Shown here: piece after piece, positions 1 to 43,688 of the stretch | Position numbering within the stretch: position 1 is the stretch's first letter | Layout of the letters: every line of letters begins with the position of its first letter | Source: a virus | Taxonomy: Duplodnaviria > Heunggongvirae > Uroviricota > Caudoviricetes | IMG/VR virus record: IMGVR_UViG_2526164631_000038 | Length of the DNA stretch: 43,688 nucleotides | Reading direction: 5' to 3' (one strand) | Position numbers and translations under genes: made by a program | Notes under the pieces: generated by a model | Seen by the model: only the letters and a program-made list of their open reading frames with translations | The model's database searches: none | What the model was told of the DNA's origin: nothing

Positions 1-84
1 ATGGCGGGTTATTTGTCCTGGTTATTCCCCCGTTGTAAAATCTCTCCTAAACTTAACGGTACGGCACCACACTTCGGGGATGAA

Positions 85-276
85 ATGTTCGCGCTGGTAC
101 TTTTTGTTTGCTACCTGGATGGCGGTTGTGAAGATATTGTTGTGGATGTCTACAACACGGAACAGCAGTGTCTTTATTCTATGAGCGATCAACGGATCCG
201 CCATGGCGGTTGTTTTCCGATTGAGGATTTTATAGATGGTTTCTGGCGACCAGCACAGGAGTATGGTGATTTTTAA
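85..276 (+). CDS. yebW: small conserved host protein, YebW-like (63 aa from the internal ATG)
   Basis: Translation MFALVLFVCYLDGGCEDIVV... recalled as E. coli YebW, which precedes pphA in K-12. The upstream part of the 1..276 ORF is probably read-through from the window edge. Confidence 0.5.
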   Translation: MFALVLFVCYLDGGCEDIVVDVYNTEQQCLYSMSDQRIRHGGCFPIEDFIDGFWRPAQEYGDF

Positions 277-936
277 TTATTGCAATTGCACAAGAGTCAG
301 TTCGCCCCCAAAGACAGCACCGGTATCAATATAATGCAGGTTGCCAATATCCACGCGATGTCGCAACGGTGTATGACCAAACCAGAAATGATCAGCACCT
401 GTAATTCCCTGCCCTTTTTGGCGTTCACCTAATCGCGAGCGGCTCCACAAGACCTGATGCAAATCAACGTCCTTTTGCCATTCATAAACATCATCTGGAT
501 AATCGGCATGAGCAATAACATGTTTGCCGGTACGACTGTGTACTTCAAGAATAAAGGGCAAATGCTGACATTTTTCCAGCGCCGTTTTCGCTTGTTTCTG
601 TTGATTATCTGCCAGCGCAATAAACCAGTCGCCGCCATTCATCAACCACAAAGACATCTGCTGGGATGCCAGCGCATCCATCGCCATCTGTTCATGATTG
701 CCTCTTACCGCACGAACCCAATGTTGTTCCAGTAACTGCAGGCAACGTAAACTTTGCGGCCCACGATCGATAACGTCTCCCACTGAGATAAGTAAATCTC
801 GCCACGGATCAAAACCACAATGCCATAATTTGCGGCGCAACTGCTCAAGACAACCGTGTATATCGCCAGAAAGCCAGATATGTCGCCATTGATGACCCGC
901 AATTCTCTGATAAACGGGCGCAGGCTGTTTCATCAA
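277..936 (-). CDS. pphA: serine/threonine protein phosphatase 1 (lambda-phosphatase-like metallophosphoesterase)
   Basis: 219-aa translation with GDIHG, GDVIDRG and GNHE metallophosphatase motifs; matches E. coli PrpA/PphA as recalled. Start may be the second Met (933). Confidence 0.85.
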   Translation of the reverse strand: MMKQPAPVYQRIAGHQWRHIWLSGDIHGCLEQLRRKLWHCGFDPWRDLLISVGDVIDRGPQSLRCLQLLEQHWVRAVRGNHEQMAMDALASQQMSLWLMNGGDWFIALADNQQKQAKTALEKCQHLPFILEVHSRTGKHVIAHADYPDDVYEWQKDVDLHQVLWSRSRLGERQKGQGITGADHFWFGHTPLRHRVDIGNLHYIDTGAVFGGELTLVQLQ

Positions 937-1074
937 TATTTTCCTCCCGCGCTAAAGATCACATAATCTTAACAAGAATGTTAAAAAACGCTGGACTCAG
1001 ACAGTAGAGTGTGTGTTATGGTTGACTATAAAGTCAGCGAAGGAAATGCTTCTGGCTTTTAACAGATAAAAAGA

Positions 1075-1098
1075 GACCGAACACGATTCCTGTTTTCG
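1075..1098. repeat. attL: left copy of the prophage attachment-site direct repeat (displaced original 3' end of sdsR)
   Basis: GACCGAACACGATTCCTGTTTTCG here versus GACCGAATACGATTCCTGTATTCG at 43093..43117 (22/24 identical). The preceding AAAAAGAGACC is the reverse complement of the native sdsR terminator tail. Confidence 0.75.
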
Positions 1099-1226
1099 TC
1101 AACAAACTACAAAATCTTTTAGAATTAATGTGTTAAATAAATTTCTGCTCATCTTTTAATCCCTAACACGTACCATTACATATTAATACATTCAATTAGT
1201 TACCATTTTTTTCGAGTTTTTTAGAG

Positions 1227-1240
1227 AAATTTTCGGGAAT
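1227..1240. promoter_or_regulatory. candidate integrase arm-type binding site
   Basis: AAATTTTCGGGAAT resembles the tandem AAATTTCGGGGA repeats next to attR at 43053..43075. Confidence 0.35.
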
Positions 1241-1397
1241 ATTTCAGGTCAATCCATGCATACACAAGCAATTCCTGTATTGAATAATTCCGTAGCAATT
1301 ATGTAAAATCATCTCCGGCTGATTTTCATTCAAACTCGCGCTATCGAACGTCCATCAGCCAGCCGTGGCACGTTCTTGCATACGACGTGCTACGGTT

Positions 1398-1952
1398 TCA
1401 TTTATCTCCGACTGGAAACTTCTTATACAAAGTCGATACGCCAACATCATAAATGATCGCCACCTTCTGGCGAGGAACTCCTGATGCAATTAATCGTCCG
1501 GCCTGTGCCCATTGTTCTGGTGTAAGTTTGGGACGTCGTCCACCAATTCGTCCCTGTGCGCGAGCAGCTTCCAGTCCTGCTTTTGTTCGTTCAACAATCA
1601 GTTCTCGTTCCATTTCAGCCAGGGCCCCCATCACATGAAAGAAAAAACGCCCCATCGGTGTGCTGGTATCAATAGCATCCGTCAGGCTGCGAAAATTAAC
1701 GCCACGTTCGCGCAACTCCTCAACCAGAATGACCAGATGCCGCATACTACGCCCCAGCCGATCCAGCTTCCAGACAACCAGAGTGTCACCTGCCGATAAT
1801 GTCCTGAGCAGTTTTTTCAGTCCCGGCCTTTCGGACTTTGTACCGCTTATCTTGTCTTCAAAAATCAGCTCGCATCCTGCACAGTTCAACGCATTACGTT
1901 GTAGATCGGTATTCTGGTCATTTGTTGATACGCGTACATAGCCAATAAGCAT
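1398..1952 (-). CDS. site-specific DNA invertase, serine recombinase of the Pin/Gin/Hin family
   Basis: Translation from MLIGYVRVSTNDQ... with catalytic-Ser motif and C-terminal HTH; 184 aa from the ATG at 1952, which has a GGGAGA Shine-Dalgarno. The longer 1988 start lacks one. Confidence 0.9.
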   Translation of the reverse strand: MLIGYVRVSTNDQNTDLQRNALNCAGCELIFEDKISGTKSERPGLKKLLRTLSAGDTLVVWKLDRLGRSMRHLVILVEELRERGVNFRSLTDAIDTSTPMGRFFFHVMGALAEMERELIVERTKAGLEAARAQGRIGGRRPKLTPEQWAQAGRLIASGVPRQKVAIIYDVGVSTLYKKFPVGDK

Positions 1953-2040
1953 GGTAGGTCTCCCTGACAAAAGCAGGAATGATGCCATTTGCTCGTTATT
2001 TCTGCATTTTCATAAACGTTGGTTTGGGAGAAGCGGCAAA

Positions 2041-2353
2041 ACGAAATGTGGGAACAGGGGAAAATCAGATACCTGATATGTCATCATATGCATCAGGTTC
2101 AGGCTGGCGAAAAATGCCAGATGGTTCAATTGAACAGTGGGGACGAATTAGTTTTCCTGGTGAACACGGGCCTGTATCCGCCAATGTTTCATTCCCAATT
2201 CCATTTACACAGACACCGGGCATTGTAATTGTGTGCGATGGTGGTTTCGGGGGCGGGAATATGTGGGGGGCGACCAACTGGAGCACTACCGGCTTCATAG
2301 CTCACTGCAATTATGGTCTTGAAGGTGGTGCGTTTTTCGCTAAGGGCTGGTAA
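2041..2353 (+). CDS. promoterless alternative tail-fibre C-terminal cassette (Sv'-like) inside the invertible segment
   Basis: Open frame without its own N-terminus. Encodes ...[12 protein letters not shown]..., whose NVGT block is homologous, in inverted orientation, to the NVGT near the C-terminus of the fibre gene at 3370..4215. Confidence 0.5.
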
Positions 2354-2796
2354 TGATGAAATATCTGTACGTAAACAACCTGGCATATCCTTACGAACTT
2401 CAGTCTCTTTATGTTGAAAAAGGTGAATGGCCTGAAGAAAAAGGTGTTGATATAGACGAAGTAATTTTCAGGGAATATTTCTATGATACACCACCAGAAG
2501 GAAAATACAGATGTGTCGGAGAGGATGGACTGCCTGCATGGGCAGATATTCCTCCACCAACACGTGAAGAACAAATTGCATCAGCCGAAACTAAAAAGCA
2601 GCAATTGATTAACCAGGCCAACGAATACATCAACAGTAAACAATGGCCAGGTAAAGCATCAATTGGTCGTCTGAAAGGTGAGGAACTGGCGCAATATAAT
2701 TTGTGGCTGGATTATCTGGACGCACTGGAACTGGTCGATACTTCCGGTGCGCCAGATATTGAATGGCCTACGCCTCCGGCAGTTCAGGCCAGATGA
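2353..2796 (+). CDS. tail fibre assembly protein, alternative copy (Tfa')
   Basis: 147-aa ORF; ATG overlaps the preceding stop (TAATG); C-terminal region typical of caudoviral Tfa chaperones; pairs with the Sv' cassette. Confidence 0.65.
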   Translation: MMKYLYVNNLAYPYELQSLYVEKGEWPEEKGVDIDEVIFREYFYDTPPEGKYRCVGEDGLPAWADIPPPTREEQIASAETKKQQLINQANEYINSKQWPGKASIGRLKGEELAQYNLWLDYLDALELVDTSGAPDIEWPTPPAVQAR

Positions 2797-3373
2797 CGTC
2801 CGGCGCTGTGCTGGTATCTGTTGCCGTCACCGCGTCAATGTAATCCAGCACAGCGTTAAGTCGGGTGTTTTCTGGCTGCGTCAGCTTCCGCCCAGCCTGT
2901 AATTTCAGTTGAATCAGACTAATGGAAGCCATTGCAGCATCAATCAGTGACTGACGCTGTGCTTCTGCCGCTTCGACTGCTGCGCTATGCTGTGCCTCAG
3001 TATCGGTCACCCATTTCTCACCATCCCATTTATCGTATGGCGTTAATGGAGCGATAGTGGTTGTATTTTCAGGGTAATCACCCGGAGCTGTGATTTCTTT
3101 TGATTCTCCTGTTTCAGTGCTATAGACCGTTTCACCGCGATGGTCTGGCACATATTCCCATGAGTTAAAATCTGCAGAACGGCAAATTGCATAACCAGCT
3201 TTATATGAGCCAGGAGCATCTAAACAGGAACATGCCGGGATACCGACACCCACAGCAAGATATTCAGTTGATGTGGAAATATATTCCCGTGTCTCACCAT
3301 CATAATTGTAAACGGTAATGTCTCCCGCCTTTGTGGTGATGAGTTCGCTATTTAATACAGCTTTATTCATCAT
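2768..3373 (-). CDS. tail fibre assembly protein (Tfa), currently expressed orientation
   Basis: 201-aa ORF directly downstream of the fibre gene; C-terminus resembles Tfa chaperones; convergent with Tfa'. Confidence 0.7.
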
Positions 3374-4215
3374 GCGGCCCTTACGATATAATTAAAAGCG
3401 ATGTTACGAGGACGAGTTTCTGTACCTACATTTTCACTAATTTCACCATAACGTTTAACACTACGAGAGCTAATAGCTCGTAGTGAGGAAGGCACATTAA
3501 GACCGGGTTCGTCCGTTTTAACTATTCCCCCGTCACCGTATGTAGCCAGTATTCCTGGGTTTACTCCTTCCCGTGCACTTCCTGCGGCGAGTCCGTCCCC
3601 TGTCCATAATTCCATATAGTGTGCATGGTCCAAAATTGTGTGTGGCTGCCAATTAAGCAAAGCGCGACCAGTATCAATCCCGCGACCGTCATCCCAGCCA
3701 CGAATAAATTCACCGCGTAAATCAGGCAATTTATTGGTCGGGTAAGCCTTTGCCAGTTCCGGGTATTCTTCAGCAGAAAAAGCCGCACCGTTGCATTTCA
3801 GCCAGCCTGTTGGCGGTGTGACTGAAGGCCACGGAACAGGCACACCAACAGGTAATGCAGAACCTTCTCCCAAACCAAGGTTTTCGAGAGCCGTTTGCAC
3901 AGTGCCATCCGATTTGATATCGCCAAACGGATTCTTGCGGCTCAGGTATTCAACAGCAAACCCCGATCCCAGCAATTCAACAAAACCGGGCAGATCACCA
4001 TTATCAAGCACATCCCGTTGCGTTTTGTCACTTACAAACTGGGCCAGAGCTGCAGCAATAAAGCTGGCCTGTCGAATGGCTTTGTTCACCTGCGCACTGG
4101 ATGCTTTCCCTGCTGTAAATCCGGATAAAAGCGCAGGCAACGCTTCCCATTCCTCCTGCGACATAACATTGGCATTTCGATCAGTTGCAAACGCTTTAAA
4201 GTCATTTTTCGCCAT
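3370..4215 (-). CDS. tail fibre protein
   Basis: Gly-rich beta-type sequence with a collar-like segment ([18 protein letters not shown]) and the C-terminal [16 protein letters not shown] typical of phage fibres; start MAKNDF at 4215 overlaps the upstream stop. Confidence 0.75.
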
Positions 4216-4895
4216 CAGAGTAATACTCCCCATGCTCCTACATCAAAACCACTGATGAATTCGTTATCCATATCAAAACCAAAAAATTTTGAGCCTTCCG
4301 ATGGGGTTTCCACCGAAGGAGTTTCAATGCCCCCCGCCCATACCCCGGCGGCTTTTACTGTGAGATACCCCTGTTTAATTGCCGCAATTAACTCACGCGA
4401 TACATCTGAAATATCAGTATCAGGAAAGACCCAGACCGATATCGTCATGTCCTGGTTATCGACTATCTGCATTCGCAGCCCGGATCCTGCTGTTGCCGCG
4501 TCAAGAATTGCCGGAAGCGAATCATTCCGTCCGTCCCAGTTATTAATCGCAATCTTCGCTTTAAGGATGACACGATAAGTTTCATCGCTGAGGTACATGT
4601 ATCCGGAATCAGGATCGTATGGTCCCTGCCATACACCCTGATCATATCCAAGCCCGTCGGTATCCCAGCTGAAATAAACACCTGAGATAGGCTGGCTGAC
4701 AACACGGCTACGTCCGATCCACAATCCCAGAATGTCAAGTTGCACACCAACCGCAGAGTCAATATCAAATGCAGTAATCAGCCCTCTGGTGGCCGCCGCA
4801 ACATCAATAAGCGGCCGGGTCATCAGATCAACATGTGCAAGAAATTTAGGTTTGGTGGCGTGGTAGTTCGTGATTAGTTCGGTGTATTTGCTCAT
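4215..4895 (-). CDS. baseplate protein (Mu gp48-like)
   Basis: 226-aa ORF between the baseplate J-like gene and the fibre gene, translationally coupled; position and size fit Mu gp48. Confidence 0.55.
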
Positions 4896-6091
4896 GACTC
4901 CACCGTTATAACGATATTTTCCGGGGTACAGGACGCAGATTCGTTGTATCTGATATCAATGTTTGATGACGACAAAGCCCCCGGAGATTTCCCAATCGTC
5001 AGTTCCTGAATATCGTAATAGCGTGCATTCCCGCCACTCACCACGCCAAGATTCGCCGGTGAGTAAATGCGACTTAAAAGGACCGAATCACCAATCATCA
5101 GACTATTGATATAGTCGGAAATAGCCTGCTGGATCTGCTGCCCTATCTGTGAGGTATAACCCGTAAAAACTTTTAATTTAATCCGGGCATAAACAGGCAC
5201 ATCACTGGAACGCGAGAATTTGATTACATGGGGATTGCCGTATTTATCCGGAACCGTAACGGATGTTGTACCGTGAGTGGCTGTCCCCTGGCCTTTATTC
5301 CCTCTGATAGCCTGAGCAATATCCATCACATCACCGCCATCCACAATTACAGCAACAGAGTGTGGCGGTAACCCGTTACCGTCCTCCGAACCAGTATCGT
5401 TTTCATAGAGTTTGTGGCGGGTTACACCGGTAACATTAGAAACAGCACCATCCAGTGCTTCAAATGGGGTTATTGATGGCAACGCAACACTTTGCGACTG
5501 GCGGATACGTAACTCCGCATCAGTTTCTGCCGGAGAGCCAACAGTAGCCGCAGCAGGATTAGTTACCGAAACCCAGCCACGGGTTGGCGTATTAATTTCA
5601 GTGATAGTTCCAGCCAGCGCCGCCACTGCACCACTGACGGAACATGTTGCGGTCGCCATCACTGTACCATCCACGCCGACCACCACTGAAGCAGGCAAAC
5701 GCCATATCACACTATTACTGTCTTTCACGCTGCCATTAATGATGGTTGTTCCGGCAGTTCCTGTAAGAAGCAAATCAACCGTAGAATTCGTCGCGCCTTT
5801 ACGTGAAATACCATTTATTTTCACGTTACTGGTCAGTGCGGCCCCATAGCCGGTTGCCGGTGAAAAACAGTTGTAGACAGTTATCGCAGTATTATTGGCA
5901 TCATGAATCGCCAGCGCCATCAGAGCCACCATCTGGCCGTCTTTACTATCCGGTTCGAGGTAGGCATCACTGCCATAAATCTGCTGAAAATAGCTAATCA
6001 GGGTGCTGAGTATCGTCTGATAATCAGGCGCACTGATCCCCTCCGCGGTTACCTTTGCAGATAAACCGAGAGAATCAAGGTTCAGAGCCAT
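4892..6091 (-). CDS. baseplate J-like protein (Mu gp47 / P2 gpJ family)
   Basis: 399-aa ORF with an N-terminus characteristic of Baseplate_J proteins as recalled; in conserved baseplate gene order. Confidence 0.7.
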   Translation of the reverse strand: MALNLDSLGLSAKVTAEGISAPDYQTILSTLISYFQQIYGSDAYLEPDSKDGQMVALMALAIHDANNTAITVYNCFSPATGYGAALTSNVKINGISRKGATNSTVDLLLTGTAGTTIINGSVKDSNSVIWRLPASVVVGVDGTVMATATCSVSGAVAALAGTITEINTPTRGWVSVTNPAAATVGSPAETDAELRIRQSQSVALPSITPFEALDGAVSNVTGVTRHKLYENDTGSEDGNGLPPHSVAVIVDGGDVMDIAQAIRGNKGQGTATHGTTSVTVPDKYGNPHVIKFSRSSDVPVYARIKLKVFTGYTSQIGQQIQQAISDYINSLMIGDSVLLSRIYSPANLGVVSGGNARYYDIQELTIGKSPGALSSSNIDIRYNESASCTPENIVITVES

Positions 6092-6444
6092 TACGCCTCC
6101 GATTTAACAGTCGTTATTCCATAGAGAGTGTCGATTTCAGCGGAAAACATGACACGTCGGGTCGTGGTATCCACCGTCGTATTGAAAGAGAGGATTGATT
6201 TAACGCCCCGCGTTTCGAGGATGCGCTTACGGATCGCCAGGTTGTAGGTTTCCGGCTTCTGCTTACCGAGCACAGACTGGATCCACGGGGTCCCTTCGGT
6301 GGTGTCGAGAAACCATTGCCCATACCACAATTCAAATCACGTTTTTACCGCCTGCGCCACGGCCTCCGGTGAGTTAATCAGCCAGGTGTCATCACCGCTG
6401 CCAAAGGTGTAATCGCCATCGGCGTCTTCACGTCTGTATCGCAT
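6091..6444 (-). pseudogene. small baseplate protein (Mu gp46-like) interrupted by an in-frame TGA
   Basis: ATG at 6444 overlaps the upstream stop (ATGA). Frame reads MRYRREDADGDYTFGSGDDTWLINSPEAVAQAVKT, then TGA at 6337..6339, then the same frame continues FELWYGQWFLDTTEGTPWIQSVLGKQ... to 6091. Confidence 0.6.
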
Positions 6445-7196
6445 CAGTTTACCCTATCGGTATTGCTTCCACCGCGCTGAACACCGCCATGAGTGTGCGT
6501 ATCATCGATTGGCTTGCCGTTAGCCTTCACGCTACCCAAAAACTCAACAGCACCAGTGATTTTTGAAGCCACACCAGAAACCACAGACCCCACCATGCCA
6601 CCCATCCAGGTTAACAGGCCATGAATGGTTACTTTCTCAGAAAAATCAGCCAGAGGGGCAACCACATCAAGACCACCCGGAGCGACAATTTTAATTTTCC
6701 TGGTATCAGGATTAAGCTCAAAATAGGTGCTGCCGTCGTCACTACGCAACTGTGTGGCACTGGTATTAATACCGCTAATCTTCCTCGCCTGCGACTGGGG
6801 ACCGACAATACAAAACGCATCCGATAAATCATGCATTCTGTCATCAACAGGCTCCTGTATCCCGCCGTTCTGCCACCAGAAATCAATACAACGATCGGCA
6901 AAAACAACAAGACACTCATCCCCGGCTTTAACCGGAAAAGTCAACGTACAGCCTCCGCCGCGCGGAAATACCACTGGCACATCCACCAGCAACGGGTAAT
7001 TTTTGGTAATGCGGTTACCGTCGTTATCCTTTTCAACCGAACGGATAGCTGGCTGCACAACCGCCGTCACCGCGTCGGGATCGAATGACTGAACAATGCC
7101 AGGCAAGGCGACACGGATCTGGTTCTTTGTGGTTTCCCGTTCAGATTTGAATGTTTCGGCAAGGTCGCCGCTGCGGGTCTGGTCAGATACTGCCAT
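6444..7196 (-). CDS. baseplate assembly protein V / spike (Mu gp45-like)
   Basis: 250-aa ORF; VVFPRGGGCTLTFPVKAGDECLVVF segment resembles the gpV OB-fold; in baseplate gene order. Confidence 0.7.
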   Translation of the reverse strand: MAVSDQTRSGDLAETFKSERETTKNQIRVALPGIVQSFDPDAVTAVVQPAIRSVEKDNDGNRITKNYPLLVDVPVVFPRGGGCTLTFPVKAGDECLVVFADRCIDFWWQNGGIQEPVDDRMHDLSDAFCIVGPQSQARKISGINTSATQLRSDDGSTYFELNPDTRKIKIVAPGGLDVVAPLADFSEKVTIHGLLTWMGGMVGSVVSGVASKITGAVEFLGSVKANGKPIDDTHTHGGVQRGGSNTDRVN

Positions 7197-7210
7197 TTAG
7201 TAGGCTCCAG

Positions 7211-7238
7211 AAAGCAAAAAACCCGCCGGGTGGCGGGT
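7211..7238 (-). terminator. rho-independent terminator after the moron gene
   Basis: Minus-strand hairpin CCCGCCACCCGGCGGG followed by TTTTTTGCTTT. Confidence 0.65.
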
Positions 7239-7255
7239 TCATTATTGAAGTTTCA

Positions 7256-7495
7256 TTACTGCTTGTTTGCTTCTAACGCTTCAGCTATTCGGCGAAGATA
7301 CTCATTGTTTTTAAATGAAACCATGATGCACTCAAAGAATATTCGGCAAAATACAGCACATAACAAAAGCACTAAAGCGCCAGCAGCCTTCCCATTAACA
7401 AACGTTATAATGGCGGCAACAACCAGAAGTAACATTGTGATGCCATACAGAACGTTGATGATTTTTGGAGTTATTAATTTATCAAATCCGAACAT
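7256..7495 (-). CDS. small integral membrane protein (moron)
   Basis: 79 aa with two hydrophobic helices (ITMLLLVVAAIITFV, GALVLLLCAVFCRIFF); no structural-gene character; followed by its own terminator. Confidence 0.6.
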   Translation of the reverse strand: MFGFDKLITPKIINVLYGITMLLLVVAAIITFVNGKAAGALVLLLCAVFCRIFFECIMVSFKNNEYLRRIAEALEANKQ

Positions 7496-7548
7496 GCGAC
7501 AAATTCCTTATCGTGAAAGTAGAAGTACCACATTATAATTACGAGTGA

Positions 7549-7890
7549 TTAATCAACAATCTTTTTGCATGGAAAGGAACCGATGATTTTCGGCGCATCC
7601 ATGCTGTTCTGCAGCAGTTGGACATTCAGGAATCGCGTTTCGGTACCAGGGCGACGAATGTATTCAAAGCCGTAGTTGTTACCGTCTTTGGCAGGCATAA
7701 GCCCCATGTCTACTTTCAAACCATTGGTACCCAGTTCGGTGATTTTTTGAGAGGTAACTCTTTCACCGTTGATTGTCGATAACTCGCCCTGGTTTGCAAC
7801 CATAGTGTAGCCACCGCATTTAACCGTGAAGCCATCCGCCCACGCGCTGCACGCAGAAAAGACAGCTAACAGAAAAATAATACCCCTCAT
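7549..7890 (-). CDS. secreted or lipoprotein-like small protein (moron)
   Basis: 113 aa; N-terminal signal peptide MRGIIFLLAVFSACSAWA; two Cys in the mature part; embedded between baseplate genes. Confidence 0.6.
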   Translation of the reverse strand: MRGIIFLLAVFSACSAWADGFTVKCGGYTMVANQGELSTINGERVTSQKITELGTNGLKVDMGLMPAKDGNNYGFEYIRRPGTETRFLNVQLLQNSMDAPKIIGSFPCKKIVD

Positions 7891-7893
7891 TGC

Positions 7894-8955
7894 TCATTCC
7901 CTTTGCAAAGCCGATTGCGTATACAGATCCGCCGCGCCACGCGCTTCGCACATCATATCCATGTACCACGCCTGGCCCCTTGTATCGCCAGTGTACATAA
8001 TCCCGCGCACAATATAAACGCCATCCGTTGCGATGCTGGCAGGCTGCGATGTGGTGCCGCTTAGCGTAATATTTCCGTCCGTGTTCTGGTCGGTGATCTG
8101 CCCACCAGCCATAGCGATATCGTTGTTCGACAACGCGGTGCGATATACGGAAGCCTGATCCAGTTGAATGAGCCCATTAACCCGGATGTTCGGATTAATA
8201 AGCGCGCGAACGTTTACGCCGTTGCCGATGGTCTGCTGCGGCATGCCAATAAGCCCGGTAGCGCTGTTGAGCACAATCGCTTCGTGAACATATTCATTAT
8301 TCGCCACCATCTGGCGCTGACCGTCTACGAATTGCCATGTTGCGCCACATTGCCCGGCTACGTTATCCATTAGATGCCGCGTCATGCCAAAGAGCACCCG
8401 CCCCCGGGGGAATACAGTAGCAGGCATTTCAGGCGTCAGGCCTTCGGTCGCACCTTTGGCTTCGAAGTCTTTCATCAGCGCACGGTTCACATCAGCGACC
8501 GTGTAACCGGCAGCCAGCGTCTGTGAGGTTATACTGGTGGCAAAAGCCAGATCAGTATCTGCTGCCTGAATCAGGACGTAGGAATCAACCGGACTGTCTT
8601 TTCCTGTAACCGAGTAGCGAATTTCACCGCTGAAAATCAGTCCGTAGTTGCGGCCATCACTCTGGCCCACGTCCGCCGCATCAACCTCCCGCACGATCCC
8701 GACGTCGCTTGCCGACACCTCCGGCGCGATACCGTCGTAACCCGCAATCAGACGCACTTTCGAAAACTCCCGCCCGGTGATTCGGTTCACAGTATCTGCC
8801 GAGAGGTTATAAATTTTGATAGTCCCTACCCGGGACGCGCTGCTGATGTTGAACCAGTCGATCGTAAAGGTCACTTTAAAATCACTTAGCTCAATTCCCT
8901 GACCGTTCCCGTCCACAAGCTGCAGCTCGAAATGTCTCATCCAGTTCTGTGACAT
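7894..8955 (-). CDS. tail/baseplate hub protein (Mu gpP-like)
   Basis: 353-aa ORF in Mu-like tail module order between the DNA-circulation-like and baseplate genes. Confidence 0.5.
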   Translation of the reverse strand: MSQNWMRHFELQLVDGNGQGIELSDFKVTFTIDWFNISSASRVGTIKIYNLSADTVNRITGREFSKVRLIAGYDGIAPEVSASDVGIVREVDAADVGQSDGRNYGLIFSGEIRYSVTGKDSPVDSYVLIQAADTDLAFATSITSQTLAAGYTVADVNRALMKDFEAKGATEGLTPEMPATVFPRGRVLFGMTRHLMDNVAGQCGATWQFVDGQRQMVANNEYVHEAIVLNSATGLIGMPQQTIGNGVNVRALINPNIRVNGLIQLDQASVYRTALSNNDIAMAGGQITDQNTDGNITLSGTTSQPASIATDGVYIVRGIMYTGDTRGQAWYMDMMCEARGAADLYTQSALQRE

Positions 8956-8957
8956 GC

Positions 8958-9260
8958 TTACTCCGTTGATACCAGTAAATGGCTGCGACCGCCCAGGTCA
9001 GTTTTTGTGGGGTAATCCTGTGTGTTGTCATCACAGACCACCACCAGCTTAAAACCAAGCCCCATACAGGCGTACTGCGCCAGCAGGTCAGCACCAGTGA
9101 CGAGAGGAATACCGGAGATTACCGGCTCCCCTCTGTCGTTCTGCAGGTCCATAATCCAGTACAGATCGCGCCATATGATGCTAATCCGCCAGGTAACACC
9201 ACCCAGGACGATGCTGAACTGCTGGTTGTCCGCTGTCAGCGGAATTTCCTGAATTGCCAT
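8958..9260 (-). CDS. tail protein
   Basis: 100-aa ORF translationally coupled to flanking tail genes. Confidence 0.45.
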   Translation of the reverse strand: MAIQEIPLTADNQQFSIVLGGVTWRISIIWRDLYWIMDLQNDRGEPVISGIPLVTGADLLAQYACMGLGFKLVVVCDDNTQDYPTKTDLGGRSHLLVSTE

Positions 9261-9847
9261 TAGCCGCCCCCCAGTAATGACGCCACGTTACCCGTGATGC
9301 TTTTCAGCAGTGAAGTATCTGGAGGCTTGGTGGTTTTGTTGCCGCTGTTCTGTACCGCCGACGTGCTGGCCCCTTCCTTCATGTTGGTTTTATCCGCGAC
9401 GGAAATCTGCTGTGTCCGGGAGATAAGGACCTCCCTCAGGGTGAGGACGGCGGACAGGACGTTTTCGGTTGTCTTGTCCGTCGTCACTTCCAGCGCCCGG
9501 ATCAACATGTTGCTGTACAGTCGTTTACCGGTTACCACATCGAAGGGGATACGGCTTTCCTGCAGATCCAGTAGCTCCTGATACGTCTGCTGAGGACTCA
9601 GGCCGAGCAGGCTGGTAGCCGTCAGGTTACTGGCAAAATCCAGCAATGCGCCACCACCGGCGAAACCAACCTCCATCACCACTTCTGACGGTTTTTTATA
9701 GGCATGATCAGCGACAGCGGCCCCGACCTCTACCGGATGCTCTGTTATTTCAAGCATATCTGTATGCTTCTCTGAAATAACAACACAGGGAACAATCATT
9801 CCTATTTTTCTGCTCTGCTGATGAAAAAGTGTAGAGAGAATATCCAC
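9260..9847 (-). CDS. tail protein (DNA-circulation-like position)
   Basis: 195-aa ORF immediately downstream of the tape measure; first codon at 9847 is GTG, so the true start may be an internal ATG. Confidence 0.45.
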   Translation of the reverse strand: MDILSTLFHQQSRKIGMIVPCVVISEKHTDMLEITEHPVEVGAAVADHAYKKPSEVVMEVGFAGGGALLDFASNLTATSLLGLSPQQTYQELLDLQESRIPFDVVTGKRLYSNMLIRALEVTTDKTTENVLSAVLTLREVLISRTQQISVADKTNMKEGASTSAVQNSGNKTTKPPDTSLLKSITGNVASLLGGG

Positions 9848-11835
9848 TAACCCACCCTCACCTGATTACTTCGCATGACCTGAGCATTTGCAGACTGTTG
9901 CCGACGTGCAACCTCATTACCGACAGCGTGCGGATCTCCACCACCGTAAATGTGGTAGGTATTTTGCTGGTTAACCTCTGTCACTTTGCCACTAATTCCC
10001 GCCACGGCAGCCTTATTAATCAGCTCCCGAGAATAGATATTTCTTCCATTCTCATGCTGGATAATGCTGCTCATCAATGCTGACATGGTTTGCGGATCGC
10101 TCATATTCAGGGCAGCCCGGGGATCCACTCCCAGTCGTTGCGATACAGCCCTGATATACGCAGTTGTGTTGTTATTATCAGACGCAGGTGCCCAGGTAGA
10201 GATAATTTTCTCCACACTGTTTATTCCCCGTCCGGCGTACAGCATTAACTGACGAGCAAGAGCCCGTAATCCATCAAAAGCAGTTTCAAATCTGGCAAAT
10301 CGCCCGCCCGGGCGTTCAAGAGAAGCCCCTGCCTGACCAGCAAAATTAAGGTTTCCCGGATTGTTATTCCGTTCTCCTCGTTTCGTAGCCTGTGCATGTT
10401 GTTCCGGCTCATCATCACCAAACCAGCCGCGTACCGTCCGGCCCACACTGCGGGGATCGAATCCCCAGTGCTCTTTAATCCAGTCGGCAGTACTGTTAGC
10501 GCTGTCTGTAACCATCGGCATCGCTGACGGATTTTCGCTGCCCTGATTAAGTATCTGTTTGCCGATGCTGACGGCATCAGCCCAGCGGCCATCTTTGATA
10601 GCGTTGAGCAGGTCGGCGATCATGTTCAGCATTTTGCTGAATTCGCCCATCTGGTCGATGAAGTTGCTGAAATCCCACTTCAGGGACCATGATTTGGGGT
10701 CAATATTGAGCAGTTTCGCCAGCGCTTTCACCAGGTCGTTAACGGTCGTTTTAAGGTCACGAACCATCTTCAGCGCGGCATCGACCTCCGGTTTCCACTT
10801 GCCCCAGTCAATCAGGCTGTCGCCGCCTTCCTTCCAGGTCTGATAGTCCTCCCACAGGAGGGCAATACCCGCCGCCAGCGCGGTAATGAGGCCAATCGGC
10901 GACATCCAGAACGTACTGTTCAGAATGCGCAGCGCAATCGTCAGTGCGCCAAACAGCGAGATCAACTCCCGCGTTTGCTTATCCAGCGATTGCCACCAGG
11001 TGATAAGGCCTGATGTCCCCTCAATCAGTCTGAAGAACAGCCGCCCGATAATATCCCCGAGCGCCAGAATGCCTTTTATGGCTTTCGTCAGGGTCTGCTC
11101 GATACGAGGGAAGTTGTCCAGGATATGGCGGCGCAGGGTGTCCAGCGAACCCGCAAGCCCCCCCGCAAGATTAGAGCCGATTTTGTCACGGGCCATGCCT
11201 GCCATCGCGCCAAACTCACGCAGGGAGGTCATAAATTTGTTGGAGCTTCTGGCCGCCTCGTCAGCATTGAAGCCGATAGCTTTCGCCATTGCGCTGTACT
11301 GCCCGGAGAAGCCACCCACACCCCGGCGCATCGCCATAAGGGTATTTTCGTCAATGCCCAGCATCTGCGCATACTGGTTAGCCCGGTAATACGGCATGCT
11401 GCTGAGTTTCTGTCCAACGCCCGTAAAAATAGCGGCCATGTCACGCATGTTACCGCTGGCATCACGGGTCTGTACGCCCAGGCGATTCAGAAAGCCTTCT
11501 GCACCGGGATTGTTACGAATAAACCGGGATAGGCTTTCCAGAGAAGATCGCGCAGCGTCCACGCTGCCGCCAACCTGCGAAACCGCATAGCCAATAGACT
11601 GAATTCCCTGGACTGTCGCGCCGGTGCGCTGTGACGCCCAGTAAAGATTATCCAGGCCGGAGGCGATCTTAGCCGTGAAGGCCACCACGGACAACGCAGC
11701 TCCTTCAACAGCCAGCCCCATTTTGATGACATTTGCAGTTGTACCGGCGAGGACAGAACCGAACTTTTTCGCTCCTGCATCATCCACACTGAAGCCAAGC
11801 GAGACGAGGAAATCTTTAATAGTTTCAGCGTTCAT
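9847..11835 (-). CDS. tail tape measure protein
   Basis: 663 aa from MNAETIKDF (GAGAGAGGATA Shine-Dalgarno); Ala/Gly-rich helical body with hydrophobic segments; downstream of the tail chaperone. C-terminal segment contains NNPGNL. Confidence 0.8.
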   Translation of the reverse strand: MNAETIKDFLVSLGFSVDDAGAKKFGSVLAGTTANVIKMGLAVEGAALSVVAFTAKIASGLDNLYWASQRTGATVQGIQSIGYAVSQVGGSVDAARSSLESLSRFIRNNPGAEGFLNRLGVQTRDASGNMRDMAAIFTGVGQKLSSMPYYRANQYAQMLGIDENTLMAMRRGVGGFSGQYSAMAKAIGFNADEAARSSNKFMTSLREFGAMAGMARDKIGSNLAGGLAGSLDTLRRHILDNFPRIEQTLTKAIKGILALGDIIGRLFFRLIEGTSGLITWWQSLDKQTRELISLFGALTIALRILNSTFWMSPIGLITALAAGIALLWEDYQTWKEGGDSLIDWGKWKPEVDAALKMVRDLKTTVNDLVKALAKLLNIDPKSWSLKWDFSNFIDQMGEFSKMLNMIADLLNAIKDGRWADAVSIGKQILNQGSENPSAMPMVTDSANSTADWIKEHWGFDPRSVGRTVRGWFGDDEPEQHAQATKRGERNNNPGNLNFAGQAGASLERPGGRFARFETAFDGLRALARQLMLYAGRGINSVEKIISTWAPASDNNNTTAYIRAVSQRLGVDPRAALNMSDPQTMSALMSSIIQHENGRNIYSRELINKAAVAGISGKVTEVNQQNTYHIYGGGDPHAVGNEVARRQQSANAQVMRSNQVRVG

Positions 11836-12465
11836 TATCCTCTCTCCATTTCTCAATGCGTCGCTGGTTATCCGCTTTTACCGCCAGATGGTCATTCAAG
11901 AGAGCAATGTCATACAAATCGACAGAGCCATCTTTAAGTGCTGTATAAGGAATTAACCCGGCGTCAACCGGATTGAGAAGGTAGGACAGCCCGTCCGGCA
12001 GGCTGTTAAACGTCAGCCCTGTTGCAGGCTCTGCGTCGTGCTGGTAAGGGGTGTAGGCAAAAAATTTCCCAGCGAATCGGCGACCACCCGCGCCACCAGC
12101 TGCAGCATGACCAGCAAGTCAATATCATCAAACATCAGTTCGCCCTGGGTAAATACCGGCACCCATCCGTCCATATGACGCCGCGATACCACCGCAAGAC
12201 AGGGATGAATAATCGCATCGGTGTCATCTTCGGTCAGGGAAGACAGTTCCTCAGCGATACGCGGGAGCATGGTTTCAAACACCGGTTTTAACTGTTCGAA
12301 TTTCACGGTGTCGATTTTGCCGTCAGCAGGCAAACGGGAGCGAATACTCCCGAAATCTGACATCATTCCTGCCAGCACCGGCAGAAGTTTGCGGGTCACT
12401 TTCAGCTGGTCAAAAACGCTGAGTTTTGCCGTGCGATATTTCACGCCTTTAATTTCGAATTCCAT
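11825..12465 (-). CDS. tail assembly chaperone, predicted -1 frameshift fusion product (G-T-like)
   Basis: Slippery run GGGAAATTTTTTG near the chaperone 3' end (plus strand AAAAAATTTCCC at 12059..12070). The -1 frame stays open for about 70 codons and ends at a TGA overlapping the tape measure ATG. Confidence 0.5.
12013..12465 (-). CDS. tail assembly chaperone (lambda G-like short product)
   Basis: 150-aa acidic ORF between the tube and tape measure genes. Confidence 0.65.
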   Translation of the reverse strand: MEFEIKGVKYRTAKLSVFDQLKVTRKLLPVLAGMMSDFGSIRSRLPADGKIDTVKFEQLKPVFETMLPRIAEELSSLTEDDTDAIIHPCLAVVSRRHMDGWVPVFTQGELMFDDIDLLVMLQLVARVVADSLGNFLPTPLTSTTQSLQQG

Positions 12466-12468
12466 GCA

Positions 12469-12909
12469 TTAAAACTCCCCGAGAACCTGGTCAATCTTGC
12501 CGCAGTCAAACACCCACGGCATCGTATTACCGGTTTTAGCGTTGGCGTTATCCGGTTGTTTCTGGAACGCAACACTGCGTGCCGTGATGATGTCGCCGCT
12601 GACCTTGTTGCGGATCACGATAACGTTATTCCCCCATGTGGCAGAAGACTGGCTCTGTGCGTTATACGCCAGCGACAATTTTTTATTTGTCGGTGATGTC
12701 TTCAGAAGGTTAACGGTAATCGTCCCGCTTTTATCTGCATGGAGACTGTGCATCACTTCGCCATCAGCACCGATGGTCATGGTGTTTTTAGGACCGCCCA
12801 TCGCAACCACAATCCCCTCTTCAGAACTTGCCGAACCGTACCCGAGGTCAATCGAACCTGTCGGCCCGGTCAGCGTCGCAGTGACATCCATAAAAGAATA
12901 GGTAGACAT
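12469..12909 (-). CDS. tail tube protein
   Basis: 146-aa ORF directly downstream of the sheath gene; size and position of Mu-like tube proteins. Confidence 0.65.
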   Translation of the reverse strand: MSTYSFMDVTATLTGPTGSIDLGYGSASSEEGIVVAMGGPKNTMTIGADGEVMHSLHADKSGTITVNLLKTSPTNKKLSLAYNAQSQSSATWGNNVIVIRNKVSGDIITARSVAFQKQPDNANAKTGNTMPWVFDCGKIDQVLGEF

Positions 12910-12919
12910 TCACTTCCCC

Positions 12920-14065
12920 TTAGCGAACAACGTTAATCTGTACGTCAGCGTAATGAACCGCGCCTGCAAGTTTTATTGCAGCCTGAATCACCGGAGCCTT
13001 ACGGGCTTCACGTTCTGATTGAGCCTGTTCATCCAGCGGCTGAGCGTATACGTAATAACCTTTGGGCAGTGTGTCACCTGATGACAACTGACCAAGGTCG
13101 CCCCCGTTCCATACGCCCGGAGCAATCAGTCCATTCTGAACGGCCTGATCCAGTGATTTTTCAACATTTGATAACAGTCGGGTAATACCGGCTTCAGTCT
13201 GGGGAACTTTCGTGGTGCTGGTATAAAGCAGGTTATAGAGGTTGGTCTGCACATAATTCTGTAACCAGTCCAGGCCGTGGCGTTCATCAAAGAAATCGCC
13301 GTTAGCCATCACTCCCTGCTGGAGGATAGCCGTATCATTCTGGTAGTACACGAATACATTGCAGTTTTTTGCATCAAGTGCCGATGCCTGGCTGACTGTC
13401 AGTGTTTCATACCCGATACCCGGCTCCTGCTTAAACTTGAGCGTAATCGCGGTATTACTGCCATTGAAATTAACCGTGAATGCCCGGCCAAATGCAGATA
13501 ACGCAGCGTATTTATTACCCGATGAATACTGAATAAAACTGCGTGAATATCCGGCGGTTTTCAGTTTTGATGCCAAATCATCGCTGGATGCAGTCTGCAG
13601 GCATTTCTCATCGCTTGTCGTAATCGCCAGAATACGGCTTACAGAAGAGGATTCGATCGCCGCAGCCACTTTCAGCCAGTCTGCATCCTGAATATCTTCA
13701 TCGTCTGCAATCCCCAGCCCATACCATGAAGTATAATCAAGCATGGCATTCACAGCCTGCTCCAGCGTCTCAGGCGTGGCCTGTTCGCTGTCTCCCTTCG
13801 TTTTCACCCAACGACCAACAAAAACCTCCTGAGGTTTCGGTGATTGAGAGAAAAACACCTGCGCAGCCTTATATTCTGGTGATTCCACGCCAAAATCTTT
13901 TCCAATATCTTCCGCGGCAGAATAACGGCGAATGCGCTCACTTACCGGAATGATTGTGGACGGGCCGAGAATGAGTAATGCACCAAAATTTCGCCCTGAT
14001 GCTGCACGCGGCGACATGATCACATCAACATTAACAACGTTTGATACAGGCAAGCCCTGTGCCAT
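12920..14065 (-). CDS. tail sheath protein
   Basis: 381-aa ORF preceding the tube gene, in contractile-tail gene order. Confidence 0.65.
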
Positions 14066-14068
14066 AGC

Positions 14069-14635
14069 TTAATCTCCGAAAAAGATGACTGGTGCATCCA
14101 CCAGCGATTTAATACCGTACTCGCGCACAACCTTCCGGCGCAGGCGCACCGTCATATCGTAGCGGCGGACCCATTGCTGATTAATAAGTTCAGGGAAGGG
14201 AGTCAGACCTGTGTAATCGCCAAGAGACAGCCCCAGCGCATTCAGTGCTGCATTGTTCTGCGGCACAGATATACCGTCACGAAACCGGGACGCATACACC
14301 ATCCCCGCCGGTCCATAAAACGAAGCCATACACTCAATCGTTTCATGCCGCCAGAGCTGAGAGCCATCATCGGTCTGTCTGGTGAATGCCGGACTGTCAT
14401 CACCTGACCATCCGATAACCCCAAACGCACACCAGTTCGTTTCAACCGGTAGCAGTGGCGGCTGCTCTTTCTGCCAGCGCGGGCGAACCATCCCGGCAGA
14501 CAGACCGGAAACGTTACGTATCCACTGGCTTAACAGCCTGTCGAGCGCTTCGTCATAATCCGGATCGCCACTGGTTGGTATTAACCATCCGCGCTCTGTA
14601 CTGGTGTTATTGCTCAACCGGAGTTCCCCCATCAA
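14069..14635 (-). CDS. virion neck/tail completion protein
   Basis: 188-aa ORF in the head-tail joining block. Confidence 0.45.
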   Translation of the reverse strand: MMGELRLSNNTSTERGWLIPTSGDPDYDEALDRLLSQWIRNVSGLSAGMVRPRWQKEQPPLLPVETNWCAFGVIGWSGDDSPAFTRQTDDGSQLWRHETIECMASFYGPAGMVYASRFRDGISVPQNNAALNALGLSLGDYTGLTPFPELINQQWVRRYDMTVRLRRKVVREYGIKSLVDAPVIFFGD

Positions 14636-14996
14636 ACGGCATCAACTCACAATGCGCCTGAACGAATCCGGCCCCATAAGCTGTATACGGGTCGACGAAG
14701 GTCACACGGTAATCACGGCCCTGATACGTCACGATATCGGCATCACGGCCAGTCTGTCCCTGCGTCAGTCGCTCAGTCGTCACAATCAGAATTGCACCAC
14801 TGATTACCTGCCCGGCCTGCATACGACGGTTTTCCAGAGAGCGATCAACAGTAACGACTCCGGCAAACTGCTTTTTAACTTCGCTGTCGCTGCCGATTCC
14901 GTCCTCATCCACCGTTTGCACACGGCGTGTTACCCACAAATTGAAGTCGCAAAAATCGGGGTCAAAAAGCACATCTGTTACATCAAGAGTCGGCAT
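14607..14996 (-). CDS. virion neck protein
   Basis: 129-aa ORF in the head-tail joining block. Confidence 0.45.
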   Translation of the reverse strand: MPTLDVTDVLFDPDFCDFNLWVTRRVQTVDEDGIGSDSEVKKQFAGVVTVDRSLENRRMQAGQVISGAILIVTTERLTQGQTGRDADIVTYQGRDYRVTFVDPYTAYGAGFVQAHCELMPFDGGTPVEQ

Positions 14997-15537
14997 CTTT
15001 ATCCCTCACTACATGGGTAATAGCTCTGCGATATTGCCCGGTGTCAATTAATGGTTTCGCCAGATCGGTTCCGGGAGATTCGCCAGCAACACGCCGGGCA
15101 AGTTCCAGTGTTGCCCCCTTGCGCCCCCGACGAGCCCGGGCTTCAACAGTACTGTCAGCAAGCGGCGTAAAGCCGGTAATGGTCATGTAACGCCTGACGC
15201 CATTAACGGCCAGCGTTCCGGCACGGTTGAGTGCACTTTCTGCTCCCGCAGCATTACCATCAAGTGCAGCCTGCGCCGCGGCTTTAAGCTGCGGCACCGT
15301 CTGCTCTTCTGCCGATTTAACGCCGGGGACCAGGTGAGGTCGTGGCGGGATGTTCTGCTCTGGTGAGCCGTATTCGTTGAGGTAACCGATGCCCGCATTA
15401 CCAAACGGAACATCATCCCGTTCGCTGTCTTCCGAAGGGATGCCGACCAGCACATCTTTTTTGGTTAACGACCTGAGCGCATCCAGAATGGCCTTAGCGT
15501 TATCCACCCTCGTTGTTACACCGCTTTTGAAACTCAT
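14983..15537 (-). CDS. head-tail joining protein
   Basis: 184-aa ORF in the head-tail joining block. Confidence 0.45.
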
Positions 15538-15941
15538 AGCTGGCGACCGCCTGCACCGAACATCGTGATCAACTGATAAAATTCAGCGCCATATCGGGTG
15601 TTATTCCAGAAACCTGCATCAGGATTCAGCGTCGCGCTGGTGTCATAGCTGACGCTTACCTTATCCACGGACTTTGAGGACTGAACACCATTGGTTGAAC
15701 CGCCCGGACCACCAGCCAGCATCGCTCTGCTGTCAGCCGCCCAGAGCGTCATGTAGTGAGCAACGAACAACCCGGCAAAGTACGGAAACAACTTTTTGCC
15801 GGTGACATTTTCGCTCAGCAGTTCATCGGCCAGATTCAGACGGAACCCGATTTGGGCGTCGGGATATTTTGCCGGGTCAGCAAACTGCGGGAAGTCGCGG
15901 CGAAAATCACTTACCGCTGGCAGACTTTGATTCTTTGACAT
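15534..15941 (-). CDS. head-tail connector protein
   Basis: 135 aa from [10 protein letters not shown] (ATG at 15941); the longer ORF to 16040 overlaps the upstream gene. Confidence 0.5.
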
Positions 15942-16275
15942 CTTTAGCCCCATTACCGCCAGTCCGGGCGGCAGTAATCTGCGCCTGCAGGCTGTCGTTC
16001 TGCTCCTGCAGTTTGAGCAATGCATCTTTAAGATCGGCAATCAGCTTATCTTTGTCGGCAATCTGCGCTTGCAGGCCGTCGATAATGGGTTGCAGATCAT
16101 CGGTGTCGCTAATCACGCTTTCGGAAAGCTCAGAGTGCGCCTGGGTGAACCAGTGCGACGCGACCTCTTCCGGTACGTTATGCCGTCCCCGGCCAAACTC
16201 CTGTTTTGACTGATCGCCGAGCGTCAGCGTAAACGGGGTGTGAACATGGATGGTAACCAGCTTTTCTTTCGCCAT
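15907..16275 (-). CDS. coiled-coil head protein
   Basis: 122 aa from [11 protein letters not shown] (AAGGAAACTGAA Shine-Dalgarno); heptad-like [33 protein letters not shown]; the 199-aa ORF-track version is an unsupported extension. Confidence 0.5.
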
Positions 16276-16315
16276 TTCAGTTTCCTTCAGGCCCCTTTCG
16301 GGGCCATTCTGGTTA

Positions 16316-17257
16316 TCAGATACCGTCCACATAGGACAGAGTTTCTTTATACACTGGCTCGACTGCACCCAGCTTGCCGTAGTAAGTGACGATCTGATAC
16401 AGGCCGCGATACTGCACCGGCACGCTCTGAAGCGGAACCAGCGGGTAGCGGACGTATTTTTTATCGTTGGTGTACGCAACCATGCGATCCTTATTCCCCA
16501 CACCACGGCCTTTCAGCCATTTAACCGCGCGGATATTCAGCGGAACACCGTTCTGGTGATAGCTGATGGTGTTGGTCTGAAGGTACGTCAACAGGGACTG
16601 GTTACCCGCAGATGAAACGATGATGCTGGACAACAGAGCAAACTGTTCAGGCGGGATCAGCAAATCACGCGGGACCACAGAGTAACCAGAAGCGGCCCAC
16701 GCATCAGACAGCACCTGGTTAATGCTTGCGCGGATTTCGTCCGGTGTTGAGGTTGCCCACGTTTTGGCAGCGTTGTTGACAGGCACGCCGTCCAGGGTAA
16801 CAAGGCCTTTCAGGTTTAATGCGGAATCGCCAACATATACCTGTTCATCGTTATCCATCTGCCATTTCAGTTGCATCCCGTCATACTTCTGCGTATCAAT
16901 CGGGCGGCCGACCTGCTGAGCAGCCTGCAATTCTATGACCGTCCAGCCAAGTTCCATCCCCCACAGGTTCAGCGGGTTACCGGATTTGCCGGTATCCACG
17001 TTCACGCCAGCAATAGCGGTTGAGTCTTTGCCTACCCAGTTTTTGCCATTCGGATTTGCACCAGTACCCGCAGCGGCGAAGCTGGTATTCGTCCAGCTGG
17101 AAATGTCATCTGCGATAGAGACATCTTCACGCAACTGAATATCGCGGGTCCAGGTGTACCCCACCAGTGGCAGGTTCAGCGTCTGGTCGAGTCGCTCCAG
17201 CTCCCCGATGAGAAAGGCACCAGAGCTGTCAACGGTTGCCTGATCAAAAGTAATCAT
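16316..17257 (-). CDS. major capsid protein
   Basis: 313-aa ORF after the scaffold/decoration genes and before the connector genes. Confidence 0.6.
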   Translation of the reverse strand: MITFDQATVDSSGAFLIGELERLDQTLNLPLVGYTWTRDIQLREDVSIADDISSWTNTSFAAAGTGANPNGKNWVGKDSTAIAGVNVDTGKSGNPLNLWGMELGWTVIELQAAQQVGRPIDTQKYDGMQLKWQMDNDEQVYVGDSALNLKGLVTLDGVPVNNAAKTWATSTPDEIRASINQVLSDAWAASGYSVVPRDLLIPPEQFALLSSIIVSSAGNQSLLTYLQTNTISYHQNGVPLNIRAVKWLKGRGVGNKDRMVAYTNDKKYVRYPLVPLQSVPVQYRGLYQIVTYYGKLGAVEPVYKETLSYVDGI

Positions 17258-17268
17258 TCGTCTGTTCC

Positions 17269-17775
17269 TTAAATCTTCCAGGAAATTTCTGCATTGCCGT
17301 TAGCATCACCGGCACCTGTGAATTCAGCGTTGGTCAGCACCACATTTTTGCCACTGACTGACGTGGACATGAATCCACCCAGCGGCACTTTGATGGATTC
17401 ATCAGTGGAGACGACAACGTATACCGGGTCGCCTTTTTTGATAGTGCTGGCATCAAAATCAGAACCGAGATTAACGGTCACGTAGCCACGCTTCATGGCG
17501 TCGCCCGGGAAGTTCTTGCCTGTTCCCACCTGGCGAACCATGTCCGGCTGCGACGTGGTCGGATAAGGGCGCACGTAGATCCCCTTCACCTTGTCTGCGG
17601 TATCACCATCTGCCAGCGGCACGAAAAAACCGTCATCATCGTATTTACCAGCCAGCCCATAGGCAGCGAAGGCGTTATCGGATTTAAGGACCACCGGTTC
17701 GACGGTTAAGTCCTGCGGGCGAGAGACAGCCCCGGCAATACCAACAGGCATCCGGTACAGAAATACATTATTCAT
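17269..17775 (-). CDS. head decoration/structural protein
   Basis: 168-aa ORF immediately upstream of the major capsid gene. Confidence 0.45.
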   Translation of the reverse strand: MNNVFLYRMPVGIAGAVSRPQDLTVEPVVLKSDNAFAAYGLAGKYDDDGFFVPLADGDTADKVKGIYVRPYPTTSQPDMVRQVGTGKNFPGDAMKRGYVTVNLGSDFDASTIKKGDPVYVVVSTDESIKVPLGGFMSTSVSGKNVVLTNAEFTGAGDANGNAEISWKI

Positions 17776-17778
17776 TTT

Positions 17779-18999
17779 TTACCCTTTACGGTTTGCCCAG
17801 AATTCAGCGTTTTGTTTGTTCAGGGAAGCGATACTGGTCATGCCCATGTTTAGGCGCTGTGCATCGCCGGTGGTGGCGCGGGTGTTTCGCCCTTTGGCAA
17901 TCTCAGACACGGCATTAAACGCCATGTCGACCGATTGTTTCGGCAATTTGCGGATATCCGCATCACCGACTATCTGGCGAACCAGCGTTTTGTCAGCGGA
18001 AGCCAGAACCTCGCGTTTGAACGCGGTCGGTTTCATCTTACGGCTCAGATCGATACCCGGAACAATAACTTCGGCACGCCAGGCTGAGTCACCAGTAATC
18101 GTGGTTTCCTCTTCATCGTCCTCGCCGTCACCGGTCGGATTATCGTCAGGCTTATTATCGTTATCGCCCGTGGCATTTCCTTCCAGCTTAGCCAGCAGGG
18201 CTTTCAGTAATGTTTTGAGGTCATCATCACTGTCGCCGGTTGGGCCTCCCCCCATCTCTGGTGCTTTGTCCGGTAGTGGTTGCTGCGGGGACAGGTTGAT
18301 ATTGAGATTAACGCCCTGCGGCAAATCCCCCTCATCTCCTGTAACCGATGCGGGAGCCGACTCCACCAGTTCGTTCATGGTGTCGGCATCTCCTGTCTTG
18401 ATGGCCGCACGCATGCGGTTCCACCAGTTTTTCTTTTGATTTGCCATTGTGTCTCTGTCTCCAATTGCACAACGATTTCCGGCTCTGCCTTTAGGGACAA
18501 GAGCCACATGGTTTCCGGTAATATCGACCTGCTCAGCTTTACCTGGCTCGGTCTGCTCGTACTCCGCGTCATAGCCGCACGACACTTCGCGCAGGCCATC
18601 TTCGATAAGCTGAATGGCGTTTTCGTCTTTGACGATAAGGTCAGCCAGCATCAAATCAGACTGCTCACCCGTCCCGCGCCGGACATTCTGGAGGTGCCCG
18701 ACAGCAAGCTCTTTCCAGTTCTCGGGATTTACCAGCCGCACATTCCCGTTTTCATCTTCAGGATGCAGAATCGTGATGCTCATCCCTTCGAATGAGGCAA
18801 GCGTGGCCGGATGGAATACCTGCTCAGGAGAACGCGTGACGACTATTTCACCGAACTTATCGGGTTTCAGTTTTGGCAGGTCATCAGCACCATAGAGCTG
18901 CTTACCTGTTCGTCCTATCGGCACGTCTCTGCACAGCAACGAGCCGTCAGCCAGCTGATAGCGGGTTTCCCCCAGCCGGGTATTGAAAAAATATTTCAT
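17779..18999 (-). CDS. prohead protease/scaffold-like protein
   Basis: 406 aa; globular N-terminal domain plus highly acidic Asp/Gly/Thr-rich low-complexity segment (TGDNDNKPDDNPTGDGEDDEEETT) typical of scaffolds; between head morphogenesis and capsid genes. Confidence 0.5.
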   Translation of the reverse strand: MKYFFNTRLGETRYQLADGSLLCRDVPIGRTGKQLYGADDLPKLKPDKFGEIVVTRSPEQVFHPATLASFEGMSITILHPEDENGNVRLVNPENWKELAVGHLQNVRRGTGEQSDLMLADLIVKDENAIQLIEDGLREVSCGYDAEYEQTEPGKAEQVDITGNHVALVPKGRAGNRCAIGDRDTMANQKKNWWNRMRAAIKTGDADTMNELVESAPASVTGDEGDLPQGVNLNINLSPQQPLPDKAPEMGGGPTGDSDDDLKTLLKALLAKLEGNATGDNDNKPDDNPTGDGEDDEEETTITGDSAWRAEVIVPGIDLSRKMKPTAFKREVLASADKTLVRQIVGDADIRKLPKQSVDMAFNAVSEIAKGRNTRATTGDAQRLNMGMTSIASLNKQNAEFWANRKG

Positions 19000-19013
19000 G
19001 TGTTACCTGCGAT

Positions 19014-19787
19014 TCAGGCGGGATAAGATTGGGAGGTGGGAAAAACGATTTCTTTATAACAGCGACAATTCGGGAGCTCGCCAGCGTGACCTGTCATGCC
19101 GTCAAGCGTTGGAGGTTTGCCCCATTCGACAAATTTACCTTCCATTTCCCGATGAGAATGCCTGACGTCACCATCTTCGGCTGTACGCCAGATATAACTA
19201 TTCGAACCAATTGACAGCGCACGCGCCTGATCCAGCGCGCCGGTTGCACGTCCAAGTTCAGTACGGGCAATCAGGTCAGCTCTGGACTTTGCTATATCAC
19301 CCGATGCGGCTATTTCTTTAGCAAAATATTCTGCTCTCCCACCGGTCACAACAGCTTCTGTCGCCCGATTCTGGATGTCGTACACCCTGTCAGCCGCCTC
19401 GAGGGGGAGCGATTTGATGTACTTGACCTGTTCGGCGATGATGGATTGCATCACCTGGCCCACAGGAGCGCTTTCCACAAGATTGCGGAGCTCGCGACTG
19501 ATGTTCTTGCTGTGTTGCCGCCAAACTTTCTCGTTCTGCCGGGTTAGGTCCGCAGTAAAGTTTTCCGCGACCTTTGTCGCCCAGGGGGTGATGATTTCAC
19601 TGTAGCGTTCCAGCGCCTCAATAATTTCCGTGATACTGTCATTTGAACCATCGTAGCGACCATTTACGATGTCTCCGACCGCCCGCGCTATCCTGCGTAG
19701 GCTGGTTCGATAGCGGATTTCCGCCTGACGGTTCCTGCGGTTCGTCATCAGATTCGCCGATGCCGGGCGGCGCTTCATCTTCGGCAT
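19014..19787 (-). CDS. head morphogenesis protein (Mu F / SPP1 gp7 family)
   Basis: C-terminal HSHREMEGKF...GELPNCRCYKEIVFP motif typical of this family. N-terminal 150 nt overlaps the portal gene, so the true start may be internal. Confidence 0.75.
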   Translation of the reverse strand: MPKMKRRPASANLMTNRRNRQAEIRYRTSLRRIARAVGDIVNGRYDGSNDSITEIIEALERYSEIITPWATKVAENFTADLTRQNEKVWRQHSKNISRELRNLVESAPVGQVMQSIIAEQVKYIKSLPLEAADRVYDIQNRATEAVVTGGRAEYFAKEIAASGDIAKSRADLIARTELGRATGALDQARALSIGSNSYIWRTAEDGDVRHSHREMEGKFVEWGKPPTLDGMTGHAGELPNCRCYKEIVFPTSQSYPA

Positions 19788-21105
19788 TCTCGATGTCCTC
19801 GTCGGTAATGGATGCCCCGATGCCGGTTACGTCAGAATTTTCGCGCAAATCAGTCATAGCGGCTTTCAGTGTCATCAGACCATCACCCAGCGCCGTACTG
19901 ATTGCGTTGGTAGTGTTTAACGCCACCGTTGAGCGATCGACATCAGACATTTGCCAGAGCGGGTTAAACTCAAACGTGAAATCGTCCGGCAGCGGCTTGC
20001 CAAGCTCCGAACGATGCATGATGTCCAGTATCCGCCGCACCGGAAGACGTAAACGCCTCTCCTGTAACGAGCTTACCCGGTCGTAATAGTTGGCAAGGTC
20101 TGCATCGCCGGTAGAAAATCCTTTCGGGGACTGTCCGAACAACCGCACCAGTGGGATACCAACAGCGCCACTAATCTGTTCTGCAAACTGCGAAAGGATG
20201 TCATCCAGACCACTGAAGCTGTACTGATGCGTTTCAAACTTATCCCGCGAGTCCATGAGTGTCATACCTTCATTGCTCTGGAACTGTCGAATCAGGTCGA
20301 TATTCTTCAGCAACGCTTCATACGCAGGACCACCAAGTGCGATAAGCTCGCGTAGCTTCTCCACGCTGTAGGTGCGCAGATGCGCCTTGTAGACCAGCTG
20401 CGCCGCGCCGACAGTAGCGCTGTCGAACGCGGTAAGACGATCCCAGATACGCTCTACAACCGACATTCCCCATTCGTTCTCGGTCATCTTCTGCTGAAAT
20501 GGCAGCGTGACGCCATCAAAGCGAATCAGGCGACTGTGATGAATGCGCCAGGCAGGAATTCCCGTTGCTGTGGTCACCACATCGTAAAACTCAGGTTTAC
20601 CCAGGTCCGGCCCCATATCTTTAATGCGGCGGGTCAGTACCGGGTCGATCATCCAGCGGTCGAGCGGGAGAATCCCCTTAAACTTGCCCTTACCGATGGT
20701 TTCGGGTCGCAGCGGGGTCATTGGTGCCTGCCCCTCAATCATGATGAAACCCACCGCGCCGCCGTAGAGGCGCGACCATTTCAGCACGTCATTCAGCGCA
20801 TCCCAGATTTGCAACTCATCCAGTTGTGATTCGAGAATGCCACGATCTTTTGCATCAATTTCCGACGTGATGCGAATGCCTTTGCGGGTCATATCATCCG
20901 GGATAGCATCGACTGCTTCGCCGATGATCCAGGATGAACGATAGGACCATTCCACCAGCATGCGGTTACGACTGGTGAAATTAGCCCGGTAGGTGGATGC
21001 TGAGTGCTGGTTAGGTGTCTGCATCCCTACGCGGGCAATAAAATTCTCATAACCATCAGCTGTGGCCTGCGCAGTTCGCCGCAGGGCTTGTTTGTTTCGT
21101 GCCAT
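19639..21105 (-). CDS. portal protein
   Basis: 488-aa ORF immediately downstream of the large terminase, translationally coupled. Confidence 0.7.
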   Translation of the reverse strand: MARNKQALRRTAQATADGYENFIARVGMQTPNQHSASTYRANFTSRNRMLVEWSYRSSWIIGEAVDAIPDDMTRKGIRITSEIDAKDRGILESQLDELQIWDALNDVLKWSRLYGGAVGFIMIEGQAPMTPLRPETIGKGKFKGILPLDRWMIDPVLTRRIKDMGPDLGKPEFYDVVTTATGIPAWRIHHSRLIRFDGVTLPFQQKMTENEWGMSVVERIWDRLTAFDSATVGAAQLVYKAHLRTYSVEKLRELIALGGPAYEALLKNIDLIRQFQSNEGMTLMDSRDKFETHQYSFSGLDDILSQFAEQISGAVGIPLVRLFGQSPKGFSTGDADLANYYDRVSSLQERRLRLPVRRILDIMHRSELGKPLPDDFTFEFNPLWQMSDVDRSTVALNTTNAISTALGDGLMTLKAAMTDLRENSDVTGIGASITDEDIENAEDEAPPGIGESDDEPQEPSGGNPLSNQPTQDSAGGRRHRKWSLRWFK

Positions 21106-22727
21106 CAGGCCTGTCTCCCTAGCAGCTCCCAGATGTTCAGGGCTGAATTCATTGGGGCATAGTTGATCATCACCGAGTCGGCAAGGTTTGGCGATCGGGT
21201 TCCATCAGGCTGTTTATCAATAACGATTTTTCCCACACCATTAATGGAATAGGTCGGCTGCGAAAGCTCGATGATGAGTTTATCTTTGAGTGCCATGCTA
21301 CTGCTGATTGAGATGATTTCGTCCGGGTTGTAAGCCATACCTTCAACCACGGCGCGCCAGGTATTCTGAAAAAGTTTACGTAACCGCCACCAGCTCTGGG
21401 CTTTGGCGTTAGCGAAGAAGTCCTTGTTCAGACGTGCGGCTTGCCCGTTGTCCCCGCGAACAGCTTCATCATCCGGATCAAATACCGCGCCACTACCTCG
21501 AAACGGTGTGGCAAGTATTGACGGTCGACGCGCAGCGTTACGCAGTTCGTTGATAGCGCGTGCATCGCCGCGAACGCCAGCGCCCAGCCCGTCCTCGTCA
21601 AAGCGAAACTCTTCGAGGTTGTCCTGTTCGCAAAAGCCGAAAACCTTCTCGACGGACTGATAAATGTCGCTGCCCACACCGGACCATTCCCGCACATTTT
21701 CCAGGAGGAAGCCATGACGGGTGGAAAAGGCATTTTTGTCCCTGCCTTCGTCGGCGACATCCATCGCGCCAAGTCGTTTGCCTGTTGGCTGGATACCCAG
21801 TTTGATATGCGCATCAACGGCAGCCTGTACCCATTCGGATGGAATCAGAACGCCTTCCGCTGATGCGCTGTAGTTCAGATCAAGTTCCTGTGCCACCACC
21901 ACCGGATTATCGATTTTCTCGCATTCCCTGCGATACCACTCTTCATCCTTGCGAGGATCATCCCGCCAGTGGAATGTGAATACCGGTATCTTCCCGCCAT
22001 GACGCTTCTGAGCGAACGGGTTAGCCATGCCGTTAACTGAACTCAGGTCGATACGGCAACGCGTCGTTTGTGACAACGCCGCATCAATCAGCAGAGGACG
22101 CTGAAGGAATGCAGCCTCATCAACCAGATAAAGCGTGGTACGGTCACCACGACCAATATTATCGCCAGCCTCGCCTTTGATAACGGCACCAGTTTCAGGA
22201 AACTCAACACGCATATATGGCGCGTGCTTCTTCTCGCTCCACGAACCGCGAAACTCTACAGGTAGCGTTTCCACGAACTTGCGTGCCTTCCAGAACAATG
22301 CTTTCGGGTCACCGGTGCTGTCGACGTATTCCTCTTTACGGGAGCCGAAACCGATAACCATTTCTTTGTTGAAGAGACAAAGCGAGCAGGCCAGTCCGAT
22401 CGCGGTCCAACTGAGCCCCATTTCACGGGATTTTTCGGTAATACCATTCTCCCGATTGCCCCAGCGTTCCATAATCCAGTGGATCCACTCCTCCTGCTTA
22501 GGGAAGAGTAAAAACGGAATGGTCACCGGCAGGCCATAATCAATATTACGCGGGTCCGTTGTCATGCCCCAGTCGATGATGAACTGAGCCGGATTGGTTC
22601 GGTAAAACTGCTTCAATACGGGCAATATTTCAGGATTCTGGCGAATGCGCTGTAGGCGTTCCATCCGCCATTCAAAAACCATCTGGTAATCAGGATGTTT
22701 AAAATCGAAGGGGAATGGTAACGGCAT
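21105..22727 (-). CDS. terminase large subunit
   Basis: 540-aa ORF with N-terminal ATPase and C-terminal nuclease-like halves; Walker-like region; follows the small subunit gene. Confidence 0.8.
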
Positions 22728-22729
22728 AC

Positions 22730-23281
22730 TTAGCCCATCATTTTTCTATACGCCTCTGCAGCCTGCTCCGGCGTTAAGTTGGTAATTTCTGTTCTGACTG
22801 GTCCTCCATCAGCGCCAGTCACTTCATTTTTGACGTTGTCTTTAAACGCCTGAACAGAAACATGACGCCCAAGCAACTCAAGGTTTTTAACCTTATCAGG
22901 CCATTTGATTTTCTTCAGAAGTGCGGCGCTATCTGCGGATACCATCTCCACGACATCCATTCCTGATAGCGTTGTGCGCCATACCTTAGGCCAGTCTTTA
23001 ATGGGCTTTAGCTCACCGTTTTGCAGGAGAATGTCGAGCACATCCATCTGGTCGATTTCAATAAGGCGATTAAGTACATATTCTGCATTAATACCAACAA
23101 GATCATTGCGTTGCGCTTTCAGTTCAGCGATTCTGAATTGTATGTCAGGTTTTGACAGGTTTTCGGATGCGGTACGGTTAGCTGTCTTTGCGCTGTACCC
23201 CGCCCGAATAGCCGCTTGCGTGGCGTTTAAATCGATGAGGTACTCGCGACAGAACATTTCTTGCTTGTCGGTGAGTGCCAT
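22730..23281 (-). CDS. terminase small subunit
   Basis: 183 aa; N-terminal [30 protein letters not shown] motif characteristic of small terminases. Confidence 0.7.
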
Positions 23282-23416
23282 TGATATACCTGAGGAAATT
23301 ATGAAGCTTCGCGTTGCATTTCATCGATAACTTTTGGCGTCATCGGCTGATGCGCATATTTACGTTCAATCTCTGCAAAAATCCCGTTCATCGTTTCGCT
23401 GTCTGGTGGGATAACT

Positions 23417-23692
23417 TTAACGTTTAATCGTGCCATTGGTTTGTGCTGCCCTGTTTTTCTCAAAAGCCCTGATATCAGCCTTATCCCTGTTGCACTGTGC
23501 TAACGCTGACAACAACGCAACATTCAGGTTAAGGCTAGCTCCCCACGTAAACGGGTCGGGTAAATCTGGCTGGGGTGTTTCATCCGTCAGACTGGCTGGT
23601 AACGGAACGACCGGCACCGACACGTATACCGTTCGCGTATTCGTGCAACCGCTTAACTGCGCCAGAAGGAACGATACGAACAGCGCAATCAT
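23417..23692 (-). CDS. o-spanin (Rz1-like outer-membrane lipoprotein)
   Basis: From MIALFVSFLLAQLSGCT (lipobox LSGC), Pro-rich mature part; overlaps the Rz ORF in another frame. Confidence 0.6.
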   Translation of the reverse strand: MIALFVSFLLAQLSGCTNTRTVYVSVPVVPLPASLTDETPQPDLPDPFTWGASLNLNVALLSALAQCNRDKADIRAFEKNRAAQTNGTIKR

Positions 23693-23972
23693 CACCCGAA
23701 ACAGCCACTTTGATATCTTCCTGGGTTCTCTGTGACTCCAGTGCGATCTGCTGTTTTGCATGCTGGTTAGCCTCTATAACTGTATTGATGATTTGCAGAG
23801 ATTGCAGGACGTTACTGGTAATGGCTGTTGCAGATTCAGCATTTCGTACAGCCTCATCAGCACGCTCCTTTTCGTGCTGATATTTGCTGTAGTAATGCCC
23901 GGCAGACCAGATAAAAGAACCGATGACGGTAACAAAGAAGGCAACAATAACCAGCTTATATCTCAGCTTCAT
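23580..23972 (-). CDS. i-spanin (Rz-like)
   Basis: 130 aa with N-terminal TM helix and coiled-coil periplasmic part; immediately after the endolysin. Confidence 0.6.
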   Translation of the reverse strand: MKLRYKLVIVAFFVTVIGSFIWSAGHYYSKYQHEKERADEAVRNAESATAITSNVLQSLQIINTVIEANQHAKQQIALESQRTQEDIKVAVSGDDCAVRIVPSGAVKRLHEYANGIRVGAGRSVTSQSDG

Positions 23973-24432
23973 TTACCACCCCACCCGCTTCTTTAAATCG
24001 GGCAATCAGGTCACCGATTCTATGTTCATACTGACCGTAACCAGCCCCCGGCAACGAAGCCCAGATATTGCTGCAACGGTCGATTGCCTGACGAATATCG
24101 CCGCGGTCAATCATCGGTAAAGCGCCACGCTCTTTAATCTGCTGCAGCGCTACAGCATCCTGGCTTTCTGGAGAAAAATCTTTCAGGCCAAGTTGCTTGC
24201 GGTAGGCATCCCACCAGCGTGAAAGAAGCTGGTAGCGACCGGCTGCTGTTGATTTGAGTTTGAGGTTTAGCGTGACAAGTTTGCGGGGGTGATCGGAGTA
24301 ATCAGTGAACAGTTCGCCACCGACAATAACATCATAACCGTGATTTCTGGTTTTCTGCCGTCCGTTATCTGTTCCTTCTGACCATGCCACCATATCAAGG
24401 AAAGCTTTACGCTGGGAATTCAGTGTCTGCAT
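23956..24432 (-). CDS. endolysin, lambda R-type lytic transglycosylase
   Basis: Translation nearly identical to lambda R as recalled (NQRKAFLDMLAWSEGTDNGRQKTRNHGYDVIVGGELFTDYSDHP...). Confidence 0.9.
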   Translation of the reverse strand: MQTLNSQRKAFLDMVAWSEGTDNGRQKTRNHGYDVIVGGELFTDYSDHPRKLVTLNLKLKSTAAGRYQLLSRWWDAYRKQLGLKDFSPESQDAVALQQIKERGALPMIDRGDIRQAIDRCSNIWASLPGAGYGQYEHRIGDLIARFKEAGGVVNEAEI

Positions 24433-24435
24433 TAA

Positions 24436-24786
24436 TTACTCCTTATGGGCACCGAACTTGTTACCGATGACCCTCATTGCCGCACCACGAATAGCATCAA
24501 CACCAATCAGCCCCACCCCACCACCAATGGCAACAGAAAGTGATTTAGGCCATCCGACATACTCAAGCGCGGATGCAAAGGTCAGCGTCAGAGCACCACA
24601 AAGCAGAATCTCAAGCGTTTTTCGTTTCCAGCCGCCGCCACCGCCAAAATAGGCAATGCGCAAACCAGCCATAATAATTGACATAACCACTGCACCCAGC
24701 GGCGTATCTCCACGCCACCAACTTTGTAAGAGTTCCAGTAAGTCAGGCCAGGAATGAGGGGCATTGTGCATTTTCATAAGCCTCAC
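24436..24786 (-). CDS. holin
   Basis: 116 aa with two to three TM segments and a charged C-terminus; first gene of the lysis cassette; N-terminus MRLMKM offers three start codons. Confidence 0.6.
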   Translation of the reverse strand: MRLMKMHNAPHSWPDLLELLQSWWRGDTPLGAVVMSIIMAGLRIAYFGGGGGWKRKTLEILLCGALTLTFASALEYVGWPKSLSVAIGGGVGLIGVDAIRGAAMRVIGNKFGAHKE

Positions 24787-24873
24787 CTCCGAGAGTTCGG
24801 ATGGTGCTAAGTGTAAGATTCAGGCTCTCAGGCTTGCTAACAAGAAGTCGAGGATGTTTCCGGAGCCTAACAA

Positions 24874-24900
24874 CGAAAAAGCCCCGGGACATGCCGGGGC
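24874..24900 (-). terminator. rho-independent terminator between the cargo gene and the holin
   Basis: Minus-strand hairpin GCCCCGGCATGTCCCGGGGC followed by TTTTTCG. Confidence 0.5.
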
Positions 24901-24995
24901 CAGATGGAGTGCCAGATTAAGCTTCTGGCGGTATATACTCGTGTTTGATATCGTTAAATCGCCAAAAGTAACAATTCAAACAAAGAGGATTTTTA

Positions 24996-25156
24996 TGTCT
25001 GAAAAAAACAAGCCACAAGGTGAAAATAAACCTCAGCAACCCGTGGCACCAAAACCAACTCCAACACAAAGTACTGCGGACTTTGCTACACGTCGTGTTT
25101 TTGTTGGAGATTCTGCCGACTCAGTCATTGAACATATAAAAAAACAGCCGAGATAA
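24996..25156 (+). CDS. small hypothetical protein (53 aa)
   Basis: ATG at 24996 preceded by AGAGGA; MSEKNKPQGENKPQQPVAPKPTPTQS...; convergent with the membrane-protein gene and overlapping its 3' end. Confidence 0.3.
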
Positions 25157-25694
25157 ACATCGCCGCTACCGGAGCAAGGATGGTATACATCCTTGCTTTA
25201 TCGAGACTCGTGCGGATTTTCTCATTTTCCAACAGTAACTCTCTTGCTGTATCACTCAAGTCAACAAGGCGATACCTTCGTATAAGCGGCAATAACTTAT
25301 CAGGTCCTAAATATCCTGCATCAGCGAATATTTTAAAGCTCGAGGGCTCCATATCCTTATATTTTTCATGATATAGATGATCAGGAGGGGCATTGATCAG
25401 GCCCCTAACCTTCACAGATAAACCAGTACATACCAAGTAAATGGCGCACCATGTCCATAGTAATGTAAATGTGGTAATTCCGGCGGTGAGAAAATCGAAA
25501 TTAGTTTTCTGTGTCAGCAATAAAAAAGATGAGCCAATTCCAACAATCTGAATGTTCAGAAGTTTGTATCCATTCTCAACATTGGTTTTGTTAGAAAGAT
25601 GAATCTCTCGTATCGTCTCTTCCCCTTGTTTTTCAAGATAATCGACGAGCTCATCATCTACTCCTAAAAAATAATCTTTAGGTAGTTCTCTCAT
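25125..25694 (-). CDS. membrane protein of unknown function (cargo gene at the stx-equivalent position)
   Basis: 189 aa, strong GGAGGTGA Shine-Dalgarno, AT-rich; hydrophobic segments (IVGIGSSFLLLTQ, TFTLLWTWCAIYLVCTGL, ILAPVAAMFISAVFLYV); lies between tR' and the lysis genes. Confidence 0.65.
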   Translation of the reverse strand: MRELPKDYFLGVDDELVDYLEKQGEETIREIHLSNKTNVENGYKLLNIQIVGIGSSFLLLTQKTNFDFLTAGITTFTLLWTWCAIYLVCTGLSVKVRGLINAPPDHLYHEKYKDMEPSSFKIFADAGYLGPDKLLPLIRRYRLVDLSDTARELLLENEKIRTSLDKARMYTILAPVAAMFISAVFLYVQ

Positions 25695-25802
25695 CTCACC
25701 TCCACATCCTGTACTGAAAACAATTTTACCAGAATGTCTCGATTCTAGGTATTCCGCCAGGAATCGCGCTCCAGAAATGAAACATCAGGTTCGCCAGTAC
25801 CA

Positions 25803-25831
25803 GAAACAACAAAACCCGCTCAATGGCGGGT
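25803..25831 (-). terminator. tR'-like terminator downstream of Q
   Basis: Minus-strand hairpin ACCCGCCATTGAGCGGGT followed by TTTTGTTGTTTCTG, about 85 bp downstream of the Q stop. Confidence 0.5.
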
Positions 25832-25915
25832 TCTGGTAAAGTTCATGCGCTTGGTTCGCCTCGCGATACAGCTTTGCGAAGCATACCGGAATTGAAGCAG
25901 TTTATGCGTAAAAAA

Positions 25916-26458
25916 TCAAGCTATTTTTTGAGCAAATGATTCTCGCATGGGAATATATAGGGCATACTCAGCAACAGCCAACCAATTAGCAATTCGCTTT
26001 TCGCATGTGCTAAAACACCACTCAGGATGTGCATCATTTAGCAATTCAGCCATTTTGCGCTTAGTCATCCCCCGTCCTTCATACCGTTGCCGGAGGACAC
26101 TAATCAATCCAGGATGCTCTGCCAGCACCTCACTTATGACTCTATCAATACATAACGCCTCTGCATCAGTACAATGCGCCAGCCAGGTCTTTTGCTTGCC
26201 ATTGATCATCTCTCGCAAAAACGCTTCCAGCTCAGGTTTCTCTATTCCCGCTTTTTTCATCCTGCGCAGGGCTTCATTGACGGCTGTTTTCGTCAATTTT
26301 TTGGATGCCAGCAACTGGTTAAACATATTTCCCGTCTTACCGCCGCCAATATACGACCAGCGCCCCCACATGCGCAGTTTTCCCTGAATCCAGACACTTT
26401 CCAGCGTGGTGAGACGAAGGTGTTCCCCGCTTTTGCCTGTATTTGTTGGGTAAATCAT
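25916..26458 (-). CDS. late-gene antiterminator Q
   Basis: 180 aa from MIYPTNTGK (GGAAGG Shine-Dalgarno); positioned after ybcO/ybcN-like genes and before tR' and lysis genes. Confidence 0.6.
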   Translation of the reverse strand: MIYPTNTGKSGEHLRLTTLESVWIQGKLRMWGRWSYIGGGKTGNMFNQLLASKKLTKTAVNEALRRMKKAGIEKPELEAFLREMINGKQKTWLAHCTDAEALCIDRVISEVLAEHPGLISVLRQRYEGRGMTKRKMAELLNDAHPEWCFSTCEKRIANWLAVAEYALYIPMRESFAQKIA

Positions 26459-26745
26459 AAATAACCTTCCTTTCTCCAGATTTCTTGTGTGCGAAAAACA
26501 CCTTCTGCATACATCAGGCGTAATTCTTCTTTGGTGTAATCGCTGGTTTTTACCCGCCCGTCGATTAAATCGTGGCATGAGCTACAGGCAATCGCTGCCT
26601 GCATATCGTGTGGTTTTGTCGCTGTTCCGCACGTCCCCGCCAGCCTGTAATGCGCCAGCACAGAAGTTTCGGGATTGTGATTGCAGTAGCCAGGGATTCT
26701 GACCTGGCACATCTGGCCCCGCGCTGCTTTACGTAAACTCACCAT
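26455..26745 (-). CDS. YbcO-like protein with Cys cluster
   Basis: LRKAARGQMCQVRIPGYCNHNPETSVLAHYRL...IACSSCHDLID resembles DLP12 YbcO as recalled. Confidence 0.65.
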   Translation of the reverse strand: MVSLRKAARGQMCQVRIPGYCNHNPETSVLAHYRLAGTCGTATKPHDMQAAIACSSCHDLIDGRVKTSDYTKEELRLMYAEGVFRTQEIWRKEGYL

Positions 26746-27344
26746 TACGCAAACTCCAGTAGCTGCGCGGCCACATTTTCGACTTCCTCCGGAGAGGAAA
26801 ATTTACGGAACAGGATCCAGTTCCACAGCACATTCAGTACAGATTTATAAACCTGCTGAAACTCGGTTTCGTCCATGTTCGCAAATGCGATAGATTTTGC
26901 CCTGCGCCCGCGGCTACCGTCTGGATAAATATGCTCGGTGTAAAATCCGGCCTGAATGGTTACCCACTCGCGGAAAGCCTCAAACGACTTTAGCAATGCC
27001 GTATCCCGGGTTCTGCGTGTCGCAACTGTATTCAGATATTGCTCTGCGGCTTCGCTCAGAGCTGGCGTATGTTCCCGACCTACTGATTCGCACAGGTACT
27101 CAACGAAGCCTGATACCAGTTCTCGTTCTCGAGGCGTGATCACCCCACCGCTCGGAGTCCAGTAATCGAATCCCAGTTGCAGGAGTTTGAAAAAACGCTT
27201 GTGAAATGCGTAGTTACGCACACGCTTAAAGTCTGCGTGTATCCACTCACCTATTTTGATTTGATGCAAAAAATCGCAACTCTCCGGCGTCGCCGGGAGA
27301 AGTAATCCGGAAGAGGTTTGTTTGACCAGTTGTATATGCGCCAT
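26745..27344 (-). CDS. YbcN-like protein
   Basis: 199-aa ORF upstream of the ybcO-like gene, same order as DLP12 ybcN-ybcO-Q; similarity recalled, not searched. Confidence 0.55.
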   Translation of the reverse strand: MAHIQLVKQTSSGLLLPATPESCDFLHQIKIGEWIHADFKRVRNYAFHKRFFKLLQLGFDYWTPSGGVITPRERELVSGFVEYLCESVGREHTPALSEAAEQYLNTVATRRTRDTALLKSFEAFREWVTIQAGFYTEHIYPDGSRGRRAKSIAFANMDETEFQQVYKSVLNVLWNWILFRKFSSPEEVENVAAQLLEFA

Positions 27345-27415
27345 CGTAGTTCTCCGCTGGCGCAGTAGAATGGGTGTTCAGCCCGTTATGTAGTATACCA
27401 GAATTAATGCCAATA

Positions 27416-27667
27416 CTAACATGATGCTCTGACTCGCAATTCATCCAGCAGTTTATCATTTCCCATAATGTCACTTACCCTCATCGGTAAAAAAATTGCC
27501 TTTCGACCATTACGATACATCATTGATTTTGGGGTTTCAGGGAAGTAATCCATTTCGACTATAACTGACAGGTCATCACGACGTATGACTGCGTATTTGC
27601 TACTAAATAGTCTCTTTATTTTTTCCACGATGCCTCCAGGTTTATAAGTACAAACGGTTATATCCAC
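27416..27667 (-). CDS. hypothetical small protein (doubtful)
   Basis: 83-aa ORF whose first codon is GTG without a Shine-Dalgarno; AT-rich. Confidence 0.25.
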   Translation of the reverse strand: MDITVCTYKPGGIVEKIKRLFSSKYAVIRRDDLSVIVEMDYFPETPKSMMYRNGRKAIFLPMRVSDIMGNDKLLDELRVRASC

Positions 27668-27810
27668 ATAGAGACAAAAATATTAATCTGAAAAATATTT
27701 ATTTCACGCCGTATATTTGATTGTTTAATGTGCAGGTACAATGACTTTTATTTTTTGTTGTGTATATAATCAAATATATGGTTATTTTTCACCCTGCGCA
27801 TTCAGCGCGC

Positions 27811-27834
27811 AACAAAAAACCCGCCGAAGCGGGT
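27811..27834 (-). terminator. rho-independent terminator of the hok transcript
   Basis: Minus-strand hairpin CCCGCTTCGGCGGG followed by TTTTTTGTTG, about 70 nt after the hok stop. Confidence 0.7.
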
Positions 27835-27905
27835 TAAGTGCGGGTGCGTTGAGGATGCCTGACACATCAGAGGTGGCGGGAGATTACTCTCCCGCCTAGT
27901 CACTC

Positions 27906-28061
27906 TTACTTCTCAGATTCGTAGTCCACGAAGACAGCAACCTCCGTCTGGCCGGTTCGGATTCGTACCTCGCAGAGGTCTTTCCTCGTTACCAGTGCCG
28001 TCACTATGACGGTTAAACAGATGACGATAAGGGCGATTAACATCGCCTTTTGCTGCTTCAT
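27906..28061 (-). CDS. hok: Hok/Gef-family membrane toxin
   Basis: 51 aa MKQQKAMLIALIVICLTVIVTALVTRKDLCEVRIRTGQTEVAVFVDYESEK, nearly identical to HokD/RelF as recalled. Confidence 0.85.
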   Translation of the reverse strand: MKQQKAMLIALIVICLTVIVTALVTRKDLCEVRIRTGQTEVAVFVDYESEK

Positions 28062-28618
28062 AGCCTGCTTCTCCTTGCCTTTCGGCACGTAAGAGGCTAA
28101 CCTACATTTGTGAGACATAGATTGGGCCTCAGATTAATGTTAAGCGTCTTGTAGGACGCGTAATGTTAACTGGGGCTTTTCTCTATCTGCCTTTTGGTGT
28201 TCATGCCTGAGGCAGATAGCCTCAAGCACCCGCAGCAATTCTAACTATCCAATAGATCAATGCCAACTTCTTTTCCTGCAACATCTCTCATCATAAGTGA
28301 CCAAAATTCATCCAATCAGCACAAAAGAAACATTTAAAGCGTGAATGCTACCGAACGTTCATTTCAATTACATCGTTTTGATTTTTAACAGTTTTTACCT
28401 CAACAAATCAAATGGCATTAGCATTCATCATGGAAGAAAGACTGATAAAAATGATCATTTTCAATGACTTATGATCACACCGGGTATTGCCAAGTCATTC
28501 CTTTTACGCCAGGATACCCACAAGTGAGTAGTCGAGGAGAGTTTGCCAATTTTTGCGATATAAATTTCAATGTCCGAAGAACCATTAATTGTTAATTGAT
28601 TCTGTATAAGGTATTAAC

Positions 28619-29716
28619 ATGACAATTTCATATATTCCTATTCTGAAAGCGAAACGTTCTGAGTTATCAGCTTTATCGCAGCTATCCATTGAAAAGAAAT
28701 CAAAAATTTTGCCATTACTCGAAATTGAACCAGTGCCAATTGACCCTGATTCAGGTATTGCCTTAAAGAGTTATAACGAGACTCTTATAGAGTTCGGAAA
28801 GAAAGTCTCAAAATCTTGCTCAGATATGCAAGGTGTTTATATTGATGGATTATTAATTGAAGAGCATTTTATTTCTCCTGAAGATCATTACCCTATAATA
28901 AATGCGGTTAATCAAGTTAGAGATATGGGGATAAGAGTTATTCCTGTCAGTTCACCAACTCGCCCATCTAACTATAAAGGAGCGATTGATGAATTAATGC
29001 AGAATGAAATATGCTTGAGATTAACCACGTTAGATCTGGTTAACCCACAATTAATAACGCATTACATTAATCATCTGGGAATTCCTTTATCAAATATTGA
29101 TATAATTATTGACTTAAGAGATGAGTTAACCGAGGATAAACTTAATTCCGGCGAACTATATACTTTGGCAATGGGATTGATAAACAATCTGGCGCACCTC
29201 AATGAATACAGAAAAGTGATTCTTTCTGGGGGTTCATTTCCTACAGATCTCAGTGATATTTCTGTTGGTCTATATTCTCAACCTCGAATCGAGTGGATTT
29301 TATGGCAGAGTTTAATGAATAGAAAAGAACTTGCCAGAAATGTGATTTATAGTGATTATGGAGTACAGCACCCCGACTTTAATAGGCTTTCGACGCGATT
29401 CCCTAGCGTATCTGCCAGCGTCAGATACTCTGGAGATAATGACTTTTGGGTATTTCGAGGAAGAGTAGCTAATCGCTTTGGTTATGAACAATATGGTAAA
29501 CATAGTGAGGATATTCTTGCTCATCGAGAATATTCAGGGCCTACATTCTGTGCGGGAGATAGAGACATAGAATATTATGCAAACGAGTATCAAGCCTACA
29601 AAGCCAATCCCTCTGGTAACTATAAATTTGGTAGCCCAGAGGTATGGCGTAGGATTGGGCAAAACCATCACATAACTAAGGTTGTTGAGCAACTCGCCAC
29701 TCTTTACGGGCTTTAA
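28619..29716 (+). CDS. uncharacterised 365-aa protein, Beta-protein / sce7725-like; first gene of a candidate defence pair
   Basis: Translation MTISYIPILKAKRSELSAL... recalled as the N-terminal signature of the Beta_protein / sce7725 family (recalled, uncertain); AT-rich; 500-bp leader; 3' end overlaps the convergent partner. Confidence 0.75.
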   Translation: MTISYIPILKAKRSELSALSQLSIEKKSKILPLLEIEPVPIDPDSGIALKSYNETLIEFGKKVSKSCSDMQGVYIDGLLIEEHFISPEDHYPIINAVNQVRDMGIRVIPVSSPTRPSNYKGAIDELMQNEICLRLTTLDLVNPQLITHYINHLGIPLSNIDIIIDLRDELTEDKLNSGELYTLAMGLINNLAHLNEYRKVILSGGSFPTDLSDISVGLYSQPRIEWILWQSLMNRKELARNVIYSDYGVQHPDFNRLSTRFPSVSASVRYSGDNDFWVFRGRVANRFGYEQYGKHSEDILAHREYSGPTFCAGDRDIEYYANEYQAYKANPSGNYKFGSPEVWRRIGQNHHITKVVEQLATLYGL

Positions 29717-30254
29717 GTTTAACTCGAACAGCTTCACGAAGCTCGCCAACATCCATACTATTGGCGAGTTTTGACCATAAGACGCGTTTAGGTTTATTTT
29801 TCAAATTCTGTAGCTCCCCTACATCACTTAATAGGGAAAGCAATTCATCTTTCCAAAGAAGCATTGTTAAGGAAAGTTTGTCCACTTGTGGATTCAACTT
29901 GCTAGTTCGAATTGTTTTTAAATGGATACCTTGCCGTGCACCTTGCGTAACTTGCTTTATCCCCCACCATGATGGAACTATGCTTAAAGCATCATAAAGA
30001 TGGCAATCAGAGACAACCAACGTTACTTTATCCATCACTGATGAGTAATGTTGCACCTGCGCTGGTAATCTGAGCAAGTTATCACTTTTGCTCTTCAACT
30101 CATAACCATGTATAAGCCCATTGATCACTGCTATATCAGCTCTGCTAGCCCCCAGATTCATCGTAAACTCATCAATGATTAGGGTGTCAGGATCTTTATG
30201 ATGATCTCTCAAAATCTTGGCATGCACAGCCTTTCTTACATCAATGTCTCTCAT
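29676..30254 (-). CDS. uncharacterised 192-aa protein, sce7726-like with PD-(D/E)xK-like motif; second gene of the candidate defence pair
   Basis: LIIDEFTMNLGASRADIAVINGLIHGYELKSKSD has the D...(D/E)xK arrangement of restriction-endonuclease-fold nucleases; convergent with and overlapping the Beta-like gene. Confidence 0.75.
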   Translation of the reverse strand: MRDIDVRKAVHAKILRDHHKDPDTLIIDEFTMNLGASRADIAVINGLIHGYELKSKSDNLLRLPAQVQHYSSVMDKVTLVVSDCHLYDALSIVPSWWGIKQVTQGARQGIHLKTIRTSKLNPQVDKLSLTMLLWKDELLSLLSDVGELQNLKNKPKRVLWSKLANSMDVGELREAVRVKLKARKEWRVAQQP

Positions 30255-30525
30255 ACCATAGTTGCGCTTTCATCGACTCTCTCAAGCCATGATTCTATAT
30301 CATGGTTCGCATGAATGCCATTTGATATGACCAGTGGTTAAACATTGCACAGAAAAGTGGATGTGTATTTTAACAAAAGCAATGACGGCTAACCATGTTG
30401 GTATGTCGATAAAATGTTTCAACGTAAGCATTATCTGTTCCGCCCTTTCGGGCGGCCTCCTGATGTTCTGAGGGTGCAGAAATCCCTCCGGTTAAGGATT
30501 AAATTTTTAACAGTGCTAAATTTAA

Positions 30526-30882
30526 TTATTCAGTTCTGGATTTTGTCACCCTGCGTATCCGTGCTTTCGCATTACGCTCAATCTGAATTAGCTTTTCTAT
30601 ATTTTTTCGCCTTTCCTGTTCCTCCTGGCGCAATAGTTTTACATCATCTGCCAGTCTGGTTTCTCTTTTCGCCACAGAGAGCATCCAGTCAAATGGCTCC
30701 ACAACTGCACCGCAGATTTTACAGCGGACCTGACGCTCTTTTTCGTCAACCCGGACAGAAGCGTGATGGCAGTATGGTCTTTCCGATGGCTCATAAAGAA
30801 AATTAACCTGATTACGTGGGTCATCCTCTTTTACCGGAAATAAAACAATATTACTTAACTCATCTTCTGGTTTTATTTCCAT
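30526..30882 (-). CDS. hypothetical protein with zinc-ribbon-like Cys/His cluster
   Basis: 118 aa from MEIKPEDE (AGGAGAGGAG Shine-Dalgarno); PYCHHASVRVDEKERQVRCKICGAV; basic coiled-coil C-terminus. Confidence 0.55.
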   Translation of the reverse strand: MEIKPEDELSNIVLFPVKEDDPRNQVNFLYEPSERPYCHHASVRVDEKERQVRCKICGAVVEPFDWMLSVAKRETRLADDVKLLRQEEQERRKNIEKLIQIERNAKARIRRVTKSRTE

Positions 30883-30939
30883 GCTCCTCTCCTTTGATGC
30901 GAATGCCAGCGGCAATTGAAGCCTGATAGCTAATTTCAC

Positions 30940-31362
30940 TCACAGCACCACCTCCTGAAAACTCCCCTGATAAAACGCCAGCACTCGCTGCATAACCTCA
31001 CTATTCCGGCACTCGCGACAGATTATGTTCTGTCGTCTGTTGTAACGACGTATTTCTCCGTCTGGTAATGACCAGATAAGGTCAGGATCAACCACAACCG
31101 GTTTCTTCACCTTTGCCCTTGATAGTTTTTTGCGGGCGTTTTGCCAGTCTTTACGCGCCTGCTCAGACGGGAATAATCCGTAGCCAGAATTGTAAACATC
31201 ACCACTGGCGACCAGTTCTCTGGCGAGAGTGCTTATGTAATACCTTGATGCACCGGTTTTAGCCTCCAGAGCCCGTAACGTCTCGCGACCGCTCAGACGT
31301 ACAAGTTCAACAACCTGCCCTTTAATTTTTTCCCGCTCTTCTGGTGTAAATACTTTTGCCAT
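30940..31362 (-). CDS. hypothetical early protein
   Basis: 140 aa from MAKVFTPEEREK (GGAGG Shine-Dalgarno); early-right operon. Confidence 0.5.
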   Translation of the reverse strand: MAKVFTPEEREKIKGQVVELVRLSGRETLRALEAKTGASRYYISTLARELVASGDVYNSGYGLFPSEQARKDWQNARKKLSRAKVKKPVVVDPDLIWSLPDGEIRRYNRRQNIICRECRNSEVMQRVLAFYQGSFQEVVL

Positions 31363-31377
31363 AGGTGCCTCCGGCAA

Positions 31378-32139
31378 TCACTTTTCCGATGCAACACAGC
31401 GAGAAGAATCAGTAATCTGTCGAACAATATCCCGGTGCTTGTTCAGTTCCCGCAGCGCAGCACAGACTCGTTCCCACTTCTGGACATGACTTTTCGCCCG
31501 ACGCAGTTCGCGGTTTGCCATATGCAGCGATGGTAAAACCAGGTCATCCGCTCGCGTTTCAGTAAACGATGGCAGCGACTGCACAATGTCCGCCACAGTT
31601 TCTGTTTTAATATCTTCCTGTGTTGCAGCCTCACGTACTGGTAACGCAACACCTGCGGGCTGAGGAAAGGCCTTACCATCAGTTTCCGCTACCGATGCTG
31701 CTTTCGGCTCTGCTGGTAAATTATCGCCCGGTATGCAGTAACGAAATTTACCGCCCTGATTTACGCGAATCAGACGACCTTTGCTGATTGCCATTGCCAG
31801 CGTTGAAGCCACTTTGCGTGATGTGGTACCAAACAATGTAGCCAGCTCATCAGCCGTTTGTGGTCCGCGTTGTTCAATCGTCGCGGTTAAATCGCACTCT
31901 GAGATTTTCGCTACTGTTGCTGTGGTGGTTTCTTCCGGCAGTTCTGCCTGCGCTGGCTGTTCCTGCTGAACGTTGTTATCAGCCACACGCCAGGTGTACG
32001 CGCTTTTATCAACAAAACCAGCCTTTTTCAGTTCCCATAGTTCGTTCAGCACTTCTTCACGACTGATATCAAGTCGCGCAGCCAGCTCTACCGACGTGGC
32101 TTTTCCCATTGCTTTCAGTGCGTCAAAAACAGTCTCCAT
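31378..32139 (-). CDS. winged-helix DNA-binding early protein
   Basis: 253 aa from [30 protein letters not shown] (GGGAGA Shine-Dalgarno); two wHTH-like repeats. Confidence 0.55.
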
Positions 32140-32161
32140 TAAATTTTTCTCCCGGTAAAAA

Positions 32162-32908
32162 TTACTTCGCAATTCCTGGCTGGACGACATTCGGACGCCA
32201 GCTCTCCCAGTTAAAATTCACCCAACACCCGCCGTTCATGGTCATGCGATCCATAATCCTCTCGCCGAGCAATGTTTTCATGGCCTCATAGTTCAGGTTT
32301 GTCAGCATTCCCACGCTACGCATCGACGCTGTCCGTCGATCAATAATCTGGTGCAGTACCACCTGCTCGTTTTTCGTCTCGCGCTGAATGCCAATTTCAT
32401 CAAGAACCAGCAGATCCACTTCGCACAGCTCCCGCAAAAATTTTTCGCCTGACTGCCCGTCGTCATAGCTGGCGTGCAGGGCGCTCATAACATCAGCCAC
32501 GGTAACCACAATCACTGTCTGACCGTCTTTCAGCAGGCGATTCCCGATAGCTGCCGCTAAGTGATTCTTCCCGGTACCAGGTTTTCCGCTGAACGCAAAA
32601 TTTGTACACCCGGTCATCAGTTCATCGGCGATGGATTTCGCCTGGCTTAACGCGTATCGCTGCCCTTCGTTCTGCACCTGGTAATTCGCAAACGAGCATT
32701 TGCGGTGCAACGGCTGGATGCCAGAGCGATTCAGGATTTTTTCCACCCGCAACTGACGATTCAGGCGGTTGATCTCCTCGCAACGTTTCTGGCCTTCAGC
32801 AAGTTGCCACTCGCGCCACTCCGCAACCGTTCTGAATGGGGCGGTTACATGTGGTGGGGTCAGTCTGCGGATACGCTCCAGAACGCCGCCTGTCGCAATA
32901 TTTTTCAT
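32162..32908 (-). CDS. DnaC-like helicase loader
   Basis: Walker [18 protein letters not shown], Walker [10 protein letters not shown] and overall near-colinearity with E. coli DnaC as recalled. Confidence 0.85.
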
Positions 32909-32914
32909 GGTCTG

Positions 32915-33709
32915 TTACCCCCTGAAGCCTGGCGGGATCGCACTGTCCGGCAACGAGACGGTGTTAACCTGTCGGAGCAACGTCTCAGGCCGAACACCTT
33001 TCGGTGCGAACAAGCCCTGGTATTCATTGGCGATGCTGTGTCGAATCACCTGCTCAGGTGTAAAACCCTGCTGACGGAATTTTTCCAGTTCCCGTATCGC
33101 CCCGTTAGCGCCCTGCTCCGTTCGAATCGGTTTTCGCAATGCCTGTCTGAACCGGACCCACTCATGCCAGAGTGTTTCCGGCAACCAATCAGGCAGCTCA
33201 ATAGCCTCCGGCTCGAATTTTTTAGACGCTCGTTTTTGGCGAGGGGGATTTAGGGGGAGATCAGTATTTAGATCTTCCTCTTCCTCTTCCTCTTCCTCTG
33301 GTAACGCTTTTTGATCCGTTTGTGTAACGCTGGCAGCGTTACCTTTTCGTTTCAGTTCGCGTATTTTTGTAACTCGCTCGTTTGTAACCGCCCGTTTTTT
33401 AGAGCTTTTTCCGTTATGACGTTCAAAGTTAGGTAGAGAAAGCCCAACGTCATTTTCGACCAGCCATCCAACCTGAATTAACGCATCAGCAAAACCAGCC
33501 ATAAAAGTGATGCGATCTATTGCACTTTTTGTAACGCCGCGAGCGTTACAATCTGCATTACCGTCTATCATTTGTTGATCCGCCCATGCCCAGAAGCGAA
33601 TAACCTTCCCTAATGCGGCATCTGGATCAATATTCAGAATCTCAGCAAGCCTGAATATTTCCGGCTTATCCGGCGTAATAACCTCGAGCTTTATCCAGTT
33701 TGAAGCCAT
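32915..33709 (-). CDS. replication initiator / replisome organiser (lambda O-like role, Rac YdaU-like)
   Basis: 264-aa ORF immediately upstream of the dnaC-like gene; internal poly-Glu linker; contains palindromic repeats (see findings). Confidence 0.6.
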   Translation of the reverse strand: MASNWIKLEVITPDKPEIFRLAEILNIDPDAALGKVIRFWAWADQQMIDGNADCNARGVTKSAIDRITFMAGFADALIQVGWLVENDVGLSLPNFERHNGKSSKKRAVTNERVTKIRELKRKGNAASVTQTDQKALPEEEEEEEEDLNTDLPLNPPRQKRASKKFEPEAIELPDWLPETLWHEWVRFRQALRKPIRTEQGANGAIRELEKFRQQGFTPEQVIRHSIANEYQGLFAPKGVRPETLLRQVNTVSLPDSAIPPGFRG

Positions 33710-33786
33710 TTGTTTTCACCTTGTAACGCTCGCAGCGTTACATTTAACTGATACCGAACAAAACAATCCGGCACGATTAATTTCAA

Positions 33787-34209
33787 TCAATGCACTACGA
33801 CAGAATCGCCGGGCGACCCACCACCGCTGAAATGTGCTTTCCGGTAAACGGCCTGGACTGCATCATCATGCGCATCAATTGCCGTACTCAACGCTTCCTG
33901 CGCCGCCAGTAATGCACGGCGTTCCAGGGTATCGAAGATGCAGAGTCGGTGACGCAGCTCGCGCGGAAGAATTGCCAGAACCGCAGGGATCAGTTTCTGA
34001 ATTTTTTCCCTTTGCGCTTTCGTTTCACCTTTCAACCAACGGTGATAGATATTCTGCTGATTGTTCCAGTCCTTGCCTGGTACAAGGGGCAATTCGCCGC
34101 CCCCCTGGCGCAGATATTCTTCAGTAATTGCGTTAGCGACCCACGCCTGCCCTTTTTCGGCTGCCAGGGCTAACAACACTGATTCGATGTGCTCATGCCT
34201 GATTTTCAT
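33787..34209 (-). CDS. CII-like lysogeny regulator (Rac YdaT-like)
   Basis: 140-aa ORF directly downstream of cro, overlapping its stop; sequence recalled as close to Rac YdaT. Confidence 0.5.
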   Translation of the reverse strand: MKIRHEHIESVLLALAAEKGQAWVANAITEEYLRQGGGELPLVPGKDWNNQQNIYHRWLKGETKAQREKIQKLIPAVLAILPRELRHRLCIFDTLERRALLAAQEALSTAIDAHDDAVQAVYRKAHFSGGGSPGDSVVVH

Positions 34210-34448
34210 GAATCAACCGCTCCTATGCTGTTTTCGCTATGCTTACCGTCTGGGGGGAATACATCGTCAAGTCCACAATGAGTGCCAAGCCGATTAAGGG
34301 TAGAAACAATTTTTCTGCACTCCTCTAGTCCAGGGGTACGAAAATTTGCTTCGTAATTTGCCAGTCGGCTTTGTATCCACCCTAACTGAACAGCAAGTTG
34401 TCTTTGAGACAGCCCAAGCTGTTTTCGATATGTTGAAATTTTGTTCAT
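34206..34448 (-). CDS. cro: Cro-like HTH repressor (XRE family)
   Basis: 80 aa; HTH LGLSQRQLAVQLGWIQSRLANYE; GGAGG Shine-Dalgarno; divergent from the cI-like gene. Confidence 0.7.
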   Translation of the reverse strand: MNKISTYRKQLGLSQRQLAVQLGWIQSRLANYEANFRTPGLEECRKIVSTLNRLGTHCGLDDVFPPDGKHSENSIGAVDS

Positions 34449-34465
34449 TGAAAACCTCCGATGAC

Positions 34466-34497
34466 AATTTTAAACACACCTTGTGTTATATGGTCAA
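34466..34497 (-). promoter_or_regulatory. pR-like promoter with embedded operator
   Basis: Minus strand TTGACC-17-TTTAAA upstream of cro; palindrome AACACACCTTGTGTT (34473..34487) lies in the spacer. Confidence 0.55.
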
Positions 34498-34544
34498 GCT
34501 GTTTTGTGTTTTATATAAATCACGATTCGTGATACAAGGATGCA

Positions 34545-34964
34545 ATGGAAAAAGAAAACGAAAAAATTGCCGCTAGTAGGCTCAATGACAAAATTGCAAT
34601 GCGTCTTAAAGAGCGCAGGCAGAAGCTTGGTTTATCTCAAGGAAAACTTGCTGAAATCTGCGGATGGACGCAATCGCGTATAGGTAACTATGAGGCGGGC
34701 AGCAGAAATGTTGGAGTGCATGACGCTGTCGTATTGGGAAAGGCACTTGGCATATCTCCTCCTGAGCTCCTATTTGGAGAACAGGAATCTTCTGAATTGT
34801 GGTTAAATGAATCCCAACGAAAACTTCTTGAGTTGTTTAACCAGCTACCGGGCTCAGAACAACAACGAATGATTGAGCTATTTGAAGTCCGGCTAAAAGA
34901 AATCGATGAGTATGTAGAAAAATATTTGAGAGGCAGGCTTAAAGATAATCCCCCACCGGAGTAA
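34545..34964 (+). CDS. cI: CI-like repressor (XRE HTH, short form without a recognisable autocleavage domain)
   Basis: 139 aa; HTH LGLSQGKLAEICGWTQSRIGNYE; no Ser/Lys peptidase-type C-terminal domain; divergent from cro. Confidence 0.7.
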   Translation: MEKENEKIAASRLNDKIAMRLKERRQKLGLSQGKLAEICGWTQSRIGNYEAGSRNVGVHDAVVLGKALGISPPELLFGEQESSELWLNESQRKLLELFNQLPGSEQQRMIELFEVRLKEIDEYVEKYLRGRLKDNPPPE

Positions 34965-34994
34965 TGATCTTGCTATCACAGTAATATGCCAATC

Positions 34995-35019
34995 AGCCCG
35001 CTATCAGCGGGCTTTTTTG
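34995..35019 (+). terminator. rho-independent terminator after the repressor gene
   Basis: AGCCCGCTATCAGCGGGCT hairpin followed by TTTTTTG. Confidence 0.75.
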
Positions 35020-35047
35020 TACCATCATCATATGACACTCACCACAA

Positions 35048-35088
35048 AACACATATCGTGTTGACATAAGAAAACGCATTGTGTTTAA
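35048..35088 (+). promoter_or_regulatory. pL-like promoter with operator
   Basis: TTGACA-17-TTTAAT; palindrome AACACATATCGTGTT (35048..35062) overlaps the -35 and shares its AACAC/GTGTT arms with the pR operator. Confidence 0.55.
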
Positions 35089-35263
35089 TAAGCATATCCA
35101 AACAACGCCCCACCAGAGAACGGCAGGACAATACCTCGAGTTATCCAGCCACTGAACAGGGCTAAGTAGCCAGCCTGAGGCATACGAACATGACGGCAGT
35201 TGTTGATTGATACAAAGCGCAGTAGATAAAACGTTCCGCCACCCGGCGTTAAGGGGAAAAAAG

Positions 35264-35482
35264 ATGGTTGGTGAAGATCTGGTTGTTATTAACGGTCAAT
35301 TGTGCAGCAAAGATGTGGCAGCCATGCTTATTAGCAAGGTTCTTCCAACTGTGCTGGATGTCATTGCAGAAAAAGTAAAGGCTGGTCGTCCAGACAAGGA
35401 AGTTGAAGAGGCGGCAAAAACAGTTGTTCATGCCGCTACAGAAGCAATTATTTTGAAGAGCCTAGTTTCGCCCAAGCCTTAA
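35264..35482 (+). CDS. small early-left protein (72 aa)
   Basis: ATG preceded by AAGGGGA; first ORF after the pL-like promoter. Confidence 0.4.
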   Translation: MVGEDLVVINGQLCSKDVAAMLISKVLPTVLDVIAEKVKAGRPDKEVEEAAKTVVHAATEAIILKSLVSPKP

Positions 35483-35642
35483 GTGAATCGGCGCTTTTTT
35501 TAGCATCACGTTCATTGAGTAGTGACAAAAACTCATTCTCAGCATTCTCGATTTCCGAGAAAAATTCTTGATGAGTTGTTTCTCGCTGCGATCTGATGCT
35601 GAAAGCTAAAGCAAGTAGCCAGGCTTTGTCTTTATTATCCAT
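35448..35642 (-). CDS. small protein (64 aa) antisense to the early-left operon
   Basis: ORF with weak Shine-Dalgarno; convergent with and overlapping the preceding gene. Confidence 0.3.
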   Translation of the reverse strand: MDNKDKAWLLALAFSIRSQRETTHQEFFSEIENAENEFLSLLNERDAKKSADSLKAWAKLGSSK

Positions 35643-36037
35643 CGGAATACCTTATTACTGGTTGTGTGAGAACTCCAGTATACCACCGAGCCTGAAGTGG
35701 TAAAAAGACAGGCGCACAACACGAAGGCGCATTTCCGGTATTCATAAAGAGTCGGTCTTGTCTGTTAAATTTAAATGGTGGGAGTGCGCCTCCGGTTGTA
35801 AATAACGACATTGCTATGTGTAGTCTTTGGCGGCATCAGTTCTACTCCGTGGCTGCCCTGTCGCCCCTTTTTAAAGTGAATTTTGTGATGCGGTGAATGC
35901 GGCTAAGCGCACGCGGCACAGTTAAAAGCATCAGTGTTATGGGTGGATTATCCGGCGTTAATTGTTAACTGGTTAACGTCACCTGGAGGCACCAGGCACC
36001 GCATCGACAAAATTCATTTGTAAAAATGGAGATAATT

Positions 36038-36259
36038 ATGATTGCTCATCACTTCGGAACTGATGAAATACCACGTCAGTGTGTGACCCCTGGCGATTAT
36101 GTTCTTCATGAAGGTCGGACATATATCGCCTCGGCAAACAATATTAAAAAGCGAAAACTTTATATTCGTAGCCTGACTACAAAAACATGCATTTCTGACT
36201 GCATGATTAAAGTCTTCCTCGGTCGTGATGGTTTACCTGTAAAGGCGGAGTCATGGTAA
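36038..36259 (+). CDS. small early protein, 73 aa; candidate KilR-like cell-division inhibitor by size and position
   Basis: GGAG Shine-Dalgarno before the ATG at 36038; same length and position as kilR in Rac. Sequence identity not verified. Confidence 0.4.
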
Positions 36260-36502
36260 TGACTAAGAAATAAAATGTGCTTATCACCTTTGCAATAAAG
36301 AAATTGAAGAAAGCAAAATCATTACAAGACCACTTCATTTCATGCGTGGAGTTATACCAACGACGGAAATGAAAAAATATTGTAGTGAAAGTTGTGCCGA
36401 AAAAGACCAGATGGCACACGAACTTTAATTAACTGACTATTCGAAACTGAATTTATGCCAGCAATGGCAGGGATTCGCTCAACCTTAATTAAGGAGAAAA
36501 AC

Positions 36503-36778
36503 ATGATTACCAGTTATGAAGCCACTGTTGTAACTACTGATGACATTGTTCACGAGGTTAATCTGGAAGGAAAGCGTATTGGCTACGTGATTAAAACAGA
36601 AAATAAAGAAACCCCATTCACTGTGGTTGATATCGACGGTCCATCAGGCAACGTTAAAACACTTAACGAAGGCGTCAAAAAAATGTGCCTGGTGCATATC
36701 GGAAAGAATCTGCCCGCAGAAAAAAAAGCCGGATTTCTGGCAACTCTGATTGCAATGAAATTAAAAGGTGAAATCTGA
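36503..36778 (+). CDS. small early protein, 91 aa (RacC-like position)
   Basis: AAGGAGAAAAAC Shine-Dalgarno; immediately upstream of the RecE-like gene. Confidence 0.45.
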   Translation: MITSYEATVVTTDDIVHEVNLEGKRIGYVIKTENKETPFTVVDIDGPSGNVKTLNEGVKKMCLVHIGKNLPAEKKAGFLATLIAMKLKGEI

Positions 36779-36878
36779 AAGAAATAGCCTGCGTATGGCG
36801 CAGGCTATGAACAGTGTGTATCCGGCAAGATTATTCACTGAACAAACGAATTTTAATCTGAGTTGAGGTTAAAAAACA

Positions 36879-39800
36879 ATGAGCACCGATAAACAAGTTT
36901 ACCCACTGTATTACGAAGCAAAAAATGACAAAGTAAGAAAACGTCTCGGTATTAAAGGCGGTTTTTACTGGGCTGAAGCGAAAAAATTATCCATTGCCAT
37001 CTCCCGTGGTGCTGTTGCAATTGACGATGCTGGCTACGATGAAGATGACTTCAAAAAACCTGTTCGCGTCAATTTGCCCATTGTTGATGACCTCCCGCCA
37101 GAAGGCGTATTTGATACGGAATTCTGCAACCGTTACGAAAAAGGCGGGGAAGATGGCATCACAATGGTATTTATCGCGCCCTCCCCCTCTGCGCAGGGCA
37201 AACCAGCCAGCACTGACAACACCAATGTTAATGGCGAAGACATGACGGAGATTGAGGAGAATATGCTACTTCCGATTTCTGGCCAGGAGCTGCCCATTCG
37301 CTGGCTTGCTCAACACGGCAGCGAAAAACCAGTAACGCACGTTTCACGCGACGAACTCCAGGCATTACACATTGCACGGGCTGAAGAACTACCGGCTGTT
37401 ACTGCCCTGGCTATTTCGCATAAAACCAGTCTGCTCGACTCGCTGGAGATTCGCGACCTCCACAAACTGGTTCGTGACACTGACAAAGTTTTCCCTAATC
37501 CTGGTAATTCAGACCTGGGACTAATAACTGCTTTTTTCGAAGCATACCTGGACGCTGACTACACTGATCGGGGTCTGCTGACAAAAGAGTGGATGAAAGG
37601 AAATCGTGTTTCACGCATCACCCGCACGGCTTCCGGTGCTAATGCTGGCGGTGGGAACAAAACCGATCGCAATCCGAATTTAGTACACACCCTCGACACA
37701 CTGGATGTGGAGATTGCAGCAGCCACACTTCCGATGGATTTTAATATTTATGAAATTCCGGGCAGCGTTTATCGTCGCGCAAAAGAAGTAGTCCTGAACA
37801 AAGAAAGTCCGTTCAAAGAATGGTCCGCAGCACTTCGTGCAACCCCGGGTATTCTGGACTATTCCCGCGCCGCTATTTTTGCACTTATCCGAAGCGCACA
37901 CCCTGAATTTTATCACTACCCGGGACGCCTTCAGGGGTATATCAACGCCTATTTGACGGAAACTGATCACGAGAACCCCAGCAAGGAAACTCTCACAGCT
38001 GCCCGGCATACGCCGGAAAAAGATATCCTGGAAGAAATTAACCGCGAGGTGGTTACTGAGCGTGAAACAGAAGAAGAAAAACCACAACCATCTGACGCAA
38101 TGGCAGGTGAACAGGCAACAACTGAAACAATGGAACCGGATACAACTGAACATGGCCAGAACGCGCAGTCGCTGGATGCTCAGTCGCAGGTGAGTTCCGC
38201 TAACCAAGTAAAAGTCACCGCTGACGAAGTAAACAAAATTATGCAGGCAGCCAATATCAGCCAGCCTGACGCCGATAAGTTACTTGCTGTATCGCGTGGT
38301 GAATTTGTTGAGGGGATTAGCGACCCTAATGATCCGAAATGGGTCAAGGGGATCCAGACTCGCGATTCTGTGAACCAGAACCAGCATGAATCGGAACGGA
38401 ACGACCAAAAAGCGGAACAAAACAGCCCAAATGCGTTACAAAACGAGCCAGAAACGAAACAATCCGAACCAGTAGCGCAACAGGAACCGGAAAAAGTCTT
38501 CACCGCCTGCGGTCAGAGCGGTGGCGGCAACTGCCCTGATTGTGGCGCGGTGATGGGCGACGCAACATACCAGGAAACATTCGATGAAGAGAATCAGGTT
38601 GAAGTTCAGGAAAATGATCCGGAGGAAATGGAAGGTGCTGAACATCCGCACAAGGAGAACGCTGGCAGCAATCCGCATTGCGATTGCAGTGATGAAGCTG
38701 GTGAAGCGACAGCACCTGTAGTAACTGAAATCATGTGGCCGTCATATTTCGAGCCTGGCCGCTATGAAAACCTCCCGAACGAGGTTTATCACTCCGCCAA
38801 CGGAATAAGCAGCACAATGCTGAAGGATGCCCGCATCAGCCTGATGTATTACCACGGACGGCACATTGCCGGAACTATTCTGGGCGAGGAAAGTGATGCA
38901 TTGCTGCGTGGGCGGATTATTCACAGCTATGTTCTGGAAACGGATAAATTCGCTGATGAGTATGCCATTCCGGTACCGGTTCCTGAATATGTGGTTACTA
39001 CTTCTAACGAACTGATCGCCATCATTAAAAAACACAATGCCAGTCTGCCAGCACTGATGACACCAGAGCAGATGAAAGAGTGGATCGAAAGCTACAACAG
39101 CACTCTTATACAGCCACTGTCGGTAAGTGCCGGGGCCGAAGAAACAGGCATCCTTTACGGTTCGCTTCCGGAGGAATTCCGGCGTATTCCTGAGGGGGAA
39201 AAACACACAGCATCAGCAATGAAAGCCTGTATTAAAGAATACAACGCAAGCCTCCCTCCTCTGCTGAAAGCCAGTGGAACACGGGAGCAGCTCCTGGAGC
39301 AAATTGAAACTGTAGATCCAGAACTGGCAAAAAAAGAACGTGCTAAATCTTTGCCTTACAACATCAGTGGCACAAAAGAGCAATTAACCGAAATCGCCCG
39401 GAAAATTCGCCCGGAACTGGTGACACTGGAGGACTGGCAAAAATGCCAGCAAGAAGAAAACGCCGGGAAAACGTTTATCAGTCCGGATATGTATGAACAG
39501 GCAAAAAATATTCACGCAGCACTGCAAAACAATACTGATGCAGCAAGGCTACTCAACCACCCGGATCGCAAATCTGAAATCAGCTATTTCGGGTTTGATG
39601 AAGAAACCGGGCTGGAAATCAGGGTCCGTCCTGATATCGAAATCCGGCTGCCATACGAAAGCATTTGCGCCGACGTGAAGTCAGTCAGCCTCGGTTATGT
39701 GCGACAGGAACGACTGAAAGATCGCCTGCACCGTGAAATTATTGAGCGTGATTATCACCTCAGCGCAGCAATGTATTGCGATGTGGCAAACCTGGACAAA

Positions 39801-40022
39801 TTTTTCTGGATCTTCGTCAACAAAGATGCTGGCTATCACTGGGTGGCCGTCGTGGAAGCCTCGCAGGAACTCCTGGAACTTGGTCGACAGGAATATCGCC
39901 GGACGCTACGACAGATAAACGAAGCTCTGGAGACAAACAACTGGCCAGCACCGATTACCGAAAGTTATACCGACGAATTAAACGACTTTGATCTTCGTCG
40001 TCTTGAAGCACTGAGCATCTGA
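36879..40022 (+). CDS. recE: RecE-like exonuclease VIII (PD-(D/E)xK C-terminal domain) with long acidic N-terminal/middle region
   Basis: 1047-aa ORF; C-terminal ...IRVRPDIEIRLPYESICADVKSVS... nuclease-like motif; followed by a RecT-family gene as in Rac. Confidence 0.65.
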   Translation: MSTDKQVYPLYYEAKNDKVRKRLGIKGGFYWAEAKKLSIAISRGAVAIDDAGYDEDDFKKPVRVNLPIVDDLPPEGVFDTEFCNRYEKGGEDGITMVFIAPSPSAQGKPASTDNTNVNGEDMTEIEENMLLPISGQELPIRWLAQHGSEKPVTHVSRDELQALHIARAEELPAVTALAISHKTSLLDSLEIRDLHKLVRDTDKVFPNPGNSDLGLITAFFEAYLDADYTDRGLLTKEWMKGNRVSRITRTASGANAGGGNKTDRNPNLVHTLDTLDVEIAAATLPMDFNIYEIPGSVYRRAKEVVLNKESPFKEWSAALRATPGILDYSRAAIFALIRSAHPEFYHYPGRLQGYINAYLTETDHENPSKETLTAARHTPEKDILEEINREVVTERETEEEKPQPSDAMAGEQATTETMEPDTTEHGQNAQSLDAQSQVSSANQVKVTADEVNKIMQAANISQPDADKLLAVSRGEFVEGISDPNDPKWVKGIQTRDSVNQNQHESERNDQKAEQNSPNALQNEPETKQSEPVAQQEPEKVFTACGQSGGGNCPDCGAVMGDATYQETFDEENQVEVQENDPEEMEGAEHPHKENAGSNPHCDCSDEAGEATAPVVTEIMWPSYFEPGRYENLPNEVYHSANGISSTMLKDARISLMYYHGRHIAGTILGEESDALLRGRIIHSYVLETDKFADEYAIPVPVPEYVVTTSNELIAIIKKHNASLPALMTPEQMKEWIESYNSTLIQPLSVSAGAEETGILYGSLPEEFRRIPEGEKHTASAMKACIKEYNASLPPLLKASGTREQLLEQIETVDPELAKKERAKSLPYNISGTKEQLTEIARKIRPELVTLEDWQKCQQEENAGKTFISPDMYEQAKNIHAALQNNTDAARLLNHPDRKSEISYFGFDEETGLEIRVRPDIEIRLPYESICADVKSVSLGYVRQERLKDRLHREIIERDYHLSAAMYCDVANLDKFFWIFVNKDAGYHWVAVVEASQELLELGRQEYRRTLRQINEALETNNWPAPITESYTDELNDFDLRRLEALSI

Positions 40023-40033
40023 GGAAGGACACA

Positions 40034-41086
40034 ATGAACGAATTAACTCAACAAGAAAATATTAACTCTAATGTTGCGGTTTTCAGCCCTCAGTCCCTGG
40101 CTGCAATTCAGACATTTTCCCAGGTAATGGCTTCCGGCATGGCTACTGTACCGGAACACCTCCGGGGAAATCCATCAGACTGCATGGCCATCACCATGCA
40201 GGCGATGCAGTGGCAAATGAACCCTTACGCAGTAGCTCAGAAAACTTTCGTTGTGAATGGTGTGCTCGGATATGAAGCGCAACTGGTTAATGCCGTAATC
40301 AGTACTCGTGGGCCGCTAACCGGGCGTATTGAATATGACTGGTTCGGGCCGTGGGAAAAAATTATCGGGAAATTTGAAATTAGGAAGAACGACAAGGGGA
40401 AAGAATATCGTGTACCTGGCTGGAAGCTGGCCGATGAAAACGGGATCGGAGTTCGCGTCCAGGCAACACTACGCGGAGAGAGCAAGCCACGCGTACTGGA
40501 GTTACTTCTGGCGCAGGCCAGAACACGTAACTCAACGTTATGGGCCGATGATCCTCGCCAGCAGCTTGCCTATCTGGCACTGAAACGCTGGGCGCGCCTT
40601 TATTGCCCTGAAGTGATTCTTGGAGTGTACACCCGGGACGAACTGGACGAACCACAGGAAAAAATCATTAATCCGGTTCAGGAACATAAAAATACATCCG
40701 CCTGCCGTGCGGAACGTGAAACAACAATTATTGAGCAGGATGCCGGGGAAAACTGGATCAGTGCTTTCCGTGAACGTATTGAGCAGGCACAAAGCACCGG
40801 AGAAACAACATCACTTCGCCAGGAAGTGGAAGATCATAAAAATACTCTTGGCGCTCTCTACACAGAACTTAAAGGAAAAGTGGTTCAGCGTCATCACCGT
40901 CTCAATGCTATTGCCCGTATTGAGACGATGATAAATGACCTGCCTTCATCAGGTGATCCAGAAGCAGAACAAAAATTTATTGCTCTGGAAAATACGCTGA
41001 ATGCTGCACGACCACATCTGGGAGAATTATATGAGGCGTATAAAACGACACTGACAGATATGAAACCAGAATATATCGGCTCCTGA
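40034..41086 (+). CDS. recT: RecT/Red-beta family single-strand annealing protein
   Basis: 350 aa; ...QQLAYLALKRWARLYCPEVILGV... resembles the conserved Bet/RecT core; operon partner of the exonuclease. Confidence 0.7.
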   Translation: MNELTQQENINSNVAVFSPQSLAAIQTFSQVMASGMATVPEHLRGNPSDCMAITMQAMQWQMNPYAVAQKTFVVNGVLGYEAQLVNAVISTRGPLTGRIEYDWFGPWEKIIGKFEIRKNDKGKEYRVPGWKLADENGIGVRVQATLRGESKPRVLELLLAQARTRNSTLWADDPRQQLAYLALKRWARLYCPEVILGVYTRDELDEPQEKIINPVQEHKNTSACRAERETTIIEQDAGENWISAFRERIEQAQSTGETTSLRQEVEDHKNTLGALYTELKGKVVQRHHRLNAIARIETMINDLPSSGDPEAEQKFIALENTLNAARPHLGELYEAYKTTLTDMKPEYIGS

Positions 41087-41149
41087 TATTTACTATGGCG
41101 GTGTAGCCTCACCGCCATAACAAAACTTTATTTTATGAGAGAAAAGACA

Positions 41150-41344
41150 ATGCGGTATGAAAAAGTCAAACCATGTCCGTTTTGTGGTTGTCCATCAGTA
41201 ACGGTGAAAGCCATTTCAGGATATTACCGCGCAAAGTGTAACGGATGCGAATCCCGAACCGGCTATAGTGGAAGTGAAAAAGAAGCACTCGAAAGATGGA
41301 ATAAACGAACTACTGGAAATAATAATGGAGGTGTTCATGTATAA
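41150..41344 (+). CDS. lar: Lar-family restriction alleviation protein
   Basis: 64 aa from MRYEKVKPCPFCGCP...CNGCESR, a zinc-ribbon of the Lar/RalR type; Rac-like position. Confidence 0.65.
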   Translation: MRYEKVKPCPFCGCPSVTVKAISGYYRAKCNGCESRTGYSGSEKEALERWNKRTTGNNNGGVHV

Positions 41345-41525
41345 AATTACTGCCACTATTGAAAAGGAAGGTGGCACTCCTACTAACTGGACAAGATATT
41401 CAAAATCTAAATTAACGAAATCAGAATGCGAAAAAATGCTCTCAGGGAAAAAAGAAGCAGGCGTTTCCAGAGAGCAGAAAGTAAAGCTGATAAATTTTAA
41501 TTGCGAGAAACTTCTGTCCTCGTGA
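41337..41525 (+). CDS. small hypothetical protein (62 aa)
   Basis: ATG preceded by GGAGG; between lar and xis. Confidence 0.4.
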   Translation: MYKITATIEKEGGTPTNWTRYSKSKLTKSECEKMLSGKKEAGVSREQKVKLINFNCEKLLSS

Positions 41526-41625
41526 GTTGCATTATATACAAATTAGAACTTCATAGCTGATTATTAAAAATCAACCACATCCGCCAGTATTCTGTATATT
41601 TACTGGCGGTCATATCGTAAGAGGT

Positions 41626-41913
41626 ATGGCAATGAATCTTGTGACACTCAAAACGTGGGGAAAACTCAGATATCCGGATAACCCACCATCAATATCAACG
41701 CTGAGACGATGGGCAAGGAATGGAAACATTTATCCTGCACCTGAACTACACGGGAGGAGTTACAGGGTGGTTCCGGAGGCTTTCTATATCAACCCAAATA
41801 AGGTTGATACCGATATAACACACCATCAGCCTAATGGGCGACAAGGGAGAGACAGTCCGTTACTGGAGAAGTTAAAACATGCAGCGGAAAAAATACGATC
41901 CCAATTTGCCTAA
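41626..41913 (+). CDS. xis: excisionase-like protein
   Basis: 95-aa ORF immediately upstream of and overlapping the integrase; ...SISTLRRWARNGNIYPAPELHGRSYRVVPEAFYINP resembles lambdoid Xis. Confidence 0.6.
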   Translation: MAMNLVTLKTWGKLRYPDNPPSISTLRRWARNGNIYPAPELHGRSYRVVPEAFYINPNKVDTDITHHQPNGRQGRDSPLLEKLKHAAEKIRSQFA

Positions 41914-42955
41914 AAACTTAACATATCGAAGGAGGGACAAAGCATATTACTGGCGCAACCCTCTGACGAAAGAAGAATTTACACTAGGTAAAATTTCAAG
42001 AAGAGATGCAGTAGCGCAGGCAATTGAAGCAAATCATTATATATACAAAAACTACTCTCCTGCTGCCTTAATTGAAAAGCTTAAAGGGTTCGACTCATTT
42101 ACTATGGCAGACTGGATTGAACGTTACAAAACGATTCTTATAAGGAGAAAAGTGTCCAGAAATACTTATAAAATTCGGGTAAATCAACTGGAGACAATAA
42201 AAGAAAAATTGGGAGAGATTTTACTGACAGAAATAACCACTCGCCATATTGCCGAGTTTCTTGATTTGTGGATTGAAGGAGGGAAAAACACAATGGCAGG
42301 ATCAATGCGTTCTGTGTTGTCTGATATGTTTCGTGAGGCCATTGTTGAAGGACGTATATCTCAAAATCCAGTAACACCAACAAGAGCACCGAAAATAGTA
42401 GTTACAAGAGAACGACTGAAACTAAAGACATACAACTGCATCAGGGAGGCAGCAGATCAACTTCCGGCATGGTTCCCATTAGCTATGGATTTAGCCCTTG
42501 TAACAGGACAACGTCGCGAAGACATAACGAATATGCGGTTTAGTGATATTTATGATGATCGTCTCCACATCAGGCAAATTAAGACAGGAATGATGATTGC
42601 TATCCCCCTGTCACTCAGCCTTCCTGTCGCTGGTCTACGGCTTGGTACAGTAGTTGAACAGTGCCGCCTGGTAAGCCGGGGAGATTATCTAATCAGTGCC
42701 GGGATTAGAAAAAACAGCCCTGACGGCAGCATTCACCCGGATGGCCTGACAAAAAAATTTGTCGCAGCCAGAAAATTAACAGGTATCCAGTTCAGTGAAA
42801 ACCCACCAACTTTTCACGAGATCAGAAGTCTGGCTGGACGATTGTACAAAGAAACATGTGGAGAAGAATTTGCTCAGCGTCTACTTGGCCACACATCGGA
42901 GAAGACAACAAAAATGTACCTTGATGAGAGAGAAAAAACGTACGTACTGCTCTGA
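41879..42955 (+). CDS. int: tyrosine site-specific integrase
   Basis: 358 aa; C-terminal catalytic region ...[13 protein letters not shown]...[18 protein letters not shown] with the R...HxxR...Y pattern; adjacent to attR. Confidence 0.9.
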
Positions 42956-43023
42956 TTTTAACGTAAATGGATTGTTAAATGTATTTTGGTTGTGATATAA
43001 CCAAAAAAGACCGGAATACAGAA

Positions 43024-43049
43024 ATTCGAGTAAATTTCGGGGAATTTCG
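43024..43049. repeat. degenerate extra copy of the sdsR 3'-end/att sequence
   Basis: AAAAAAGACCGGAATACAGAAATTCG resembles AAAAAAGACCGAATACGATTCCTG at 43087..43110. Confidence 0.4.
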
Positions 43050-43052
43050 GGG

Positions 43053-43075
43053 AGACGTTTACAACTGATTGATTT
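43053..43075. promoter_or_regulatory. tandem direct repeats, candidate integrase arm-type sites
   Basis: AAATTTCGGGGA followed by ATTTCGGGGAG, between the integrase and the att core; a similar motif is at 1227..1240. Confidence 0.45.
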
Positions 43076-43086
43076 TAAATACAATT

Positions 43087-43188
43087 AAAAAAGACCGAAT
43101 ACGATTCCTGTATTCGGTCCAGGGAAATGGCTCTTGGGAGAGAGCCGTGCGCTAAAAGTTGGCATTAATGCAGGCTTAGTTGCCTTGC
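43087..43188 (-). ncRNA. sdsR: SdsR (RyeB) small RNA
   Basis: Minus-strand sequence GCAAGGCAACTAAGCCTGCATTAATGCCAACTTTTAGCGCACGGCTCTCTCCCAAGAGCCATTTCCCTGGACCGAATACAGGAATCGTATTCGGTCTTTTTT matches SdsR as recalled, including the terminator hairpin; CTATTCT -10 just upstream. Confidence 0.85.
43093..43117. repeat. attR: right copy of the attachment-site repeat, forming the present 3' end of sdsR
   Basis: GACCGAATACGATTCCTGTATTCG matches the attL copy at 1075..1098 with two mismatches. Confidence 0.75.
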
Positions 43189-43278
43189 CCTTTAAGAATA
43201 GATGACGACGCCAGGTTTTCCAGTTTGCGTGCAAAATGGTCAATAAAAAGCGTGGTGGTCATCAGCTGAAATGTTAAA

Positions 43279-43317
43279 AACCGCCCGTTCTGGTGAAAGA
43301 ACTGAGGCGGTTTTTTT
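43279..43317. terminator. bidirectional terminator hairpin between sdsR/ryeA and yebY
   Basis: CCGCC...GGCGG stem with inner GTTCT/AGAAC pairing, flanked by AAAAA on the left and TTTTTTT on the right. Confidence 0.5.
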
Positions 43318-43346
43318 ATTGGAAATCAAAAGGCTATTTTAGGTAA

Positions 43347-43688
43347 TTAACAGAGTTTTTCAGCTCGTTCTATAAACGGTGCCAGACTCATTTTTTCGCC
43401 GGGATTGTTAGGATCATCAATCTGAATCACCGAAATGGGTTGGGCTTTAGTCTTCCCACTGGCAACTTCCTTTTGTGCGATATCGTTTAAAGGATACTGC
43501 ACGAGGGTACTTGGGTTGATGACATACAAAGCATTACCCGGTCGGCAAGTCAGCATCACCTCTTCGCGATTAAACGCCCATTTGTCTTTACCCACTTCAA
43601 AACGGCTGACGGTAATCACCTGCGGTGCAGCCAGCGCCGCTGCAGAACTGGTGAGTAACAGAAACGCCAGAATACTTTTTTTCATCAT
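43347..43688 (-). CDS. yebY: periplasmic protein YebY-like
   Basis: 113 aa with signal peptide [20 protein letters not shown]; matches E. coli YebY as recalled; host gene to the right of the sdsR locus. Confidence 0.75.

Follow-up and report, generated by a model that had tools for sequence, protein, structure and literature searches.

In 2008, phages that integrate into the final ~23 bp of the small-RNA gene ryeB and alter ryeA were described in Salmonella (Balbontin, Figueroa-Bossi, Casadesus and Bossi, J Bacteriol), according to passages of PMC7380047, PMC3333887 and PMC3603311. These three articles also cite that study for the ryeA/ryeB locus as an insertion hotspot, so the preliminary description of the DNA considered here was right to call the hotspot reported. 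Passages of PMC7380047 further relate that lysogeny at the same site in Salmonella lowers ryeA and raises ryeB.

We analysed a window of 43,688 nucleotides (the whole of IMG/VR record IMGVR_UViG_2526164631_000038), in which a prophage lies between the Escherichia coli host genes pphA and yebY. Our reading, to which we assign a probability of about 0.93, is that a temperate phage entered an attB consisting of the Rho-independent terminator of sdsR (ryeB) by lambda-type site-specific recombination, with sdsR rebuilt and RyeA and pphA separated from their promoters. The site is the one used by PhiW104 and the other ryeA/ryeB hotspot elements of Salmonella, as far as the available passages describe them, namely the ryeB terminator, internal to ryeA; in PhiW104-type lysogeny those passages have the 5' part of ryeA replaced and ryeB left complete, and the 24-bp repeat of the present prophage spans that terminator hairpin. 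Unlike the PhiW104 case, the host is E. coli, and beyond the prophage lies pphA, a gene that depends in K-12 on read-through from the sdsR promoter; judged by the same passages, the phage also differs, being a mosaic whose early region is Rac-like and whose late genes are of the contractile-tail kind.

Two other described systems resemble this one. Phages that use tRNA and tmRNA genes (P4, P22 and HK022-type sites; Williams 2002, as excerpted in PMC3603311) likewise target the 3' stem-loop of a small stable RNA and, in that account, carry a copy of the displaced 3' segment that keeps the gene functional, as here. Unlike those targets, the sdsR/ryeA locus is transcribed on both strands, so repair of the sdsR strand unavoidably truncates the RyeA unit on the opposite strand and uncouples the downstream gene that depends on read-through. 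The likeness to lambda extends to an integrase with catalytic, central and arm-binding domains, an adjacent xis, transcription of int toward the attachment site, an interval between int and the core that holds tandem arm repeats together with a match to the IHF consensus, and an inverted-repeat core with a 7-bp spacer. The core sequence differs, and the target is a small-RNA terminator rather than the gal-bio intergenic site. Compared with lambda, the arm repeats (ATTTCGGGG) also partly resemble the core half-site (ATTCGG), and the arm contains, 84 bp in, an additional candidate half-site of core-like sequence.

The prophage is thus a clear E. coli example of an event already known from Salmonella, and the idea itself is not new. 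Literature searches on sdsR with attB and on yebY, pphA and prophage returned no E. coli description of the site. What the locus offers is a clean, fully resolved E. coli case of a phage using a small-RNA terminator hairpin as its attachment site, with junctions, attP and species-wide frequency defined.

Prophage junctions and the rebuilt sdsR gene

Alignment to the uninterrupted pphA-sdsR-yebY region of K-12, the check recommended in the preliminary description, gave matches to window positions 1-1098 (99.2% identity, ending at 1098) and 43084-43688, with complete identity over 345 bases from 43101 rightwards. K-12 positions 1603-1635 (segment L001) are common to both flanks, and the core is single-copy in K-12. 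The left flank contains an intact pphA (protein phosphatase 1; 277..933, minus strand), assigned from K-12 identity and the RefSeq annotation of a near-identical strain, and the right flank contains yebY (43347..43688, minus strand), assigned from the K-12 comparison and RefSeq annotation.

When searched with up to three mismatches, the degenerate 24-mer GACCGAAYACGATTCCTGTWTTCG matched the window twice only, at 1075-1098 (GACCGAACACGATTCCTGTTTTCG) and 43093-43116 (GACCGAATACGATTCCTGTATTCG), the two copies being identical at 22 of 24 positions; none of 100 shuffled windows contained a match. That these repeats are the prophage junctions, as first proposed, is borne out by the K-12 match stopping exactly there, by int and xis adjoining the right copy and by the presence of the attP in a phage genome. 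The right copy had been correctly located, but its end was placed at 43117, one base past the end of the 24-mer.

The left junction, attL (1075..1098), reads GACCGAACAC-GATTCCT-GTTTTCG, its left part host and its right part phage, and the AAAAAGA preceding it gives the K-12 tail AAAAAGAGACC. It had been described as carrying a native-looking terminator tail: the sequence is native, but the hairpin is destroyed (-4.9 kcal/mol, no better than shuffles). Since the hybrid hairpin on the minus strand folds no better than shuffled sequence, we rejected a working terminator at attL.

The right junction, attR (43093..43119), is the sdsR terminator hairpin itself, GACCGAATAC-GATTCCT-GTATTCGGTC, a perfect 10-bp inverted repeat with a 7-nt spacer, of which the left stem arm, together with the A-run to its left, is phage sequence. 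The complete sdsR gene lies at 43086..43185 on the minus strand, matching positions 1-100 of the 100 in Rfam model RF00111 (115.2 bits against a gathering score of 38). The core, 43093-43116, falls inside this full-length match, in agreement with the proposal that the right copy is fused to an otherwise intact sdsR. The last 16-26 nt of the gene are phage DNA, and the rebuilt terminator, which also appears among the listed terminator-like sites, has a predicted stability of -15.8 kcal/mol (z = -3.8), the same as in K-12; the phage does, as had been suggested, rebuild the sdsR 3' end.

Host and phage alleles delimit the exchange. Since attL keeps a host C and carries a phage T, and attR carries a phage T and keeps a host A, strands were exchanged within ACGATTCCTGT, an 11-bp block that includes the 7-nt terminator loop between the 10-bp inverted stem arms. 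Among the IMG/VR junctions, the same allele pattern surrounds this block in all left junctions from E. coli and in almost all right junctions. By analogy with lambda, the stem arms would be the two core-type integrase sites and the 7-nt loop the overlap region; the data by themselves confine the exchange to the 11-bp block, and a 7-bp overlap is the assignment that lambda suggests.

The adjoining genes suit such a reaction. A lambda-type tyrosine integrase (41879..42955, plus strand; Pfam Phage_integrase, 61.6 bits; Phage_int_M; Arm-DNA-bind_1, 28.1 bits, cut-off 22) ends 137 bp from the core and is transcribed toward the right junction, on the strand that also encodes RyeA; it is accompanied by an excisionase (41626..41913, plus strand; Pfam PF07825 Exc, E = 6.5e-14). 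The phage attP brings a near-copy of the left arm of the hairpin and its A-run, and integration regenerates, at the right junction, a complete sdsR with a terminator predicted to be equally stable.

Attachment-site arms and integrity of the prophage

Joining the two phage arms gives a predicted attP of 919 nt, of which positions 3-809 are found unbroken in phage PP818812 at 92% identity (TACAATTAAAAAAAGACCGAATACGATTCCTGTTTTCGTCAACAAAC); the core of Salmonella phage ZC-S1_prp is the same (GACCGAATACGATTCCTGT). The integrase-distal arm (1099..1397) is ~92% identical to phage pPE4, where it is unbroken with the core. It contains ATTTCG-type motifs near 1206-1252 and, at 1271-1281, an exact second copy of the 11-mer ATTCCTGTATT, for which 0.05 occurrences are expected in the whole window and which is without a same-place counterpart in pPE4.

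The integrase-proximal arm is richer in motifs. A partial core-like element (42995..43025, plus strand) consists of ATATAACCAAAAAAGACCG followed by GAATACAGAAAT; its first part, 42995-43013, is a true partial copy of the left half of the core and an 84% direct repeat of 43079-43097. The element is 92% complementary to 43104-43115 and is kept in several diverged arm types, and at IMG/VR locus L053 a deletion fuses it to the core. Three tandem 10-11-bp repeats, GAAATTCGAGT, AAATTTCGGGG and AATTTCGGGG, follow at 43021..43052 on the plus strand, with two exact copies found, and ATTTCG motifs stand at -50, -60 and -71 from the core across many different arm types, the diversity of which was sampled by an IMG/VR scan with the core pattern. 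The tandem repeats are probably arm-type binding sites of the integrase, which has an arm-binding domain. The motif AATTTCGGGG was not enriched across the whole window; its significance comes from its conserved position in other phages, not from within-window counts. Nearest the core is a promoter-like site facing it (43058..43085, plus strand; TTTACA, 16 nt, TACAAT), which scores 10/12 and is overlapped by an IHF-consensus match on the minus strand (43062-43074).

These motifs bear on the earlier suggestion that successive elements integrated at the small-RNA gene and left degenerate copies at 1271-1282 and 43024-43049 as older junction scars. The exact core 11-mer at 1271-1281 and the partial copy of the core left half at 42995-43013 could be read in this way, and repeated acquisition of foreign DNA at this locus is reported for Salmonella (PMC3333887). 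The window, however, holds one coherent prophage with one left and one right junction, and two core copies rather than the at least three junction-type copies that would separate elements or remnants. The 1271 motif is not conserved in pPE4, and only this first of the two 'further degenerate copies' stands, as an exact 11-mer; 43024-43049 is tandem 10-11-bp repeat and holds no core copy, the true partial copy being at 42995-43013. The integrase-side motifs are shared by unintegrated attP (pPE4) and by diverged Salmonella phages (ZC-S1_prp); their presence in free attP, with constant spacing from the core across numerous diverged arm types, marks them as phage-borne features and not host scars. 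Serial integration is therefore largely refuted and very improbable; we favour a single prophage, with the extra motifs belonging to the phage attachment site.

The body of the prophage (1099..43092, ~42 kb) combines, by RefSeq annotation, SEN34-like contractile-tailed late genes with a Rac-like early region (recET, kilR, ralR/RalA). Escherichia phages vB_EcoM-611R5 and 606R2 match the late region at 97% identity, and Rac-SA53 and pPE4 match the early region at 93-94%. At the left end lies a Pin-type DNA invertase (1398..1988, minus strand; Pfam Resolvase and HTH_7; pinE in RefSeq), transcribed toward pphA. One in-frame stop interrupts a baseplate-module gene (6091-6444), which may leave the prophage unable to form infective particles.

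The stop, in a gene of 117 codons that RefSeq also annotates as carrying an 'internal stop', could indicate a fixed defective remnant that entered by the route described but neither excises nor forms particles now, leaving the junctions permanent and the locus permanently rewired; the presence of very similar copies across many unrelated serotypes is consistent with this. Yet int, xis and both arms are intact, and the other apparent frameshifts of the RefSeq strain are homopolymer differences absent from the window. The tail-fibre segment occurs in both orientations in near-identical genomes, so Pin is active, and phage records deposited under vB_EcoM names share 97% identity with the late region. 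On balance a fixed remnant is improbable.

Prophages of this type are a minority in the species. Among 5,426 complete E. coli genomes, the site is uninterrupted in 5,191 and the K-12 attB allele is present exactly in 5,100; this integrase and right junction occur in 228 (~4%) and this left junction in 224. An integrase scan of genome contigs found two close loci only, in Shigella flexneri and E. coli.

RyeA, pphA and the host circuit

The start of ryeA in K-12 has been mapped experimentally and is sigma-70-dependent (PMC6610125). This start (L001 position 1567) maps to window position 1030, 45 bp left of the core, and an orphaned RyeA 5' part runs from it to the crossover block (1030..1093, plus strand), with the native promoter just upstream, and points into the prophage. 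Between 900 and 1450 the plus strand showed no terminator-like site. The body and terminator of RyeA (SraC) lie on the other side of the prophage at 43101..43319 (plus strand), the K-12 3' end mapping to 43319; the Rfam match to RyeA (RF00101, 172.9 bits, 43083-43226) begins only at 43083. This body holds all of the SdsR-complementary sequence, follows int and has phage DNA in place of its own promoter upstream. A K-12-type RyeA unit has its sigma-70 promoter and start 38 nt beyond the sdsR 3' end and continuous with the body; here the two parts are 42 kb apart, which confirms the split described earlier and makes a full-length native RyeA, running unbroken from the K-12 start into sdsR, impossible with this geometry.

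RyeA could now arise only from the phage-borne promoter-like site or by read-through from int. One alternative is functional replacement, in which the sigma-70 promoter of the phage arm (43058-43085) starts a chimeric RyeA at ~43092 that covers all of SdsR and restores the antisense regulator, much as the sdsR terminator is restored. The score of 10/12, the correct position and orientation, the location of everything SdsR-complementary downstream and the lack of a terminator-like site between int and the core are consistent with this, and available passages of PMC7380047 report ryeA as reduced, and do not report it as abolished, in Salmonella lysogens. Against it, the hexamers are weaker in most relatives of the same arm type (TTTGCA, sometimes with TGCAAT for TACAAT) and absent from other arm types targeting the same site; the overlap with the IHF-consensus match in AT-rich DNA means that the site may be fortuitous, and chance alone would give roughly one site of this kind in the 550 bp concerned. 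Because it occurs in one arm type only, and there usually in weaker form, we keep a phage-supplied promoter as a rival that we consider unlikely and do not adopt it.

In the reading that we prefer, integration has moved pphA in its entirety, together with the native promoter of ryeA and the initial ~60 nt of RyeA, 42 kb away from sdsR and the ryeA body. In K-12, pphA is transcribed by read-through from the sdsR promoter (PMC6610125); that promoter is now 42 kb away, and any transcription of pphA would have to come from the prophage, with read-through from pin as one example. Of the consequences considered here, this uncoupling is the only one that we did not find discussed in the literature covered.

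We tentatively propose, while holding the opposite outcome to be somewhat likelier, that the sdsR/ryeA/pphA circuit is rewired in three ways in ~4% of E. coli, by a changed SdsR partner, an orphaned ryeA promoter and a prophage-dependent pphA. If so, SdsR would be without its native antisense partner, transcribed from a sigma-70 promoter, and without the accompanying transcriptional interference; it would be opposed instead by a chimeric RyeA that starts at a phage promoter or results from read-through of int. Transcription from the orphaned ryeA promoter would enter the prophage in antisense orientation to pin, and pphA, having lost both reported promoters, would depend on prophage transcription, since the left junction is no longer a terminator. 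Lysogens and non-lysogens, which differ in the retention of the RyeA promoter and in the coupling of pphA to the sdsR promoter, form a convenient natural test bed for these effects, by which lysogeny would alter a sigma-S-dependent stress regulator and a phosphatase without a dedicated phage-encoded factor.

Integration junctions at sdsR

The window is Escherichia coli chromosome carrying a prophage of ~42 kb between two host flanks. Positions 1-1098 are 99.2% identical to the K-12 yebW-pphA region and positions 43084-43688 are 98.3% identical to the K-12 sdsR/ryeA-yebY region; in K-12, both host flanks are contiguous. With up to three mismatches allowed, the degenerate 24-mer GACCGAAYACGATTCCTGTWTTCG matches the window solely at 1075-1098 (left junction) and 43093-43116 (right junction), with no matches in shuffled sequence and two positions differing between the copies; this pattern search found the repeat coordinates in the preliminary description to be accurate to within one base. 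Five lines of evidence, including the integrase and excisionase genes given below, concur that the core repeats are integration junctions. K-12 identity ends at 1098 on the left flank and begins at 43084 on the right, so that positions 1603-1635 of the uninterrupted K-12 pphA-sdsR-yebY segment (L001) are common to both flanks. Joining the two phage arms over the core gave a predicted attP, which was used as a query against phage genomes and is present in a single unbroken piece in PP818812 (92% identity, sequence TACAATTAAAAAAAGACCGAATACGATTCCTGTTTTCGTCAACAAAC); one Salmonella phage record has an identical core with diverged arms. The site is uninterrupted in 5191/5426 complete E. coli genomes, with the integrase/right junction of this type in 228 and the left junction in 224 of the 5426. 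A core-pattern scan of IMG/VR returned at least 120 stretches, and 90 among the matches listed are right junctions (phage arm, core, sdsR body) with many distinct arm types.

The prophage is annotated gene by gene in FDAARGOS_1059, a near-identical lysogen (O111:H2 strain 12A is another). The window departs from FDAARGOS_1059 in the orientation of a tail-fibre segment, which is inverted and has two further differences inside it, and elsewhere in one substitution and four single-base indels. Close to the right junction, on its prophage side, are genes for an excisionase (41626-41913) and a tyrosine integrase (41879-42955), the latter with catalytic, central and lambda-type arm-binding domains; the matching place at the left junction is taken by a Pin-type invertase. 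Rfam matches include full-length SdsR (43185-43086, minus strand), RyeA (43083-43226, plus strand) and, inside the prophage and all above gathering thresholds, RalA (antitoxin of RalR, 41343-41521), sok (28056-28231) and DicF (35815-35866).

Exchange point, sdsR 3' end and arm sites

The K-12 attB allele (...AAAAAGAGACCGAACACGATTCCTGTATTCGGTCC...) is exact in 5100/5426 genomes and is thus the species norm. At the left junction, host C is retained in GAACAC and phage T is present in CTGTTTTCG; at the right junction, phage T is present in GAATAC and host A is retained in CTGTATTCG. This allele pattern places the exchange within the 11-bp block ACGATTCCTGT (1083-1093, 43101-43111), which includes the 7-nt terminator loop GATTCCT between the arms of a perfect 10-bp inverted repeat, GACCGAATAC / GTATTCGGTC. 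By analogy with lambda integrase, the stem arms would be two core-type integrase sites and the loop the overlap region.

That the prophage rebuilds the sdsR 3' end, as first proposed, is borne out: phage DNA supplies the final 16-26 nt of SdsR (from 43086 to 43101-43111), the remainder of the gene being identical to K-12. Compared to K-12, the stem has an A-U pair in place of one G·U, and the tail reads UCUUUUUU instead of UCUCUUUUU; terminator stability is predicted to be equal (-15.8 kcal/mol in both), and the complete RNA has the same predicted fold. The A-run encoding the SdsR U-tail, at 43087, has six A in the window and seven in FDAARGOS_1059 and the phage genome pPE4 (PP818812.1), which may be true length variation of this homopolymer or may stem from sequencing.

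Further degenerate core copies had been described at two places. The one at 1271-1281 is an exact 11-mer core match, showing no conservation in pPE4, while 43024-43049 instead consists of three tandem 10-11-bp repeats. Many diverged arm types carry ATTTCG-like repeats at distances of 50, 60 and in some cases 71 bp from the core, and free attP has such repeats too; because the integrase has an arm-binding domain, the tandem repeats are most simply read as candidate arm-type integrase binding sites. A true partial copy of the core left half lies at 42995-43013, within a near-palindrome extending to 43025, and is kept across arm types. None of these extra motifs separates a second element, leaving the suggested serial integration unsupported for the window.

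Among the IMG/VR matches listed (L008-L127), the same sdsR hairpin is targeted by at least ten clearly distinct types of integrase-proximal arm, which come from several integrase lineages. All have ATTTCG-like tandem repeats ~50-70 bp from the core; the arm repeat resembles the core half-site ATTCGG. In one such locus (L053, IMGVR_UViG_2728369554_000022), the 84-bp stretch that separates the core from the partial core-like element (equivalent to window 43014-43097) is missing, and the arm repeats are gone with it. This deletion looks like recombination between the two AAAAAAGACCG copies, and it would probably block excision of that prophage.

Other prophage features

A 1.87-kb invertible tail-fibre segment (2014-3883), bounded by 20-bp inverted repeats and adjoining pin, has the opposite orientation to that in FDAARGOS_1059; since the two genomes are near-identical, Pin-mediated switching appears active. 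Codon 36 of a 117-codon baseplate-module gene (6091-6444, minus strand) is an in-frame stop, and RefSeq marks the gene's counterpart in the related strain as 'internal stop'; the prophage may have lost tail building, or ribosomes may read through the stop. Two convergent, overlapping genes beside the hok/sok module (28056-28231) match PADLOC models PD-Lambda-2_C (28619-29716, plus strand, E = 3e-41) and 'cll' (29676-30254, minus strand, E = 3e-28), are called 'beta family' and 'sce7726 family' by RefSeq, and are a candidate pair of cargo genes for anti-phage defence. PP818812.1 is recorded as 'Actinobacillus phage vB_Apl-pPE4'. It has in common with this E. coli prophage, at 92-94% identity, the integrase, a Rac-like early region and an attP that targets the sdsR terminator of enterobacteria; the Actinobacillus host given in the record looks doubtful.

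Consequences for RyeA and pphA

In K-12, mapping by primer extension and RACE gave ryeA a sigma-70 promoter and an RNA of 272 nt (PMC6610125). The annotated K-12 ryeA start, 38 nt past the sdsR 3' end, corresponds to window position 1030, left of the left junction. The native promoter and about the first 55-65 nt of RyeA therefore remain next to pphA, facing into the prophage, and no terminator-like site was found within 400 bases onward from this 5' part; a transcript from the orphaned promoter would run antisense to pin. Behind the co-directional int, the right junction holds the SdsR-complementary part of RyeA together with its terminator (to 43319). These positions support the original claim about RyeA and allow it to be put more strongly than at first. 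In Salmonella, lysogeny at this site lowered ryeA and raised ryeB (an alternative name for sdsR), as summarized in reviews (PMC7380047); carried over to E. coli, this would predict higher or earlier SdsR and lower RyeA.

A phage promoter might restart the transcript: a sigma-70-like site facing the core (TTTACA-16 nt-TACAAT, 43058-43085) matches the consensus at 10/12 positions and would start a chimeric RyeA at ~43092, covering all of SdsR. We keep this as a less likely rival reading: the site is weaker in most relatives with the same arm type, is missing from other arm types and overlaps an IHF-consensus match.

At its 5' end, the Rfam RyeA consensus reads AAUUAAAAAAAGACCG, which agrees with the phage-derived right junction seen with this arm type (43083-43097) and not with the K-12 sequence GAUAAAAAGAGACCG; the model also begins almost exactly at the junction. 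Its seed therefore probably includes lysogen-type sequences, stopping where insertions break conservation.

An effect on pphA is a consequence absent from the preliminary description. K-12 pphA is transcribed mainly via read-through from the sdsR promoter, and the older reported pphA promoter is located on that side too, at a still greater upstream distance (PMC6610125); in the window, both are 42 kb away from pphA. From this geometry and the published K-12 data, we predict that pphA is uncoupled from the sdsR promoter and that its stationary-phase induction is lost. The hybrid hairpin formed at the left junction is unstable on the pphA-sense strand (-4.9 kcal/mol, no better than shuffles), so prophage-exiting transcripts from pin could reach pphA.

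Salmonella phage PhiW104, as described in papers citing Balbontin et al. 2008 (PMC7380047, PMC3333887, PMC3603311), has its integration site in the final ~23 bp of ryeB, a position internal to ryeA, and affects both RNAs; according to the same papers, that study termed the locus a hot spot. On these accounts, mechanism and locus are the same as in the E. coli window. RyeB-named islands appear in a later catalogue (PMC10111431), and the E. coli case was not described in any paper that the literature search turned up. The prophage in sdsR is thus a correct and well-resolved finding of an already known kind, with modest added value: the exact E. coli core, a species frequency of ~4% and the predicted uncoupling of pphA.

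Follow-up and report, generated by a model that had tools for sequence, protein, structure and literature searches.

A Pin-type invertible tail-fibre segment found in both orientations in a temperate myovirus prophage of Escherichia coli

The stretch of DNA analysed here (the window, 43,688 nucleotides) almost certainly carries a two-site, Pin-catalysed invertible segment that is a homologue of the P segment of e14 and the G segment of phage Mu, and that ends the tail operon of a temperate myovirus prophage of about 42 kb. The switch swaps two complete receptor-binding tips, one of 168 aa and of Collar type, the other of 110 aa and gp53-like, behind a constant fibre part of 113 aa. An invertase-controlled switch of the tail-fibre tip had been proposed in an earlier note, made from the sequence alone, and this core claim is supported, as both orientations occur in nature. 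The layout described there, a Pin/Gin-like invertase adjoining convergent tfa and tfa' genes and an alternative fibre cassette, is borne out by the protein domains of the region (Resolvase and HTH_7, two copies of Caudo_TAP, Gp53-like_C and Collar). The features, in window positions, are as follows.

1398-1952, minus strand: pin, encoding a DNA invertase of 184 aa in the Gin/Hin/Pin/Cin group of serine recombinases; outside the invertible segment
1783-1893 (limits approximate), minus strand: presumed Fis-dependent recombinational enhancer, within the 5' part of pin
2007-2032, plus strand: pin-proximal recombination site (pixR-like), reading TTTTCATAAACG TT GGTTTGGGAGAA, with the central dinucleotide at 2019-2020
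2020-2353, plus strand: silent alternative tip (Sv'), 110 aa, gp53-like or R-pyocin-fibre-like, with a Gp53-like_C domain
2020-3877, no strand assigned: invertible segment, 1858 bp between the central dinucleotides; its in-silico flip matches strain 12A
2353-2796, plus strand: tfa', tail fibre assembly chaperone for the silent tip, 147 aa (Caudo_TAP, 4.3e-33)
2768-3373, minus strand: tfa, chaperone for the expressed tip, 201 aa, TfaE-like (Caudo_TAP, 1e-32)
3370-3877, minus strand: expressed variable tip (Sv), 168 aa, of the Collar-domain type
3370-4215 or 4233, minus strand: expressed fibre gene, with a Collar domain
3865-3890, minus strand: fibre-gene recombination site (pixL-like), reading CTCTCGAAAACC TT GGTTTGGGAGAA on the minus strand, with the central dinucleotide at 3877-3878
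3878-4215, minus strand: constant N-terminal fibre part (Sc), 113 aa, outside the invertible segment, delimited by translation and phase

Crossover takes place at gix/pix-type sites at 2007-2032 and 3865-3890. A repeat search of the region reported a single significant inverted repeat, with 19 of 20 positions matching (2014-2033 and 3864-3883); in the 2.8-kb region one inverted 20-mer with at most one mismatch was observed, against none in 20 shuffles. This repeat is located within the two 26-bp invertase-type sites, which are in inverted orientation and consist of imperfect 12-bp half-sites around a 2-bp core, TT in both. A site-pattern scan of the 43.7-kb window returned these two matches only (0.05 expected by chance), and no further sites, such as those of a Min-like multiple-inversion system, were found in it. 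Comparison with the K-12 record shows that 2007-2032 is identical to the pin-proximal site of e14 and 3865-3890 to the e14 site in stfP. In alignments the two sites correspond, respectively, to Mu gixR at the annotated boundary of the G segment and to Mu gixL at the annotated boundary in S. For e14, the site sequences come from the K-12 record and from PMC12529663, where TTGGTTTGGGAGAAGG and CCTTCTCCCAAACCAA are experimentally verified inversion end points for PinE, PinQ and PinR; site 2007-2032 contains the verified e14 repeat TTGGTTTGGGAGAAG(G) (PMC12529663). The suggestion in the earlier note that the sites are partly degenerate does not hold, as the crossover core is identical to that of the verified e14 inversion sites. 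Mismatches flanking the shared stretch confine the crossover to 15 nt, 2019-2033, which include the central TT.

The evidence on orientation comes from comparison between genomes. An in-silico flip of exactly 2020-3877 gives a single-piece match to E. coli O111:H2 strain 12A that is identical at 3601 of 3601 positions, and both orientations therefore exist in nature; the best match of the un-flipped query has 87% coverage at 97.3% identity. The match in 12A lies at the same pphA-adjacent locus (rsmF-yebV-yebW-pphA-pinE). When this locus was compared with the window by blastn, 1-2033 and 3864-7400 aligned at 100% identity and 2014-3883 aligned inverted. The inversion is the sole difference over 7.4 kb, and the overlaps between alignment blocks coincide exactly with the 20-nt repeats. 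Among closely related O103:H2 prophages, that of strain 12009 is oriented opposite to those of strains 2011C-4251, SJ7, UTAK-2/4/6 and 129. In complete E. coli genomes, matches with at least 80% coverage were obtained for the Sc-Collar junction in 61 genomes and for the Sc-gp53-like junction in 9.

The site at 3865-3890 lies inside the fibre gene at codon 113, where it encodes ..LENLGLGE.., and both fusions across it are open, giving a fibre of 281 aa with the Collar tip or of 223 aa with the gp53-like tip. The flipped 223-aa fibre is an intact ORF, annotated in strain 12A as a "gp53-like domain-containing protein", with an annotated start that corresponds to window position 4215. In the late operon the genes for the DUF2612 and Baseplate_J proteins precede the constant part, which around the site shares 93% identity with e14 StfP over its last 30 aa. 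Overall identity between the expressed tip and the e14 stfE' cassette is 59%, and over the first ~75 aligned aa (query 112-186) the two hardly differ; PDB matches of the expressed tip are the tips of T4 gp37 and gp12. For the silent tip, the program-made ORF (1979-2353) reaches upstream through the recombination site to a fortuitous ATG; PDB matches are weak and are to R-type pyocin fibres and a short tail fibre. The two tips thus fall in different fold families, Collar (T4 gp37-gp12-like) and gp53 (R-pyocin-like). Each has its own chaperone, tfa' and tfa being convergent inside the segment; the tfa' product is 59% identical to e14 TfaP in its C-terminal part, and the tfa product is 93% identical to e14 TfaE. 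The tips would be expected to differ in receptor specificity, and the switch may have a consequence for host range.

The ORF of pin extends to 1988, with the start equivalent to that of PinE at 1952. The protein carries an N-terminal catalytic Resolvase domain (PF00239, 1.1e-51) and a C-terminal HTH_7 domain (PF02796, 3.9e-14), is identical to PinE of K-12 e14 at 176 of 184 aa (96%), and shares with it an identical N-terminal catalytic-serine motif (YVRVST, MLIGYVRVSTNDQ). The identical gene is named pinE by PGAP in strains DEC5E and 12A. Over its first ~250 nt, pin is almost the same as e14 pinE and shows conservation at the DNA level with Mu gin; PMC3798978 places the enhancers of Hin and Gin inside or adjoining the 5' end of the invertase gene. 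When pin and gin were scanned with a degenerate 15-bp Fis consensus, no two sites spaced 48 bp apart in pin were convincing. Going by this conservation, the switch may depend on Fis and an enhancer.

Following the established Hin/Gin model, Pin dimers would bind the sites at 2007-2032 and 3865-3890, and the bound sites would synapse, presumably on a Fis-bound enhancer in the 5' end of pin. Cutting at the central TT/AA dinucleotide, rotation by 180 degrees and religation would then invert the 1858 bp from 2020 to 3877. Because the left site is inside the fibre gene, after codon 113, the constant part would stay joined to the late promoter and the baseplate genes. In the window orientation it would be followed by the Collar-type tip and then Tfa (fibre of 281 aa), and in the inverted orientation it would be in frame with the gp53-like tip, followed by Tfa' (fibre of 223 aa). 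The switch is presumably active in this particular strain.

Among the closest known systems is the P segment of e14 with PinE in E. coli K-12 (ymfQ-stfP-tfaP-tfaE-stfE'-pinE), in which the gene order and the position of the invertase are as in the window, both 26-bp sites are identical, and PinE and TfaE are 96% and 93% identical to their counterparts. In addition, stfE' is homologous to the Collar-type cassette, the convergent tfa genes of either system overlap at their 3' ends, and both orientations occur in nature in both; inversion of e14 has been detected in K-12 cultures by sequencing and PCR (PMC4272514). However, e14 is a 15-kb remnant at icd, while the window holds a myovirus prophage of ~42 kb at ryeA/sdsR-pphA. 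The constant part of the fibre differs from that of e14 except for the last ~30 aa, the neighbour of the fibre gene encodes a DUF2612 protein where e14 has YmfQ, a DUF2313 protein, identity between the gp53-like tip and the StfP tip is only 26%, and the segment is 1858 bp long compared with 1797 bp. By expressing the Collar tip, the window corresponds to the "inverted" (StfP2/StfE2) state of e14.

The G segment of Mu with Gin (S-U-U'-S'-gin) likewise has the constant Sc outside and two tips, each with its chaperone, inside. In both Mu and the window the invertase is encoded just outside the segment and starts ~55-67 bp from the site, gin and pin show conservation at the DNA level in their 5' part, and alignment of the sites gives 16 invariant columns, among them AAAC and GGTTT in the half-sites. 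The central dinucleotide, on the other hand, is TT in the window and TC in Mu, the fibres are of 281 or 223 aa compared with the 504-aa S protein of Mu (1515-nt CDS), the tips are unrelated in sequence, and Mu is a transposable phage, which the phage of the window is not (integrase, RecE/RecT). Tail-fibre tips are also exchanged by Din-family invertases in the C segment of P1 (Cin) and in p15B (Min). The p15B Min system has six sites and gives many permutations, compared with two sites in the 43.7-kb window. Hin/hix, of flagellar phase variation in Salmonella, belongs to the same serine recombinase subclass; its sites are of 26 bp and its Fis-dependent enhancer is near the 5' end of the invertase gene (PMC3798978), but Hin flips a promoter from within its invertible segment, whereas the window swaps coding cassettes and has its invertase outside.

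The prophage itself is of myovirus type, has a full structural gene set and lies at the ryeA/sdsR-pphA locus; it carries an integrase and RecE/RecT. No exact att repeats of at least 12 nt were found between the two prophage ends. By eye, a degenerate partial copy of the ryeA/sdsR end can be seen near 1067-1098. In the baseplate wedge gene at 6091-6444, codon 36 is a premature TGA (6337-6339), and the same gene is flagged "internal stop" in strain 12A. The prophage may thus be tail-defective, infectious virions perhaps not being made, and because of this premature stop the host-range consequence of the switch is perhaps moot or vestigial in this copy.

An unlikely reading of the switch is that it serves the lysogen rather than, or besides, the virion, with ORF 1979-2353 being expressed in the window orientation and blocking adsorption of other phages. 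This ORF is the positional equivalent of e14 StfE2, having a short leader from the pin upstream region followed by a gp53-like tip, and its leader is nearly the same as that of the inverted e14 ORF (MMPFACYFFIFIN, read off the K-12 sequence). Production of StfE2, which carries a gp53-like domain and is encoded by an ORF formed beside pinE after inversion, blocks T2 adsorption (PMC12529663), and the possible tail defect of the prophage also favours a service to the lysogen. Nevertheless, identity of the Sv' tip to the e14 StfP/StfE2 tip is only 26%, the StfE2 effects come from plasmid expression, and the conserved leader is explained as the reverse complement of the 5' region of pin together with the recombination site. 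No convincing promoter for the ORF was found, a promoter scan of the silent cassette and pin returning 8 hits, no excess over shuffles (5.7 expected), and the sole Shine-Dalgarno-like AGGA directly abuts the first ATG. It is similarly doubtful that the Pin switch has been kept for host benefit in a possibly tail-defective prophage, where ORF 1979-2353 could be expressed alone and block competing phages. If this were true, inversion would toggle a defence phenotype instead of the host range of the virion.

It is very improbable that the switch is a fossil, in which the orientations are old fixed states of a segment that no longer inverts. Selection on virion functions may be relaxed by the nonsense mutation in the baseplate gene, which favours a fossil, but pin is full length and 96% identical to the active PinE, both sites match functional e14 sites, and strain 12A has both flanks 100% identical and the same baseplate stop together with the opposite orientation. 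Since the flanks are identical and yet the orientation is opposite, the inversion is very recent relative to any point mutation. Inversion is evidently still occurring, or was very recent, in a prophage lineage that already carried the baseplate-gene stop.

The earlier note had placed the crossover at two NVGT blocks, 2044-2057 and 3420-3434, where a 16-aa tail would be swapped for a tip of ~100 aa. The blocks do exist, match at 12 of 14 positions and read NVGT in the same frame, but as crossover sites they have practically no probability and were rejected: the match is at chance level (~19 inverted 14-mers with at most two mismatches are expected per shuffle of the 2.8-kb region, and 45 were observed, real repeats included) and is incompatible with the natural inverted form, given that a flip there would keep tfa in place and not reproduce strain 12A, while the natural end points lie within 2014-2033 and 3864-3883. 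Nor were the blocks reported by the repeat search of the region, and the comparison with gix/pix that the note had called for reveals no resemblance to any such site. Its contrast of 16 aa with ~100 aa is correct arithmetic relative to NVGT but irrelevant to an exchange point that lies elsewhere; the asymmetry is not real because the crossover points were misplaced. With crossover at the 26-bp sites, the alternative C-termini are therefore two complete tips (168 and 110 aa) and not a stub and a tip.

The Pin-catalysed switch described here is of an already known kind, a textbook Pin/Gin-type fibre switch. Identical copies are already present in public E. coli genomes, with pinE annotated, and the value of the finding is mainly that of correct annotation. 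The fibre product of the prophage is set by orientation (Collar tip, 281 aa; gp53-like tip, 223 aa). Differences between assemblies of this prophage in how 2020-3877 is oriented are to be expected and are not to be taken as misassembly or strain divergence. Inversion in a prophage lineage despite a stop in a baseplate gene echoes the situation in the cryptic prophage e14.

The invertase-controlled tail fibre switch that the earlier note had read from this region is real, and the general reading of that note is right. Its gene layout is also correct, since an ORF listing and Pfam scans give a matching order, as follows.

Gene layout and recombination sites (coordinates, strand, feature)
277-936, -, pphA-like host phosphatase gene
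1398-1988 (ORF; PinE-equivalent start 1952), -, serine recombinase (invertase gene pin), Resolvase and HTH_7 domains
1979-2353, +, silent fibre-tip ORF, Gp53-like_C fibre-tip domain
2007-2032, +, pin-proximal recombination site, TTTTCATAAACG-TT-GGTTTGGGAGAA
2353-2796, +, tfa', tail fibre assembly gene, Caudo_TAP
2768-3373, -, tfa, tail fibre assembly gene, Caudo_TAP
3370-4215/4233, -, fibre gene, Collar domain
3865-3890, -, in-gene fibre recombination site, CTCTCGAAAACC-TT-GGTTTGGGAGAA
4215-4895, -, DUF2612 gene
4892-6091, -, Baseplate_J gene

The convergent tfa and tfa' overlap at their 3' ends by 29 nt (2768-2796). A secondary 18-nt inverted repeat (2706-2723/2832-2849) corresponds to their conserved C-terminal coding parts (..LDYLDA../..LDYIDA..), and the tfa genes of the E. 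coli K-12 prophage e14 have a like arrangement of 3' overlap and C-terminal repeat.

The un-flipped region 1300-4900 lacks a full-length match in a set of 5,426 complete E. coli genomes; the best match, likewise at the pphA locus, is O55:H7 strain DEC5E (87% coverage, 97.3% identity). When the invertible segment (2020-3877) was inverted in silico at the central dinucleotides and the search repeated, the region matched E. coli O111:H2 strain 12A in one piece (3601/3601, 100.0%), and FDAARGOS_1059 near-perfectly. The flanks of the 12A locus are those of the window (rsmF-yebV-yebW-pphA-pinE), and blastn between the two gives three blocks, two at 100% (1-2033 and 3864-7400) and one on the opposite strand (2014-3883), whose two mismatches both fall within the repeat arms. 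Adjoining blocks share precisely the 20-nt repeats, and because of a single mismatch at 2018 and divergence beyond 2033, crossover is confined to 15 nt (2019-2033), central TT included. It is unlikely that the switch is a fossil, as pin and the recombination sites are intact, and the 12A copy is otherwise 100% identical yet in the opposite orientation.

Near-identical prophages of O103:H2 strains are likewise found in both states, the window orientation in strain 12009 and the opposite one in at least eight others. Using 400-nt junction probes (coverage of at least 80%), the fusion of the constant N-terminal fibre part (3878-4215, - strand) to the Collar tip was detected in 61 genomes, and its fusion to the gp53-like tip in 9. 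Both orientations thus occur in nature, rather than the single one that the earlier note had named as evidence against a switch. FDAARGOS_1059 (NZ_CP066032.1) carries both junctions at two loci (2622502-2622901 and 3525069-3525468), 100% identical to the probes, and apparently has two related prophages with the fibre module in opposite states.

The crossover had been placed at two blocks encoding NVGT in frame, 2044-2057 and 3420-3434, which match at 12 of 14 positions. This placement is excluded: shuffles of the 2.8-kb region yield about 19 inverted 14-mers as good, and the natural inversion ends elsewhere. The block pair is absent from the output of the inverted-repeat search, in which the top-ranked repeat is 2014-2033 versus 3864-3883 (19 of 20 nt matching); no inverted 20-mer with at most one mismatch arose in the shuffled region. 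The repeat and the 12A comparison identify the true sites as 2007-2032 and 3865-3890, each with a 2-bp core between two imperfect 12-bp half-sites, the anatomy of hix, gix and pix sites. A 26-bp degenerate pattern (up to three mismatches) matches nothing but these two sites in the 43.7-kb window, against 0.05 matches expected by chance.

The in-gene site lies at fibre codon 113, and ..TALENL are the last residues of the constant part (aa 1-113). In the window orientation this part runs into a 168-aa Collar-domain tip (281-aa fibre); in the flipped orientation it is fused in frame to a 110-aa gp53-like tip, giving a 223-aa fibre that is exactly the CDS annotated in 12A. A separate chaperone gene comes after each tip. 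The solved structures matched by the Collar tip are the tips of T4 gp37 and gp12, and the gp53-like tip has weak matches to R-type pyocin fibres. The asymmetry of 16 versus 100 aa suggested previously arose because the crossover was misplaced; the 16-aa stretch is just the ordinary C-terminal end of the Collar-type tip, and e14 stfE' has the same ending.

The e14 Pin and Mu Gin fibre switches, both long known, are close homologues of this system, and public genomes include identical, annotated copies of it. The window invertase is identical to e14 PinE at 176/184 positions and Tfa is 93% identical to TfaE. TfaP is 59% identical to the C-terminal part of Tfa', and the final 30 residues of the constant part have 93% identity with StfP. 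The Collar tip has a homologue in the stfE' cassette (59% identity overall), from which it hardly differs over the first ~75 aligned residues (query 112-186). The comparison with gix and pix sites proposed earlier shows no difference between the two 26-bp sites and those of e14; all four line up with Mu gixL and gixR, which lie at the annotated G-segment boundaries of NC_000929. Experiments have established the e14 repeats TTGGTTTGGGAGAAGG and CCTTCTCCCAAACCAA as inversion end points, and PinE, PinQ and PinR can each flip the e14 segment (PMC12529663). Sequencing and PCR have also revealed its inversion within clonal cultures of K-12 (PMC4272514). In Hin and Gin systems, invertase dimers on two 26-bp sites act together with a Fis-bound enhancer located close to the start of the invertase gene, and double-strand cleavage at the core is followed by 180-degree subunit rotation (PMC3798978). 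The window switch would work in the same way, with dimers, a Fis-bound enhancer, core cleavage and 180-degree rotation; we infer such an enhancer within pin, the first 250 nt of which differ very little from e14 pinE and show good conservation with gin, but a scan of pin with the degenerate Fis consensus found no convincing motif pair at 48-bp spacing.

The ORF at 1979-2353 begins at a fortuitous ATG within the pin upstream region. StfE2, the ORF next to pinE after e14 inversion, is reported to keep T2 from adsorbing when it is expressed (PMC12529663), and ORF 1979-2353 has an equivalent position and a nearly identical 13-residue leader. A similar adsorption-blocking role is nevertheless improbable: the leader is accounted for as reverse-complemented sequence from upstream of pin, the gp53-like tip shares no more than 26% identity with its e14 counterpart, and the ORF has no convincing promoter or ribosome-binding site.

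The switch is carried by an almost complete prophage of ~42 kb encoding baseplate hub, tape measure, sheath, major head protein, portal, large terminase, RecE-like exonuclease, RecT and integrase. Its relatives are the induced E. coli myoviruses vB_EcoM-611R5, 606R2 and 683R1 (78% coverage, ~97% identity) and Salmonella phage SEN34. In its early region, this myovirus-tailed prophage has a rac-like recombination module made up of a 1047-aa RecE-like exonuclease VIII (36879-40022, +) followed by RecT (40034-41086, +). Matches at Rfam gathering level are RalA (41343-41521, -), the antitoxin sRNA of RalR, as in rac; a hok/sok-type sok antitoxin RNA (28056-28231, -); and DicF (35815-35866, +). The prophage is inserted in the ryeA/sdsR locus beside pphA, because full-length RyeA/SraC and SdsR/RyeB sRNA genes lie at its right end (43083-43226, both strands) and a degenerate partial copy (aaaaagagaccgaacacgattcctgttttcg) near its left end (~1067-1098); no exact att repeat of at least 12 nt was found between the ends.

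A premature TGA (6337-6339) interrupts the 117-codon baseplate wedge gene (phrog_120; 6091-6444, -) at codon 36, where the DEC5E homologue has Arg, and the identical 12A copy is flagged 'internal stop'. The window copy may therefore be tail-defective and make no infectious virions. Since 12A shares this stop and has the opposite orientation, the inversion took place in a lineage in which the baseplate stop was already present.

Follow-up and report, generated by a model that had tools for sequence, protein, structure and literature searches.

A premature TGA in the tail-sheath-initiator gene of an Escherichia coli prophage and its probable consequence for tail assembly

The small baseplate gene described here, which is carried by a prophage of E. 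coli, is interrupted by an in-frame TGA at codon 36. The reading that we propose, and to which we give a probability of about 0.93, is that this TGA represents a recent loss-of-function allele of the tail-sheath-initiator gene, which probably blocks the autonomous assembly of the contractile tail. The prophage (~42 kb) is integrated between yebY and pphA/yebW and is contained in the 43.7-kb stretch of DNA that was analysed, which extends from yebY to pphA/yebW and is hereafter called the window. The pseudogene conclusion results from the nucleotide comparison with near-identical intact alleles and from the clear match of the protein to solved structures, and from these we infer the tail phenotype. 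A preliminary description of this DNA had proposed, among other explanations, a nonsense mutation making the prophage tail-defective; the CGA to TGA change relative to the intact alleles and the pseudogene call made by PGAP support the first half of this proposal, and the second would be its expected outcome. The feature is an ordinary recent pseudogenisation, already flagged by the RefSeq annotation.

The interrupted frame (6444..6091, minus strand) is made of 35 sense codons, the TGA at 6339..6337, 81 sense codons and a TAA, that is, 117 sense-codon positions and a stop, and the TGA is the reverse complement of the 'tca' present on the plus strand at 6337..6339. Its translation reads MRYRREDADGDYTFGSGDDTWLINSPEAVAQAVKT, a stop, FELWYGQWFLD...VKSEA and the final stop. 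The ATG of the gene (6444..6442) shares its A with the TGA stop of the upstream 250-aa spike gene (TGATG) and, at the other end, the last A of the TAA (6093..6091) doubles as the A of the ATG with which the downstream 399-aa baseplate-J gene opens (TAATG). The preliminary description had placed a TGA after codon 35 of a frame whose ATG is coupled to the upstream stop, and had seen in this frame a single coherent small protein. The coordinates and the position of the stop proved exact on translation, the overlap with the spike gene is present, and relatives that are 99.6% identical carry an uninterrupted 117-aa ORF that differs by 1 nt. The two halves that flank the TGA are one gene and not a chance reading. 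The features of the region are collected in Table 1.

Table 1. Features of the interrupted gene and of its immediate neighbours (window coordinates)
Feature	Position	Strand	Basis or remark
DUF2612/Phage_Wedge1 gene	4215..4895		
Downstream baseplate-J wedge gene	4892..6091	-	PF04865 7.2e-15
Sheath-initiator (baseplate) gene, 117 codons, now a pseudogene	6091..6444	-	Translation; intact allele in relatives 1 nt away
Remnant 79-codon ORF opening at TTG (codon 39), spans the core domain	6091..6330	-	ORF list and sequence
Premature stop TGA, codon 36	6337..6339	-	From CGA (Arg), C to T transition at window 6339
Remnant ORF, 35-aa N-terminal peptide, the expected translation product	6337..6444	-	ORF list
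Upstream spike gene, N-terminal domain and GpV apex motif	6444..7196	-	PF18352 2.9e-44, PF18946

The nature of the mutation emerges from the comparison with the closest relatives. A megablast search of 5426 complete E. coli genomes, with the 801 nt from 5900 to 6700 as the query, gave matches in 348 of them. The best matches were O111:H2 strain 12A (100%) and FDAARGOS_1059 (99.9%), and in both the 354-nt gene bears the PGAP/RefSeq label of a pseudogene with an 'internal stop'. The next-best genomes, 99.6% identical over the query, encode the intact 117-aa protein WP_001270633.1. Alignment of the window gene with this intact allele, which is found in O103:H2, gives 99.7% nucleotide identity with 1 difference in 354 nt, the sole difference being a T in place of a C at gene nucleotide 106; codon 36 is CGA in the intact allele of O103:H2 strain 129 and of strain EL361. 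The phages vB_EcoM-606R2, -689R2 and -611R5 are 97.4% identical to the window over the same query; a literature search returned nothing on these closest isolated phages (vB_EcoM-606R2). In the intact-allele prophages and in the three phages the gene has the same neighbours as in the window, but its codon 36 is CGA (Arg) and it is annotated as complete, whereas the window has TGA.

The TGA allele is rare. When the complete E. coli genomes (n=5426) were searched with a 41-mer centred on the variant base, a design in which every 28-nt megablast seed must include that base, 2 genomes matched exactly with T and 19 with C. A 35-mer pattern searched in IMG/VR gave 1 match for T and 110 for C, and the exact 28-mer of the T allele had no match in the GTDB species representatives or in the JGI metagenomes. 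Among the full-length copies of the C allele that were examined, 94 of 94 are uninterrupted 117-codon ORFs. The intact gene exists in IMG/VR as 59 DNA haplotypes, whose variant alleles comprise 46 synonymous changes over 84 sites and 21 nonsynonymous changes over 267 sites (pN/pS ~0.14). The uninterrupted copies and the low pN/pS therefore indicate that the intact gene is under purifying selection and that TGA is the derived and rare state. Over 5.5-40 kb the copies of the T allele show an identity of 100% or close to it, a sign of a young clonal lineage. Two extra substitutions were seen in T-allele copies, both of them synonymous: codon 73 AAG to AAA in FDAARGOS_1059 and codon 42 GGG to GGA in a copy on a second haplotype (L018, discussed below). 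The probability that both are synonymous under neutrality is ~0.06, but 2 substitutions are too few events to mean much, also as a measure of constraint downstream of the stop.

Sequencing or assembly error, which the preliminary description had listed, would mean that the true base is C and that the gene is intact. The T is a single-base difference from the intact allele, and the window contains two 1-nt homopolymer differences from the other assemblies of the same prophage, so that its sequence is not beyond doubt everywhere. However, the T is common to the window, 12A and FDAARGOS_1059, three sequences set apart by an inversion, indels and a SNP. The window and 12A represent one prophage in two assemblies, between which 2014..3883 is inverted and two 1-nt differences occur; in FDAARGOS_1059 this prophage occupies the same site and shows one more SNP and two indels in homopolymers. 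At least 8 other named NCBI or Logan assemblies or runs, obtained on different platforms, share the T, which, unlike the typical long-read error, is a substitution outside any homopolymer. By look-up, the exact 35-aa product has been called in 42 blocks, on at least 24 contigs of public assemblies, with sources that include NCBI drafts, four NCTC long-read assemblies and two SRA-derived Logan assemblies; codon 36 is TGA in all 10 of the retrieved loci that carry this product. Lying outside a homopolymer and reproduced across platforms, in independent assemblies that differ from one another elsewhere, the T is therefore a real allele, and an error at this base is extremely unlikely.

The same CGA to TGA change at codon 36 was found on a second prophage haplotype, ~3% divergent from the first (L018:3001-3354, Logan SRR15731923). 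This copy differs from the window at six other places in the gene, is 97.0% identical to it over 3.3 kb of flank and has upstream cargo genes unlike those of the window. The CGA parent haplotype of the window allele (L055, L080, L109, L114) differs from it at position 106 only, and the nearest CGA relative of L018 (L039) differs from L018 at position 106 and at one synonymous site. Around the stop, the nearest variant sites are gene positions 30 and 111, which would limit a tract transferred by recombination to less than 81 nt; compared with such a short conversion tract, a second independent C to T event is the more parsimonious. Only 15 transitions in the gene can create a stop, and this change is among them; its occurrence on two haplotypes is somewhat unexpected for a random knockout. 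Could a stop at codon 36 be favoured, either because silencing of the virion is selected while the other prophage genes are kept, or because a leaky UGA or reinitiation at the UUG throttles tail assembly? We consider this very improbable. L018 was found by searching for exactly this 35-aa product among 153 billion gene positions, those of Logan assemblies of public sequencing runs included, and such an ascertainment is both a sufficient explanation of the recurrence and a simpler account of the pattern than a favoured stop. The L018 copy is probably a recurrent mutation found through ascertainment, and a minor matter.

The searches for the identity of the protein were made with the 117-aa sequence in which the CGA had been restored. 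It matches PHROG 120, a baseplate wedge subunit, at 4.4e-37 and, in a phmmer search of the PDB, the sheath initiator Pam3 gp21 (7yfz_X; E=5.5e-12, residues 12-112). The other sheath initiators of the PDB that it matches are 9zd7_K (2e-07), XM1 gp15 (7kh1, 3.2e-07) and 9ndy (6.6e-07) and, more weakly, 9cuy and 9mjn (both ~2e-05) and phi92 gp139 (8e-05). The similarity to Pam3 gp21, XM1 gp15 and phi92 gp139 covers residues 12-112, and the solved homologues are single chains of 117-125 aa, against 117 aa here, which align across the position of codon 36. Arg36 is aligned with an Arg in Pam3 gp21 and with a Lys in gp87 of 9zd7, and sits in a conserved segment, EAV.Q..K.R..L..G.WFLD. By homology, the protein is the tail-sheath initiator of a simple baseplate of the Pam3/XM1/phi92 type. 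This identification relies on PHROGs and the PDB, whereas the local Pfam hmmscan gave no family for the 117-aa or the 79-aa form even at E<=10 and the NCBIfam scan of the repaired protein gave no match. Precomputed annotations do record PF10934 (Sheath_initiator) on 84-aa and 60-aa C-terminal fragments (L017, L019), so that the two sets of Pfam results disagree. The RefSeq names of the identical intact protein in different genomes are 'hypothetical protein', 'thioredoxin domain-containing protein' and 'contractile injection system sheath initiator'.

The gene had been labelled gp46-like in the preliminary description, and this label holds for the position but not for the sequence. Mu gp46 occupies the equivalent slot, between a V-like spike gene and a gp47-like baseplate-J gene, is also a small baseplate protein and shows a loosely similar W-x-G-x-W/D...G...W motif. 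However, PF07409 matches Mu gp46 (2.8e-37) and not the window protein, BLASTP between the two gives E=0.9, and the remaining tail module of the window prophage is Pam3/phi92-like and not Mu-like. As for GPW_gp25 (PF04965; T4 gp25/P2 gpW), this sequence-level comparison gave no Pfam match at E<=10. We therefore replace the gp46-like label by that of sheath initiator.

The neighbourhood of the gene is that of a contractile-tail module. The sheath (DUF3383) and tube (DUF3277) genes lie upstream of the baseplate genes, which follow in the order Dit-like tube initiator, Pam3_gp18 plug, 353-aa hub, two small cargo genes and spike, and then, after the spike, sheath initiator, baseplate J, Phage_Wedge1 (DUF2612) and fibre; this order is drawn partly from precomputed Pfam annotations on related contigs. 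It corresponds, as judged from these annotations, to the layout of a minimal myophage baseplate. The sheath-initiator gene sits between the spike and the baseplate-J/wedge genes, the same position as that of the Pam3 gp21 type in Pam3-like modules. The difference is that the window copy is cut at codon 36 and so has no complete ORF for the sheath-contacting core domain; it is a pseudogene of the sheath-initiator family and not a functional member. The baseplate-J protein of the window is intact and identical to WP_001197085.1 of the relatives. Inside the module, between hub and spike (7256..7890, minus strand), two small non-structural genes encode a 113-aa protein with a signal-peptide-like N-terminus (7549..7890) and a 79-aa DUF4282 membrane protein (7256..7495). 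Relatives have at this spot unrelated 184-aa and 56-aa proteins (L002, L003) or a DUF2335 protein (L018), and it is a variable cargo (moron) slot.

Might the TGA be decoded rather than terminate translation? In a programmed recoding, selenocysteine would be inserted at the UGA, or tRNA-Trp or a suppressor would read through it, and the full-length protein would be made by design; the preliminary description had mentioned readthrough of the stop. UGA is the leakiest stop codon in E. coli and the most prone to near-cognate readthrough, so that a trace of full-length protein with Trp at position 36 is conceivable, and both the presence of the TGA on two haplotypes and the few, all synonymous, substitutions past the stop are in keeping with recoding. 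Against this, the 60 nt that follow the UGA have an MFE of -10.8 kcal/mol, whereas the shuffled sequences average -16.3 (z=+1.87), and 195 of the 200 shuffles fold more stably. Folding of 66 nt around and after the UGA gave no SECIS-like hairpin adjoining the stop, Rfam at E<=10 gave no credible match and only a spurious archaeal snoRNA (E=4.1), and ARAGORN found no tRNA, suppressor included, in the window. The base after the stop is U (UGA-U), and a U as the fourth base gives efficient termination in E. coli. The stop is not conserved, since CGA stands at codon 36 in 110 of the 111 copies in IMG/VR and in all the other complete genomes that were examined, and the solved homologues have Arg or Lys at the aligned residue, not Cys, Sec or Trp. 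A bacterial selenoprotein gene was rejected on the missing SECIS hairpin, the missing Rfam match and the Arg/Lys of the homologues, and programmed readthrough on the absence of the stop from essentially all relatives. Neither being supported by these observations, recoding by design is a very improbable explanation.

The gene might also have become split in a functional manner, with reinitiation at the UUG downstream of the stop and reassembly of the 35-aa and 79-aa fragments into a working initiator. The TTG lies in frame, 6 nt past the TGA, and bacterial ribosomes are known to reinitiate at start codons close to the stop at which they have terminated; a gene caller chose this same TTG in L017, where it opens an 84-aa product whose 3' end is shifted by an indel. 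However, the break falls inside the predicted first helix (EAVAQAVKT/RFELWYGQWF) rather than between domains, residues 36-38 would be missing, and the TTG has no properly spaced Shine-Dalgarno sequence, an AGGCGG-like motif being found ~16 nt upstream. By look-up, the exact 79-aa product starting at the TTG is not on record with either L or M as its first residue. No split homologue was seen: tblastn found homologues in 656 phage records, in 571 of which a single place in the record accounts for at least 80% of the protein, and the 94 C-allele copies are all single ORFs. Reassembly from two fragments is, in our judgement, most unlikely. As to the two parts being normally separate genes, an arrangement that the preliminary description had named as one that would overturn its reading, nothing beyond the stop itself suggests it; in all relatives the gene encodes a continuous protein of ~117 aa and the solved homologues are single chains spanning the position, which leaves this arrangement a vanishingly small probability.

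The proposed consequence of the loss-of-function allele is the following. One C to T transition turned codon 36 from CGA (Arg) into TGA, and translation would end after 35 residues, within the predicted first helix. The resulting peptide would be without ~77 of the ~101 residues that align to the solved sheath initiators, the C-terminal part included, which in Pam3 provides the beta-strands for polymerisation of the first sheath ring; of the stretch aligned with Pam3 gp21 (residues 12-112) only residues 12-35 are kept, and the peptide cannot hold the sheath-contacting core. In Pam3, sheath growth starts at the gp21 hexamer, whose beta7-beta8 strands make the first sheath handshake complete, and the helical bundle of the wedge is clasped by gp21 (PMC9942802). 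Each baseplate needs six copies of the initiator. The prophage would probably still be capable of excision, replication, lysis and head filling, but would not make a functional contractile tail on its own. In strain 12A, where the gene is present only once, 65 of the 66 prophage features are intact and the sheath-initiator gene is the only pseudogene; together with the truncated initiator, this suggests a prophage that is likely inducible and lytic but defective in tail assembly. The premature stop would also uncouple the translation of baseplate J, and a mild polar effect may follow; such polarity is probably partial, because the baseplate-J gene keeps its own GGAGG 4 nt ahead of its ATG.

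The allele resembles the nonsense and frameshift pseudogenes of decaying prophages, in which one inactivating point mutation likewise strikes an essential virion gene and is labelled 'internal stop' by PGAP. The window prophage is otherwise complete, as judged from the 65 of 66 intact features in 12A, and decay has therefore only just begun. FDAARGOS_1059 has a second related prophage (L131, NZ_CP066032.1 2617720-2622760) with the intact WP_001270633.1 and with baseplate-J and DUF2612 (Wedge1) proteins identical to those of the window prophage. In that strain, this intact copy might conceivably complement the defective one in trans or repair it by gene conversion.

Several other features of the prophage deserve description. 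The element is a mosaic: its early region (~26000..43000) is Rac-like, with recE, recT, ralR, kilR, ydaT, ydaV and a hok/gef toxin gene, and its late region is a Pam3/phi92-style myovirus module. The segment 2014..3883 is a 1.87-kb invertible tail-fibre segment bounded by 20-bp inverted repeats (2014..2033 and 3864..3883) and adjoined by the Pin recombinase gene pinE (~1398..1952, minus strand). Its orientation in the window is opposite to that in 12A and FDAARGOS_1059, and the fibre ORF encodes 287 aa in the window orientation (3370..4233, minus strand) and a 223-aa gp53-like protein in 12A. This inversion looks like ordinary host-range switching of the Pin/Gin type, and probably explains the extra noisy ~21-kb contigs of two NCTC assemblies (L011, L012).

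At 36259..36273 (plus strand) the window has one A fewer, the deletion falling after 36270 (GAAA-TAAAATG against GAAAATAAAATG in 12A and FDAARGOS_1059), and the missing A cuts a YdaE-family ORF that overlaps the kilR stop to MTKK followed by a stop; the deletion is either genuine, and then a second inactivating mutation in this strain, or a sequencing error within the homopolymer. At 43092 the window has A6 where 12A and FDAARGOS_1059 have A7, in the intergenic region that separates yebY from the integrase gene, close to one end of the prophage. A convergent overlapping pair of genes at 28619..30254 (both strands) encodes a 'beta family protein' (365 aa) and a 'sce7726 family protein' (192 aa), whose PADLOC matches are PD-Lambda-2_C (2.8e-41) and 'cll' (2.4e-28), short of a complete PD-Lambda-2 set; the pair is a possible anti-phage defence cassette borne by the prophage.

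In conclusion, our observations matter little beyond annotation. The recurrence of the stop on a second haplotype is a minor curiosity, of consequence only if this site proved to have an excess in a systematic survey. For O111:H2 strain 12A and its close relatives, our results show that a complete-looking prophage is probably unable to make infectious particles alone. This is relevant to the software that scores prophages as 'intact' and to the prediction of transduction or lysogenic conversion from sequence, for a one-base knockout in a structural gene of 117 codons is easily missed.

Follow-up and report, generated by a model that had tools for sequence, protein, structure and literature searches.

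A probable accessory slot with two tiers, inserted between hub and spike in the baseplate operon of SEN34-like lambdoid myovirus prophages

Introduction

What are two small genes for envelope-directed products, followed by a strong intrinsic terminator, doing in the middle of a phage baseplate operon? The question is raised by a viral stretch of 43,688 nucleotides (Caudoviricetes; IMG/VR record IMGVR_UViG_2526164631_000038), here called the window, in which a signal-peptide protein of 113 residues and a membrane protein of 79 residues are encoded between the baseplate hub and the baseplate spike. A sequence-only reading of this DNA took both for morons with a terminator of their own. The moron concept was defined for phages HK97 and HK022 (Juhala et al. 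2000; Cumby et al. 2012; reviewed in PMC3594210), and the comparisons described below suggest that it suits the second of the two genes but not the first. The label sp113 is used throughout for the 113-residue open reading frame and its family; the 79-residue protein is named after its Pfam family, DUF4282.

The phage and its tail-gene order

The window region matches Salmonella phage SEN34 (genus Brunovirus) and Yersinia phage YP3, with further matches to four Escherichia phages of the vB_EcoM-689R2 group and to Klebsiella phages such as Mulock. SEN34 is a myovirus whose regulation and replication genes are lambda-like (PMC5261728). A slot identical to that of the window occurs in a prophage of E. 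coli FDAARGOS_1059, adjoining pphA and pinE, and this prophage carries lambda-type lysis genes and genes of the nin region.

The tail and baseplate genes of the window all lie on the minus strand (Table 1). Both open reading frames between hub and spike are real genes, as had been proposed: sp113, with its signal peptide, has 396 homologue clusters and matches phrog_3443 at 1.4e-47, and the two-helix DUF4282 protein has 87 clusters and matches phrog_12129 at 8e-48. An Rfam scan returned a single sub-threshold snoRNA match, attributable to chance.

Table 1. Features of the window that bear on the hub–spike slot, in the direction of transcription
Feature	Position	Strand	Match or basis
Q-like late antiterminator gene	25916–26578	−	DUF1133 5.4e-109; Phage_antitermQ 27 bits (cut-off 26)
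Candidate late promoter (25981–25952), then terminator (25835–25810)	25810–25981	−	Pattern scan only
Tape measure protein (TMP)	9847–11856	−	
Dit-like protein	9260–9847	−	
Pam3-gp18-like plug	8958–9260	−	
Baseplate hub, 353 aa; left backbone flank of the slot	7894–8955	−	phrog_196 3.5e-89; weak Pfam E217_GP41
sp113, 113 aa, signal-peptide protein; first slot position (tier 1)	7549–7890	−	phrog_3443
sp113 signal peptide, residues 1–18, cleavage after AWA	7837–7890	−	Hydrophobic core residues 3–23
Candidate sigma-70 promoter: −35 TTGTTG (7559–7554), 16-nt spacer, −10 TATAAT (7537–7532)	7532–7559	−	Consensus match 9/12
Ribosome-binding site AAGGAA, 8 nt before the DUF4282 ATG	7504–7509	−	Sequence read
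DUF4282 protein, 79 aa; second slot position (tier 2 cargo)	7256–7495	−	Pfam PF14110
Intrinsic terminator, stem 7240–7219, T-run to 7209; right edge of the slot	7209–7240	−	Pattern scan, folding
Baseplate spike, gpV-type, 250 aa; right backbone flank	6444–7196	−	Pfam N-terminal spike domain 2.9e-44 and Apex motif
Sheath-initiator-like gene	6091–6444	−	
Baseplate_J	4892–6091	−	
DUF2612	4215–4895	−	
Tail fibre	3370–4233	−	

A cargo hotspot between hub and spike

The slot was compared in two sets of relatives. The close set consists of 80 IMG/VR loci with a hub at least 97% identical to that of the window. For the species-level set, one genome per species was scanned, giving 74 loci, 66 of them with both hub and spike; hub identity here spans 25–96%, and Citrobacter, Enterobacter, Pantoea, Photorhabdus, Serratia, Rahnella, Yersinia, Erwinia and others are represented.

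Among the close loci, the distance from hub to spike varies from 684 to 1855 nt, and 60 distinct slot sequences are found. The first gene after the hub is a sp113 homologue in 72 of the 80, at 54–100% identity to the window copy and between nearly identical flanks. Eight loci lack sp113 at this position; the seven that are resolved carry either an unrelated signal-peptide protein of 153/154 residues (L045, L057, L080, L083) or a lipoprotein of 241 residues (L072, L074, L078). Replacement of sp113 by other exported proteins in some lineages suggests that they share an envelope-directed role.

The second position holds unrelated cargoes. These include the DUF4282 gene (15 close loci); a gene for a protein of 243–266 residues followed by one of 123–153 residues with a faint HEPN match (243+142 and 256+131 residues among them); a 192-residue protein followed by a YafO-family toxin (4e-17); a membrane protein of 176/184 residues with faint PycTM matches, followed by a protein of 57/59 residues; a 100-residue protein followed by a DUF2335 membrane protein; a pair of 207 and 125 residues; and single genes for proteins of 170 and 266 residues. 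The exchanged segment has sharp edges. In all alleles, conservation of the DNA on the left extends through the 3′ end of sp113 to the last few codons. On the right, homology begins again precisely with the terminator stem, AACCCGCC-loop-GGCGGGTTTTTTGCTTTCTGGAGCC..ATG. This anatomy is directly observed, and it marks the hub–spike junction of SEN34-like lambdoid myovirus prophages as a cargo hotspot.

The pattern of conservation, likewise a direct observation, extends to the species level, where the sp113 family is present in 53 of the 66 loci, its start always within a few bases of the hub stop, and is missing from 13. All related isolated phages that were inspected (SEN34, YP3, vB_EcoM-689R2 and Mulock) carry it. 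Hub and spike are directly adjacent (a slot of −1) in three distant relatives (L172–L174), which bears out the earlier description of an interrupted syntenic cluster; two more relatives have a gap of about 50 nt, so that five slots in all measure 52 nt or less. Six others (L145, L147, L150, L151, L153 and L154) contain sp113 only, in 347–353 nt, and in these the sp113 stop runs into the ribosome-binding site of the spike gene. Comparison with relatives that lack the insert had been proposed as a check, and its outcome divides the two genes: the DUF4282 gene is rare, as an insert should be, but sp113 is kept in cargo-less relatives, which have no terminator there.

The terminator as the right boundary

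The terminator has a 9-bp stem with six G–C pairs and a 4-nt loop, followed by TTTTGCTTTCT. It ranks first in a pattern scan of positions 1–20000, is the only canonical intrinsic terminator within the tail genes, and lies in a 51-nt segment with a folding energy of −18 kcal/mol (z = −3.3 relative to shuffled sequences). From its end to the spike ATG (7196) there are 22 nt, and the spike ribosome-binding site, GGAG, is directly next to it. The sequence-only reading was therefore right to place a strong terminator just upstream of the next baseplate gene.

A terminator of this kind stands 3′ of every cargo type, and its stem is constant while its loop varies with the cargo. With slots longer than 420 nt counted as cargo-bearing (n = 53 of the 66 species-level loci) and the other 13 as cargo-less, it is found directly before the spike gene in 53/53 of the former versus 3/13 of the latter (Fisher p = 1.4e-9). 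The three cargo-less slots with a real terminator (L121, L165 and L166) indicate that it may have an additional role. None of the six sp113-only slots has one, the scan match in L151 being inside the sp113 coding sequence. This observed split means that the terminator goes with cargo; it goes neither with the two genes specifically nor with sp113. It marks the conserved right edge of a slot in which about a dozen different cargoes are found. The purpose first attributed to it is retained, but its assignment to the two genes is not.

The first position: a predicted exported beta-barrel

The N-terminus of sp113 reads MRGIIFLLAVFSACSAWA up to the predicted cleavage point and DG after it. The A-x-A cleavage motif is kept in homologues, the N-termini of which otherwise diverge, and the mature protein of about 95 residues is predicted to be exported. 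A lipoprotein of the Cor/Llp kind was considered and rejected because the lipobox-like Cys14 of the window allele is missing from most homologues and the signal peptidase I site is the conserved feature. Two other cysteines, C25 and C108, are conserved. The AlphaFold2 (AF2) model built from a shallow alignment of close homologues was unusable (pLDDT 56.5), but adding divergent representatives raised the pLDDT to 85.7 and gave an eight-stranded beta-barrel with one likely disulfide, C25–C108. From this model sp113 is predicted to be a beta-barrel of a previously undescribed family.

The family is small, with 40 clusters at 50% identity among 1.84 billion proteins searched, and is almost confined to the hub–spike slot; a single relative on the chromosome has cls/yciY on one side and yciI/tonB on the other. 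PDB profile searches with sp113 and with the DUF4282 protein gave no match, nor did sp113 match PADLOC-DB 2.0 (E <= 1) or NCBIfam. It shows neither the family sequence signature nor the specific fold match of the PliC/MliC lysozyme inhibitors. Giant repeat proteins of 4267, 5298 and 1805 residues were matched in the representative library; those that were checked contain Ig-like and Listeria-Bacteroides repeat domains, and the similarity was taken to be one of composition or of beta-strands, not of homology.

The sp113 ATG lies 3 nt past the hub stop, and in a relative only 27% identical but in the same slot (P0231) the start overlaps that stop; by this arrangement sp113 is translationally coupled to the hub. 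There is no room for a promoter of its own, so that it is probably made late, with the baseplate proteins. It also lacks a terminator of its own, and it is extra DNA only by comparison with distant relatives that lack it, at hub identities of 25–53%. On such grounds sp113 is not an independent moron. Of the two morons originally proposed, then, the DUF4282 gene retains the status (extra DNA, low GC, mobility, a terminator), but the hub-coupled sp113, with its presence in 72/80 close and 53/66 species-level loci, does not. A conserved virion component, the outcome named in advance as contradicting the moron reading, is likewise a partial description: sp113 is conserved in most relatives, but its conserved cleavable signal peptide makes a role in the virion unlikely.

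Two further relationships were considered and set aside. If sp113 inhibited the C-terminal domain of the tape measure protein, its alleles would be expected to track those of the tape-measure gene, and they do not (Spearman 0.18, p = 0.14); linkage to the adjacent hub and spike alleles is weak. Neither do sp113 and the DUF4282 gene form an obligate pair, since sp113 mostly occurs without DUF4282, DUF4282 occurs with several sp113 alleles, and in Hafnia the DUF4282 gene occupies a slot without sp113.

The second position: a mobile gene for a two-helix membrane protein

The DUF4282 protein is hydrophobic over approximately residues 7–62, and two helices joined by a short NGKAAG loop can be read from its sequence. 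The Pfam match (1.2e-10; 42.2 bits versus a cut-off of 27) covers residues 2–71 of 79. From hydropathy and charge distribution, the protein probably has both ends inside, with a conserved N-terminal motif and a C-terminal helix in the cytoplasm. A family alignment shows an invariant N-terminal motif, F..LITP.I, and a second segment, R-x3-E...FKNNEYLRRI; the invariant residues are F4, I8, T9, P10, R51, E55 and the block F61–L67 (FKNNEYL). Both segments are predicted to be cytoplasmic, and the helices and the short outer loop are variable.

The gene has a GC content of 0.375, versus 0.544 for the hub and 0.510 for the spike. Of 5426 complete E. coli genomes, 84 carry it, none at less than 99% identity, and 306 carry the hub, mostly at 90–99% identity; among E. 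coli prophages of this type, only about one in four has the DUF4282 gene. It occurs in 15/80 close relatives and 1/66 species-level relatives, and a single protein accession is found beside differing sp113 and hub alleles. The mobility of the cassette is thus a matter of observation.

Homologues elsewhere are 45–87% identical. Some occupy the same hub–spike slot (Erwinia, Pectobacterium and Hafnia). Others directly follow a tape-measure gene: one in a siphovirus-type prophage of Klebsiella and two, at a distance of 0–9 nt, in a myovirus remnant of Salmonella and in Edwardsiella phage GF-2. In Pantoea the gene lies past the lysis cassette, three genes after holin-lysozyme-Rz, and further homologues sit at non-phage chromosomal sites. 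In all ten contexts that were read, the window included, an intrinsic terminator follows the DUF4282 gene within about 40 nt or less. With extra DNA, a terminator of its own and deviating base composition, the gene behaves, as far as such signatures tell, as a classic moron.

Database comparison places the protein in no known exclusion, holin or defence family of Pfam, PHROG, PADLOC or NCBIfam. Apart from DUF4282 itself, the one Pfam match at E <= 0.01 was a weak one to YbhQ, with no HK97 gp15/YebO; NCBIfam gave weak sub-threshold matches only, and PADLOC-DB 2.0 gave none (E <= 1). No paper mentioning the term DUF4282 was found in the searchable literature.

Candidate promoter and antitermination

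The candidate promoter of the cassette was placed in the region of the 53-nt spacer before the DUF4282 gene, which also has a good ribosome-binding site. It scores below the threshold of the standard scan, its −35 element is weak (3/6), and the perfect TATAAT lies in an AT-rich spacer, where it could have arisen by chance. Most other cargo types also have promoter-like sites just past sp113, such as TTGACT-18-TAAAAT before the 256-residue gene; these are consensus matches only.

The Q-like gene lies upstream of the holin and lysozyme genes, and a lambda-S-type holin gene (24436–24786) is part of a complete lysis cassette. The order of candidate promoter and terminator just downstream of the Q-like gene resembles that of lambda pR′/tR′. 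In a lambda-type Q system, a Q-family gene is followed by a late promoter and an early terminator, all of them ahead of the genes for lysis and morphogenesis; the window shows this layout, which fits a single Q-dependent late operon that runs past the hairpin at 7240. Antitermination past the slot terminator is, on this layout, plausible.

A two-tier slot and its alternatives

The reading that is probably correct, though by no means firmly so, is that of a two-tier accessory slot in SEN34-like (Brunovirus-type) lambdoid myovirus prophages of Enterobacterales, made up of the late gene sp113 and an exchangeable promoter-gene-terminator cassette. Tier 1 would be a lineage-conserved late gene with neither promoter nor terminator of its own and not a recent insert. 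Its product, processed by signal peptidase I and closed by a disulfide, would be a non-structural beta-barrel of the periplasm, probably acting there on the envelope or on incoming phage. Tier 2 (about 7197–7548) would be the moron proper, here with the gene for the DUF4282 inner-membrane protein, and cassettes would be swapped between two conserved anchors, the last sp113 codons on one side and the terminator stem on the other. A lysogen would transcribe the cassette alone, from its own promoter through DUF4282, and the hairpin would keep this transcription from reaching the spike, wedge and fibre genes. During lytic growth, polymerase modified at the late promoter by the Q-like antiterminator would read through the terminator.

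For the DUF4282 protein, superinfection exclusion is the likeliest role: it would block entry of the incoming genome at the inner membrane as HK97 gp15 does, which we infer by analogy only. Its main new hint is the recurrence of DUF4282 genes beside tape-measure genes, which is circumstantial. Where the gene abuts the tape-measure gene, as in GF-2 and the Salmonella remnant, the two are co-transcribed late, and a role in the phage's own cycle fits as well as exclusion. It also counts against exclusion that the conserved residues are predicted to be cytoplasmic and not in the periplasmic loop, where contact with a tail would be expected. The missing PADLOC and exclusion-family Pfam matches and the lack of covariation between sp113 and tape-measure alleles weigh against the explanation as a whole, and so do the weak −35 element of the candidate promoter and the terminator in three slots that have no cargo.

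A more ambitious version, in which the slot is a dedicated two-layer locus against superinfection, is possible but doubtful. Its first layer would be sp113-type periplasmic beta-barrels, made with the baseplate and neutralising the periplasmic step of tail penetration, with other exported proteins taking their place in some lineages; the second would be DUF4282, as a tape-measure-directed blocker of channel formation in the inner membrane. Were it true, the position of DUF4282 after tape-measure genes in three unrelated tail modules would reflect a functional link.

It is unlikely that both proteins are instead lysogenic-conversion factors, which would alter a property of the host envelope (its serum or stress resistance, or its adhesion) without acting against phages. 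Both products are envelope-bound, lambda Bor and Lom offer precedents (PMC3594210), and the chromosomal homologues of sp113, between cls/yciY and yciI/tonB, and of DUF4282 suggest roles in host physiology. Set against this, sp113 has no space for its own promoter and so is probably expressed only late, other cargoes of the slot look like toxin-antitoxin or defence genes (YafO is matched strongly, HEPN and PycTM weakly), and DUF4282 recurs beside tape-measure genes.

A different challenge concerns the terminator, which might serve mainly as a partial attenuator, setting the ratio of upstream (tube, tape measure, hub) to downstream (spike, wedge, fibre) late transcripts, and not as an insulator. 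Its conserved place right before the spike ribosome-binding site, with an identical stem and variable loops in all cargo types, and its retention in three cargo-less slots could be explained in this way. The idea is nevertheless improbable: the terminator is missing from 10/13 cargo-less slots, including all six sp113-only ones, and present in 53/53 with cargo, and DUF4282 genes carry a terminator in unrelated contexts too. In the lambda paradigm, moreover, Q-type antitermination overrides the terminators of the late operon, as a Q-type system would normally do here.

Still less probable is that the DUF4282 protein times lysis, as a class II holin, a pinhole-former or an antiholin-like factor, and has no part in exclusion. 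Two transmembrane helices in 79 residues, both ends probably inside, and a charged C-terminal tail are the general form of class II holins; the Pantoea copy lies three genes past holin-lysozyme-Rz, and in GF-2 the gene is late and tightly coupled. Neither Pfam nor NCBIfam gave a match to a holin family, however, the prophage already has a lambda-S-type holin in a complete lysis cassette, and DUF4282 copies are found mostly in tail modules and also in non-phage chromosomal DNA.

A conserved part for both genes in the structure or assembly of the baseplate, with nothing accessory about them, is very improbable: sp113 does follow the hub in most relatives and in all inspected isolated phages, with hub-coupled translation, but its family-wide signal peptide is cleavable whereas tails assemble in the cytoplasm, it is replaced in some relatives with hub identities of at least 97% by an unrelated 153/154-residue signal-peptide protein or a 241-residue lipoprotein, it is missing in 13/66 loci (including five slots of 52 nt or less, three of them gapless), and DUF4282 occurs in only about one in four of these prophages in E. 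coli and in 1/66 species-level loci.

Significance and relation to known systems

The kind of phenomenon is ordinary, a moron in a prophage cargo hotspot, and the principle is not new; the position of this hotspot between hub and spike, and its occurrence in this lineage, are without description in the searchable literature. It is precisely bounded and belongs to a common prophage family of Enterobacterales, found in about 5% of complete E. coli genomes. A simple rule for mining follows: the exchangeable cargo is the DNA that stretches from the last sp113 codons to the hairpin AACCCGCC...GGCGGGTTTTTT in front of the spike gene. Two envelope families are flagged as candidate entry-level exclusion proteins: phrog_3443, the predicted secreted beta-barrel, and DUF4282/phrog_12129, the two-helix inner-membrane protein.

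The closest known systems for sp113 act in the envelope. T4 Spackle is a periplasmic inhibitor of incoming tail lysozyme, and PliC and MliC are periplasmic inhibitors of lysozyme; all are counted here. Cor (phi80, N15 and HK022) and Llp (T5) are lipoproteins that mask receptors and so protect against superinfection. Like them, sp113 is a small envelope-targeted protein encoded in or next to tail genes; unlike them, it is not a lipoprotein, and it has no sequence similarity to either.

For the DUF4282 gene, the comparison is with HK97 gene 15. Its product, gp15, is a small inner-membrane moron protein, encoded beside the tape-measure gene, that blocks genome entry, with a specificity that depends on the tail region of the phage, as swaps between HK97 and HK022 tails showed, and with homologues on bacterial chromosomes (PMC3594210). 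Both are genes for small inner-membrane proteins close to the tape-measure gene of a lambdoid tail operon, and both are extra DNA with deviating GC content, their own terminator and chromosomal homologues (YebO for gp15, DUF4282 genes here). In contrast to gp15, the DUF4282 protein belongs to DUF4282 and not to YebO, with no sequence relation between the two, has two helices, and is only putatively an exclusion protein; its gene lies between the hub and spike of a contractile-tail module.

The slot as a whole resembles the P2/P4 prophage hotspots of anti-phage systems (Rousset et al. 2022; PMC9122126) and the moron loci with Tai systems (PMC11364771) in its fixed backbone position and in the swapping of unrelated cargoes, including toxin-antitoxin or defence-like genes, between conserved flanks. 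It differs from them in that its cargoes are at most putatively antiviral, its carriers are SEN34-like lambdoid myoviruses, its position inside a baseplate operon is unusual, and its first place is constantly held by a gene for an exported protein.

Exchangeable genes in the slot

In close relatives, the secreted barrel protein sp113 (the signal-peptide protein encoded first in the slot between the baseplate hub and spike genes) is swapped for other exported proteins by non-homologous replacement. An unrelated signal-peptide protein of 153/154 aa takes the first slot position in the IMG/VR loci L045, L057, L080, and L083 (slot positions 3–467), and a 241-aa lipoprotein with the lipobox LTSC stands in the place of sp113 in L072, L074, and L078 (slot positions 3–728). 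In each of these loci, the start of the replacing gene lies in the same close coupling with the hub stop as that of sp113 itself.

Other slot cargo was listed from L037, L043, L051, L054, L055, L065, and many other IMG/VR loci, and the majority of these cargoes carry no family assignment. One consists of a YafO-family toxin with a 192-aa partner encoded upstream; two-gene cassettes (approximately 250 aa and 135 aa) that show only a faint HEPN match are recurrent. Two kinds of membrane protein are also found, one matching Pycsar-TM faintly and the other a DUF2335 protein. Loci L066 and L068 lack the usual terminator upstream of the spike gene, and a hairpin followed by a T-run lies directly 3′ of sp113. 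The remainder of the slot in these two loci has no long plus-strand ORF, but a gene may be encoded there in the reverse orientation.

A distant relative of the barrel protein and further profile matches

A relative of the secreted barrel protein, with 25% identity, is encoded at 5001–5357 of L098, an enterobacterial metagenome contig. Because this relative is an ordinary chromosomal gene, flanked by cls/yciY and yciI/tonB, a host origin of the phage family is suggested. The sp113 profile also matched several giant proteins of the representative library (P0211, P0236, and P0232; up to 5298 aa), with as many as 19 matching stretches. The ones that were checked proved to be repeat proteins of the Ig-like or Listeria–Bacteroides type, and the barrel may be distantly homologous to a repeat domain.

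Other features of the window

Interrupted, putative accessory, and putative regulatory features of the window
Feature	Coordinates	Strand	Remarks
Tail-fibre-assembly-like ORF	2353–2796	+	
Tail-fibre-assembly-like ORF	2768–3373	-	
Sheath-initiator-like baseplate gene	6091–6444	-	In-frame TAA stop codon at 6337–6339
Promoter-like site, then terminator	25810–25981	-	pR′/tR′-like arrangement
365-aa 'Beta protein' gene	28619–29716	+	PF14350, 7.7e-52

The 'Beta protein' gene, which lies amid early and nin-region genes but on the opposite strand, may be another accessory gene. The two tail-fibre-assembly-like ORFs are convergent and overlap; since a pinE recombinase gene adjoins alternative fibre genes in a related prophage, 2353–3373 may be an invertible host-range segment.

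The sheath-initiator-like gene is interrupted after codon 35, the product in relatives being 117 aa, and this early stop has probably cost the window's prophage the ability to make tails. In the near-identical prophage of E. coli FDAARGOS_1059, the RefSeq annotation labels the same gene 'internal stop' and two further morphogenesis genes as frameshifted. The accessory genes adjoining the interrupted gene in the window are intact.

The promoter-like site lies inside the Q-like gene, at its 3′ end. Approximately 120 nt further on comes a strong terminator with a stem (AACCCGCC/GCGGGTT) similar to the one in the slot terminator.

What the first reader, a model, noticed from the sequence alone, without database searches (positions are those of the whole stretch)
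11825..12465. Probable programmed -1 ribosomal frameshift in the tail assembly chaperone
Seen: the slippery run GGGAAATTTTTTG (heptamers G-GGA-AAT and T-TTT-TTG) lies near the chaperone 3' end; the -1 frame stays open for about 70 codons and stops at a TGA overlapping the tape measure ATG. Established: lambda G/GT and most long-tailed phages use this conserved frameshift.
Basis: partly seen in the sequence, partly recalled or inferred. Interest (0 to 1): 0.45.

Follow-up and report, generated by a model that had tools for sequence, protein, structure and literature searches.

The report
Tail chaperone -1 frameshift site
This E. coli prophage very probably uses the textbook -1 ribosomal frameshift that long-tailed phages use to make a short and a long tail-assembly chaperone from one start codon; it is real but ordinary, and public annotations of identical sequences miss it.

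Summary
All features lie on the minus strand. The chaperone gene (12465..12013, 150 aa, Pfam Phage_TAC_15) sits between the sheath/tube genes and the tape measure gene. It contains GGGAAATTTTTTG at 12070..12058, read as CTG GGA AAT TTT TTG. That gives three nested in-frame slippery heptamers: G_GGA_AAT, A_AAT_TTT and T_TTT_TTG. The -1 frame is open from 12118 to a TGA at 11827..11825, which is 77 codons after the slip site. Its C-terminal half matches Pfam DUF6889 (E 1e-20). The predicted fusion protein is 213 aa.

Across 68 distinct homologous genes:
- Asn-Phe-Leu (AAT TTT TTG) are the only conserved degenerate codons with zero synonymous variation.
- T_TTT_TTN is kept in 67 of 68.
- Just after the slip site the -1 frame is more conserved as protein (61%) than the 0 frame (36%).
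- The -1 ORF has no conserved start codon.

No stimulatory RNA structure was found. Phage P2 E/E+E' also shifts at TTTTTTG without one. A homologous frameshift product is already annotated in Klebsiella phage Mulock. RefSeq instead calls a CTG-start 'DUF6889 family protein' on identical sequence. Which heptamer is used, and how efficiently, remains untested. Low interest.

The parts
12013..12465 (-). Chaperone gene ('G'-like), 150 aa, 0-frame product; stop TGA at 12015..12013
   Evidence: ORF, translation. Pfam Phage_TAC_15 E 4.9e-31 (108 bits, cutoff 22) and phrog_1688 'tail assembly chaperone' E 3.6e-65. The AlphaFold model (pLDDT 66.8) best matches predicted viral proteins named tail assembly chaperone, E 1.9e-9, TM 0.72.
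12058..12070 (-). Slippery block GGGAAATTTTTTG = CT[G GGA AAT TTT TTG]. Three nested in-frame heptamers: G_GGA_AAT (12070..12064), A_AAT_TTT (12067..12061), T_TTT_TTG (12064..12058)
   Evidence: Single match, 0 in shuffles. Phase confirmed. Exact 13-mer present in 139 of the 155 loci fetched, including all 80 close viral contigs. Codons AAT/TTT/TTG have zero synonymous variation in 67 distinct homologues.
12016..12118 (-). Productive stretch: both the 0 and -1 frames are open here (34 codons), so a -1 shift anywhere in it would reach the T part
   Evidence: Frame analysis and translation.
11825..12058 (-). 'T' part read in the -1 frame: 77 codons from GCC (12058..12056, re-reading the G at 12058) plus stop TGA at 11827..11825
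   Evidence: Translation. Conserved as protein from its first codons (consensus ARTPRQRD; 61% mean pairwise identity against 36% in the 0 frame). No ATG/GTG/TTG before T codon 48.
11834..11950 (-). DUF6889 domain match within the T part (T residues 37-75)
   Evidence: Pfam PF21829 E 1.3e-20, 73.3 bits against cutoff 23.9; phrog_4364 E 2.2e-23.
11825..12465 (-). Predicted frameshift fusion ('GT'-like), 213 aa: 136 residues from the 0 frame plus 77 from the -1 frame
   Evidence: Inference. A fused 213-aa ORF of the same length with junction ...LGNFFAYTPYQ (98% identical to the chaperone over its N-terminal part) exists in some public assemblies (P0003, Pfam PF21822+PF21829).
9847..11835 (-). Tape measure gene; ATG at 11835..11833 preceded by GGAGAGAGG; overlaps the T part by 11 nt
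   Evidence: phrog_2276 'tail length tape measure protein' E 9e-284. The start agrees with annotations in vB_EcoM-606R2, YP3 and SEN34.
12469..12909 (-). Tail tube gene (context), directly upstream of the chaperone gene
   Evidence: Pfam KPP10_Orf10 (annotated as DUF3277 in homologous public records) E 8.8e-61.
12920..14065 (-). Tail sheath gene (context); shows the tail is contractile
   Evidence: Pfam DUF3383 E 1e-100; phrog_205 'tail sheath' E 1.4e-135.

Best explanation
[quoted passage not shown] Most ribosomes read 12465..12013 and make the 150-aa chaperone. A minority slip back one base within GGGAAATTTTTTG (12070..12058), continue in the -1 frame to TGA 11827..11825, and make a 213-aa fusion carrying a DUF6889 'T' domain. 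By analogy with lambda gpG/gpGT and P2 gpE/gpE+E' (inference, not tested here), the shared N-terminal part would coat the tape measure protein. The T domain would recruit the tube protein, and the fixed low ratio of long to short product would be needed for correct tail assembly. The most likely main shift site is T_TTT_TTG, with tRNA-Phe in the P site and tRNA-Leu in the A site, giving junction ...GNFL|AYTP. A_AAT_TTT and/or G_GGA_AAT may contribute, giving junction ...GNFF|AYTP. No RNA stimulator appears to be involved.
For: Shown from sequence:
- Gene order sheath-tube-chaperone-tape measure.
- Three in-phase heptamers 15 codons before the stop, and an open -1 frame of 77 codons ending 11 nt inside the tape measure gene.
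- The -1 ORF encodes a curated protein family, DUF6889 (E 1.3e-20).
Shown by comparison with 68 distinct homologues at about 46-86% protein identity from phages and enterobacterial genomes:
- Of 59 conserved degenerate codon columns (mean codon entropy 1.22 bits), only N134 AAT, F135 TTT and L136 TTG have zero entropy. Gly133 is GGA in 93%.
- T_TTT_TTN is present in 67/68, A_AAT_TTT in 62/68 and G_GGA_AAT in 59/68. The one sequence without the T run (L154, AAT ATT TTG) keeps G_GGA_AAT.
- In the 12 codons after the slip site, mean pairwise protein identity is 0.61 in the -1 frame, 0.36 in the 0 frame and 0.34 in the +1 frame.
- The T ORF length (60-65 codons past the chaperone stop) and its overlap with the tape measure start are conserved.
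- In the window the T ORF has no ATG/GTG/TTG before codon 48, which lies inside the domain. No start position is conserved among homologues.
Precedent:
- Klebsiella phage Mulock annotates the homologous pair as 'tape measure chaperone' and 'frameshift product'.
- P2 E/E+E' shifts -1 at TTTTTTG without a downstream structure (PMC3091744).
- Lambda G/GT mechanism and role are reviewed in PMC5009743.
Against: No protein or ribosome data exist for this family, so the frameshift is inferred. In E. coli reporter assays each of the three heptamers is a weak shifter on its own. Without a stimulator the values are G_GGA_AAU 0.069%, A_AAU_UUU 0.070% and U_UUU_UUG 0.118%, against a background of about 0.04-0.07% (Sharma et al. 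2014, text and Table S3). I found no stimulator: folding of the 99 nt downstream gives z = +0.2, the alignment consensus structure is -0.38 kcal/mol with no covariation, and there is no conserved Shine-Dalgarno-like element upstream. The efficiency could therefore be very low, and which heptamer is used is unresolved. The Pfam scan of the chaperone and T part returned only Phage_TAC_15 and DUF6889, no other chaperone family, so the functional roles of the two domains rest on analogy only.
Confidence: 0.9

Rival explanations
1. The DUF6889 ORF is an independent small gene with its own translation start (or is made by termination-reinitiation at the chaperone stop), and no frameshift is involved.
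For: Several public annotations treat it this way. RefSeq/PGAP calls a 54-aa 'DUF6889 family protein' on identical E. coli sequence. Phages GZ7, ST11-VIM1phi8.3 and yong1, and a Pantoea contig, carry separate small CDSs.
Against: The PGAP CDS starts at a CTG (window 11989..11987), which is a non-canonical start codon. In the window there is no ATG/GTG/TTG in this frame before T codon 48, which would remove the N-terminal part of the DUF6889 match. In many homologues the first candidate start lies inside the domain (T codon 54 or 60), no start position is shared across the homologue set, and few candidates have any Shine-Dalgarno-like match. Protein conservation in the -1 frame begins right at the slip site (ARTPRQRD), 15 codons before the chaperone stop and 23 codons before the PGAP start. 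Independent initiation cannot explain this, nor the frozen synonymous sites of AAT TTT TTG.
Confidence: 0.03
2. The long product arises by transcriptional slippage: RNA polymerase adds one extra U in the T6 run, and ordinary translation of the edited mRNA gives ...GNFFAYTP....
For: The most conserved element is a homopolymer, T6 in 67/68 and T7 in a few. A T7 version of the gene encoding the fused 213-aa protein is found in some assemblies (P0003), so the run is prone to polymerase errors of some kind. Transcriptional slippage is an established alternative in other systems (PMC5009743).
Against: From my own knowledge, efficient slippage by E. coli RNA polymerase generally needs runs of about 8-9 or more, and six is short. 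The one homologue that breaks the T run (L154, AAT ATT TTG) keeps the ribosomal heptamer G_GGA_AAT and an intact T ORF. That fits ribosomal but not transcriptional slippage. Synonymous freezing extends to AAT and GGA outside the run. The P2 site with the same TTTTTTG is described as translational (PMC3091744).
Confidence: 0.05
3. There is no recoding: the slippery run and the open -1 frame are chance or relics, or the frame change is a sequencing error or pseudogene.
For: In-frame heptamers are not rare (about 4.5 per 1000 codons), and the three motifs are intrinsically weak.
Against: The same arrangement occurs in 368 of 5426 complete E. coli genomes, in 80 viral contigs and in species-level representatives of many enterobacterial genera. 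The -1 ORF matches a curated family and is under stronger protein constraint than the overlapping 0 frame. The +1 frame closes a few bases after the chaperone stop.
Confidence: 0.02

Closest known systems
Phage P2 gpE / gpE+E' (-1 frameshift in the FETUD tail operon)
   Same: Contractile-tail phage. The chaperone pair lies between the tube and tape measure genes. It uses a -1 shift at the same heptamer, TTTTTTG in phase T_TTT_TTG. No downstream stimulatory structure is reported (PMC3091744) and none was found here. The products are of similar scale (P2: 91 and 142 aa).
   Different: The Pfam scan returned only Phage_TAC_15 and DUF6889, with no other chaperone family. Here the T run is embedded in two further in-phase heptamers. 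The sheath and tube belong to the DUF3383 / KPP10_Orf10 (DUF3277) lineage, not the P2 FI/FII lineage. The P2 frameshift is experimentally demonstrated (as cited in PMC3091744), whereas this one is not.
Phage lambda gpG / gpGT
   Same: [quoted passage not shown] The 5' heptamer here, G_GGA_AAT, differs from lambda's G_GGA_AAG (recalled from my own knowledge) only in the last base.
   Different: Lambda is a siphovirus. From Sharma et al. Table S3, G_GGA_AAG is a strong shifter (0.277% alone, 43% with a pseudoknot) and G_GGA_AAU is weak (0.069% alone, 1.05% with a pseudoknot). G_GGA_AAT is lost in 9 of 68 homologues here, so it is not the core element. No sequence homology was tested or seen.
Klebsiella phage Mulock CPT_Mulock_014/015 (GenBank MN098327)
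   Same: A true homologue with about 68% nucleotide identity across the locus. It has the same 13-nt slippery block, the same gene order and the same 62-codon extension past the stop. It is annotated as 'tape measure chaperone' plus a joined 'frameshift product'.
   Different: This is annotation only; the genome announcement does not mention the frameshift. The exact join position in that record could not be read with these tools.

Membership tests
Conserved -1 frameshift of tail assembly chaperones (lambda G/GT type; Xu, Hendrix & Duda 2004) | Two overlapping ORFs located between the major tail/tube gene and the tape measure gene | tested here: met
   Order is sheath 14065..12920, tube 12909..12469, chaperone 12465..12013, T ORF to 11825, tape measure from 11835.
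Conserved -1 frameshift of tail assembly chaperones (lambda G/GT type; Xu, Hendrix & Duda 2004) | The downstream ORF is in the -1 frame and lacks its own credible start | tested here: met
   The -1 frame is open from 12118 to 11825. No ATG/GTG/TTG before T codon 48 and no conserved start among 68 homologues.
Conserved -1 frameshift of tail assembly chaperones (lambda G/GT type; Xu, Hendrix & Duda 2004) | In-phase X_XXY_YYZ slippery heptamer inside the overlap, conserved among relatives beyond what the protein sequence requires | tested here: met
   Three nested heptamers. Zero codon entropy only at AAT/TTT/TTG among 59 conserved degenerate columns. T_TTT_TTN present in 67/68.
Conserved -1 frameshift of tail assembly chaperones (lambda G/GT type; Xu, Hendrix & Duda 2004) | Both the short and the fused long protein are made at a fixed ratio, both are needed for tail assembly, and neither is in the virion | not testable with these tools
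   Needs western blot or mass spectrometry and genetics.
P2 E/E+E' subtype (myovirus, TTTTTTG, no RNA stimulator) | Shift heptamer TTTTTTG in phase, in a contractile-tail gene cluster, without a downstream structure | tested here: met
   T_TTT_TTG at 12064..12058. Sheath gene present. Fold z = +0.2 and consensus structure -0.38 kcal/mol with no covariation. P2 description in PMC3091744.
P2 E/E+E' subtype (myovirus, TTTTTTG, no RNA stimulator) | Sequence homology to P2 gpE / E' | tested here: not met
   The Pfam scan at E<=0.01 returns only Phage_TAC_15 and DUF6889. The locus works like P2 E/E+E' but is not a detectable sequence relative.
Pfam Phage_TAC_15 (PF21822) | Score above the curated gathering threshold over most of the model | tested here: met
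   108.3 bits against cutoff 22; residues 6-138 match model positions 1-122 of 127.
Pfam DUF6889 (PF21829) | Score above the curated gathering threshold | tested here: met
   73.3 bits against cutoff 23.9; model positions 2-40 of 40, in the -1 frame translation.
Tail assembly chaperone fold (solved structures) | Structural similarity of the chaperone domain to an experimentally solved chaperone | tested here: inconclusive
   Model pLDDT is 66.8. No PDB match better than E 3.5 and no PDB sequence match. Predicted viral structures named tail assembly chaperone do match: E 1.9e-9, TM 0.72.

The most novel reading that the evidence does not exclude
The 13-nt block may work as a composite shift site. 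Two or three nested, individually weak heptamers would each contribute, without any RNA stimulator, giving two fusion isoforms (Leu136 or Phe136 at the junction). Redundancy would buffer the chaperone ratio against mutation: 9 of 68 homologues have lost G_GGA_AAT and one has lost the T run, but none has lost both. Alternatively, an unrecognised stimulator (nascent peptide, codon or tRNA context) raises the efficiency of motifs that reporter assays rate near background.
Probability: 0.25. Interest if true: 0.35.

Novelty: new member of a known kind. Interest (0 to 1): 0.15.

Why it matters
The main value is for annotation. The locus is in 368 of 5426 complete E. coli genomes. RefSeq splits it into a chaperone and a CTG-start 'DUF6889 family protein' on identical sequence, and the nearly identical phage record inspected (vB_EcoM-606R2) calls the genes hypothetical with no CDS for the T ORF. 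Recognising the frameshift gives the correct 213-aa product. It also assigns a probable role to a Pfam 'domain of unknown function': DUF6889 would be the frameshift-encoded T domain of Phage_TAC_15 chaperones. In addition, this is a natural case in which motifs that score close to background in E. coli reporters are nevertheless strongly conserved without a detectable stimulator. It does not change understanding of the mechanism.

Tried and rejected
1. Downstream stimulatory RNA. Single-sequence folds of 99 nt and 211 nt gave z = +0.2 and -0.9. RNAalifold on 24 diverse homologues gave -0.38 kcal/mol with no covariation. A local hairpin at about 12006..11986 starts 52 nt after the slip site, too far to act as a stimulator, and it is not conserved as a structure. 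Rejected.
2. Upstream Shine-Dalgarno-like stimulator. The 18 nt upstream (CGGGTGGTCGCCGATTCG) vary among homologues with no consistent SD-like core at a fixed distance. Inconclusive and not claimed.
3. +1 frameshift. The +1 frame closes a few bases after the chaperone stop. Rejected.
4. Structure of the fusion. A single-sequence AlphaFold run on the natural fused variant P0003 gave pLDDT 39.5 and is unusable.
5. PDB relatives. None by sequence or by fold.
6. NCBIfam. No model hits the chaperone or the T part.
7. The Mulock genome paper does not mention the frameshift. The P2 primary paper (PMC135442) is not held.
8. The first viral-contig scan returned only near-identical relatives (94-100% protein identity), which were uninformative for conservation tests. 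The genome-contig scan with an alignment supplied the needed diversity.
Full report
**What is there.** All relevant genes are on the minus strand. Their order is as follows:
- tail sheath, 14065..12920 (Pfam DUF3383, phrog 'tail sheath')
- tail tube, 12909..12469 (Pfam KPP10_Orf10; annotated as DUF3277 in homologous public records)
- a 150-aa ORF, 12465..12013 (Pfam Phage_TAC_15 E 4.9e-31; phrog_1688 'tail assembly chaperone')
- the tape measure gene, starting at ATG 11835 (phrog_2276 E 9e-284)

The window is an E. coli prophage. Its locus is 99.9% identical to Escherichia phage vB_EcoM-606R2 and is related to Yersinia phage YP3, Salmonella phage SEN34 (Brunovirus) and Klebsiella phage Mulock.

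**Checking the observation.** GGGAAATTTTTTG occurs once, at 12070..12058 on the minus strand, and in none of 100 shuffles. In the chaperone frame it reads CTG GGA AAT TTT TTG (Leu132 to Leu136). This yields three nested heptamers in the canonical X_XXY_YYZ phase: G_GGA_AAT, A_AAT_TTT and T_TTT_TTG.

The -1 frame is open from 12118 and stops at TGA 11827..11825. That is 77 codons after the slip site, 62 of them beyond the chaperone stop. The stop lies in ATGAACGCTGA, so the extension overlaps the tape measure gene by 11 nt rather than overlapping the ATG itself.

By chance alone about 0.15 in-phase heptamers would be expected in the 34-codon productive stretch. The single sequence is therefore suggestive but not decisive.

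**Evidence that the -1 ORF is coding and is reached from the slip site.** Its translation matches Pfam DUF6889 (E 1.3e-20, above threshold) and phrog_4364. I collected 68 distinct homologous chaperone genes, sharing 46-86% protein identity with the window. They came from phage records, one-genome-per-species bacterial contigs and one Pantoea contig. Findings:
- In every intact locus the -1 ORF runs 60-65 codons past the chaperone stop and ends just inside the tape measure gene.
- The T-part proteins align from their very first residues (consensus ARTPRQRD...SLPDGEDYL..PVDAGYI.Y.ALKDGSVDLADIA.MNDWL..KADN.ARI.RWR).
- In the 12 codons just after the slip site, where both frames are open, mean pairwise protein identity is 0.61 in the -1 frame, 0.36 in the 0 frame and 0.34 in the +1 frame. 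Selection therefore acts on the -1 reading from the slip site onward.
- In the window the -1 ORF has no ATG, GTG or TTG before its 48th codon, which lies inside the domain. Among homologues no start position is conserved, and in many the first candidate start lies inside the domain, at T codon 54 or 60.

**Evidence that the slip site itself is selected.** I built a codon alignment of 67 distinct genes. Its 59 columns with a conserved, degenerate amino acid have a mean codon entropy of 1.22 bits. Only three columns have zero entropy: Asn134 AAT, Phe135 TTT and Leu136 TTG. Gly133 is GGA in 93%.

Variants are informative:
- T_TTT_TTN is present in 67 of 68, including lineages where Asn is replaced (GGC GGT TTT TTG, GGC AGT TTT TTG, GGT GAT TTT TTG).
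- A_AAT_TTT is present in 62 of 68 and G_GGA_AAT in 59 of 68.
- The single sequence that breaks the T run (Pantoea cypripedii, AAT ATT TTG) keeps G_GGA_AAT.
- The exact 13-mer is present in 139 of the 155 loci fetched, including all 80 near-identical viral contigs.
- The locus is found in 368 of 5426 complete E. coli genomes.

**Mechanism.** The best-supported reading is a -1 programmed ribosomal frameshift giving a 150-aa and a 213-aa product from one start. The universally conserved heptamer is the same TTTTTTG used by phage P2 for E/E+E', where no downstream structure is found either (PMC3091744). I found none here:
- The 99 nt downstream fold no better than shuffles (z = +0.2).
- A 24-sequence consensus fold is essentially unstructured (-0.38 kcal/mol, no covariation).
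- The upstream 18 nt show no conserved Shine-Dalgarno-like element.

There is one caveat. In E. coli reporters all three heptamers are weak without stimulators: 0.069%, 0.070% and 0.118% for G_GGA_AAU, A_AAU_UUU and U_UUU_UUG (Sharma et al. 2014 Table S3), against a background of about 0.04-0.07%. A_AAU_UUU responds best to a pseudoknot (11.4%). The efficiency and the heptamer actually used therefore cannot be predicted.

The junction residue would tell them apart. Leu136 would be retained after a shift at T_TTT_TTG. Phe136 would appear after a shift at either upstream heptamer or after transcriptional insertion of a U.

The functional roles are inferred from lambda (PMC5009743) and were not tested. 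In that model the shared part binds the tape measure protein and the T domain recruits the tube protein.

**Rivals.**
- Independent initiation of the DUF6889 ORF is what several annotations imply. RefSeq/PGAP calls a 54-aa 'DUF6889 family protein' on identical sequence, but its start is a CTG at window 11989. This model explains neither the conservation upstream of that point nor the frozen synonymous sites.
- Transcriptional slippage on T6 cannot be excluded computationally. It is disfavoured by the short run, by conservation of the flanking AAT and GGA codons, and by the Pantoea variant.
- Pseudogene or sequencing error is excluded by the breadth of conservation.

A naturally or artefactually fused 213-aa ORF occurs in some assemblies (P0003, junction LGNFFAYTP, equivalent to T7). 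It shows what the fusion looks like.

**Comparison with what is known.** The locus works like P2 E/E+E' and lambda G/GT. It is a member, above curated thresholds, of Pfam Phage_TAC_15 and DUF6889. It is not a detectable sequence relative of P2 gpE.

The AlphaFold model of the chaperone domain is of moderate quality (pLDDT 66.8). It has no PDB neighbour. It does match predicted viral proteins named tail assembly chaperone (E 1.9e-9, TM 0.72).

The homologous frameshift product is already annotated in Klebsiella phage Mulock, although its genome paper does not discuss it. It is not annotated in the other annotated phage records inspected or in the RefSeq E. coli record inspected.

**Verdict.** The kind of system is well known. 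The useful by-products are an annotation correction for a common E. coli prophage and a probable function for DUF6889. Interest is low.

Noticed in passing
window 11825-11989 (-); L155 1092-1256: RefSeq/PGAP annotates a separate 54-aa 'DUF6889 family protein' on sequence identical to the window. Its start maps to a CTG codon at 11989..11987. This is probably an artefact of fitting a CDS to the family model where the real product is a frameshift fusion.
   Followed up: yes
protein P0003 (Logan assemblies; no locus fetched): A single 213-aa ORF carrying both Phage_TAC_15 and DUF6889, with junction ...LGNFFAYTP. This is equivalent to a T7 instead of a T6 run (16 member sequences). It could be a homopolymer assembly error or a real fused mutant.
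   Followed up: partly
L138 (Izhakiella australiensis), T ORF from about 1563: The -1 ORF diverges after ...DGSVDLAD and runs on for 256 codons into unrelated sequence. This looks like a deletion or rearrangement that removed the end of the T part and the start of the tape measure gene, suggesting a decaying prophage.
   Followed up: no
L099 (Apirhabdus apintestini) 1201-1651: The chaperone gene is interrupted (47-aa ORF), yet the 13-nt slippery block is still present downstream. Probably a pseudogenised prophage copy.
   Followed up: no
window 9847-11835 (-): The tape measure protein is short (662 aa). Its C-terminal third (about residues 450-650) matches phage transglycosylase/endolysin-type families (phrog_873, phrog_7182). 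Homologues are annotated as lytic transglycosylase / SLT domain proteins. It is therefore a tape measure with a built-in peptidoglycan hydrolase.
   Followed up: partly
window 28056-28231 (-), 35815-35866 (+), 41343-41521 (-), 43083-43226 (both strands): Rfam gathering-level hits to sok antitoxin RNA, DicF, RalA (antitoxin of RalR) and the SraC/RyeA-SdsR/RyeB pair. The prophage has a lambdoid-type early/accessory region with small-RNA toxin-antitoxin modules. The right end of the window probably reaches the chromosomal ryeA/ryeB locus. No tRNA genes were found in the window.
   Followed up: no
protein P0069 (Logan contig; no locus fetched): A 212-aa ORF whose N-terminus carries Pfam PF06163 and whose C-terminus is the last ~120 residues of this chaperone family. 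It is a chimeric or rearranged copy.
   Followed up: no

Follow-up and report, generated by a model that had tools for sequence, protein, structure and literature searches.

In lambdoid prophages, the interval between the late-gene antiterminator Q and the lysis genes carries Shiga toxin (Stx) in Stx phages and other host-acting genes in other prophages. The window, a stretch of 43,688 nucleotides of phage DNA, has in this interval a gene for a membrane protein and, overlapping its 3' end on the opposite strand, a short ORF, and every database labels both genes hypothetical. The locus raises the question of what kind of cargo this is and whether the two ORFs form one unit. The features on which the answer depends are given below in the order of late transcription, which runs along the minus strand.

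25916-26458, minus strand: Q-like late-gene antiterminator (DUF1133; PF06576 at 5e-109; PGAP coordinates)
25810-25835, minus strand: tR'-like intrinsic terminator hairpin from the terminator scan, downstream of the Q-like gene
25723-25731, minus strand: TGgTAAAAT, an extended -10-like element and candidate promoter, 34 nt upstream of the large-gene ATG
25125-25694, minus strand: large gene, 189 aa, ATG start, PHROG family phrog_11870
25171-25199, plus strand: 11-bp stem-loop, 15 nt past the stop of the small gene and inside the large coding sequence
24995-25156, plus strand: small gene, 53 aa, basic and Pro/Gln/Lys-rich, PHROG family phrog_14506
24944-24974, plus strand: conserved non-coding block cTGATATCGTTAAATCGCCAAAAGTAAC upstream of the small gene, candidate promoter or leader
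24911-24929, no strand assigned: another conserved stem-loop (GCCAGA-N7-TCTGGC), flanked by the late-strand terminator and the upstream block of the small gene
24880-24901, minus strand: late-strand intrinsic terminator from the scan, an 8-bp stem with 7 G-C pairs followed by TTTTT
24436-24777, minus strand: lambda-family holin, first gene of the lysis cassette (PF05106 at 2e-27, phrog_126; PGAP coordinates)

The region from ∼24818 to ∼25800 is a self-contained two-gene cargo cassette, or moron, of a lambdoid/Rac-type Escherichia coli prophage, and it is inserted between the tR' terminator of the Q module and the holin. Its edges, ∼24818 and ∼25800, are the points where partial matches stop. 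Another phage that shares the Q module has tRNA-Thr and tRNA-Gly genes in the slot instead. Homologues of the cassette follow three mutually unrelated Q families and precede several lysis types, with holins of the lambda-S type, the class II type, and others, and with lysins of GH104, PF00959, and GH19. The first-pass annotation had proposed cargo at this position within an AT-rich block, and both points are borne out, the G+C content being 0.35 to 0.44 over 24900-25700 as compared to ∼0.48 to 0.55 in the flanks. The Q-like gene has, in addition to its DUF1133 match, a weak match to PF06530 and belongs to phrog_753 (anti-termination protein Q-like). The tR'-like hairpin folds at -16.2 kcal/mol (z -3.1), and the segment 25799-26000 is found at 91 to 93% identity in phages that do not carry the cassette (two matches), which makes the hairpin part of the Q module and not of the cassette. 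No Rfam family was detected within 24300-26300.

The cassette is carried in the Q-to-lysis slot by ∼4% of complete E. coli genomes (E. coli O55:H7 DEC5E and FDAARGOS_1059 are carriers), and homologues are found in many prophages of Klebsiella, Citrobacter, Serratia, Yersinia, Pantoea, Morganella, and relatives. All contexts of the family are phage, satellite, or phage-plasmid. In most loci, as in the window, the large gene lies in late orientation between Q/pR'/tR' and the lysis genes. Relatives of the cassette also occupy non-lysis positions, and some lie outside the late operon altogether, beside cI or in a satellite-like element. In locus L112, the small gene occupies the rex position: it lies on the cI strand, 16 nt past that gene, and the large gene runs toward it. 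In locus L019, the pair is located 3' of the tape-measure gene amid other cargo that includes an HTH/ParE pair, and in locus L022, a homologue of the large gene is found 3' of a VapE-type primase at the contig end, so that this locus bears on the large gene only. The family recurs at positions typical of phage-conflict genes.

The large gene is preceded by GGAGG at 25699-25703, 5 nt upstream of its ATG. Hydropathy analysis places hydrophobic segments at residues 46-62, 70-92, and 169-189, and the AlphaFold2 model (mean pLDDT 81.7) has long helices at residues 14-62, 68-92, and 134-188. The product is an inner-membrane protein with three hydrophobic helices, in agreement with the multi-helix membrane protein of 189 aa with a strong Shine-Dalgarno sequence that had been described earlier. 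Prediction assigns the first 45 residues and residues 93-168 to the cytoplasm. The protein matches phrog_11870 at 6e-108, a family that PHROG annotates as being of unknown function, and its 104 homologous clusters all have ∼189 aa and are all labelled hypothetical. When the search was repeated with remote members added to the profile, no further annotated relatives were returned. Searches of Pfam, NCBIfam, and PADLOC gave no match for either cassette protein or for the remote relatives. More specifically, PADLOC 2.0, whose defence models include 2TM, SLATT-type, and other membrane effectors, gave no match at E values up to 1 for either cassette protein, and neither SLATT, DUF4231, nor any other Pfam family matched the window protein and six remote relatives. 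In a profile search against PDB sequences, the best match was GpsB with an E value of 0.097, which is noise; neither cassette protein matched a solved structure or fold, and both are orphans. The protein accession was found in no paper. The first-pass annotation had named kinship with a conserved lysis accessory protein as the outcome that would count against its reading; topology and homology prediction produced no such kinship, nor a match to any other known family. Its suggestion that the membrane protein acts in exclusion or abortive infection, or as a membrane effector, may be considered plausible.

The small gene is preceded by AGAGGA at 24984-24989, 6 nt upstream, and its product matches phrog_14506 at 6e-33 and carries F..xR-VFVGDSAD as a C-terminal motif. 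The large and the small gene converge, and their 3' ends overlap by 32 nt. A convergent, 3'-overlapping small ORF with an ATG, a Shine-Dalgarno sequence, and a common peptide motif (FxxxR-VFVGDSA[DE]) is present in 46 of the 47 distinct homologous loci; the relative frame of the overlap is constant in all 46, and the overlap measures 20 to 35 nt in 43. The pairing is kept where the large protein is only 28 to 35% identical and in other prophage cargo slots, namely beside cI (L112) and after the tape-measure gene (L019), so that the two genes are co-inherited across Enterobacterales and across different slots. Within the small gene, pN/pS is 0.1 to 0.7, with pS saturated, and changes at third codon positions are twice as frequent as those at other positions. 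These values show that the small gene is under purifying selection. Because of this selection, the conserved block upstream, and a strand-specific, covarying stem-loop at its 3' end, we consider the small gene to be real. The first-pass annotation had noted the 53-aa ORF and its convergent 3' overlap, which stands, and had treated it as incidental, which does not. The ORF is a co-conserved partner of the membrane-protein gene, and the functional unit is the pair.

There are two variants that bear on the dispensability of the partner. A Salmonella clade (P0068, 88 member sequences) has an intact large gene and no small ORF, and a co-directional 348-aa ORF then follows the large gene, which may represent a natural exchange of partners; the small partner is thus not required in every lineage. 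A second variant has a 1-nt deletion at 25145, which alters both C-termini together and is thus uninformative as to which gene is dispensable.

The 11-bp stem-loop at 25171-25199 has a free energy of -18.6 kcal/mol (z -3.1). Over 35 sequences, 96.1% of the cells are paired, four pairs show compensatory changes, none of 500 shuffles reached the observed score, and slid controls were 46 to 55% paired. On the opposite strand, the paired fraction drops to 79.2% because 67 of the cells are G-U on the plus strand. The stem-loop is a candidate for either a terminator or a 3'-end stabiliser of the small transcript. The second stem-loop, at 24911-24929, is found in most relatives, including the compensatory variants GCCGC/GCGGC and GCCAGT/ACTGGC. 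The upstream block of the small gene contains TGaTATCGT, an extended -10-like element at 24946-24954, and is near-invariant over 39 distinct sequences in which the large proteins are down to 48% identical. The conserved signals of the small gene span from this block at 24944 to the 3' stem-loop at 25199, and this entire stretch lies between the start of the large gene and the late-strand terminator. A late-strand peptide encoded by ORF 24917-25069, which overlaps the upstream block, was considered and rejected; the ORF has a TTG start, encodes a hydrophobic antisense of the Pro/Gln/Lys-rich frame, and is not preserved across relatives.

Two terminators bracket the large gene. The upstream one is conserved in 38 of the 47 distinct homologous loci, and the downstream one, which folds with a z of about -3, is found in 34 of the 47 at 215 to 250 nt past the stop of the large gene. 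In the window, the latter stands at the downstream cassette end, past both the small gene and the conserved block upstream of it. The number of terminators, two in 1.7 kb, is not itself above chance (1.6 ± 1.2 in shuffles), in contrast to their conserved position. Both hairpins had been proposed before at slightly shifted positions (25803-25831 and 24874-24900). Downstream of the tR'-like hairpin, the -10-like element of the large gene is found again, as TAAAAT or TAAGAT, between -34 and -41 in ∼36 of the 43 distinct sequences upstream of this gene, among them that of L019, whose large protein is a 32%-identity relative. No good -35 element was found for this candidate promoter. In loci L006 and L007, the large gene begins ∼30 nt past the upstream terminator, too close to fit a promoter of its own, and the -10-like element is absent. 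The consensus promoter scan called neither cassette promoter candidate, and in an inspection by eye for sigma-70 promoters (pR' and both cassette genes) only the conserved -10-like elements were defensible. Both cassette promoters are thus candidates put forward on the grounds of conservation only. The conserved TAAAAT past tR' and the relatives outside the late operon mean that expression, which the first-pass annotation had coupled to induction, need not depend on Q alone.

Our current hypothesis is that the cassette encodes a membrane effector held back by an antisense partner, that is, a conflict module of the toxin-antidote or exclusion type which is boosted by Q read-through. According to this hypothesis, the membrane protein would act on the cell envelope or the membrane potential and would be harmful when unrestrained. 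In the lysogen, it would be made at a low level at most, either from its own weak promoter or from leakage through tR', and the convergent partner would restrain it by antisense pairing and transcriptional collision, and probably by the conserved peptide as well. Upon induction, Q-modified polymerase would pass tR', flood the cassette from the large-gene side, and override the small gene. The likely role of such a module would be in phage-phage or phage-host conflict, as abortive infection or exclusion in a toxin-antidote manner. In favor of this reading, we count the conserved pairing, the evidence that the small gene is real, the cargo status of the cassette, the contexts of L112, L019, and L022, the precedent of phi80 described below, and the membrane character of the large protein. 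Against it, no member of the family carries an annotation of toxicity, defence, or any other phenotype, the large protein at 189 aa is far bigger than classic type I toxins, and the partner is protein-coding, unlike classic RNA antitoxins. The P0068 clade, which keeps the large gene without the small one, the derivation of the promoters from conservation, and the tight spacing in L006 and L007 also speak against it. On this balance, the hypothesis is a tentative one that could well prove wrong. A more far-reaching version, which we consider rather unlikely, is that the cassette represents an undescribed class of prophage conflict module. Here, a dual-function convergent gene, acting as antisense RNA and as a conserved peptide, would gate a three-helix membrane effector, and the dominant direction of transcription would flip the module between the lysogenic and the lytic state, this direction being set by a cI/pRM-type promoter or the own promoter of the small gene on one side and Q-antiterminated late read-through on the other.

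Several other explanations account for part of the data. If the model of the first-pass annotation is refined, the membrane protein would be a lytic-phase accessory, produced essentially by Q read-through only, that blocks superinfection or re-adsorption or conditions the envelope, and the small gene would be a mere silencer for the lysogenic phase. The late-operon position and orientation of most loci favor this explanation, as does the absence of promoter space in L006 and L007, and late transcription has to cross the small gene before it reaches the late-strand terminator. However, most relatives conserve a -10-like element downstream of tR', some lie beside cI or in a satellite-like element, and the small peptide is itself selected, which would be unnecessary for a pure silencer RNA. 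We regard this explanation as unlikely, albeit a serious competitor. A closer tie to lysis, in which the large protein is an antiholin-like or holin-modulating factor that sets lysis timing with the adjacent lysis cassette, is suggested by a small multi-helix membrane protein encoded directly upstream of the holin in the same direction of transcription. This is the explanation to which we give the least credence, since neither Pfam nor PHROGs provides a lysis-family match and the contexts show no tie to one type of lysis cassette: at least three holin and endolysin types are found alongside the family, which is also found far from lysis genes. Furthermore, the lambda-type holin of the window already begins with Met-Lys-Met, the kind of double start from which lambda S makes its own antiholin.

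The cassette could also be a lysogenic-conversion factor that benefits the host apart from phages, for instance in stress tolerance, envelope physiology, or colonisation, with the small gene as regulator. A classic moron layout at the Stx slot, where other prophages have other host-acting genes, and the wide distribution among E. coli of commensal and clinical origin and of many hosts would fit such a role, but neither protein looks like an enzyme, a transporter, or a virulence factor, the family is confined to phage, satellite, and phage-plasmid contexts, and it recurs in slots typical of phage-conflict genes; the explanation is improbable. Alternatively, the two genes could form a defence and self-immunity pair like Tai/Ati of phi80, with the small protein as an anti-phage effector expressed in the lysogen and the membrane protein as the counter-measure that guards the phage's own lytic cycle. 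The principle of one gene antisense inside a Q-dependent operon and its partner in sense is the same (PMC11364771), and in L112 the small gene is apparently co-transcribed with cI and therefore would be lysogen-expressed. However, neither Tai nor Ati is similar to the cassette proteins in sequence, the genes of phi80 diverge and overlap at their 5' ends, a peptide of ∼50 aa that is mostly low in complexity is unlikely to be a stand-alone defence effector, and the membrane protein has its own conserved candidate promoter. The chance that this explanation is correct appears small.

The cassette can be compared with several known systems. It shares with the Stx locus the slot, which follows Q, pR', and tR' and precedes the holin, as well as the late-operon orientation. 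In addition, many Stx phages have tRNA genes in this slot, as does the relative with the Q module of the window. The DUF1133 family is listed, by HHpred, as the Q antiterminator of 13 Stx phages, so that some Stx phages use the same type of Q (PMC8136144). Unlike Stx, which is a secreted AB5 toxin, the cargo here is a membrane protein with an antisense small gene, and it has candidate promoters of its own, its Q-dependent expression being putative.

Lambdoid morons in Hendrix's definition include lambda bor and lom and HK97 gp15, the last of which is a small inner-membrane protein, as is the large protein of the cassette. Like these, the cassette is an extra unit between genes that are adjacent or differently separated in related phages, and it has a deviant base composition and its own terminator. 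In contrast to them, it consists of two convergent genes whose 3' ends overlap, the coding sequence of one containing the RNA stem-loop of the other, and no characterised moron product is related to it in sequence. Convergent transcripts with 3' overlaps are also known from type I toxin-antitoxin systems that are often prophage-borne, such as bsrG/SR4, txpA/RatA, and par fst/RNA II, in which the toxins have fewer than 60 aa and the antitoxins are non-coding RNAs. The cassette resembles these in combining a membrane-protein gene with a short convergent unit whose RNA would be complementary to the 3' part of its mRNA. It differs in the length of the protein and its large cytoplasmic helical parts, and in a partner with a Shine-Dalgarno sequence, an ATG, a conserved motif, and purifying selection. 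The small gene may have an added role at the RNA level, given that its 3' stem-loop is specific to its strand and that its RNA would be fully complementary to the large transcript.

Lambda RexAB and SieB are likewise prophage membrane proteins of similar size, sieB is also antisense within an operon, and the L112 pair takes the rex position beside cI. Their topology and partners differ from those of the cassette, and hhalign with the large protein gave probabilities of 0.1% for SieB and 1% for RexB, with no match to PF14163. A parallel in organisation is the non-contiguous operon TaiEcA/AtiEcA of phi80, a pair in a prophage cargo slot with one member antisense within the Q-controlled late operon, expressed in the lysogen and turned down by Q (PMC11364771). 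The phi80 pair, however, is located between the lysis and packaging genes, and its antisense, lysogen-expressed member is the large protein, whereas that of the cassette is the small one. BLASTP against TaiEcA/AtiEcA gave an E value of 7.4 between the large proteins, the small ones did not align, and phi80 was not among the tblastn matches of the large protein of the cassette.

The analysis recognises one conserved unit in two ORFs that were until now anonymous in databases, in the slot where Shiga toxin and other induction-coupled cargo ride. Should the cassette prove to be a module of the toxin-antidote or exclusion type that late transcription switches, prophage-encoded immunity would gain a new family of membrane effectors. 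The cassette would also be a second independent case, after Tai/Ati of phi80, in which antisense placement within the late operon separates lysogenic from lytic expression.

Between the Q-like antiterminator gene and the holin gene lies a conserved cassette of two convergent, overlapping genes, a large gene for a membrane protein and a small gene for a short peptide. The window holds a complete prophage (∼42 kb) whose early region is Rac-like; the prophage is flanked by pphA/yebW and yebY/ryeA-ryeB and is 98.6% identical to one in E. coli O55:H7 DEC5E. The late genes are on the minus strand, and they and the cassette are ordered as follows.

Late genes and cassette features
26745-27344, minus: DUF1367 gene
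26455-26745, minus: YbcO-type nuclease gene
25916-26458, minus: Q-like antiterminator gene, DUF1133 family
25810-25835, minus: tR'-like terminator hairpin
25125-25694, minus: large gene, 189 aa
24995-25156, plus: small gene, 53 aa
24880-24901, minus: downstream terminator-like hairpin
24436-24777, minus: lambda-family holin gene
Beyond the holin, minus: GH104 lysozyme gene, Rz-like gene, then small and large terminase subunit genes

The mechanical ORF of the Q-like gene (25916-26578, minus) encodes 220 aa; since residue 41 is the first to match DUF1133 and PGAP places the start at 26458, the protein is probably 180 aa, with a start that overlaps the stop of the YbcO gene. A scan returned only one promoter-like site on the late strand, TTGGCT-N18-TATATT (25952-25981, minus; 9 of 12 matches), which falls in the 3'-terminal part of the Q-like gene and precedes the tR'-like hairpin by ∼120 nt. 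This site is a candidate pR'; an alternative candidate, TTGATT-N17-TTCAAT, directly follows the Q stop codon. The first-pass annotation had compared the locus with the position of Shiga toxin in Stx phages, an apt analogy because DUF1133 proteins are the listed Q antiterminator (HHpred) in 13 Stx phages (PMC8136144).

The sequence features reported for the large gene were recovered. The ORF is preceded by a strong Shine-Dalgarno sequence (GGAGG, 5 nt ahead of the ATG) and sits in an AT-rich block (G+C 0.35-0.44 across 24900-25700, ∼0.5 in the flanks), and both bracketing hairpins are stable (z about -3). The product is a multi-helix membrane protein with three hydrophobic segments (residues 46-62, 70-92, and 169-189), and, judged by the distribution of charge, its acidic first 45 residues and residues 93-168 (14 Lys/Arg) are probably cytoplasmic. 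An AlphaFold2 model built with 41 homologues (mean pLDDT 81.7) contains three long helices, 14-62, 68-92, and 134-188.

Partial DNA matches in other phages end at ∼24818 (toward the holin) and at ∼25800 (toward Q), which indicates that the tR'-like hairpin is part of the Q module and that the downstream terminator is part of the insert. In a phage sharing the Q module, the slot is filled by tRNA-Thr and tRNA-Gly. These observations support the large gene as cargo in the Stx slot. Sequence with at least 99% identity to the cassette is present in ∼225 of 5426 complete E. coli genomes and covers at least 80% of its length in 223 of them; PGAP labels both ORFs as hypothetical proteins. The large protein has homologues with 45-75% identity in Klebsiella, Citrobacter, Serratia, Morganella, Providencia, Proteus, Yersinia, Pantoea, Sodalis, and Salmonella, all of them unnamed and almost all exactly 189 aa long. 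The family is small, as 1.84 billion representative proteins, scanned exhaustively with HMMER, yielded just 54 clusters. The cassette also occurs at 53% protein identity in a 47.5 kb record named 'Actinobacillus phage vB_Apl-pPE4' (PP818812.1), which carries an enterobacterial DUF1367-YbcO-Q module, and a large-gene homologue, likewise at 53% identity, is found in the E. coli plasmid record CP100067.1 (47.7 kb); together these suggest a phage-plasmid or a mis-assigned host.

The convergent 53-aa ORF, noted in the first-pass annotation simply as overlapping the 3' end of the large gene, is a partner gene. In the window it follows an AGAGGA located 6 nt upstream and shares 32 nt with the large gene. 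Among the 47 distinct homologous loci having downstream sequence, 46 contain a convergent ORF that begins at an ATG with a ribosome-binding site and ends within the large-gene 3' end. In 43 of these loci the overlap measures 20, 23, 26, 32, or 35 nt, with larger values in two others (50 nt in L019 and 73 nt in L026), and the relative frame is identical at every overlapping locus. The peptides are 47-56 aa long in 43 of 46 loci (26-30 aa in L019, L086, and L094) and have in common an N-terminal half rich in Pro, Gln, and Lys as well as the motif F..x-R-[VIM]-[FLIM]-V-G-[DN]-S-A-[DE]. Outside of the overlap, the uncorrected pN/pS is 0.1-0.7 (pS saturated, 0.4-1.0) and third-position changes are twice as frequent as first/second-position changes, which together indicate purifying selection on the peptide. 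PGAP and phrog_14506 give a 71-aa version with a non-ATG start (24941-25156). The Shine-Dalgarno sequence, the conserved MS(E/Q)xNKP N-terminus, and the non-conserved upstream extension support the ATG at 24995 as the start instead.

The one clear exception to pairing is a Salmonella enterica clade (locus L024, 5001-6636), in which the large-gene 3' end is replaced and the convergent ORF is missing. There the large gene encodes 192 aa (protein cluster P0068, 88 member sequences) and is followed, 11 nt past its stop, by a co-directional 348-aa ORF that is not called in the source record and has no PADLOC match; this may be a natural partner swap. A subtler variant appears in seven of 60 sampled E. 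coli match rows (H74-H80), where the alignment is 920 nt rather than 921 and a single gene is annotated. In H74, the sole row inspected, a 1-nt deletion at window position 25145, within the 32-nt overlap, rewrites both C-termini, giving a 190-aa large protein and an extended small protein that PGAP leaves unannotated.

The cassette has a regulatory architecture of its own, which the first-pass annotation overlooked. Upstream of the small gene, a block of ∼30 nt, cTGATATCGTTAAATCGCCAAAAGTAAC (24944-24974), is near-invariant across 39 distinct sequences and includes TGaTATCGT (24946-24954), which resembles an extended -10 element. An 11-bp stem-loop (25171-25199, plus) lies 15 nt past the small-gene stop, within the large-gene coding sequence. 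Across 35 distinct sequences, 96.1% of its cells are paired, with compensatory double changes at four pairs (39 cells); sliding the 3' partner by 1-3 columns lowered pairing to 46-55%, and none of 500 shuffles reached the observed score. Since the plus strand has 67 G-U cells and minus-strand pairing is only 79.2%, the structure is selected in the small-gene RNA and not in the large-gene mRNA. Because its U-tract is weak in many relatives, it may serve either as a terminator or to stabilize the 3' end. A second conserved stem-loop (24911-24929, GCCAGA-N7-TCTGGC), with compensatory variants GCCGC/GCGGC and GCCAGT/ACTGGC in relatives, lies between the late-strand terminator and the small-gene upstream block.

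For the large gene, a terminator-like hairpin is found upstream in 38 of 47 loci and a downstream terminator 215-250 nt past the stop in 34 of 47. The latter is reached only after the small gene and its upstream block, so any transcript of the large gene on the minus strand, like all late transcription under Q antitermination, must traverse the small transcription unit in full. The interval from the upstream hairpin to the start codon holds a -10-like TAAAAT/TAAGAT, which ∼36 of 43 distinct upstream sequences, the remote L019 among them, keep at -34 to -41; the window form is TGgTAAAAT (25731-25723). A search for an accompanying -35 element found none that was convincing, and the -10-like element is absent in L006 and L007, where the large gene begins ∼30 nt past the terminator. 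It is therefore only plausible, judging from these motifs, that the large gene is expressed from its own promoter in most members, and in a few Q read-through is the sole evident route.

Neighbor typing with a limited BLAST panel at 49 distinct loci placed a co-oriented Q from one of three unrelated families (DUF1133, PF06530, and PF03589) upstream in 27 and, downstream in 33, lysis genes of several types in the same orientation. Distant relatives in other cargo slots keep the pairing wherever downstream sequence exists. In L019 (32% identity) the pair comes after the tape-measure gene, and L110 (28% identity) has a convergent 45-aa ORF. In L112 (30% identity) the pair (5001-5673) is beside the cI repressor gene (5689-6402), with the small gene sharing the cI strand and lying 16 nt further downstream, the position of rex in lambda, and the large gene convergent; this suggests cotranscription of the small gene with cI in the lysogen. 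A lysis-timing or accessory role for the large protein is disfavored and quite improbable, because the cassette is joined to several unrelated holin and endolysin types and is also found far from lysis genes. Homology to a conserved lysis accessory protein was looked for, and the large protein is no known lysis protein.

Neither cassette protein matched Pfam, NCBIfam, or PADLOC models, sequence searches of solved structures found no relative, and no similarity was detected to TaiEcA/AtiEcA of phi80 or to SieB and RexB of lambda. The sole family matches are phrog_11870 and phrog_14506, both listed without function. Elsewhere in the window, Rfam matches (in order, 27906-28231, 35815-35866, 41155-41521, and 43083-43226) comprise sok with hokD, DicF, and RalA with ralR, followed in the chromosomal flank by SraC/RyeA and SdsR/RyeB; two classical type I toxin-antitoxin loci are thus already present in the prophage. 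A second convergent overlapping pair (28619-29716, plus; 29676-30254, minus) lies between the replication genes and hokD. Its 365-aa protein matches PADLOC PD-Lambda-2_C (2.8e-41) and a 'beta' model, its 192-aa protein matches 'cll' (2.4e-28), and PGAP names them 'beta family' and 'sce7726 family' proteins, making the pair a candidate gop-beta-cII/PD-lambda-2-like defense system.

Our leading, though tentative, interpretation of the cassette is a toxin-antidote-like conflict module. In the lysogen, the partner would keep the membrane effector low through antisense pairing, transcriptional collision, and the peptide. Late transcription would then free or increase the effector, which could act in abortive infection or exclusion. 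This reading draws on the layout of a membrane-protein gene, a short convergent unit, and a conserved partner peptide, on the bracketing terminators, and on placement in a Q-dependent operon or beside cI. The small unit is fully complementary to the 3' part of the large-gene transcript. Caution is warranted by the absence of the small gene from the Salmonella variant, by how long the membrane protein is, and by the basis of the reading in sequence. Less probable is an accessory that acts purely in the lytic phase and is silenced by the small gene. Phi80 Tai/Ati, in which a gene antisense within the late operon is expressed in the lysogen and reduced once Q is made, provides a precedent for the antisense placement (PMC11364771); a Tai/Ati-like assignment with reversed roles is unlikely, and we give equally little weight to a host-directed conversion factor.

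The first-pass annotation was therefore correct in describing cargo in the Stx slot that is not a known lysis protein, but it missed the conserved two-gene cassette. A literature search, with incomplete coverage of prophage work, found no paper describing the pair. Both families were already known as PHROGs entries; what is new is the pair as a conserved two-gene cassette with its own regulation, provisionally classed as a moron or conflict-type two-gene module.

Follow-up and report, generated by a model that had tools for sequence, protein, structure and literature searches.

A 2196-bp AT-rich segment (28244..30439) of the window, the 43,688-nt stretch of viral DNA that was analysed as a whole, carries two convergent genes, beta and a cII-like gene, whose products are, by sequence comparison, homologous to the beta and cII proteins of satellite phage P4. 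With about an even chance of being correct, the segment can be described as a mobile two-gene cassette, an accessory block of a Rac-like E. coli prophage, that is related to two anti-phage systems, P4 gop-beta-cII and PD-lambda-2, but retains only their core, with neither gop nor another toxin gene, and in which the nuclease would be the effector and beta its partner. The cassette is probably a minimal variant of this known defence family, because the conserved core of two proven systems is present and their toxin genes are absent. We infer that the module is a candidate stand-alone nuclease-based anti-phage or exclusion system with beta as regulator or sensor. The features of the locus are listed below.

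28619..29716, + strand: beta gene, encoding a 365-aa Beta_protein / PD-Lambda-2_C-like product with a predicted TIM-barrel fold
29676..30254, - strand: cII-like gene, encoding a 192-aa sce7726 / Phage_P4_cII product with a predicted PD-(D/E)xK nuclease core and, C-terminal to it, a helical domain
29676..29716: 41 nt shared by beta and cII at their convergent 3' ends, from the ORF coordinates
28244..28618, + strand: left-hand portion of the swapped cargo, an AT-rich non-coding leader ahead of beta that is specific to the module (approximately 375 bp, delimited by the JJ2434 breakpoint)
30255..30439, - strand: sequence preceding the cII-like gene and right-hand portion of the cargo, ending at the breakpoint 30439/30440
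30321..30292, - strand: promoter-like site for the cII-like gene (ATGGCA-18-TAGAAT, consensus scan)
28404..28419, + strand: 16-nt motif CAAATCAAATGGCATT in the beta leader (inverted repeat I6), with a 15/16 copy at 30314..30329 on the - strand

The two convergent ORFs (365 and 192 aa) and their 41-nt 3' overlap lie exactly where the original prediction had placed them. An AT-rich insertion between hok and the replication genes had also been claimed, and the GC content indeed falls to 0.34-0.42 across approximately 28200-30600, compared with approximately 0.50 in the flanking DNA. Comparison with E. coli JJ2434 sharpened the limits of the insertion: this strain shares the flanks with the window and has 1099 bp of alternative cargo in the same slot between hok/sok and the prophage replication genes (left breakpoint 28243/28244, right breakpoint 30439/30440). 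The slot is therefore a variable prophage accessory site, as had been supposed. In these comparisons hok/sok belonged to the conserved prophage backbone and was present with or without the cassette. Identical genes are already labelled 'beta' and 'CII phage-like protein' in the record of the phage Rac-SA53.

Both ORFs are real genes: they have full-length family matches, homologues numbering in the hundreds, and dN/dS values not exceeding 0.13 against relatives of 61-74% identity; on this measure, both genes are under purifying selection. A tblastn search of the whole 43.7-kb window detected no relative of gop, HigB, the M78 peptidase or the PIN-like upstream protein. A hidden third gene related to any of these proteins was rejected on this search, and the 40- and 43-aa ORFs of the leader were unsupported.

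The cII-like protein matched the NCBIfam sce7726 model NF033832 with 191.1 bits (cut-off 70) over positions 1-183 of the 184-position profile, in agreement with the proposed sce7726 likeness, and the PADLOC 'cll' model at 2.4e-28. Pfam PF26915 (Phage_P4_cII) is found as a precomputed annotation on its homologues, and the protein itself had no match in a Pfam copy that does not contain PF26915. The nuclease-like motif LIIDEF / ADIAV / GYELKSKSD, noticed earlier in this protein, is real: it carries the residues E29, D40, E52 and K54, which are invariant among 59 homologues. Structures were predicted for the two window proteins with pLDDT values of 94 and 92. The model of the cII-like protein has an alpha-beta-beta-beta-alpha-beta core with the D ... 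E-x-K residues on the second and third strands, and a PD-(D/E)xK fold search supported this core. The predicted fold and the intact catalytic residues bear out the assignment to the PD-(D/E)xK nucleases, with the acidic and lysine site preserved in the model. No sequence relationship of the cII-like protein to any solved structure was detectable. The nearest stand-alone PD-(D/E)xK nucleases are the MmcB-like protein SPO1766 (PDB 3dnx), NucS, the nuclease domain of Can2 and type II restriction endonucleases. In contrast to MmcB-like and other stand-alone enzymes, the cII-like protein ends in a four-helix domain of its own and comes with an obligate partner gene for a TIM-barrel protein.

The beta product, whose N-terminus reads MTISYIPILKAKRSELSAL, matched Pfam PF14350 (Beta_protein) over its full length (177.3 bits, cut-off 27; E-value 7.7e-52; residues 5-356, profile positions 1-341 of 342), as expected from the original prediction. 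This family comprises approximately 2400 clusters at 50% identity. The PADLOC models of PD-Lambda-2_C also matched beta nearly full length (PDLC03983, 2.8e-41, 140 bits; PDLC03984, 6.8e-38), whereas the PADLOC 'beta' model gave a marginal match (17.8 bits, E 2.8e-4) restricted to the N-terminus (residues 4-40). The suggestion that beta is sce7725-like had to be rejected. NCBIfam NF033831 (sce7725) gave 12.2 bits against a cut-off of 60, over the N-terminal 35 residues only, and none of 36 beta homologues reached the cut-off (best E-value 0.0042). The common ground with this model is limited to the N-terminal Y-x-P-x-L-K-x-K-x-x-E motif. Compared with the sce7725/sce7726 pair (NF033831 / NF033832), the second window protein is thus a clear sce7726 member, whereas the first one scores below the sce7725 cut-off and has Pfam Beta_protein as its family.

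The model of beta is a TIM barrel, (beta/alpha)8, with functional-type residues at the C-terminal strand ends. Invariant Asp, Arg and His residues are predicted to lie at or just past the C-terminal ends of the barrel strands, i.e. at the barrel mouth, and approximately ten invariant residues of catalytic type are kept even in relatives sharing 31% mean identity. The modelled structure has an enzyme-like conserved pocket. Fold matches were generic (Foldseek TM not above 0.37).

The system had been called uncharacterised. This description does not hold: the pair is the beta-cII of P4, and gop-beta-cII (DefenseFinder/PADLOC 'Rst_gop_beta_cll'; Rousset et al. 2022) is known to guard against lambda and P1 (PMC9122126). 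The homology to P4 beta and cII had been overlooked, as had the recurrence of the pair at the end of PD-lambda-2-type operons. Window beta shares 23% identity with P4 beta over nearly the full length (E 5e-9, pairwise BLASTP), and the cII-like protein 28% identity with P4 cII (E 2e-17). The convergent layout, with beta on the + and cII on the - strand, is the same in the P4 record M27748, and in both cases the pair is carried by a temperate element, within one of its variable accessory hotspots. The window differs from P4 in several respects. No gop was found in it by tblastn with P4 gop, and window beta scores far better with the PADLOC PD-Lambda-2_C models than with the 'beta' model (see above). 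The cII-like protein is shorter than P4 cII (192 vs 264 aa) and does not have its C-terminal extension, and the P4 genes are separated by a terminator-bearing gap, whereas those of the window overlap. In P4 gop is the demonstrated toxic part and beta has been described as its antidote (PMC9122126); toxicity of gop-beta-cII is set off by the phage protein orf184 (bioRxiv 10.1101/2023.04.06.535777).

The published definition of PD-lambda-2 (Vassallo et al. 2022) comprises three genes and no cII (PMC9519451). It was reported to work via abortive infection, with the HigA-peptidase as the demonstrated toxic part, and its homologue of beta (which these authors name 'a P4 phage antitoxin'), PD-lambda-2C, was needed for defence and dispensable for toxin neutralisation (PMC9519451). 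The likeness to the window rests on two observations: PD-Lambda-2_C is the best PADLOC model of window beta, and each of the four PD-lambda-2_B-type operons examined, all environmental, has a cII-like gene after its terminal gene C (beta), convergent with it and overlapping it. The A, B and C models were matched for the environmental operon L006. The window differs in the absence of components A (HigB-like) and B (the HigA-M78 peptidase, the toxic part), and neither window protein matched the PADLOC models PD-Lambda-2_A or PD-Lambda-2_B. The PD-lambda-2 fragment cloned from ECOR42 (contig QOYB01000002, 228,989-232,396) reaches only approximately 396 bp past gene C, yet it defended; the cII partner, if one exists, may be truncated in the clone. 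A tblastn search with the B component found nothing among phage records; its plasmid matches were limited to distant HigB/ImmA pairs that lack beta-cII.

That the two genes are a recurrent co-occurring pair had been stated beforehand, and was confirmed in a neighbourhood survey of 119 related loci, 95 collected from the cII side and 24 distant ones from the beta side (query: a 12-sequence subset of the distant-beta alignment). On the cII side beta was present in 93 of 95 loci and convergent in all 93, and on the beta side 23 of the 24 distant loci had a convergent cII. The 3' ends overlapped by 11-158 nt in 91/93 and 21/23 pairs, respectively. The convergent overlapping layout is kept from Proteobacteria to Firmicutes, Actinobacteria phages and Acidobacteria. 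Most of approximately 25 lineages were without a coupled upstream gene, and approximately 20 of the 24 distant loci found from the beta side had the bare beta-cII pair, which is the commonest architecture in the loci sampled. Third genes were lineage-specific additions (gop, HigB plus M78 peptidase, or a PIN-like gene). The bare pair was found between hok and DUF977 (window) and between Rz and Nu1 (late region of lambdoid prophages). It adjoins HicAB in a Dickeya P2-like prophage and, near the integrase, in the Gordonia phage Powerball, and has no toxin nearby in the Rz/Nu1 slot and in Paenibacillus. The pair also occurs in non-prophage defence-island settings, with type III R-M or TIR-protein genes as neighbours.

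The claim of a 500-bp non-coding leader stood in part. Approximately 375 bp (28244..28618) are specific to the module; Rfam matches the hok/sok element at 28056-28231, and a hok-promoter-like site is found at 28266..28238. The leader contains no ORF of 60 aa or longer, a consensus scan found no sigma-70-like site on its + strand, and its nucleotide sequence is not conserved between lineages. It was also considered as a structured RNA and as a member of a known RNA family; both were discarded (fold z +0.69, not significant; Rfam at E<=1 gave the neighbouring sok element only). On the other side, a -10-like hexamer (TAAAGT/TAGAAT) approximately 40 nt ahead of the cII ATG was found again in several lineages. 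Shine-Dalgarno pairing was -4.0 kcal/mol for beta vs -0.1 kcal/mol for cII, i.e. essentially absent from cII; this asymmetry is clade-dependent, and the lineages compared are phylogenetically non-independent. There is no terminator-like site between the two genes. The 15/16 copy of the 16-nt leader motif (30314..30329, - strand) overlaps the -35-like hexamer of cII, and a match of this quality was reached in 0 of 60 shuffles. An equivalent of the motif was absent from 16 other lineages. The motif pair could be a lineage-specific shared operator or a product of chance; a shared upstream operator of both genes was dropped as a general feature, since the motif does not recur in those lineages.

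In the proposed mechanism the cII-like nuclease would be the effector, cutting the DNA of the infecting phage or, in an abortive response, that of the host. Beta would hold the nuclease in check, or sense infection through its conserved pocket, or both; the probable ligand of the pocket is an anionic molecule that bears phosphate, or a nucleic acid. Convergent transcription running through the common 3' region, where no terminator separates the genes, would couple the expression of both, and the strong ribosome-binding site of beta, with none on cII in this clade, would limit the nuclease to low levels compared with beta. The toxin cassettes fused upstream of beta elsewhere (gop, HigB plus M78 peptidase, PIN-like) would add a second effector, and the window version would rely on the nuclease alone. 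Some observations count against this explanation. In the relatives, toxicity was demonstrated for gop and for the HigA-peptidase rather than for cII, and neither of these two toxins is in the window. The PD-lambda-2 clone defended although any cII partner may be cut off in it, and the name of P4 cII is reportedly tied to a lysogeny phenotype. The generic fold matches of beta and the clade dependence of the Shine-Dalgarno asymmetry weigh in the same direction. A literature search found no experiment on the bare beta-cII pair, which also speaks against the explanation, and no mechanistic or structural work on beta-family or cII/sce7726 proteins.

The lack of both proven toxic parts would be accounted for if beta-cII were only an adaptor, sensing or regulating, and dependent on a toxin cassette in cis, the window pair being an orphan remnant or a controller of hok/sok. 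Hok, whose gene immediately precedes beta and lies on the other strand, is a small membrane toxin functionally analogous to gop with its two transmembrane helices. However, hok/sok is conserved backbone irrespective of the cassette, and the bare pair is the commonest form both among the lineages and among the distant loci, and occupies toxin-free slots such as Rz/Nu1 and that of Paenibacillus. Moreover, the ORFs are intact with low dN/dS and the nuclease active site is invariant, and we regard the adaptor reading as unlikely. There is a similarly small chance that the pair serves addiction or stabilisation, with the cII-like nuclease as toxin and beta as antitoxin, and keeps the prophage or the cassette in the lineage instead of targeting phages. 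Such a role would suit the description of beta as gop antidote (PMC9122126) and as P4 antitoxin (PMC9519451), the repeated location of the pair beside toxin-antitoxin loci (hok/sok here, HicAB in Dickeya and in Powerball), and the strong translation signals of beta and weak ones of the nuclease in this clade. But a 365-aa TIM barrel with some ten invariant catalytic-type residues does not resemble the small, labile proteins that typically act as antitoxins, PD-lambda-2C was needed for defence and not for neutralising the toxin (PMC9519451), and anti-phage phenotypes were measured in relatives (PMC9519451, PMC9122126). Addiction is, however, compatible with defence, and the two are not mutually exclusive.

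The enzyme-like pocket of beta, the resemblance of the nuclease to restriction endonucleases and the possible DNA binding by its C-terminal helical domain are also compatible with a restriction-modification-like system, in which beta would mark self (DNA or the nucleotide pool) and the cII-like protein would cut unmarked incoming DNA. We consider this improbable: the top fold matches of beta were metabolic enzymes, DpdA and TGT scored no better than dozens of unrelated TIM barrels, scans with Pfam, NCBIfam and PADLOC gave no similarity to a transglycosylase or modification enzyme, and abortive infection was reported for PD-lambda-2 (PMC9519451). Very improbable, in our judgement, is a role in the control of lysogeny or development of the mobile element, with the nuclease fold binding or processing the element's own DNA. 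P4 cII was reportedly named after a lysogeny (clear-plaque) phenotype by Ghisotti in 1990, homologues are termed 'regulatory protein' in some sources, and the pair is near the integrase in Powerball. Against this role, the pair occupies unrelated positions in unrelated phages (Rac-like, lambdoid late region, P2-like, P4 and actinophages) as well as the non-prophage contexts with type III R-M or TIR genes, and its replacement by unrelated cargo in sister prophages fits an accessory gene rather than a core developmental one.

The preferred reading, a minimal relative of gop-beta-cII and PD-lambda-2, bears on both known systems. They were validated in E. coli, are without known mechanism and have been treated as unrelated three-gene toxin-antitoxin-like systems, and the P4 genes were still termed 'of unknown function' in the literature as of 2024. 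The locus and its relatives show a beta-cII core common to both, with a conserved convergent overlapping architecture. A bolder version, which we hold only tentatively and think rather less likely to be right than wrong, is that a large unrecognised phage-defence family has beta-cII as its ancestral engine, sufficient by itself, with a PD-(D/E)xK nuclease under the control of a TIM-barrel enzyme or sensor via the obligatory convergent overlap; P4 gop-beta-cII and PD-lambda-2 would then be this core plus optional toxin cassettes, and the window its minimal natural form. If true, the toxin-antitoxin description of the two systems misses their main effector. Current PADLOC system definitions probably miss the bare pair, because gop and the A and B components are absent from it. 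If the bare pair defends, detection rules need revision and the two-gene form would be the simplest system for studying the mechanism; if it does not, the core would be a sensor or regulator needing an added toxin, which would be equally informative for both known systems.

The two open reading frames of the cassette lie exactly where the original prediction had placed them, and their coordinates bear out the convergent layout, with 41 nt common to both 3' ends:

28056-28231, sok (Rfam match)
28266..28238, hok-promoter-like site (promoter-like site scan)
28619..29716, plus strand, beta (protein 1, 365 aa)
29676..30254, minus strand, cII-like sce7726 gene (protein 2, 192 aa)

The AT-rich island was also recovered (GC 0.34-0.42 over ~28200-30600 vs ~0.50 on either side). 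A non-coding leader does precede beta, but only 375 bp of the 500 bp claimed are the module's own, the remainder being the hok/sok regulatory region.

The window represents a Rac-like prophage of E. coli, and E. coli FDAARGOS_1059 matches it at 100% identity over the 3.25 kb surrounding the module. In the RefSeq annotation of that genome the two products appear as 'beta family protein' (WP_000156212.1) and 'sce7726 family protein' (WP_001204666.1); phage Rac-SA53 has both genes as well, which its submitter annotated as 'beta' and 'CII phage-like protein'. Among 5426 complete E. coli genomes, only 84 have the hok-beta-cII-DUF977 block, and many others carry different cargo between the same hok and DUF977 flanks. 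When the window was aligned with E. coli JJ2434, one of these, the cargo was found to run from 28244 to 30439 (2196 bp), a space filled in JJ2434 by 1099 bp of small, unrelated genes. Exactly at the right boundary (30440) stands a GC-rich hairpin, CCGCCC-TTTC-GGGCGG (window ~30437-30456), which was not flagged by the terminator scan because it has no T-run, and which may be a backbone insulator or a recombination landmark. In Rac-SA53 (locus L001:6802-7567) an IS1 copy interrupts the region upstream of the cII-like gene, ~165 bp from its start, and is flanked by the target duplication AAACATTT; the equivalent site in the window (~30412-30419) is uninterrupted. The small regulatory RNAs of the window, at 41343-41521, 35815-35866, 43083-43226 and 28056-28231, comprise RalA antitoxin RNA (Rac ralR/ralA), DicF, SraC/RyeA with SdsR/RyeB, which probably already lie in the chromosome flanking the prophage, and hok/sok. 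Beyond the replication genes of the identical FDAARGOS_1059 prophage the RefSeq annotation lists a YdaT-family toxin gene.

Protein 2 belongs to the sce7726 family, as predicted: the NCBIfam model matched its full length with 191 bits (cut-off 70), the PADLOC 'cll' model matched at 2.4e-28, and its homologues carry Pfam PF26915 'Phage_P4_cII'. The proposed PD-(D/E)xK fold appeared in the predicted model (pLDDT 94) as an alpha-beta-beta-beta-alpha-beta core, accompanied by a C-terminal helical domain. The active site is conserved, E29, D40, E52, K54 and Q66 being invariant in 59 homologues. The sce7725 identity suggested for protein 1 had to be abandoned, as it scored 12 bits with NCBIfam sce7725 (cut-off 60) and 0 of 36 homologues reached the cut-off. 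Protein 1 is a full-length Pfam Beta_protein (7.7e-52); its top PADLOC model is PD-Lambda-2_C (2.8e-41), and the P4-derived 'beta' model matches only marginally. In its AlphaFold2 model (36 sequences, pLDDT 92.2) strands and helices alternate in a (beta/alpha)8-like manner, after which come a beta-hairpin and long C-terminal helices. Residues K12, E15, D76, R134, D165, R223, D246, R269-Y270 and H351 show no or almost no variation, also in a 50-sequence alignment of 31% mean identity. Since most of the invariant residues lie at or just past the C-terminal ends of barrel strands, they probably form a conserved catalytic or ligand-binding pocket. The Beta family comprises 2429 cluster representatives (50% identity, E<=1e-3). 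No solved-structure relative of either protein was detectable by sequence.

The PADLOC names 'beta' and 'cll' derive from satellite phage P4, whose record M27748 has the order gop (+), beta (+), cII (-), with beta and cII convergent as in the window. Proteins 1 and 2 are homologous to P4 beta (23% identity, E 5e-9) and P4 cII (28% identity, E 2e-17), respectively. The gop-beta-cII system guards against lambda and P1 (Rousset et al., PMC9122126), gop is toxic without beta (Ghisotti 1990, as cited by Rousset et al., PMC9122126), and a later preprint reports that the phage accessory protein orf184 triggers gop-beta-cII toxicity. In PD-lambda-2, as described by Vassallo et al., component A resembles HigB, B is a toxic HigA-peptidase, and C is 'related to a P4 phage antitoxin'. 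No relatives of gop, HigB or the M78 peptidase were found anywhere in the window, which therefore falls under neither system's full definition and contains only their common part. The published PD-lambda-2 clone reaches only ~396 bp beyond gene C; if the locus has a cII partner, probably only part of that gene was in the clone, which defended nonetheless.

The co-occurrence of the two genes, for which the original prediction had pointed to sce7725/sce7726-type pairs, was confirmed among 95 loci with a cII homologue (79 of 80 viral-contig loci, the omitted one being without detectable cII or beta, plus loci retrieved singly, phage records and the window). A beta homologue was present in 93; all 93 pairs were convergent, and 91 had a 3' overlap of 11-158 nt. 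One locus without beta (L055) has just 77 bp of sequence past the cII gene, too short for beta. In the sole cII locus without beta despite room for one (L053:5001-6810), whose cII homologue is 58% identical, beta's place is taken by a Pkinase fragment (2.7e-25) and a PP2C phosphatase (3.8e-14) on the same strand as cII. The loci collapse to ~25 lineages with full-length beta, most of them without a gene coupled upstream of beta. Starting from distant beta relatives (24 loci, 27-40% identical to their query), a convergent cII was found in 23, overlapping in 21 of these, and ~20 of the 24 had no coupled upstream gene. The pairing is almost obligate, and the pair has moved between accessory slots. 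Bare pairs were seen in:

Dickeya P2-like prophage, adjoining HicAB, with an identical 41-nt overlap
E. coli lambdoid prophages, between Rz and Nu1
Paenibacillus
Gordonia phages, beside HicAB and close to the integrase

Outside prophages, one beta-cII locus (L006) adjoins a type III restriction-modification pair (ResIII + N6_N4_Mtase; L006:1-3810) and another has a TIR-domain protein close by (L010:5359-6526); both settings are defence-island-like. The 385-aa beta ORF of the former (L006:4416-5573), which overlaps cII by 158 nt, is absent from the public gene call, and automated annotation may therefore under-report the pairing at long overlaps.

Genes coupled upstream of beta differ by lineage. 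In P4 this gene is gop. Two loci have, in the gop position and directly coupled to beta, ~200-aa proteins (L010:866-1477 and L011:3395-3997) that are 41% identical to each other. Neither was matched by Pfam or PADLOC; both start M(K/R)LLIDTD, by eye a PIN-domain-like N-terminus, and they may represent a third type of toxin add-on. HigB and an M78 peptidase precede beta and a convergent cII (overlap ~155 nt) in four Acidobacteria and soil loci, and HigB/ImmA-IrrE pairs also occur without beta-cII. On Acinetobacter nosocomialis pAC1530 an ImmA/IrrE peptidase gene is followed by a beta-family remnant (L100:3887-4096) that is truncated by an IS30 element directly upstream of blaNDM-1; apparently a PD-lambda-2-type operon was destroyed here while the resistance region was assembled. 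The neighbourhood survey led us to conclude that beta and cII form a conserved core of two genes, with toxin cassettes as optional extras.

The module is under purifying selection: against relatives of 61-74% identity dN was 0.22-0.34 with dS saturated, and dN/dS was <=0.13 where computable. Together with the invariant active-site and pocket residues, this speaks for a functional bare pair. As the scan found no terminator-like site between the genes, transcription from either side would be expected to run on into the opposite gene. Predicted SD/anti-SD pairing was stronger for beta than for cII (medians -5.9 vs -1.5 kcal/mol; Wilcoxon p=0.003 over 27 lineages that are not independent, the effect being clade-dependent); in the window the predicted values are -4.0 and -0.1 kcal/mol. 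The promoter scan found no site for beta and one for cII:

~40 nt upstream of cII, promoter-like site ATGGCA-18-TAGAAT

A -10-like hexamer ~40 nt before cII recurs in several lineages. A 16-nt motif, CA(A/T)ATCAAATGGCATT, occurs at 28404-28419 (+) and 30314-30329 (-), at -215 of beta and at -75 of cII, where it overlaps the -35-like hexamer, in equal orientation relative to each gene. The copies agree at 15/16 positions, a level reached by 0 of 60 shuffles; the motif was absent from 16 other lineages compared.

The best reading, to which we give an even chance, is a module of the prophage that acts on its own in anti-phage defence or exclusion. In it the cII-like nuclease would serve as effector and the beta TIM barrel as its regulator or sensor, probably by way of a phosphate-rich ligand or a nucleic acid held in the conserved Arg/Asp pocket; expression of the two genes would be coupled by their convergent overlap. 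The chief point against this reading is that the toxic parts demonstrated in both validated relatives are the components missing from the window. That the PD-lambda-2 clone defended although any cII partner was probably cut short also counts against it. The pair might instead be an adaptor needing a toxin, possibly hok, or in itself an addiction toxin-antitoxin module; a restriction-modification-like pair and a lysogeny-control function are the other rivals to a defence module.

The beta-cII pair is not categorically new, because it is named in RefSeq, was noticed by the Rac-SA53 annotators and has its family within known defence systems. What appears to be new relative to the literature searched is, first, its recognition as a core that P4 gop-beta-cII and PD-lambda-2-type operons have in common and that usually stands alone; second, the near-universal convergent overlap; and third, the fold assignments, which are of note since a 2024 survey still termed the P4 genes 'of unknown function'. 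Work on the bare pair would bear on P4 gop-beta-cII and PD-lambda-2 as well.
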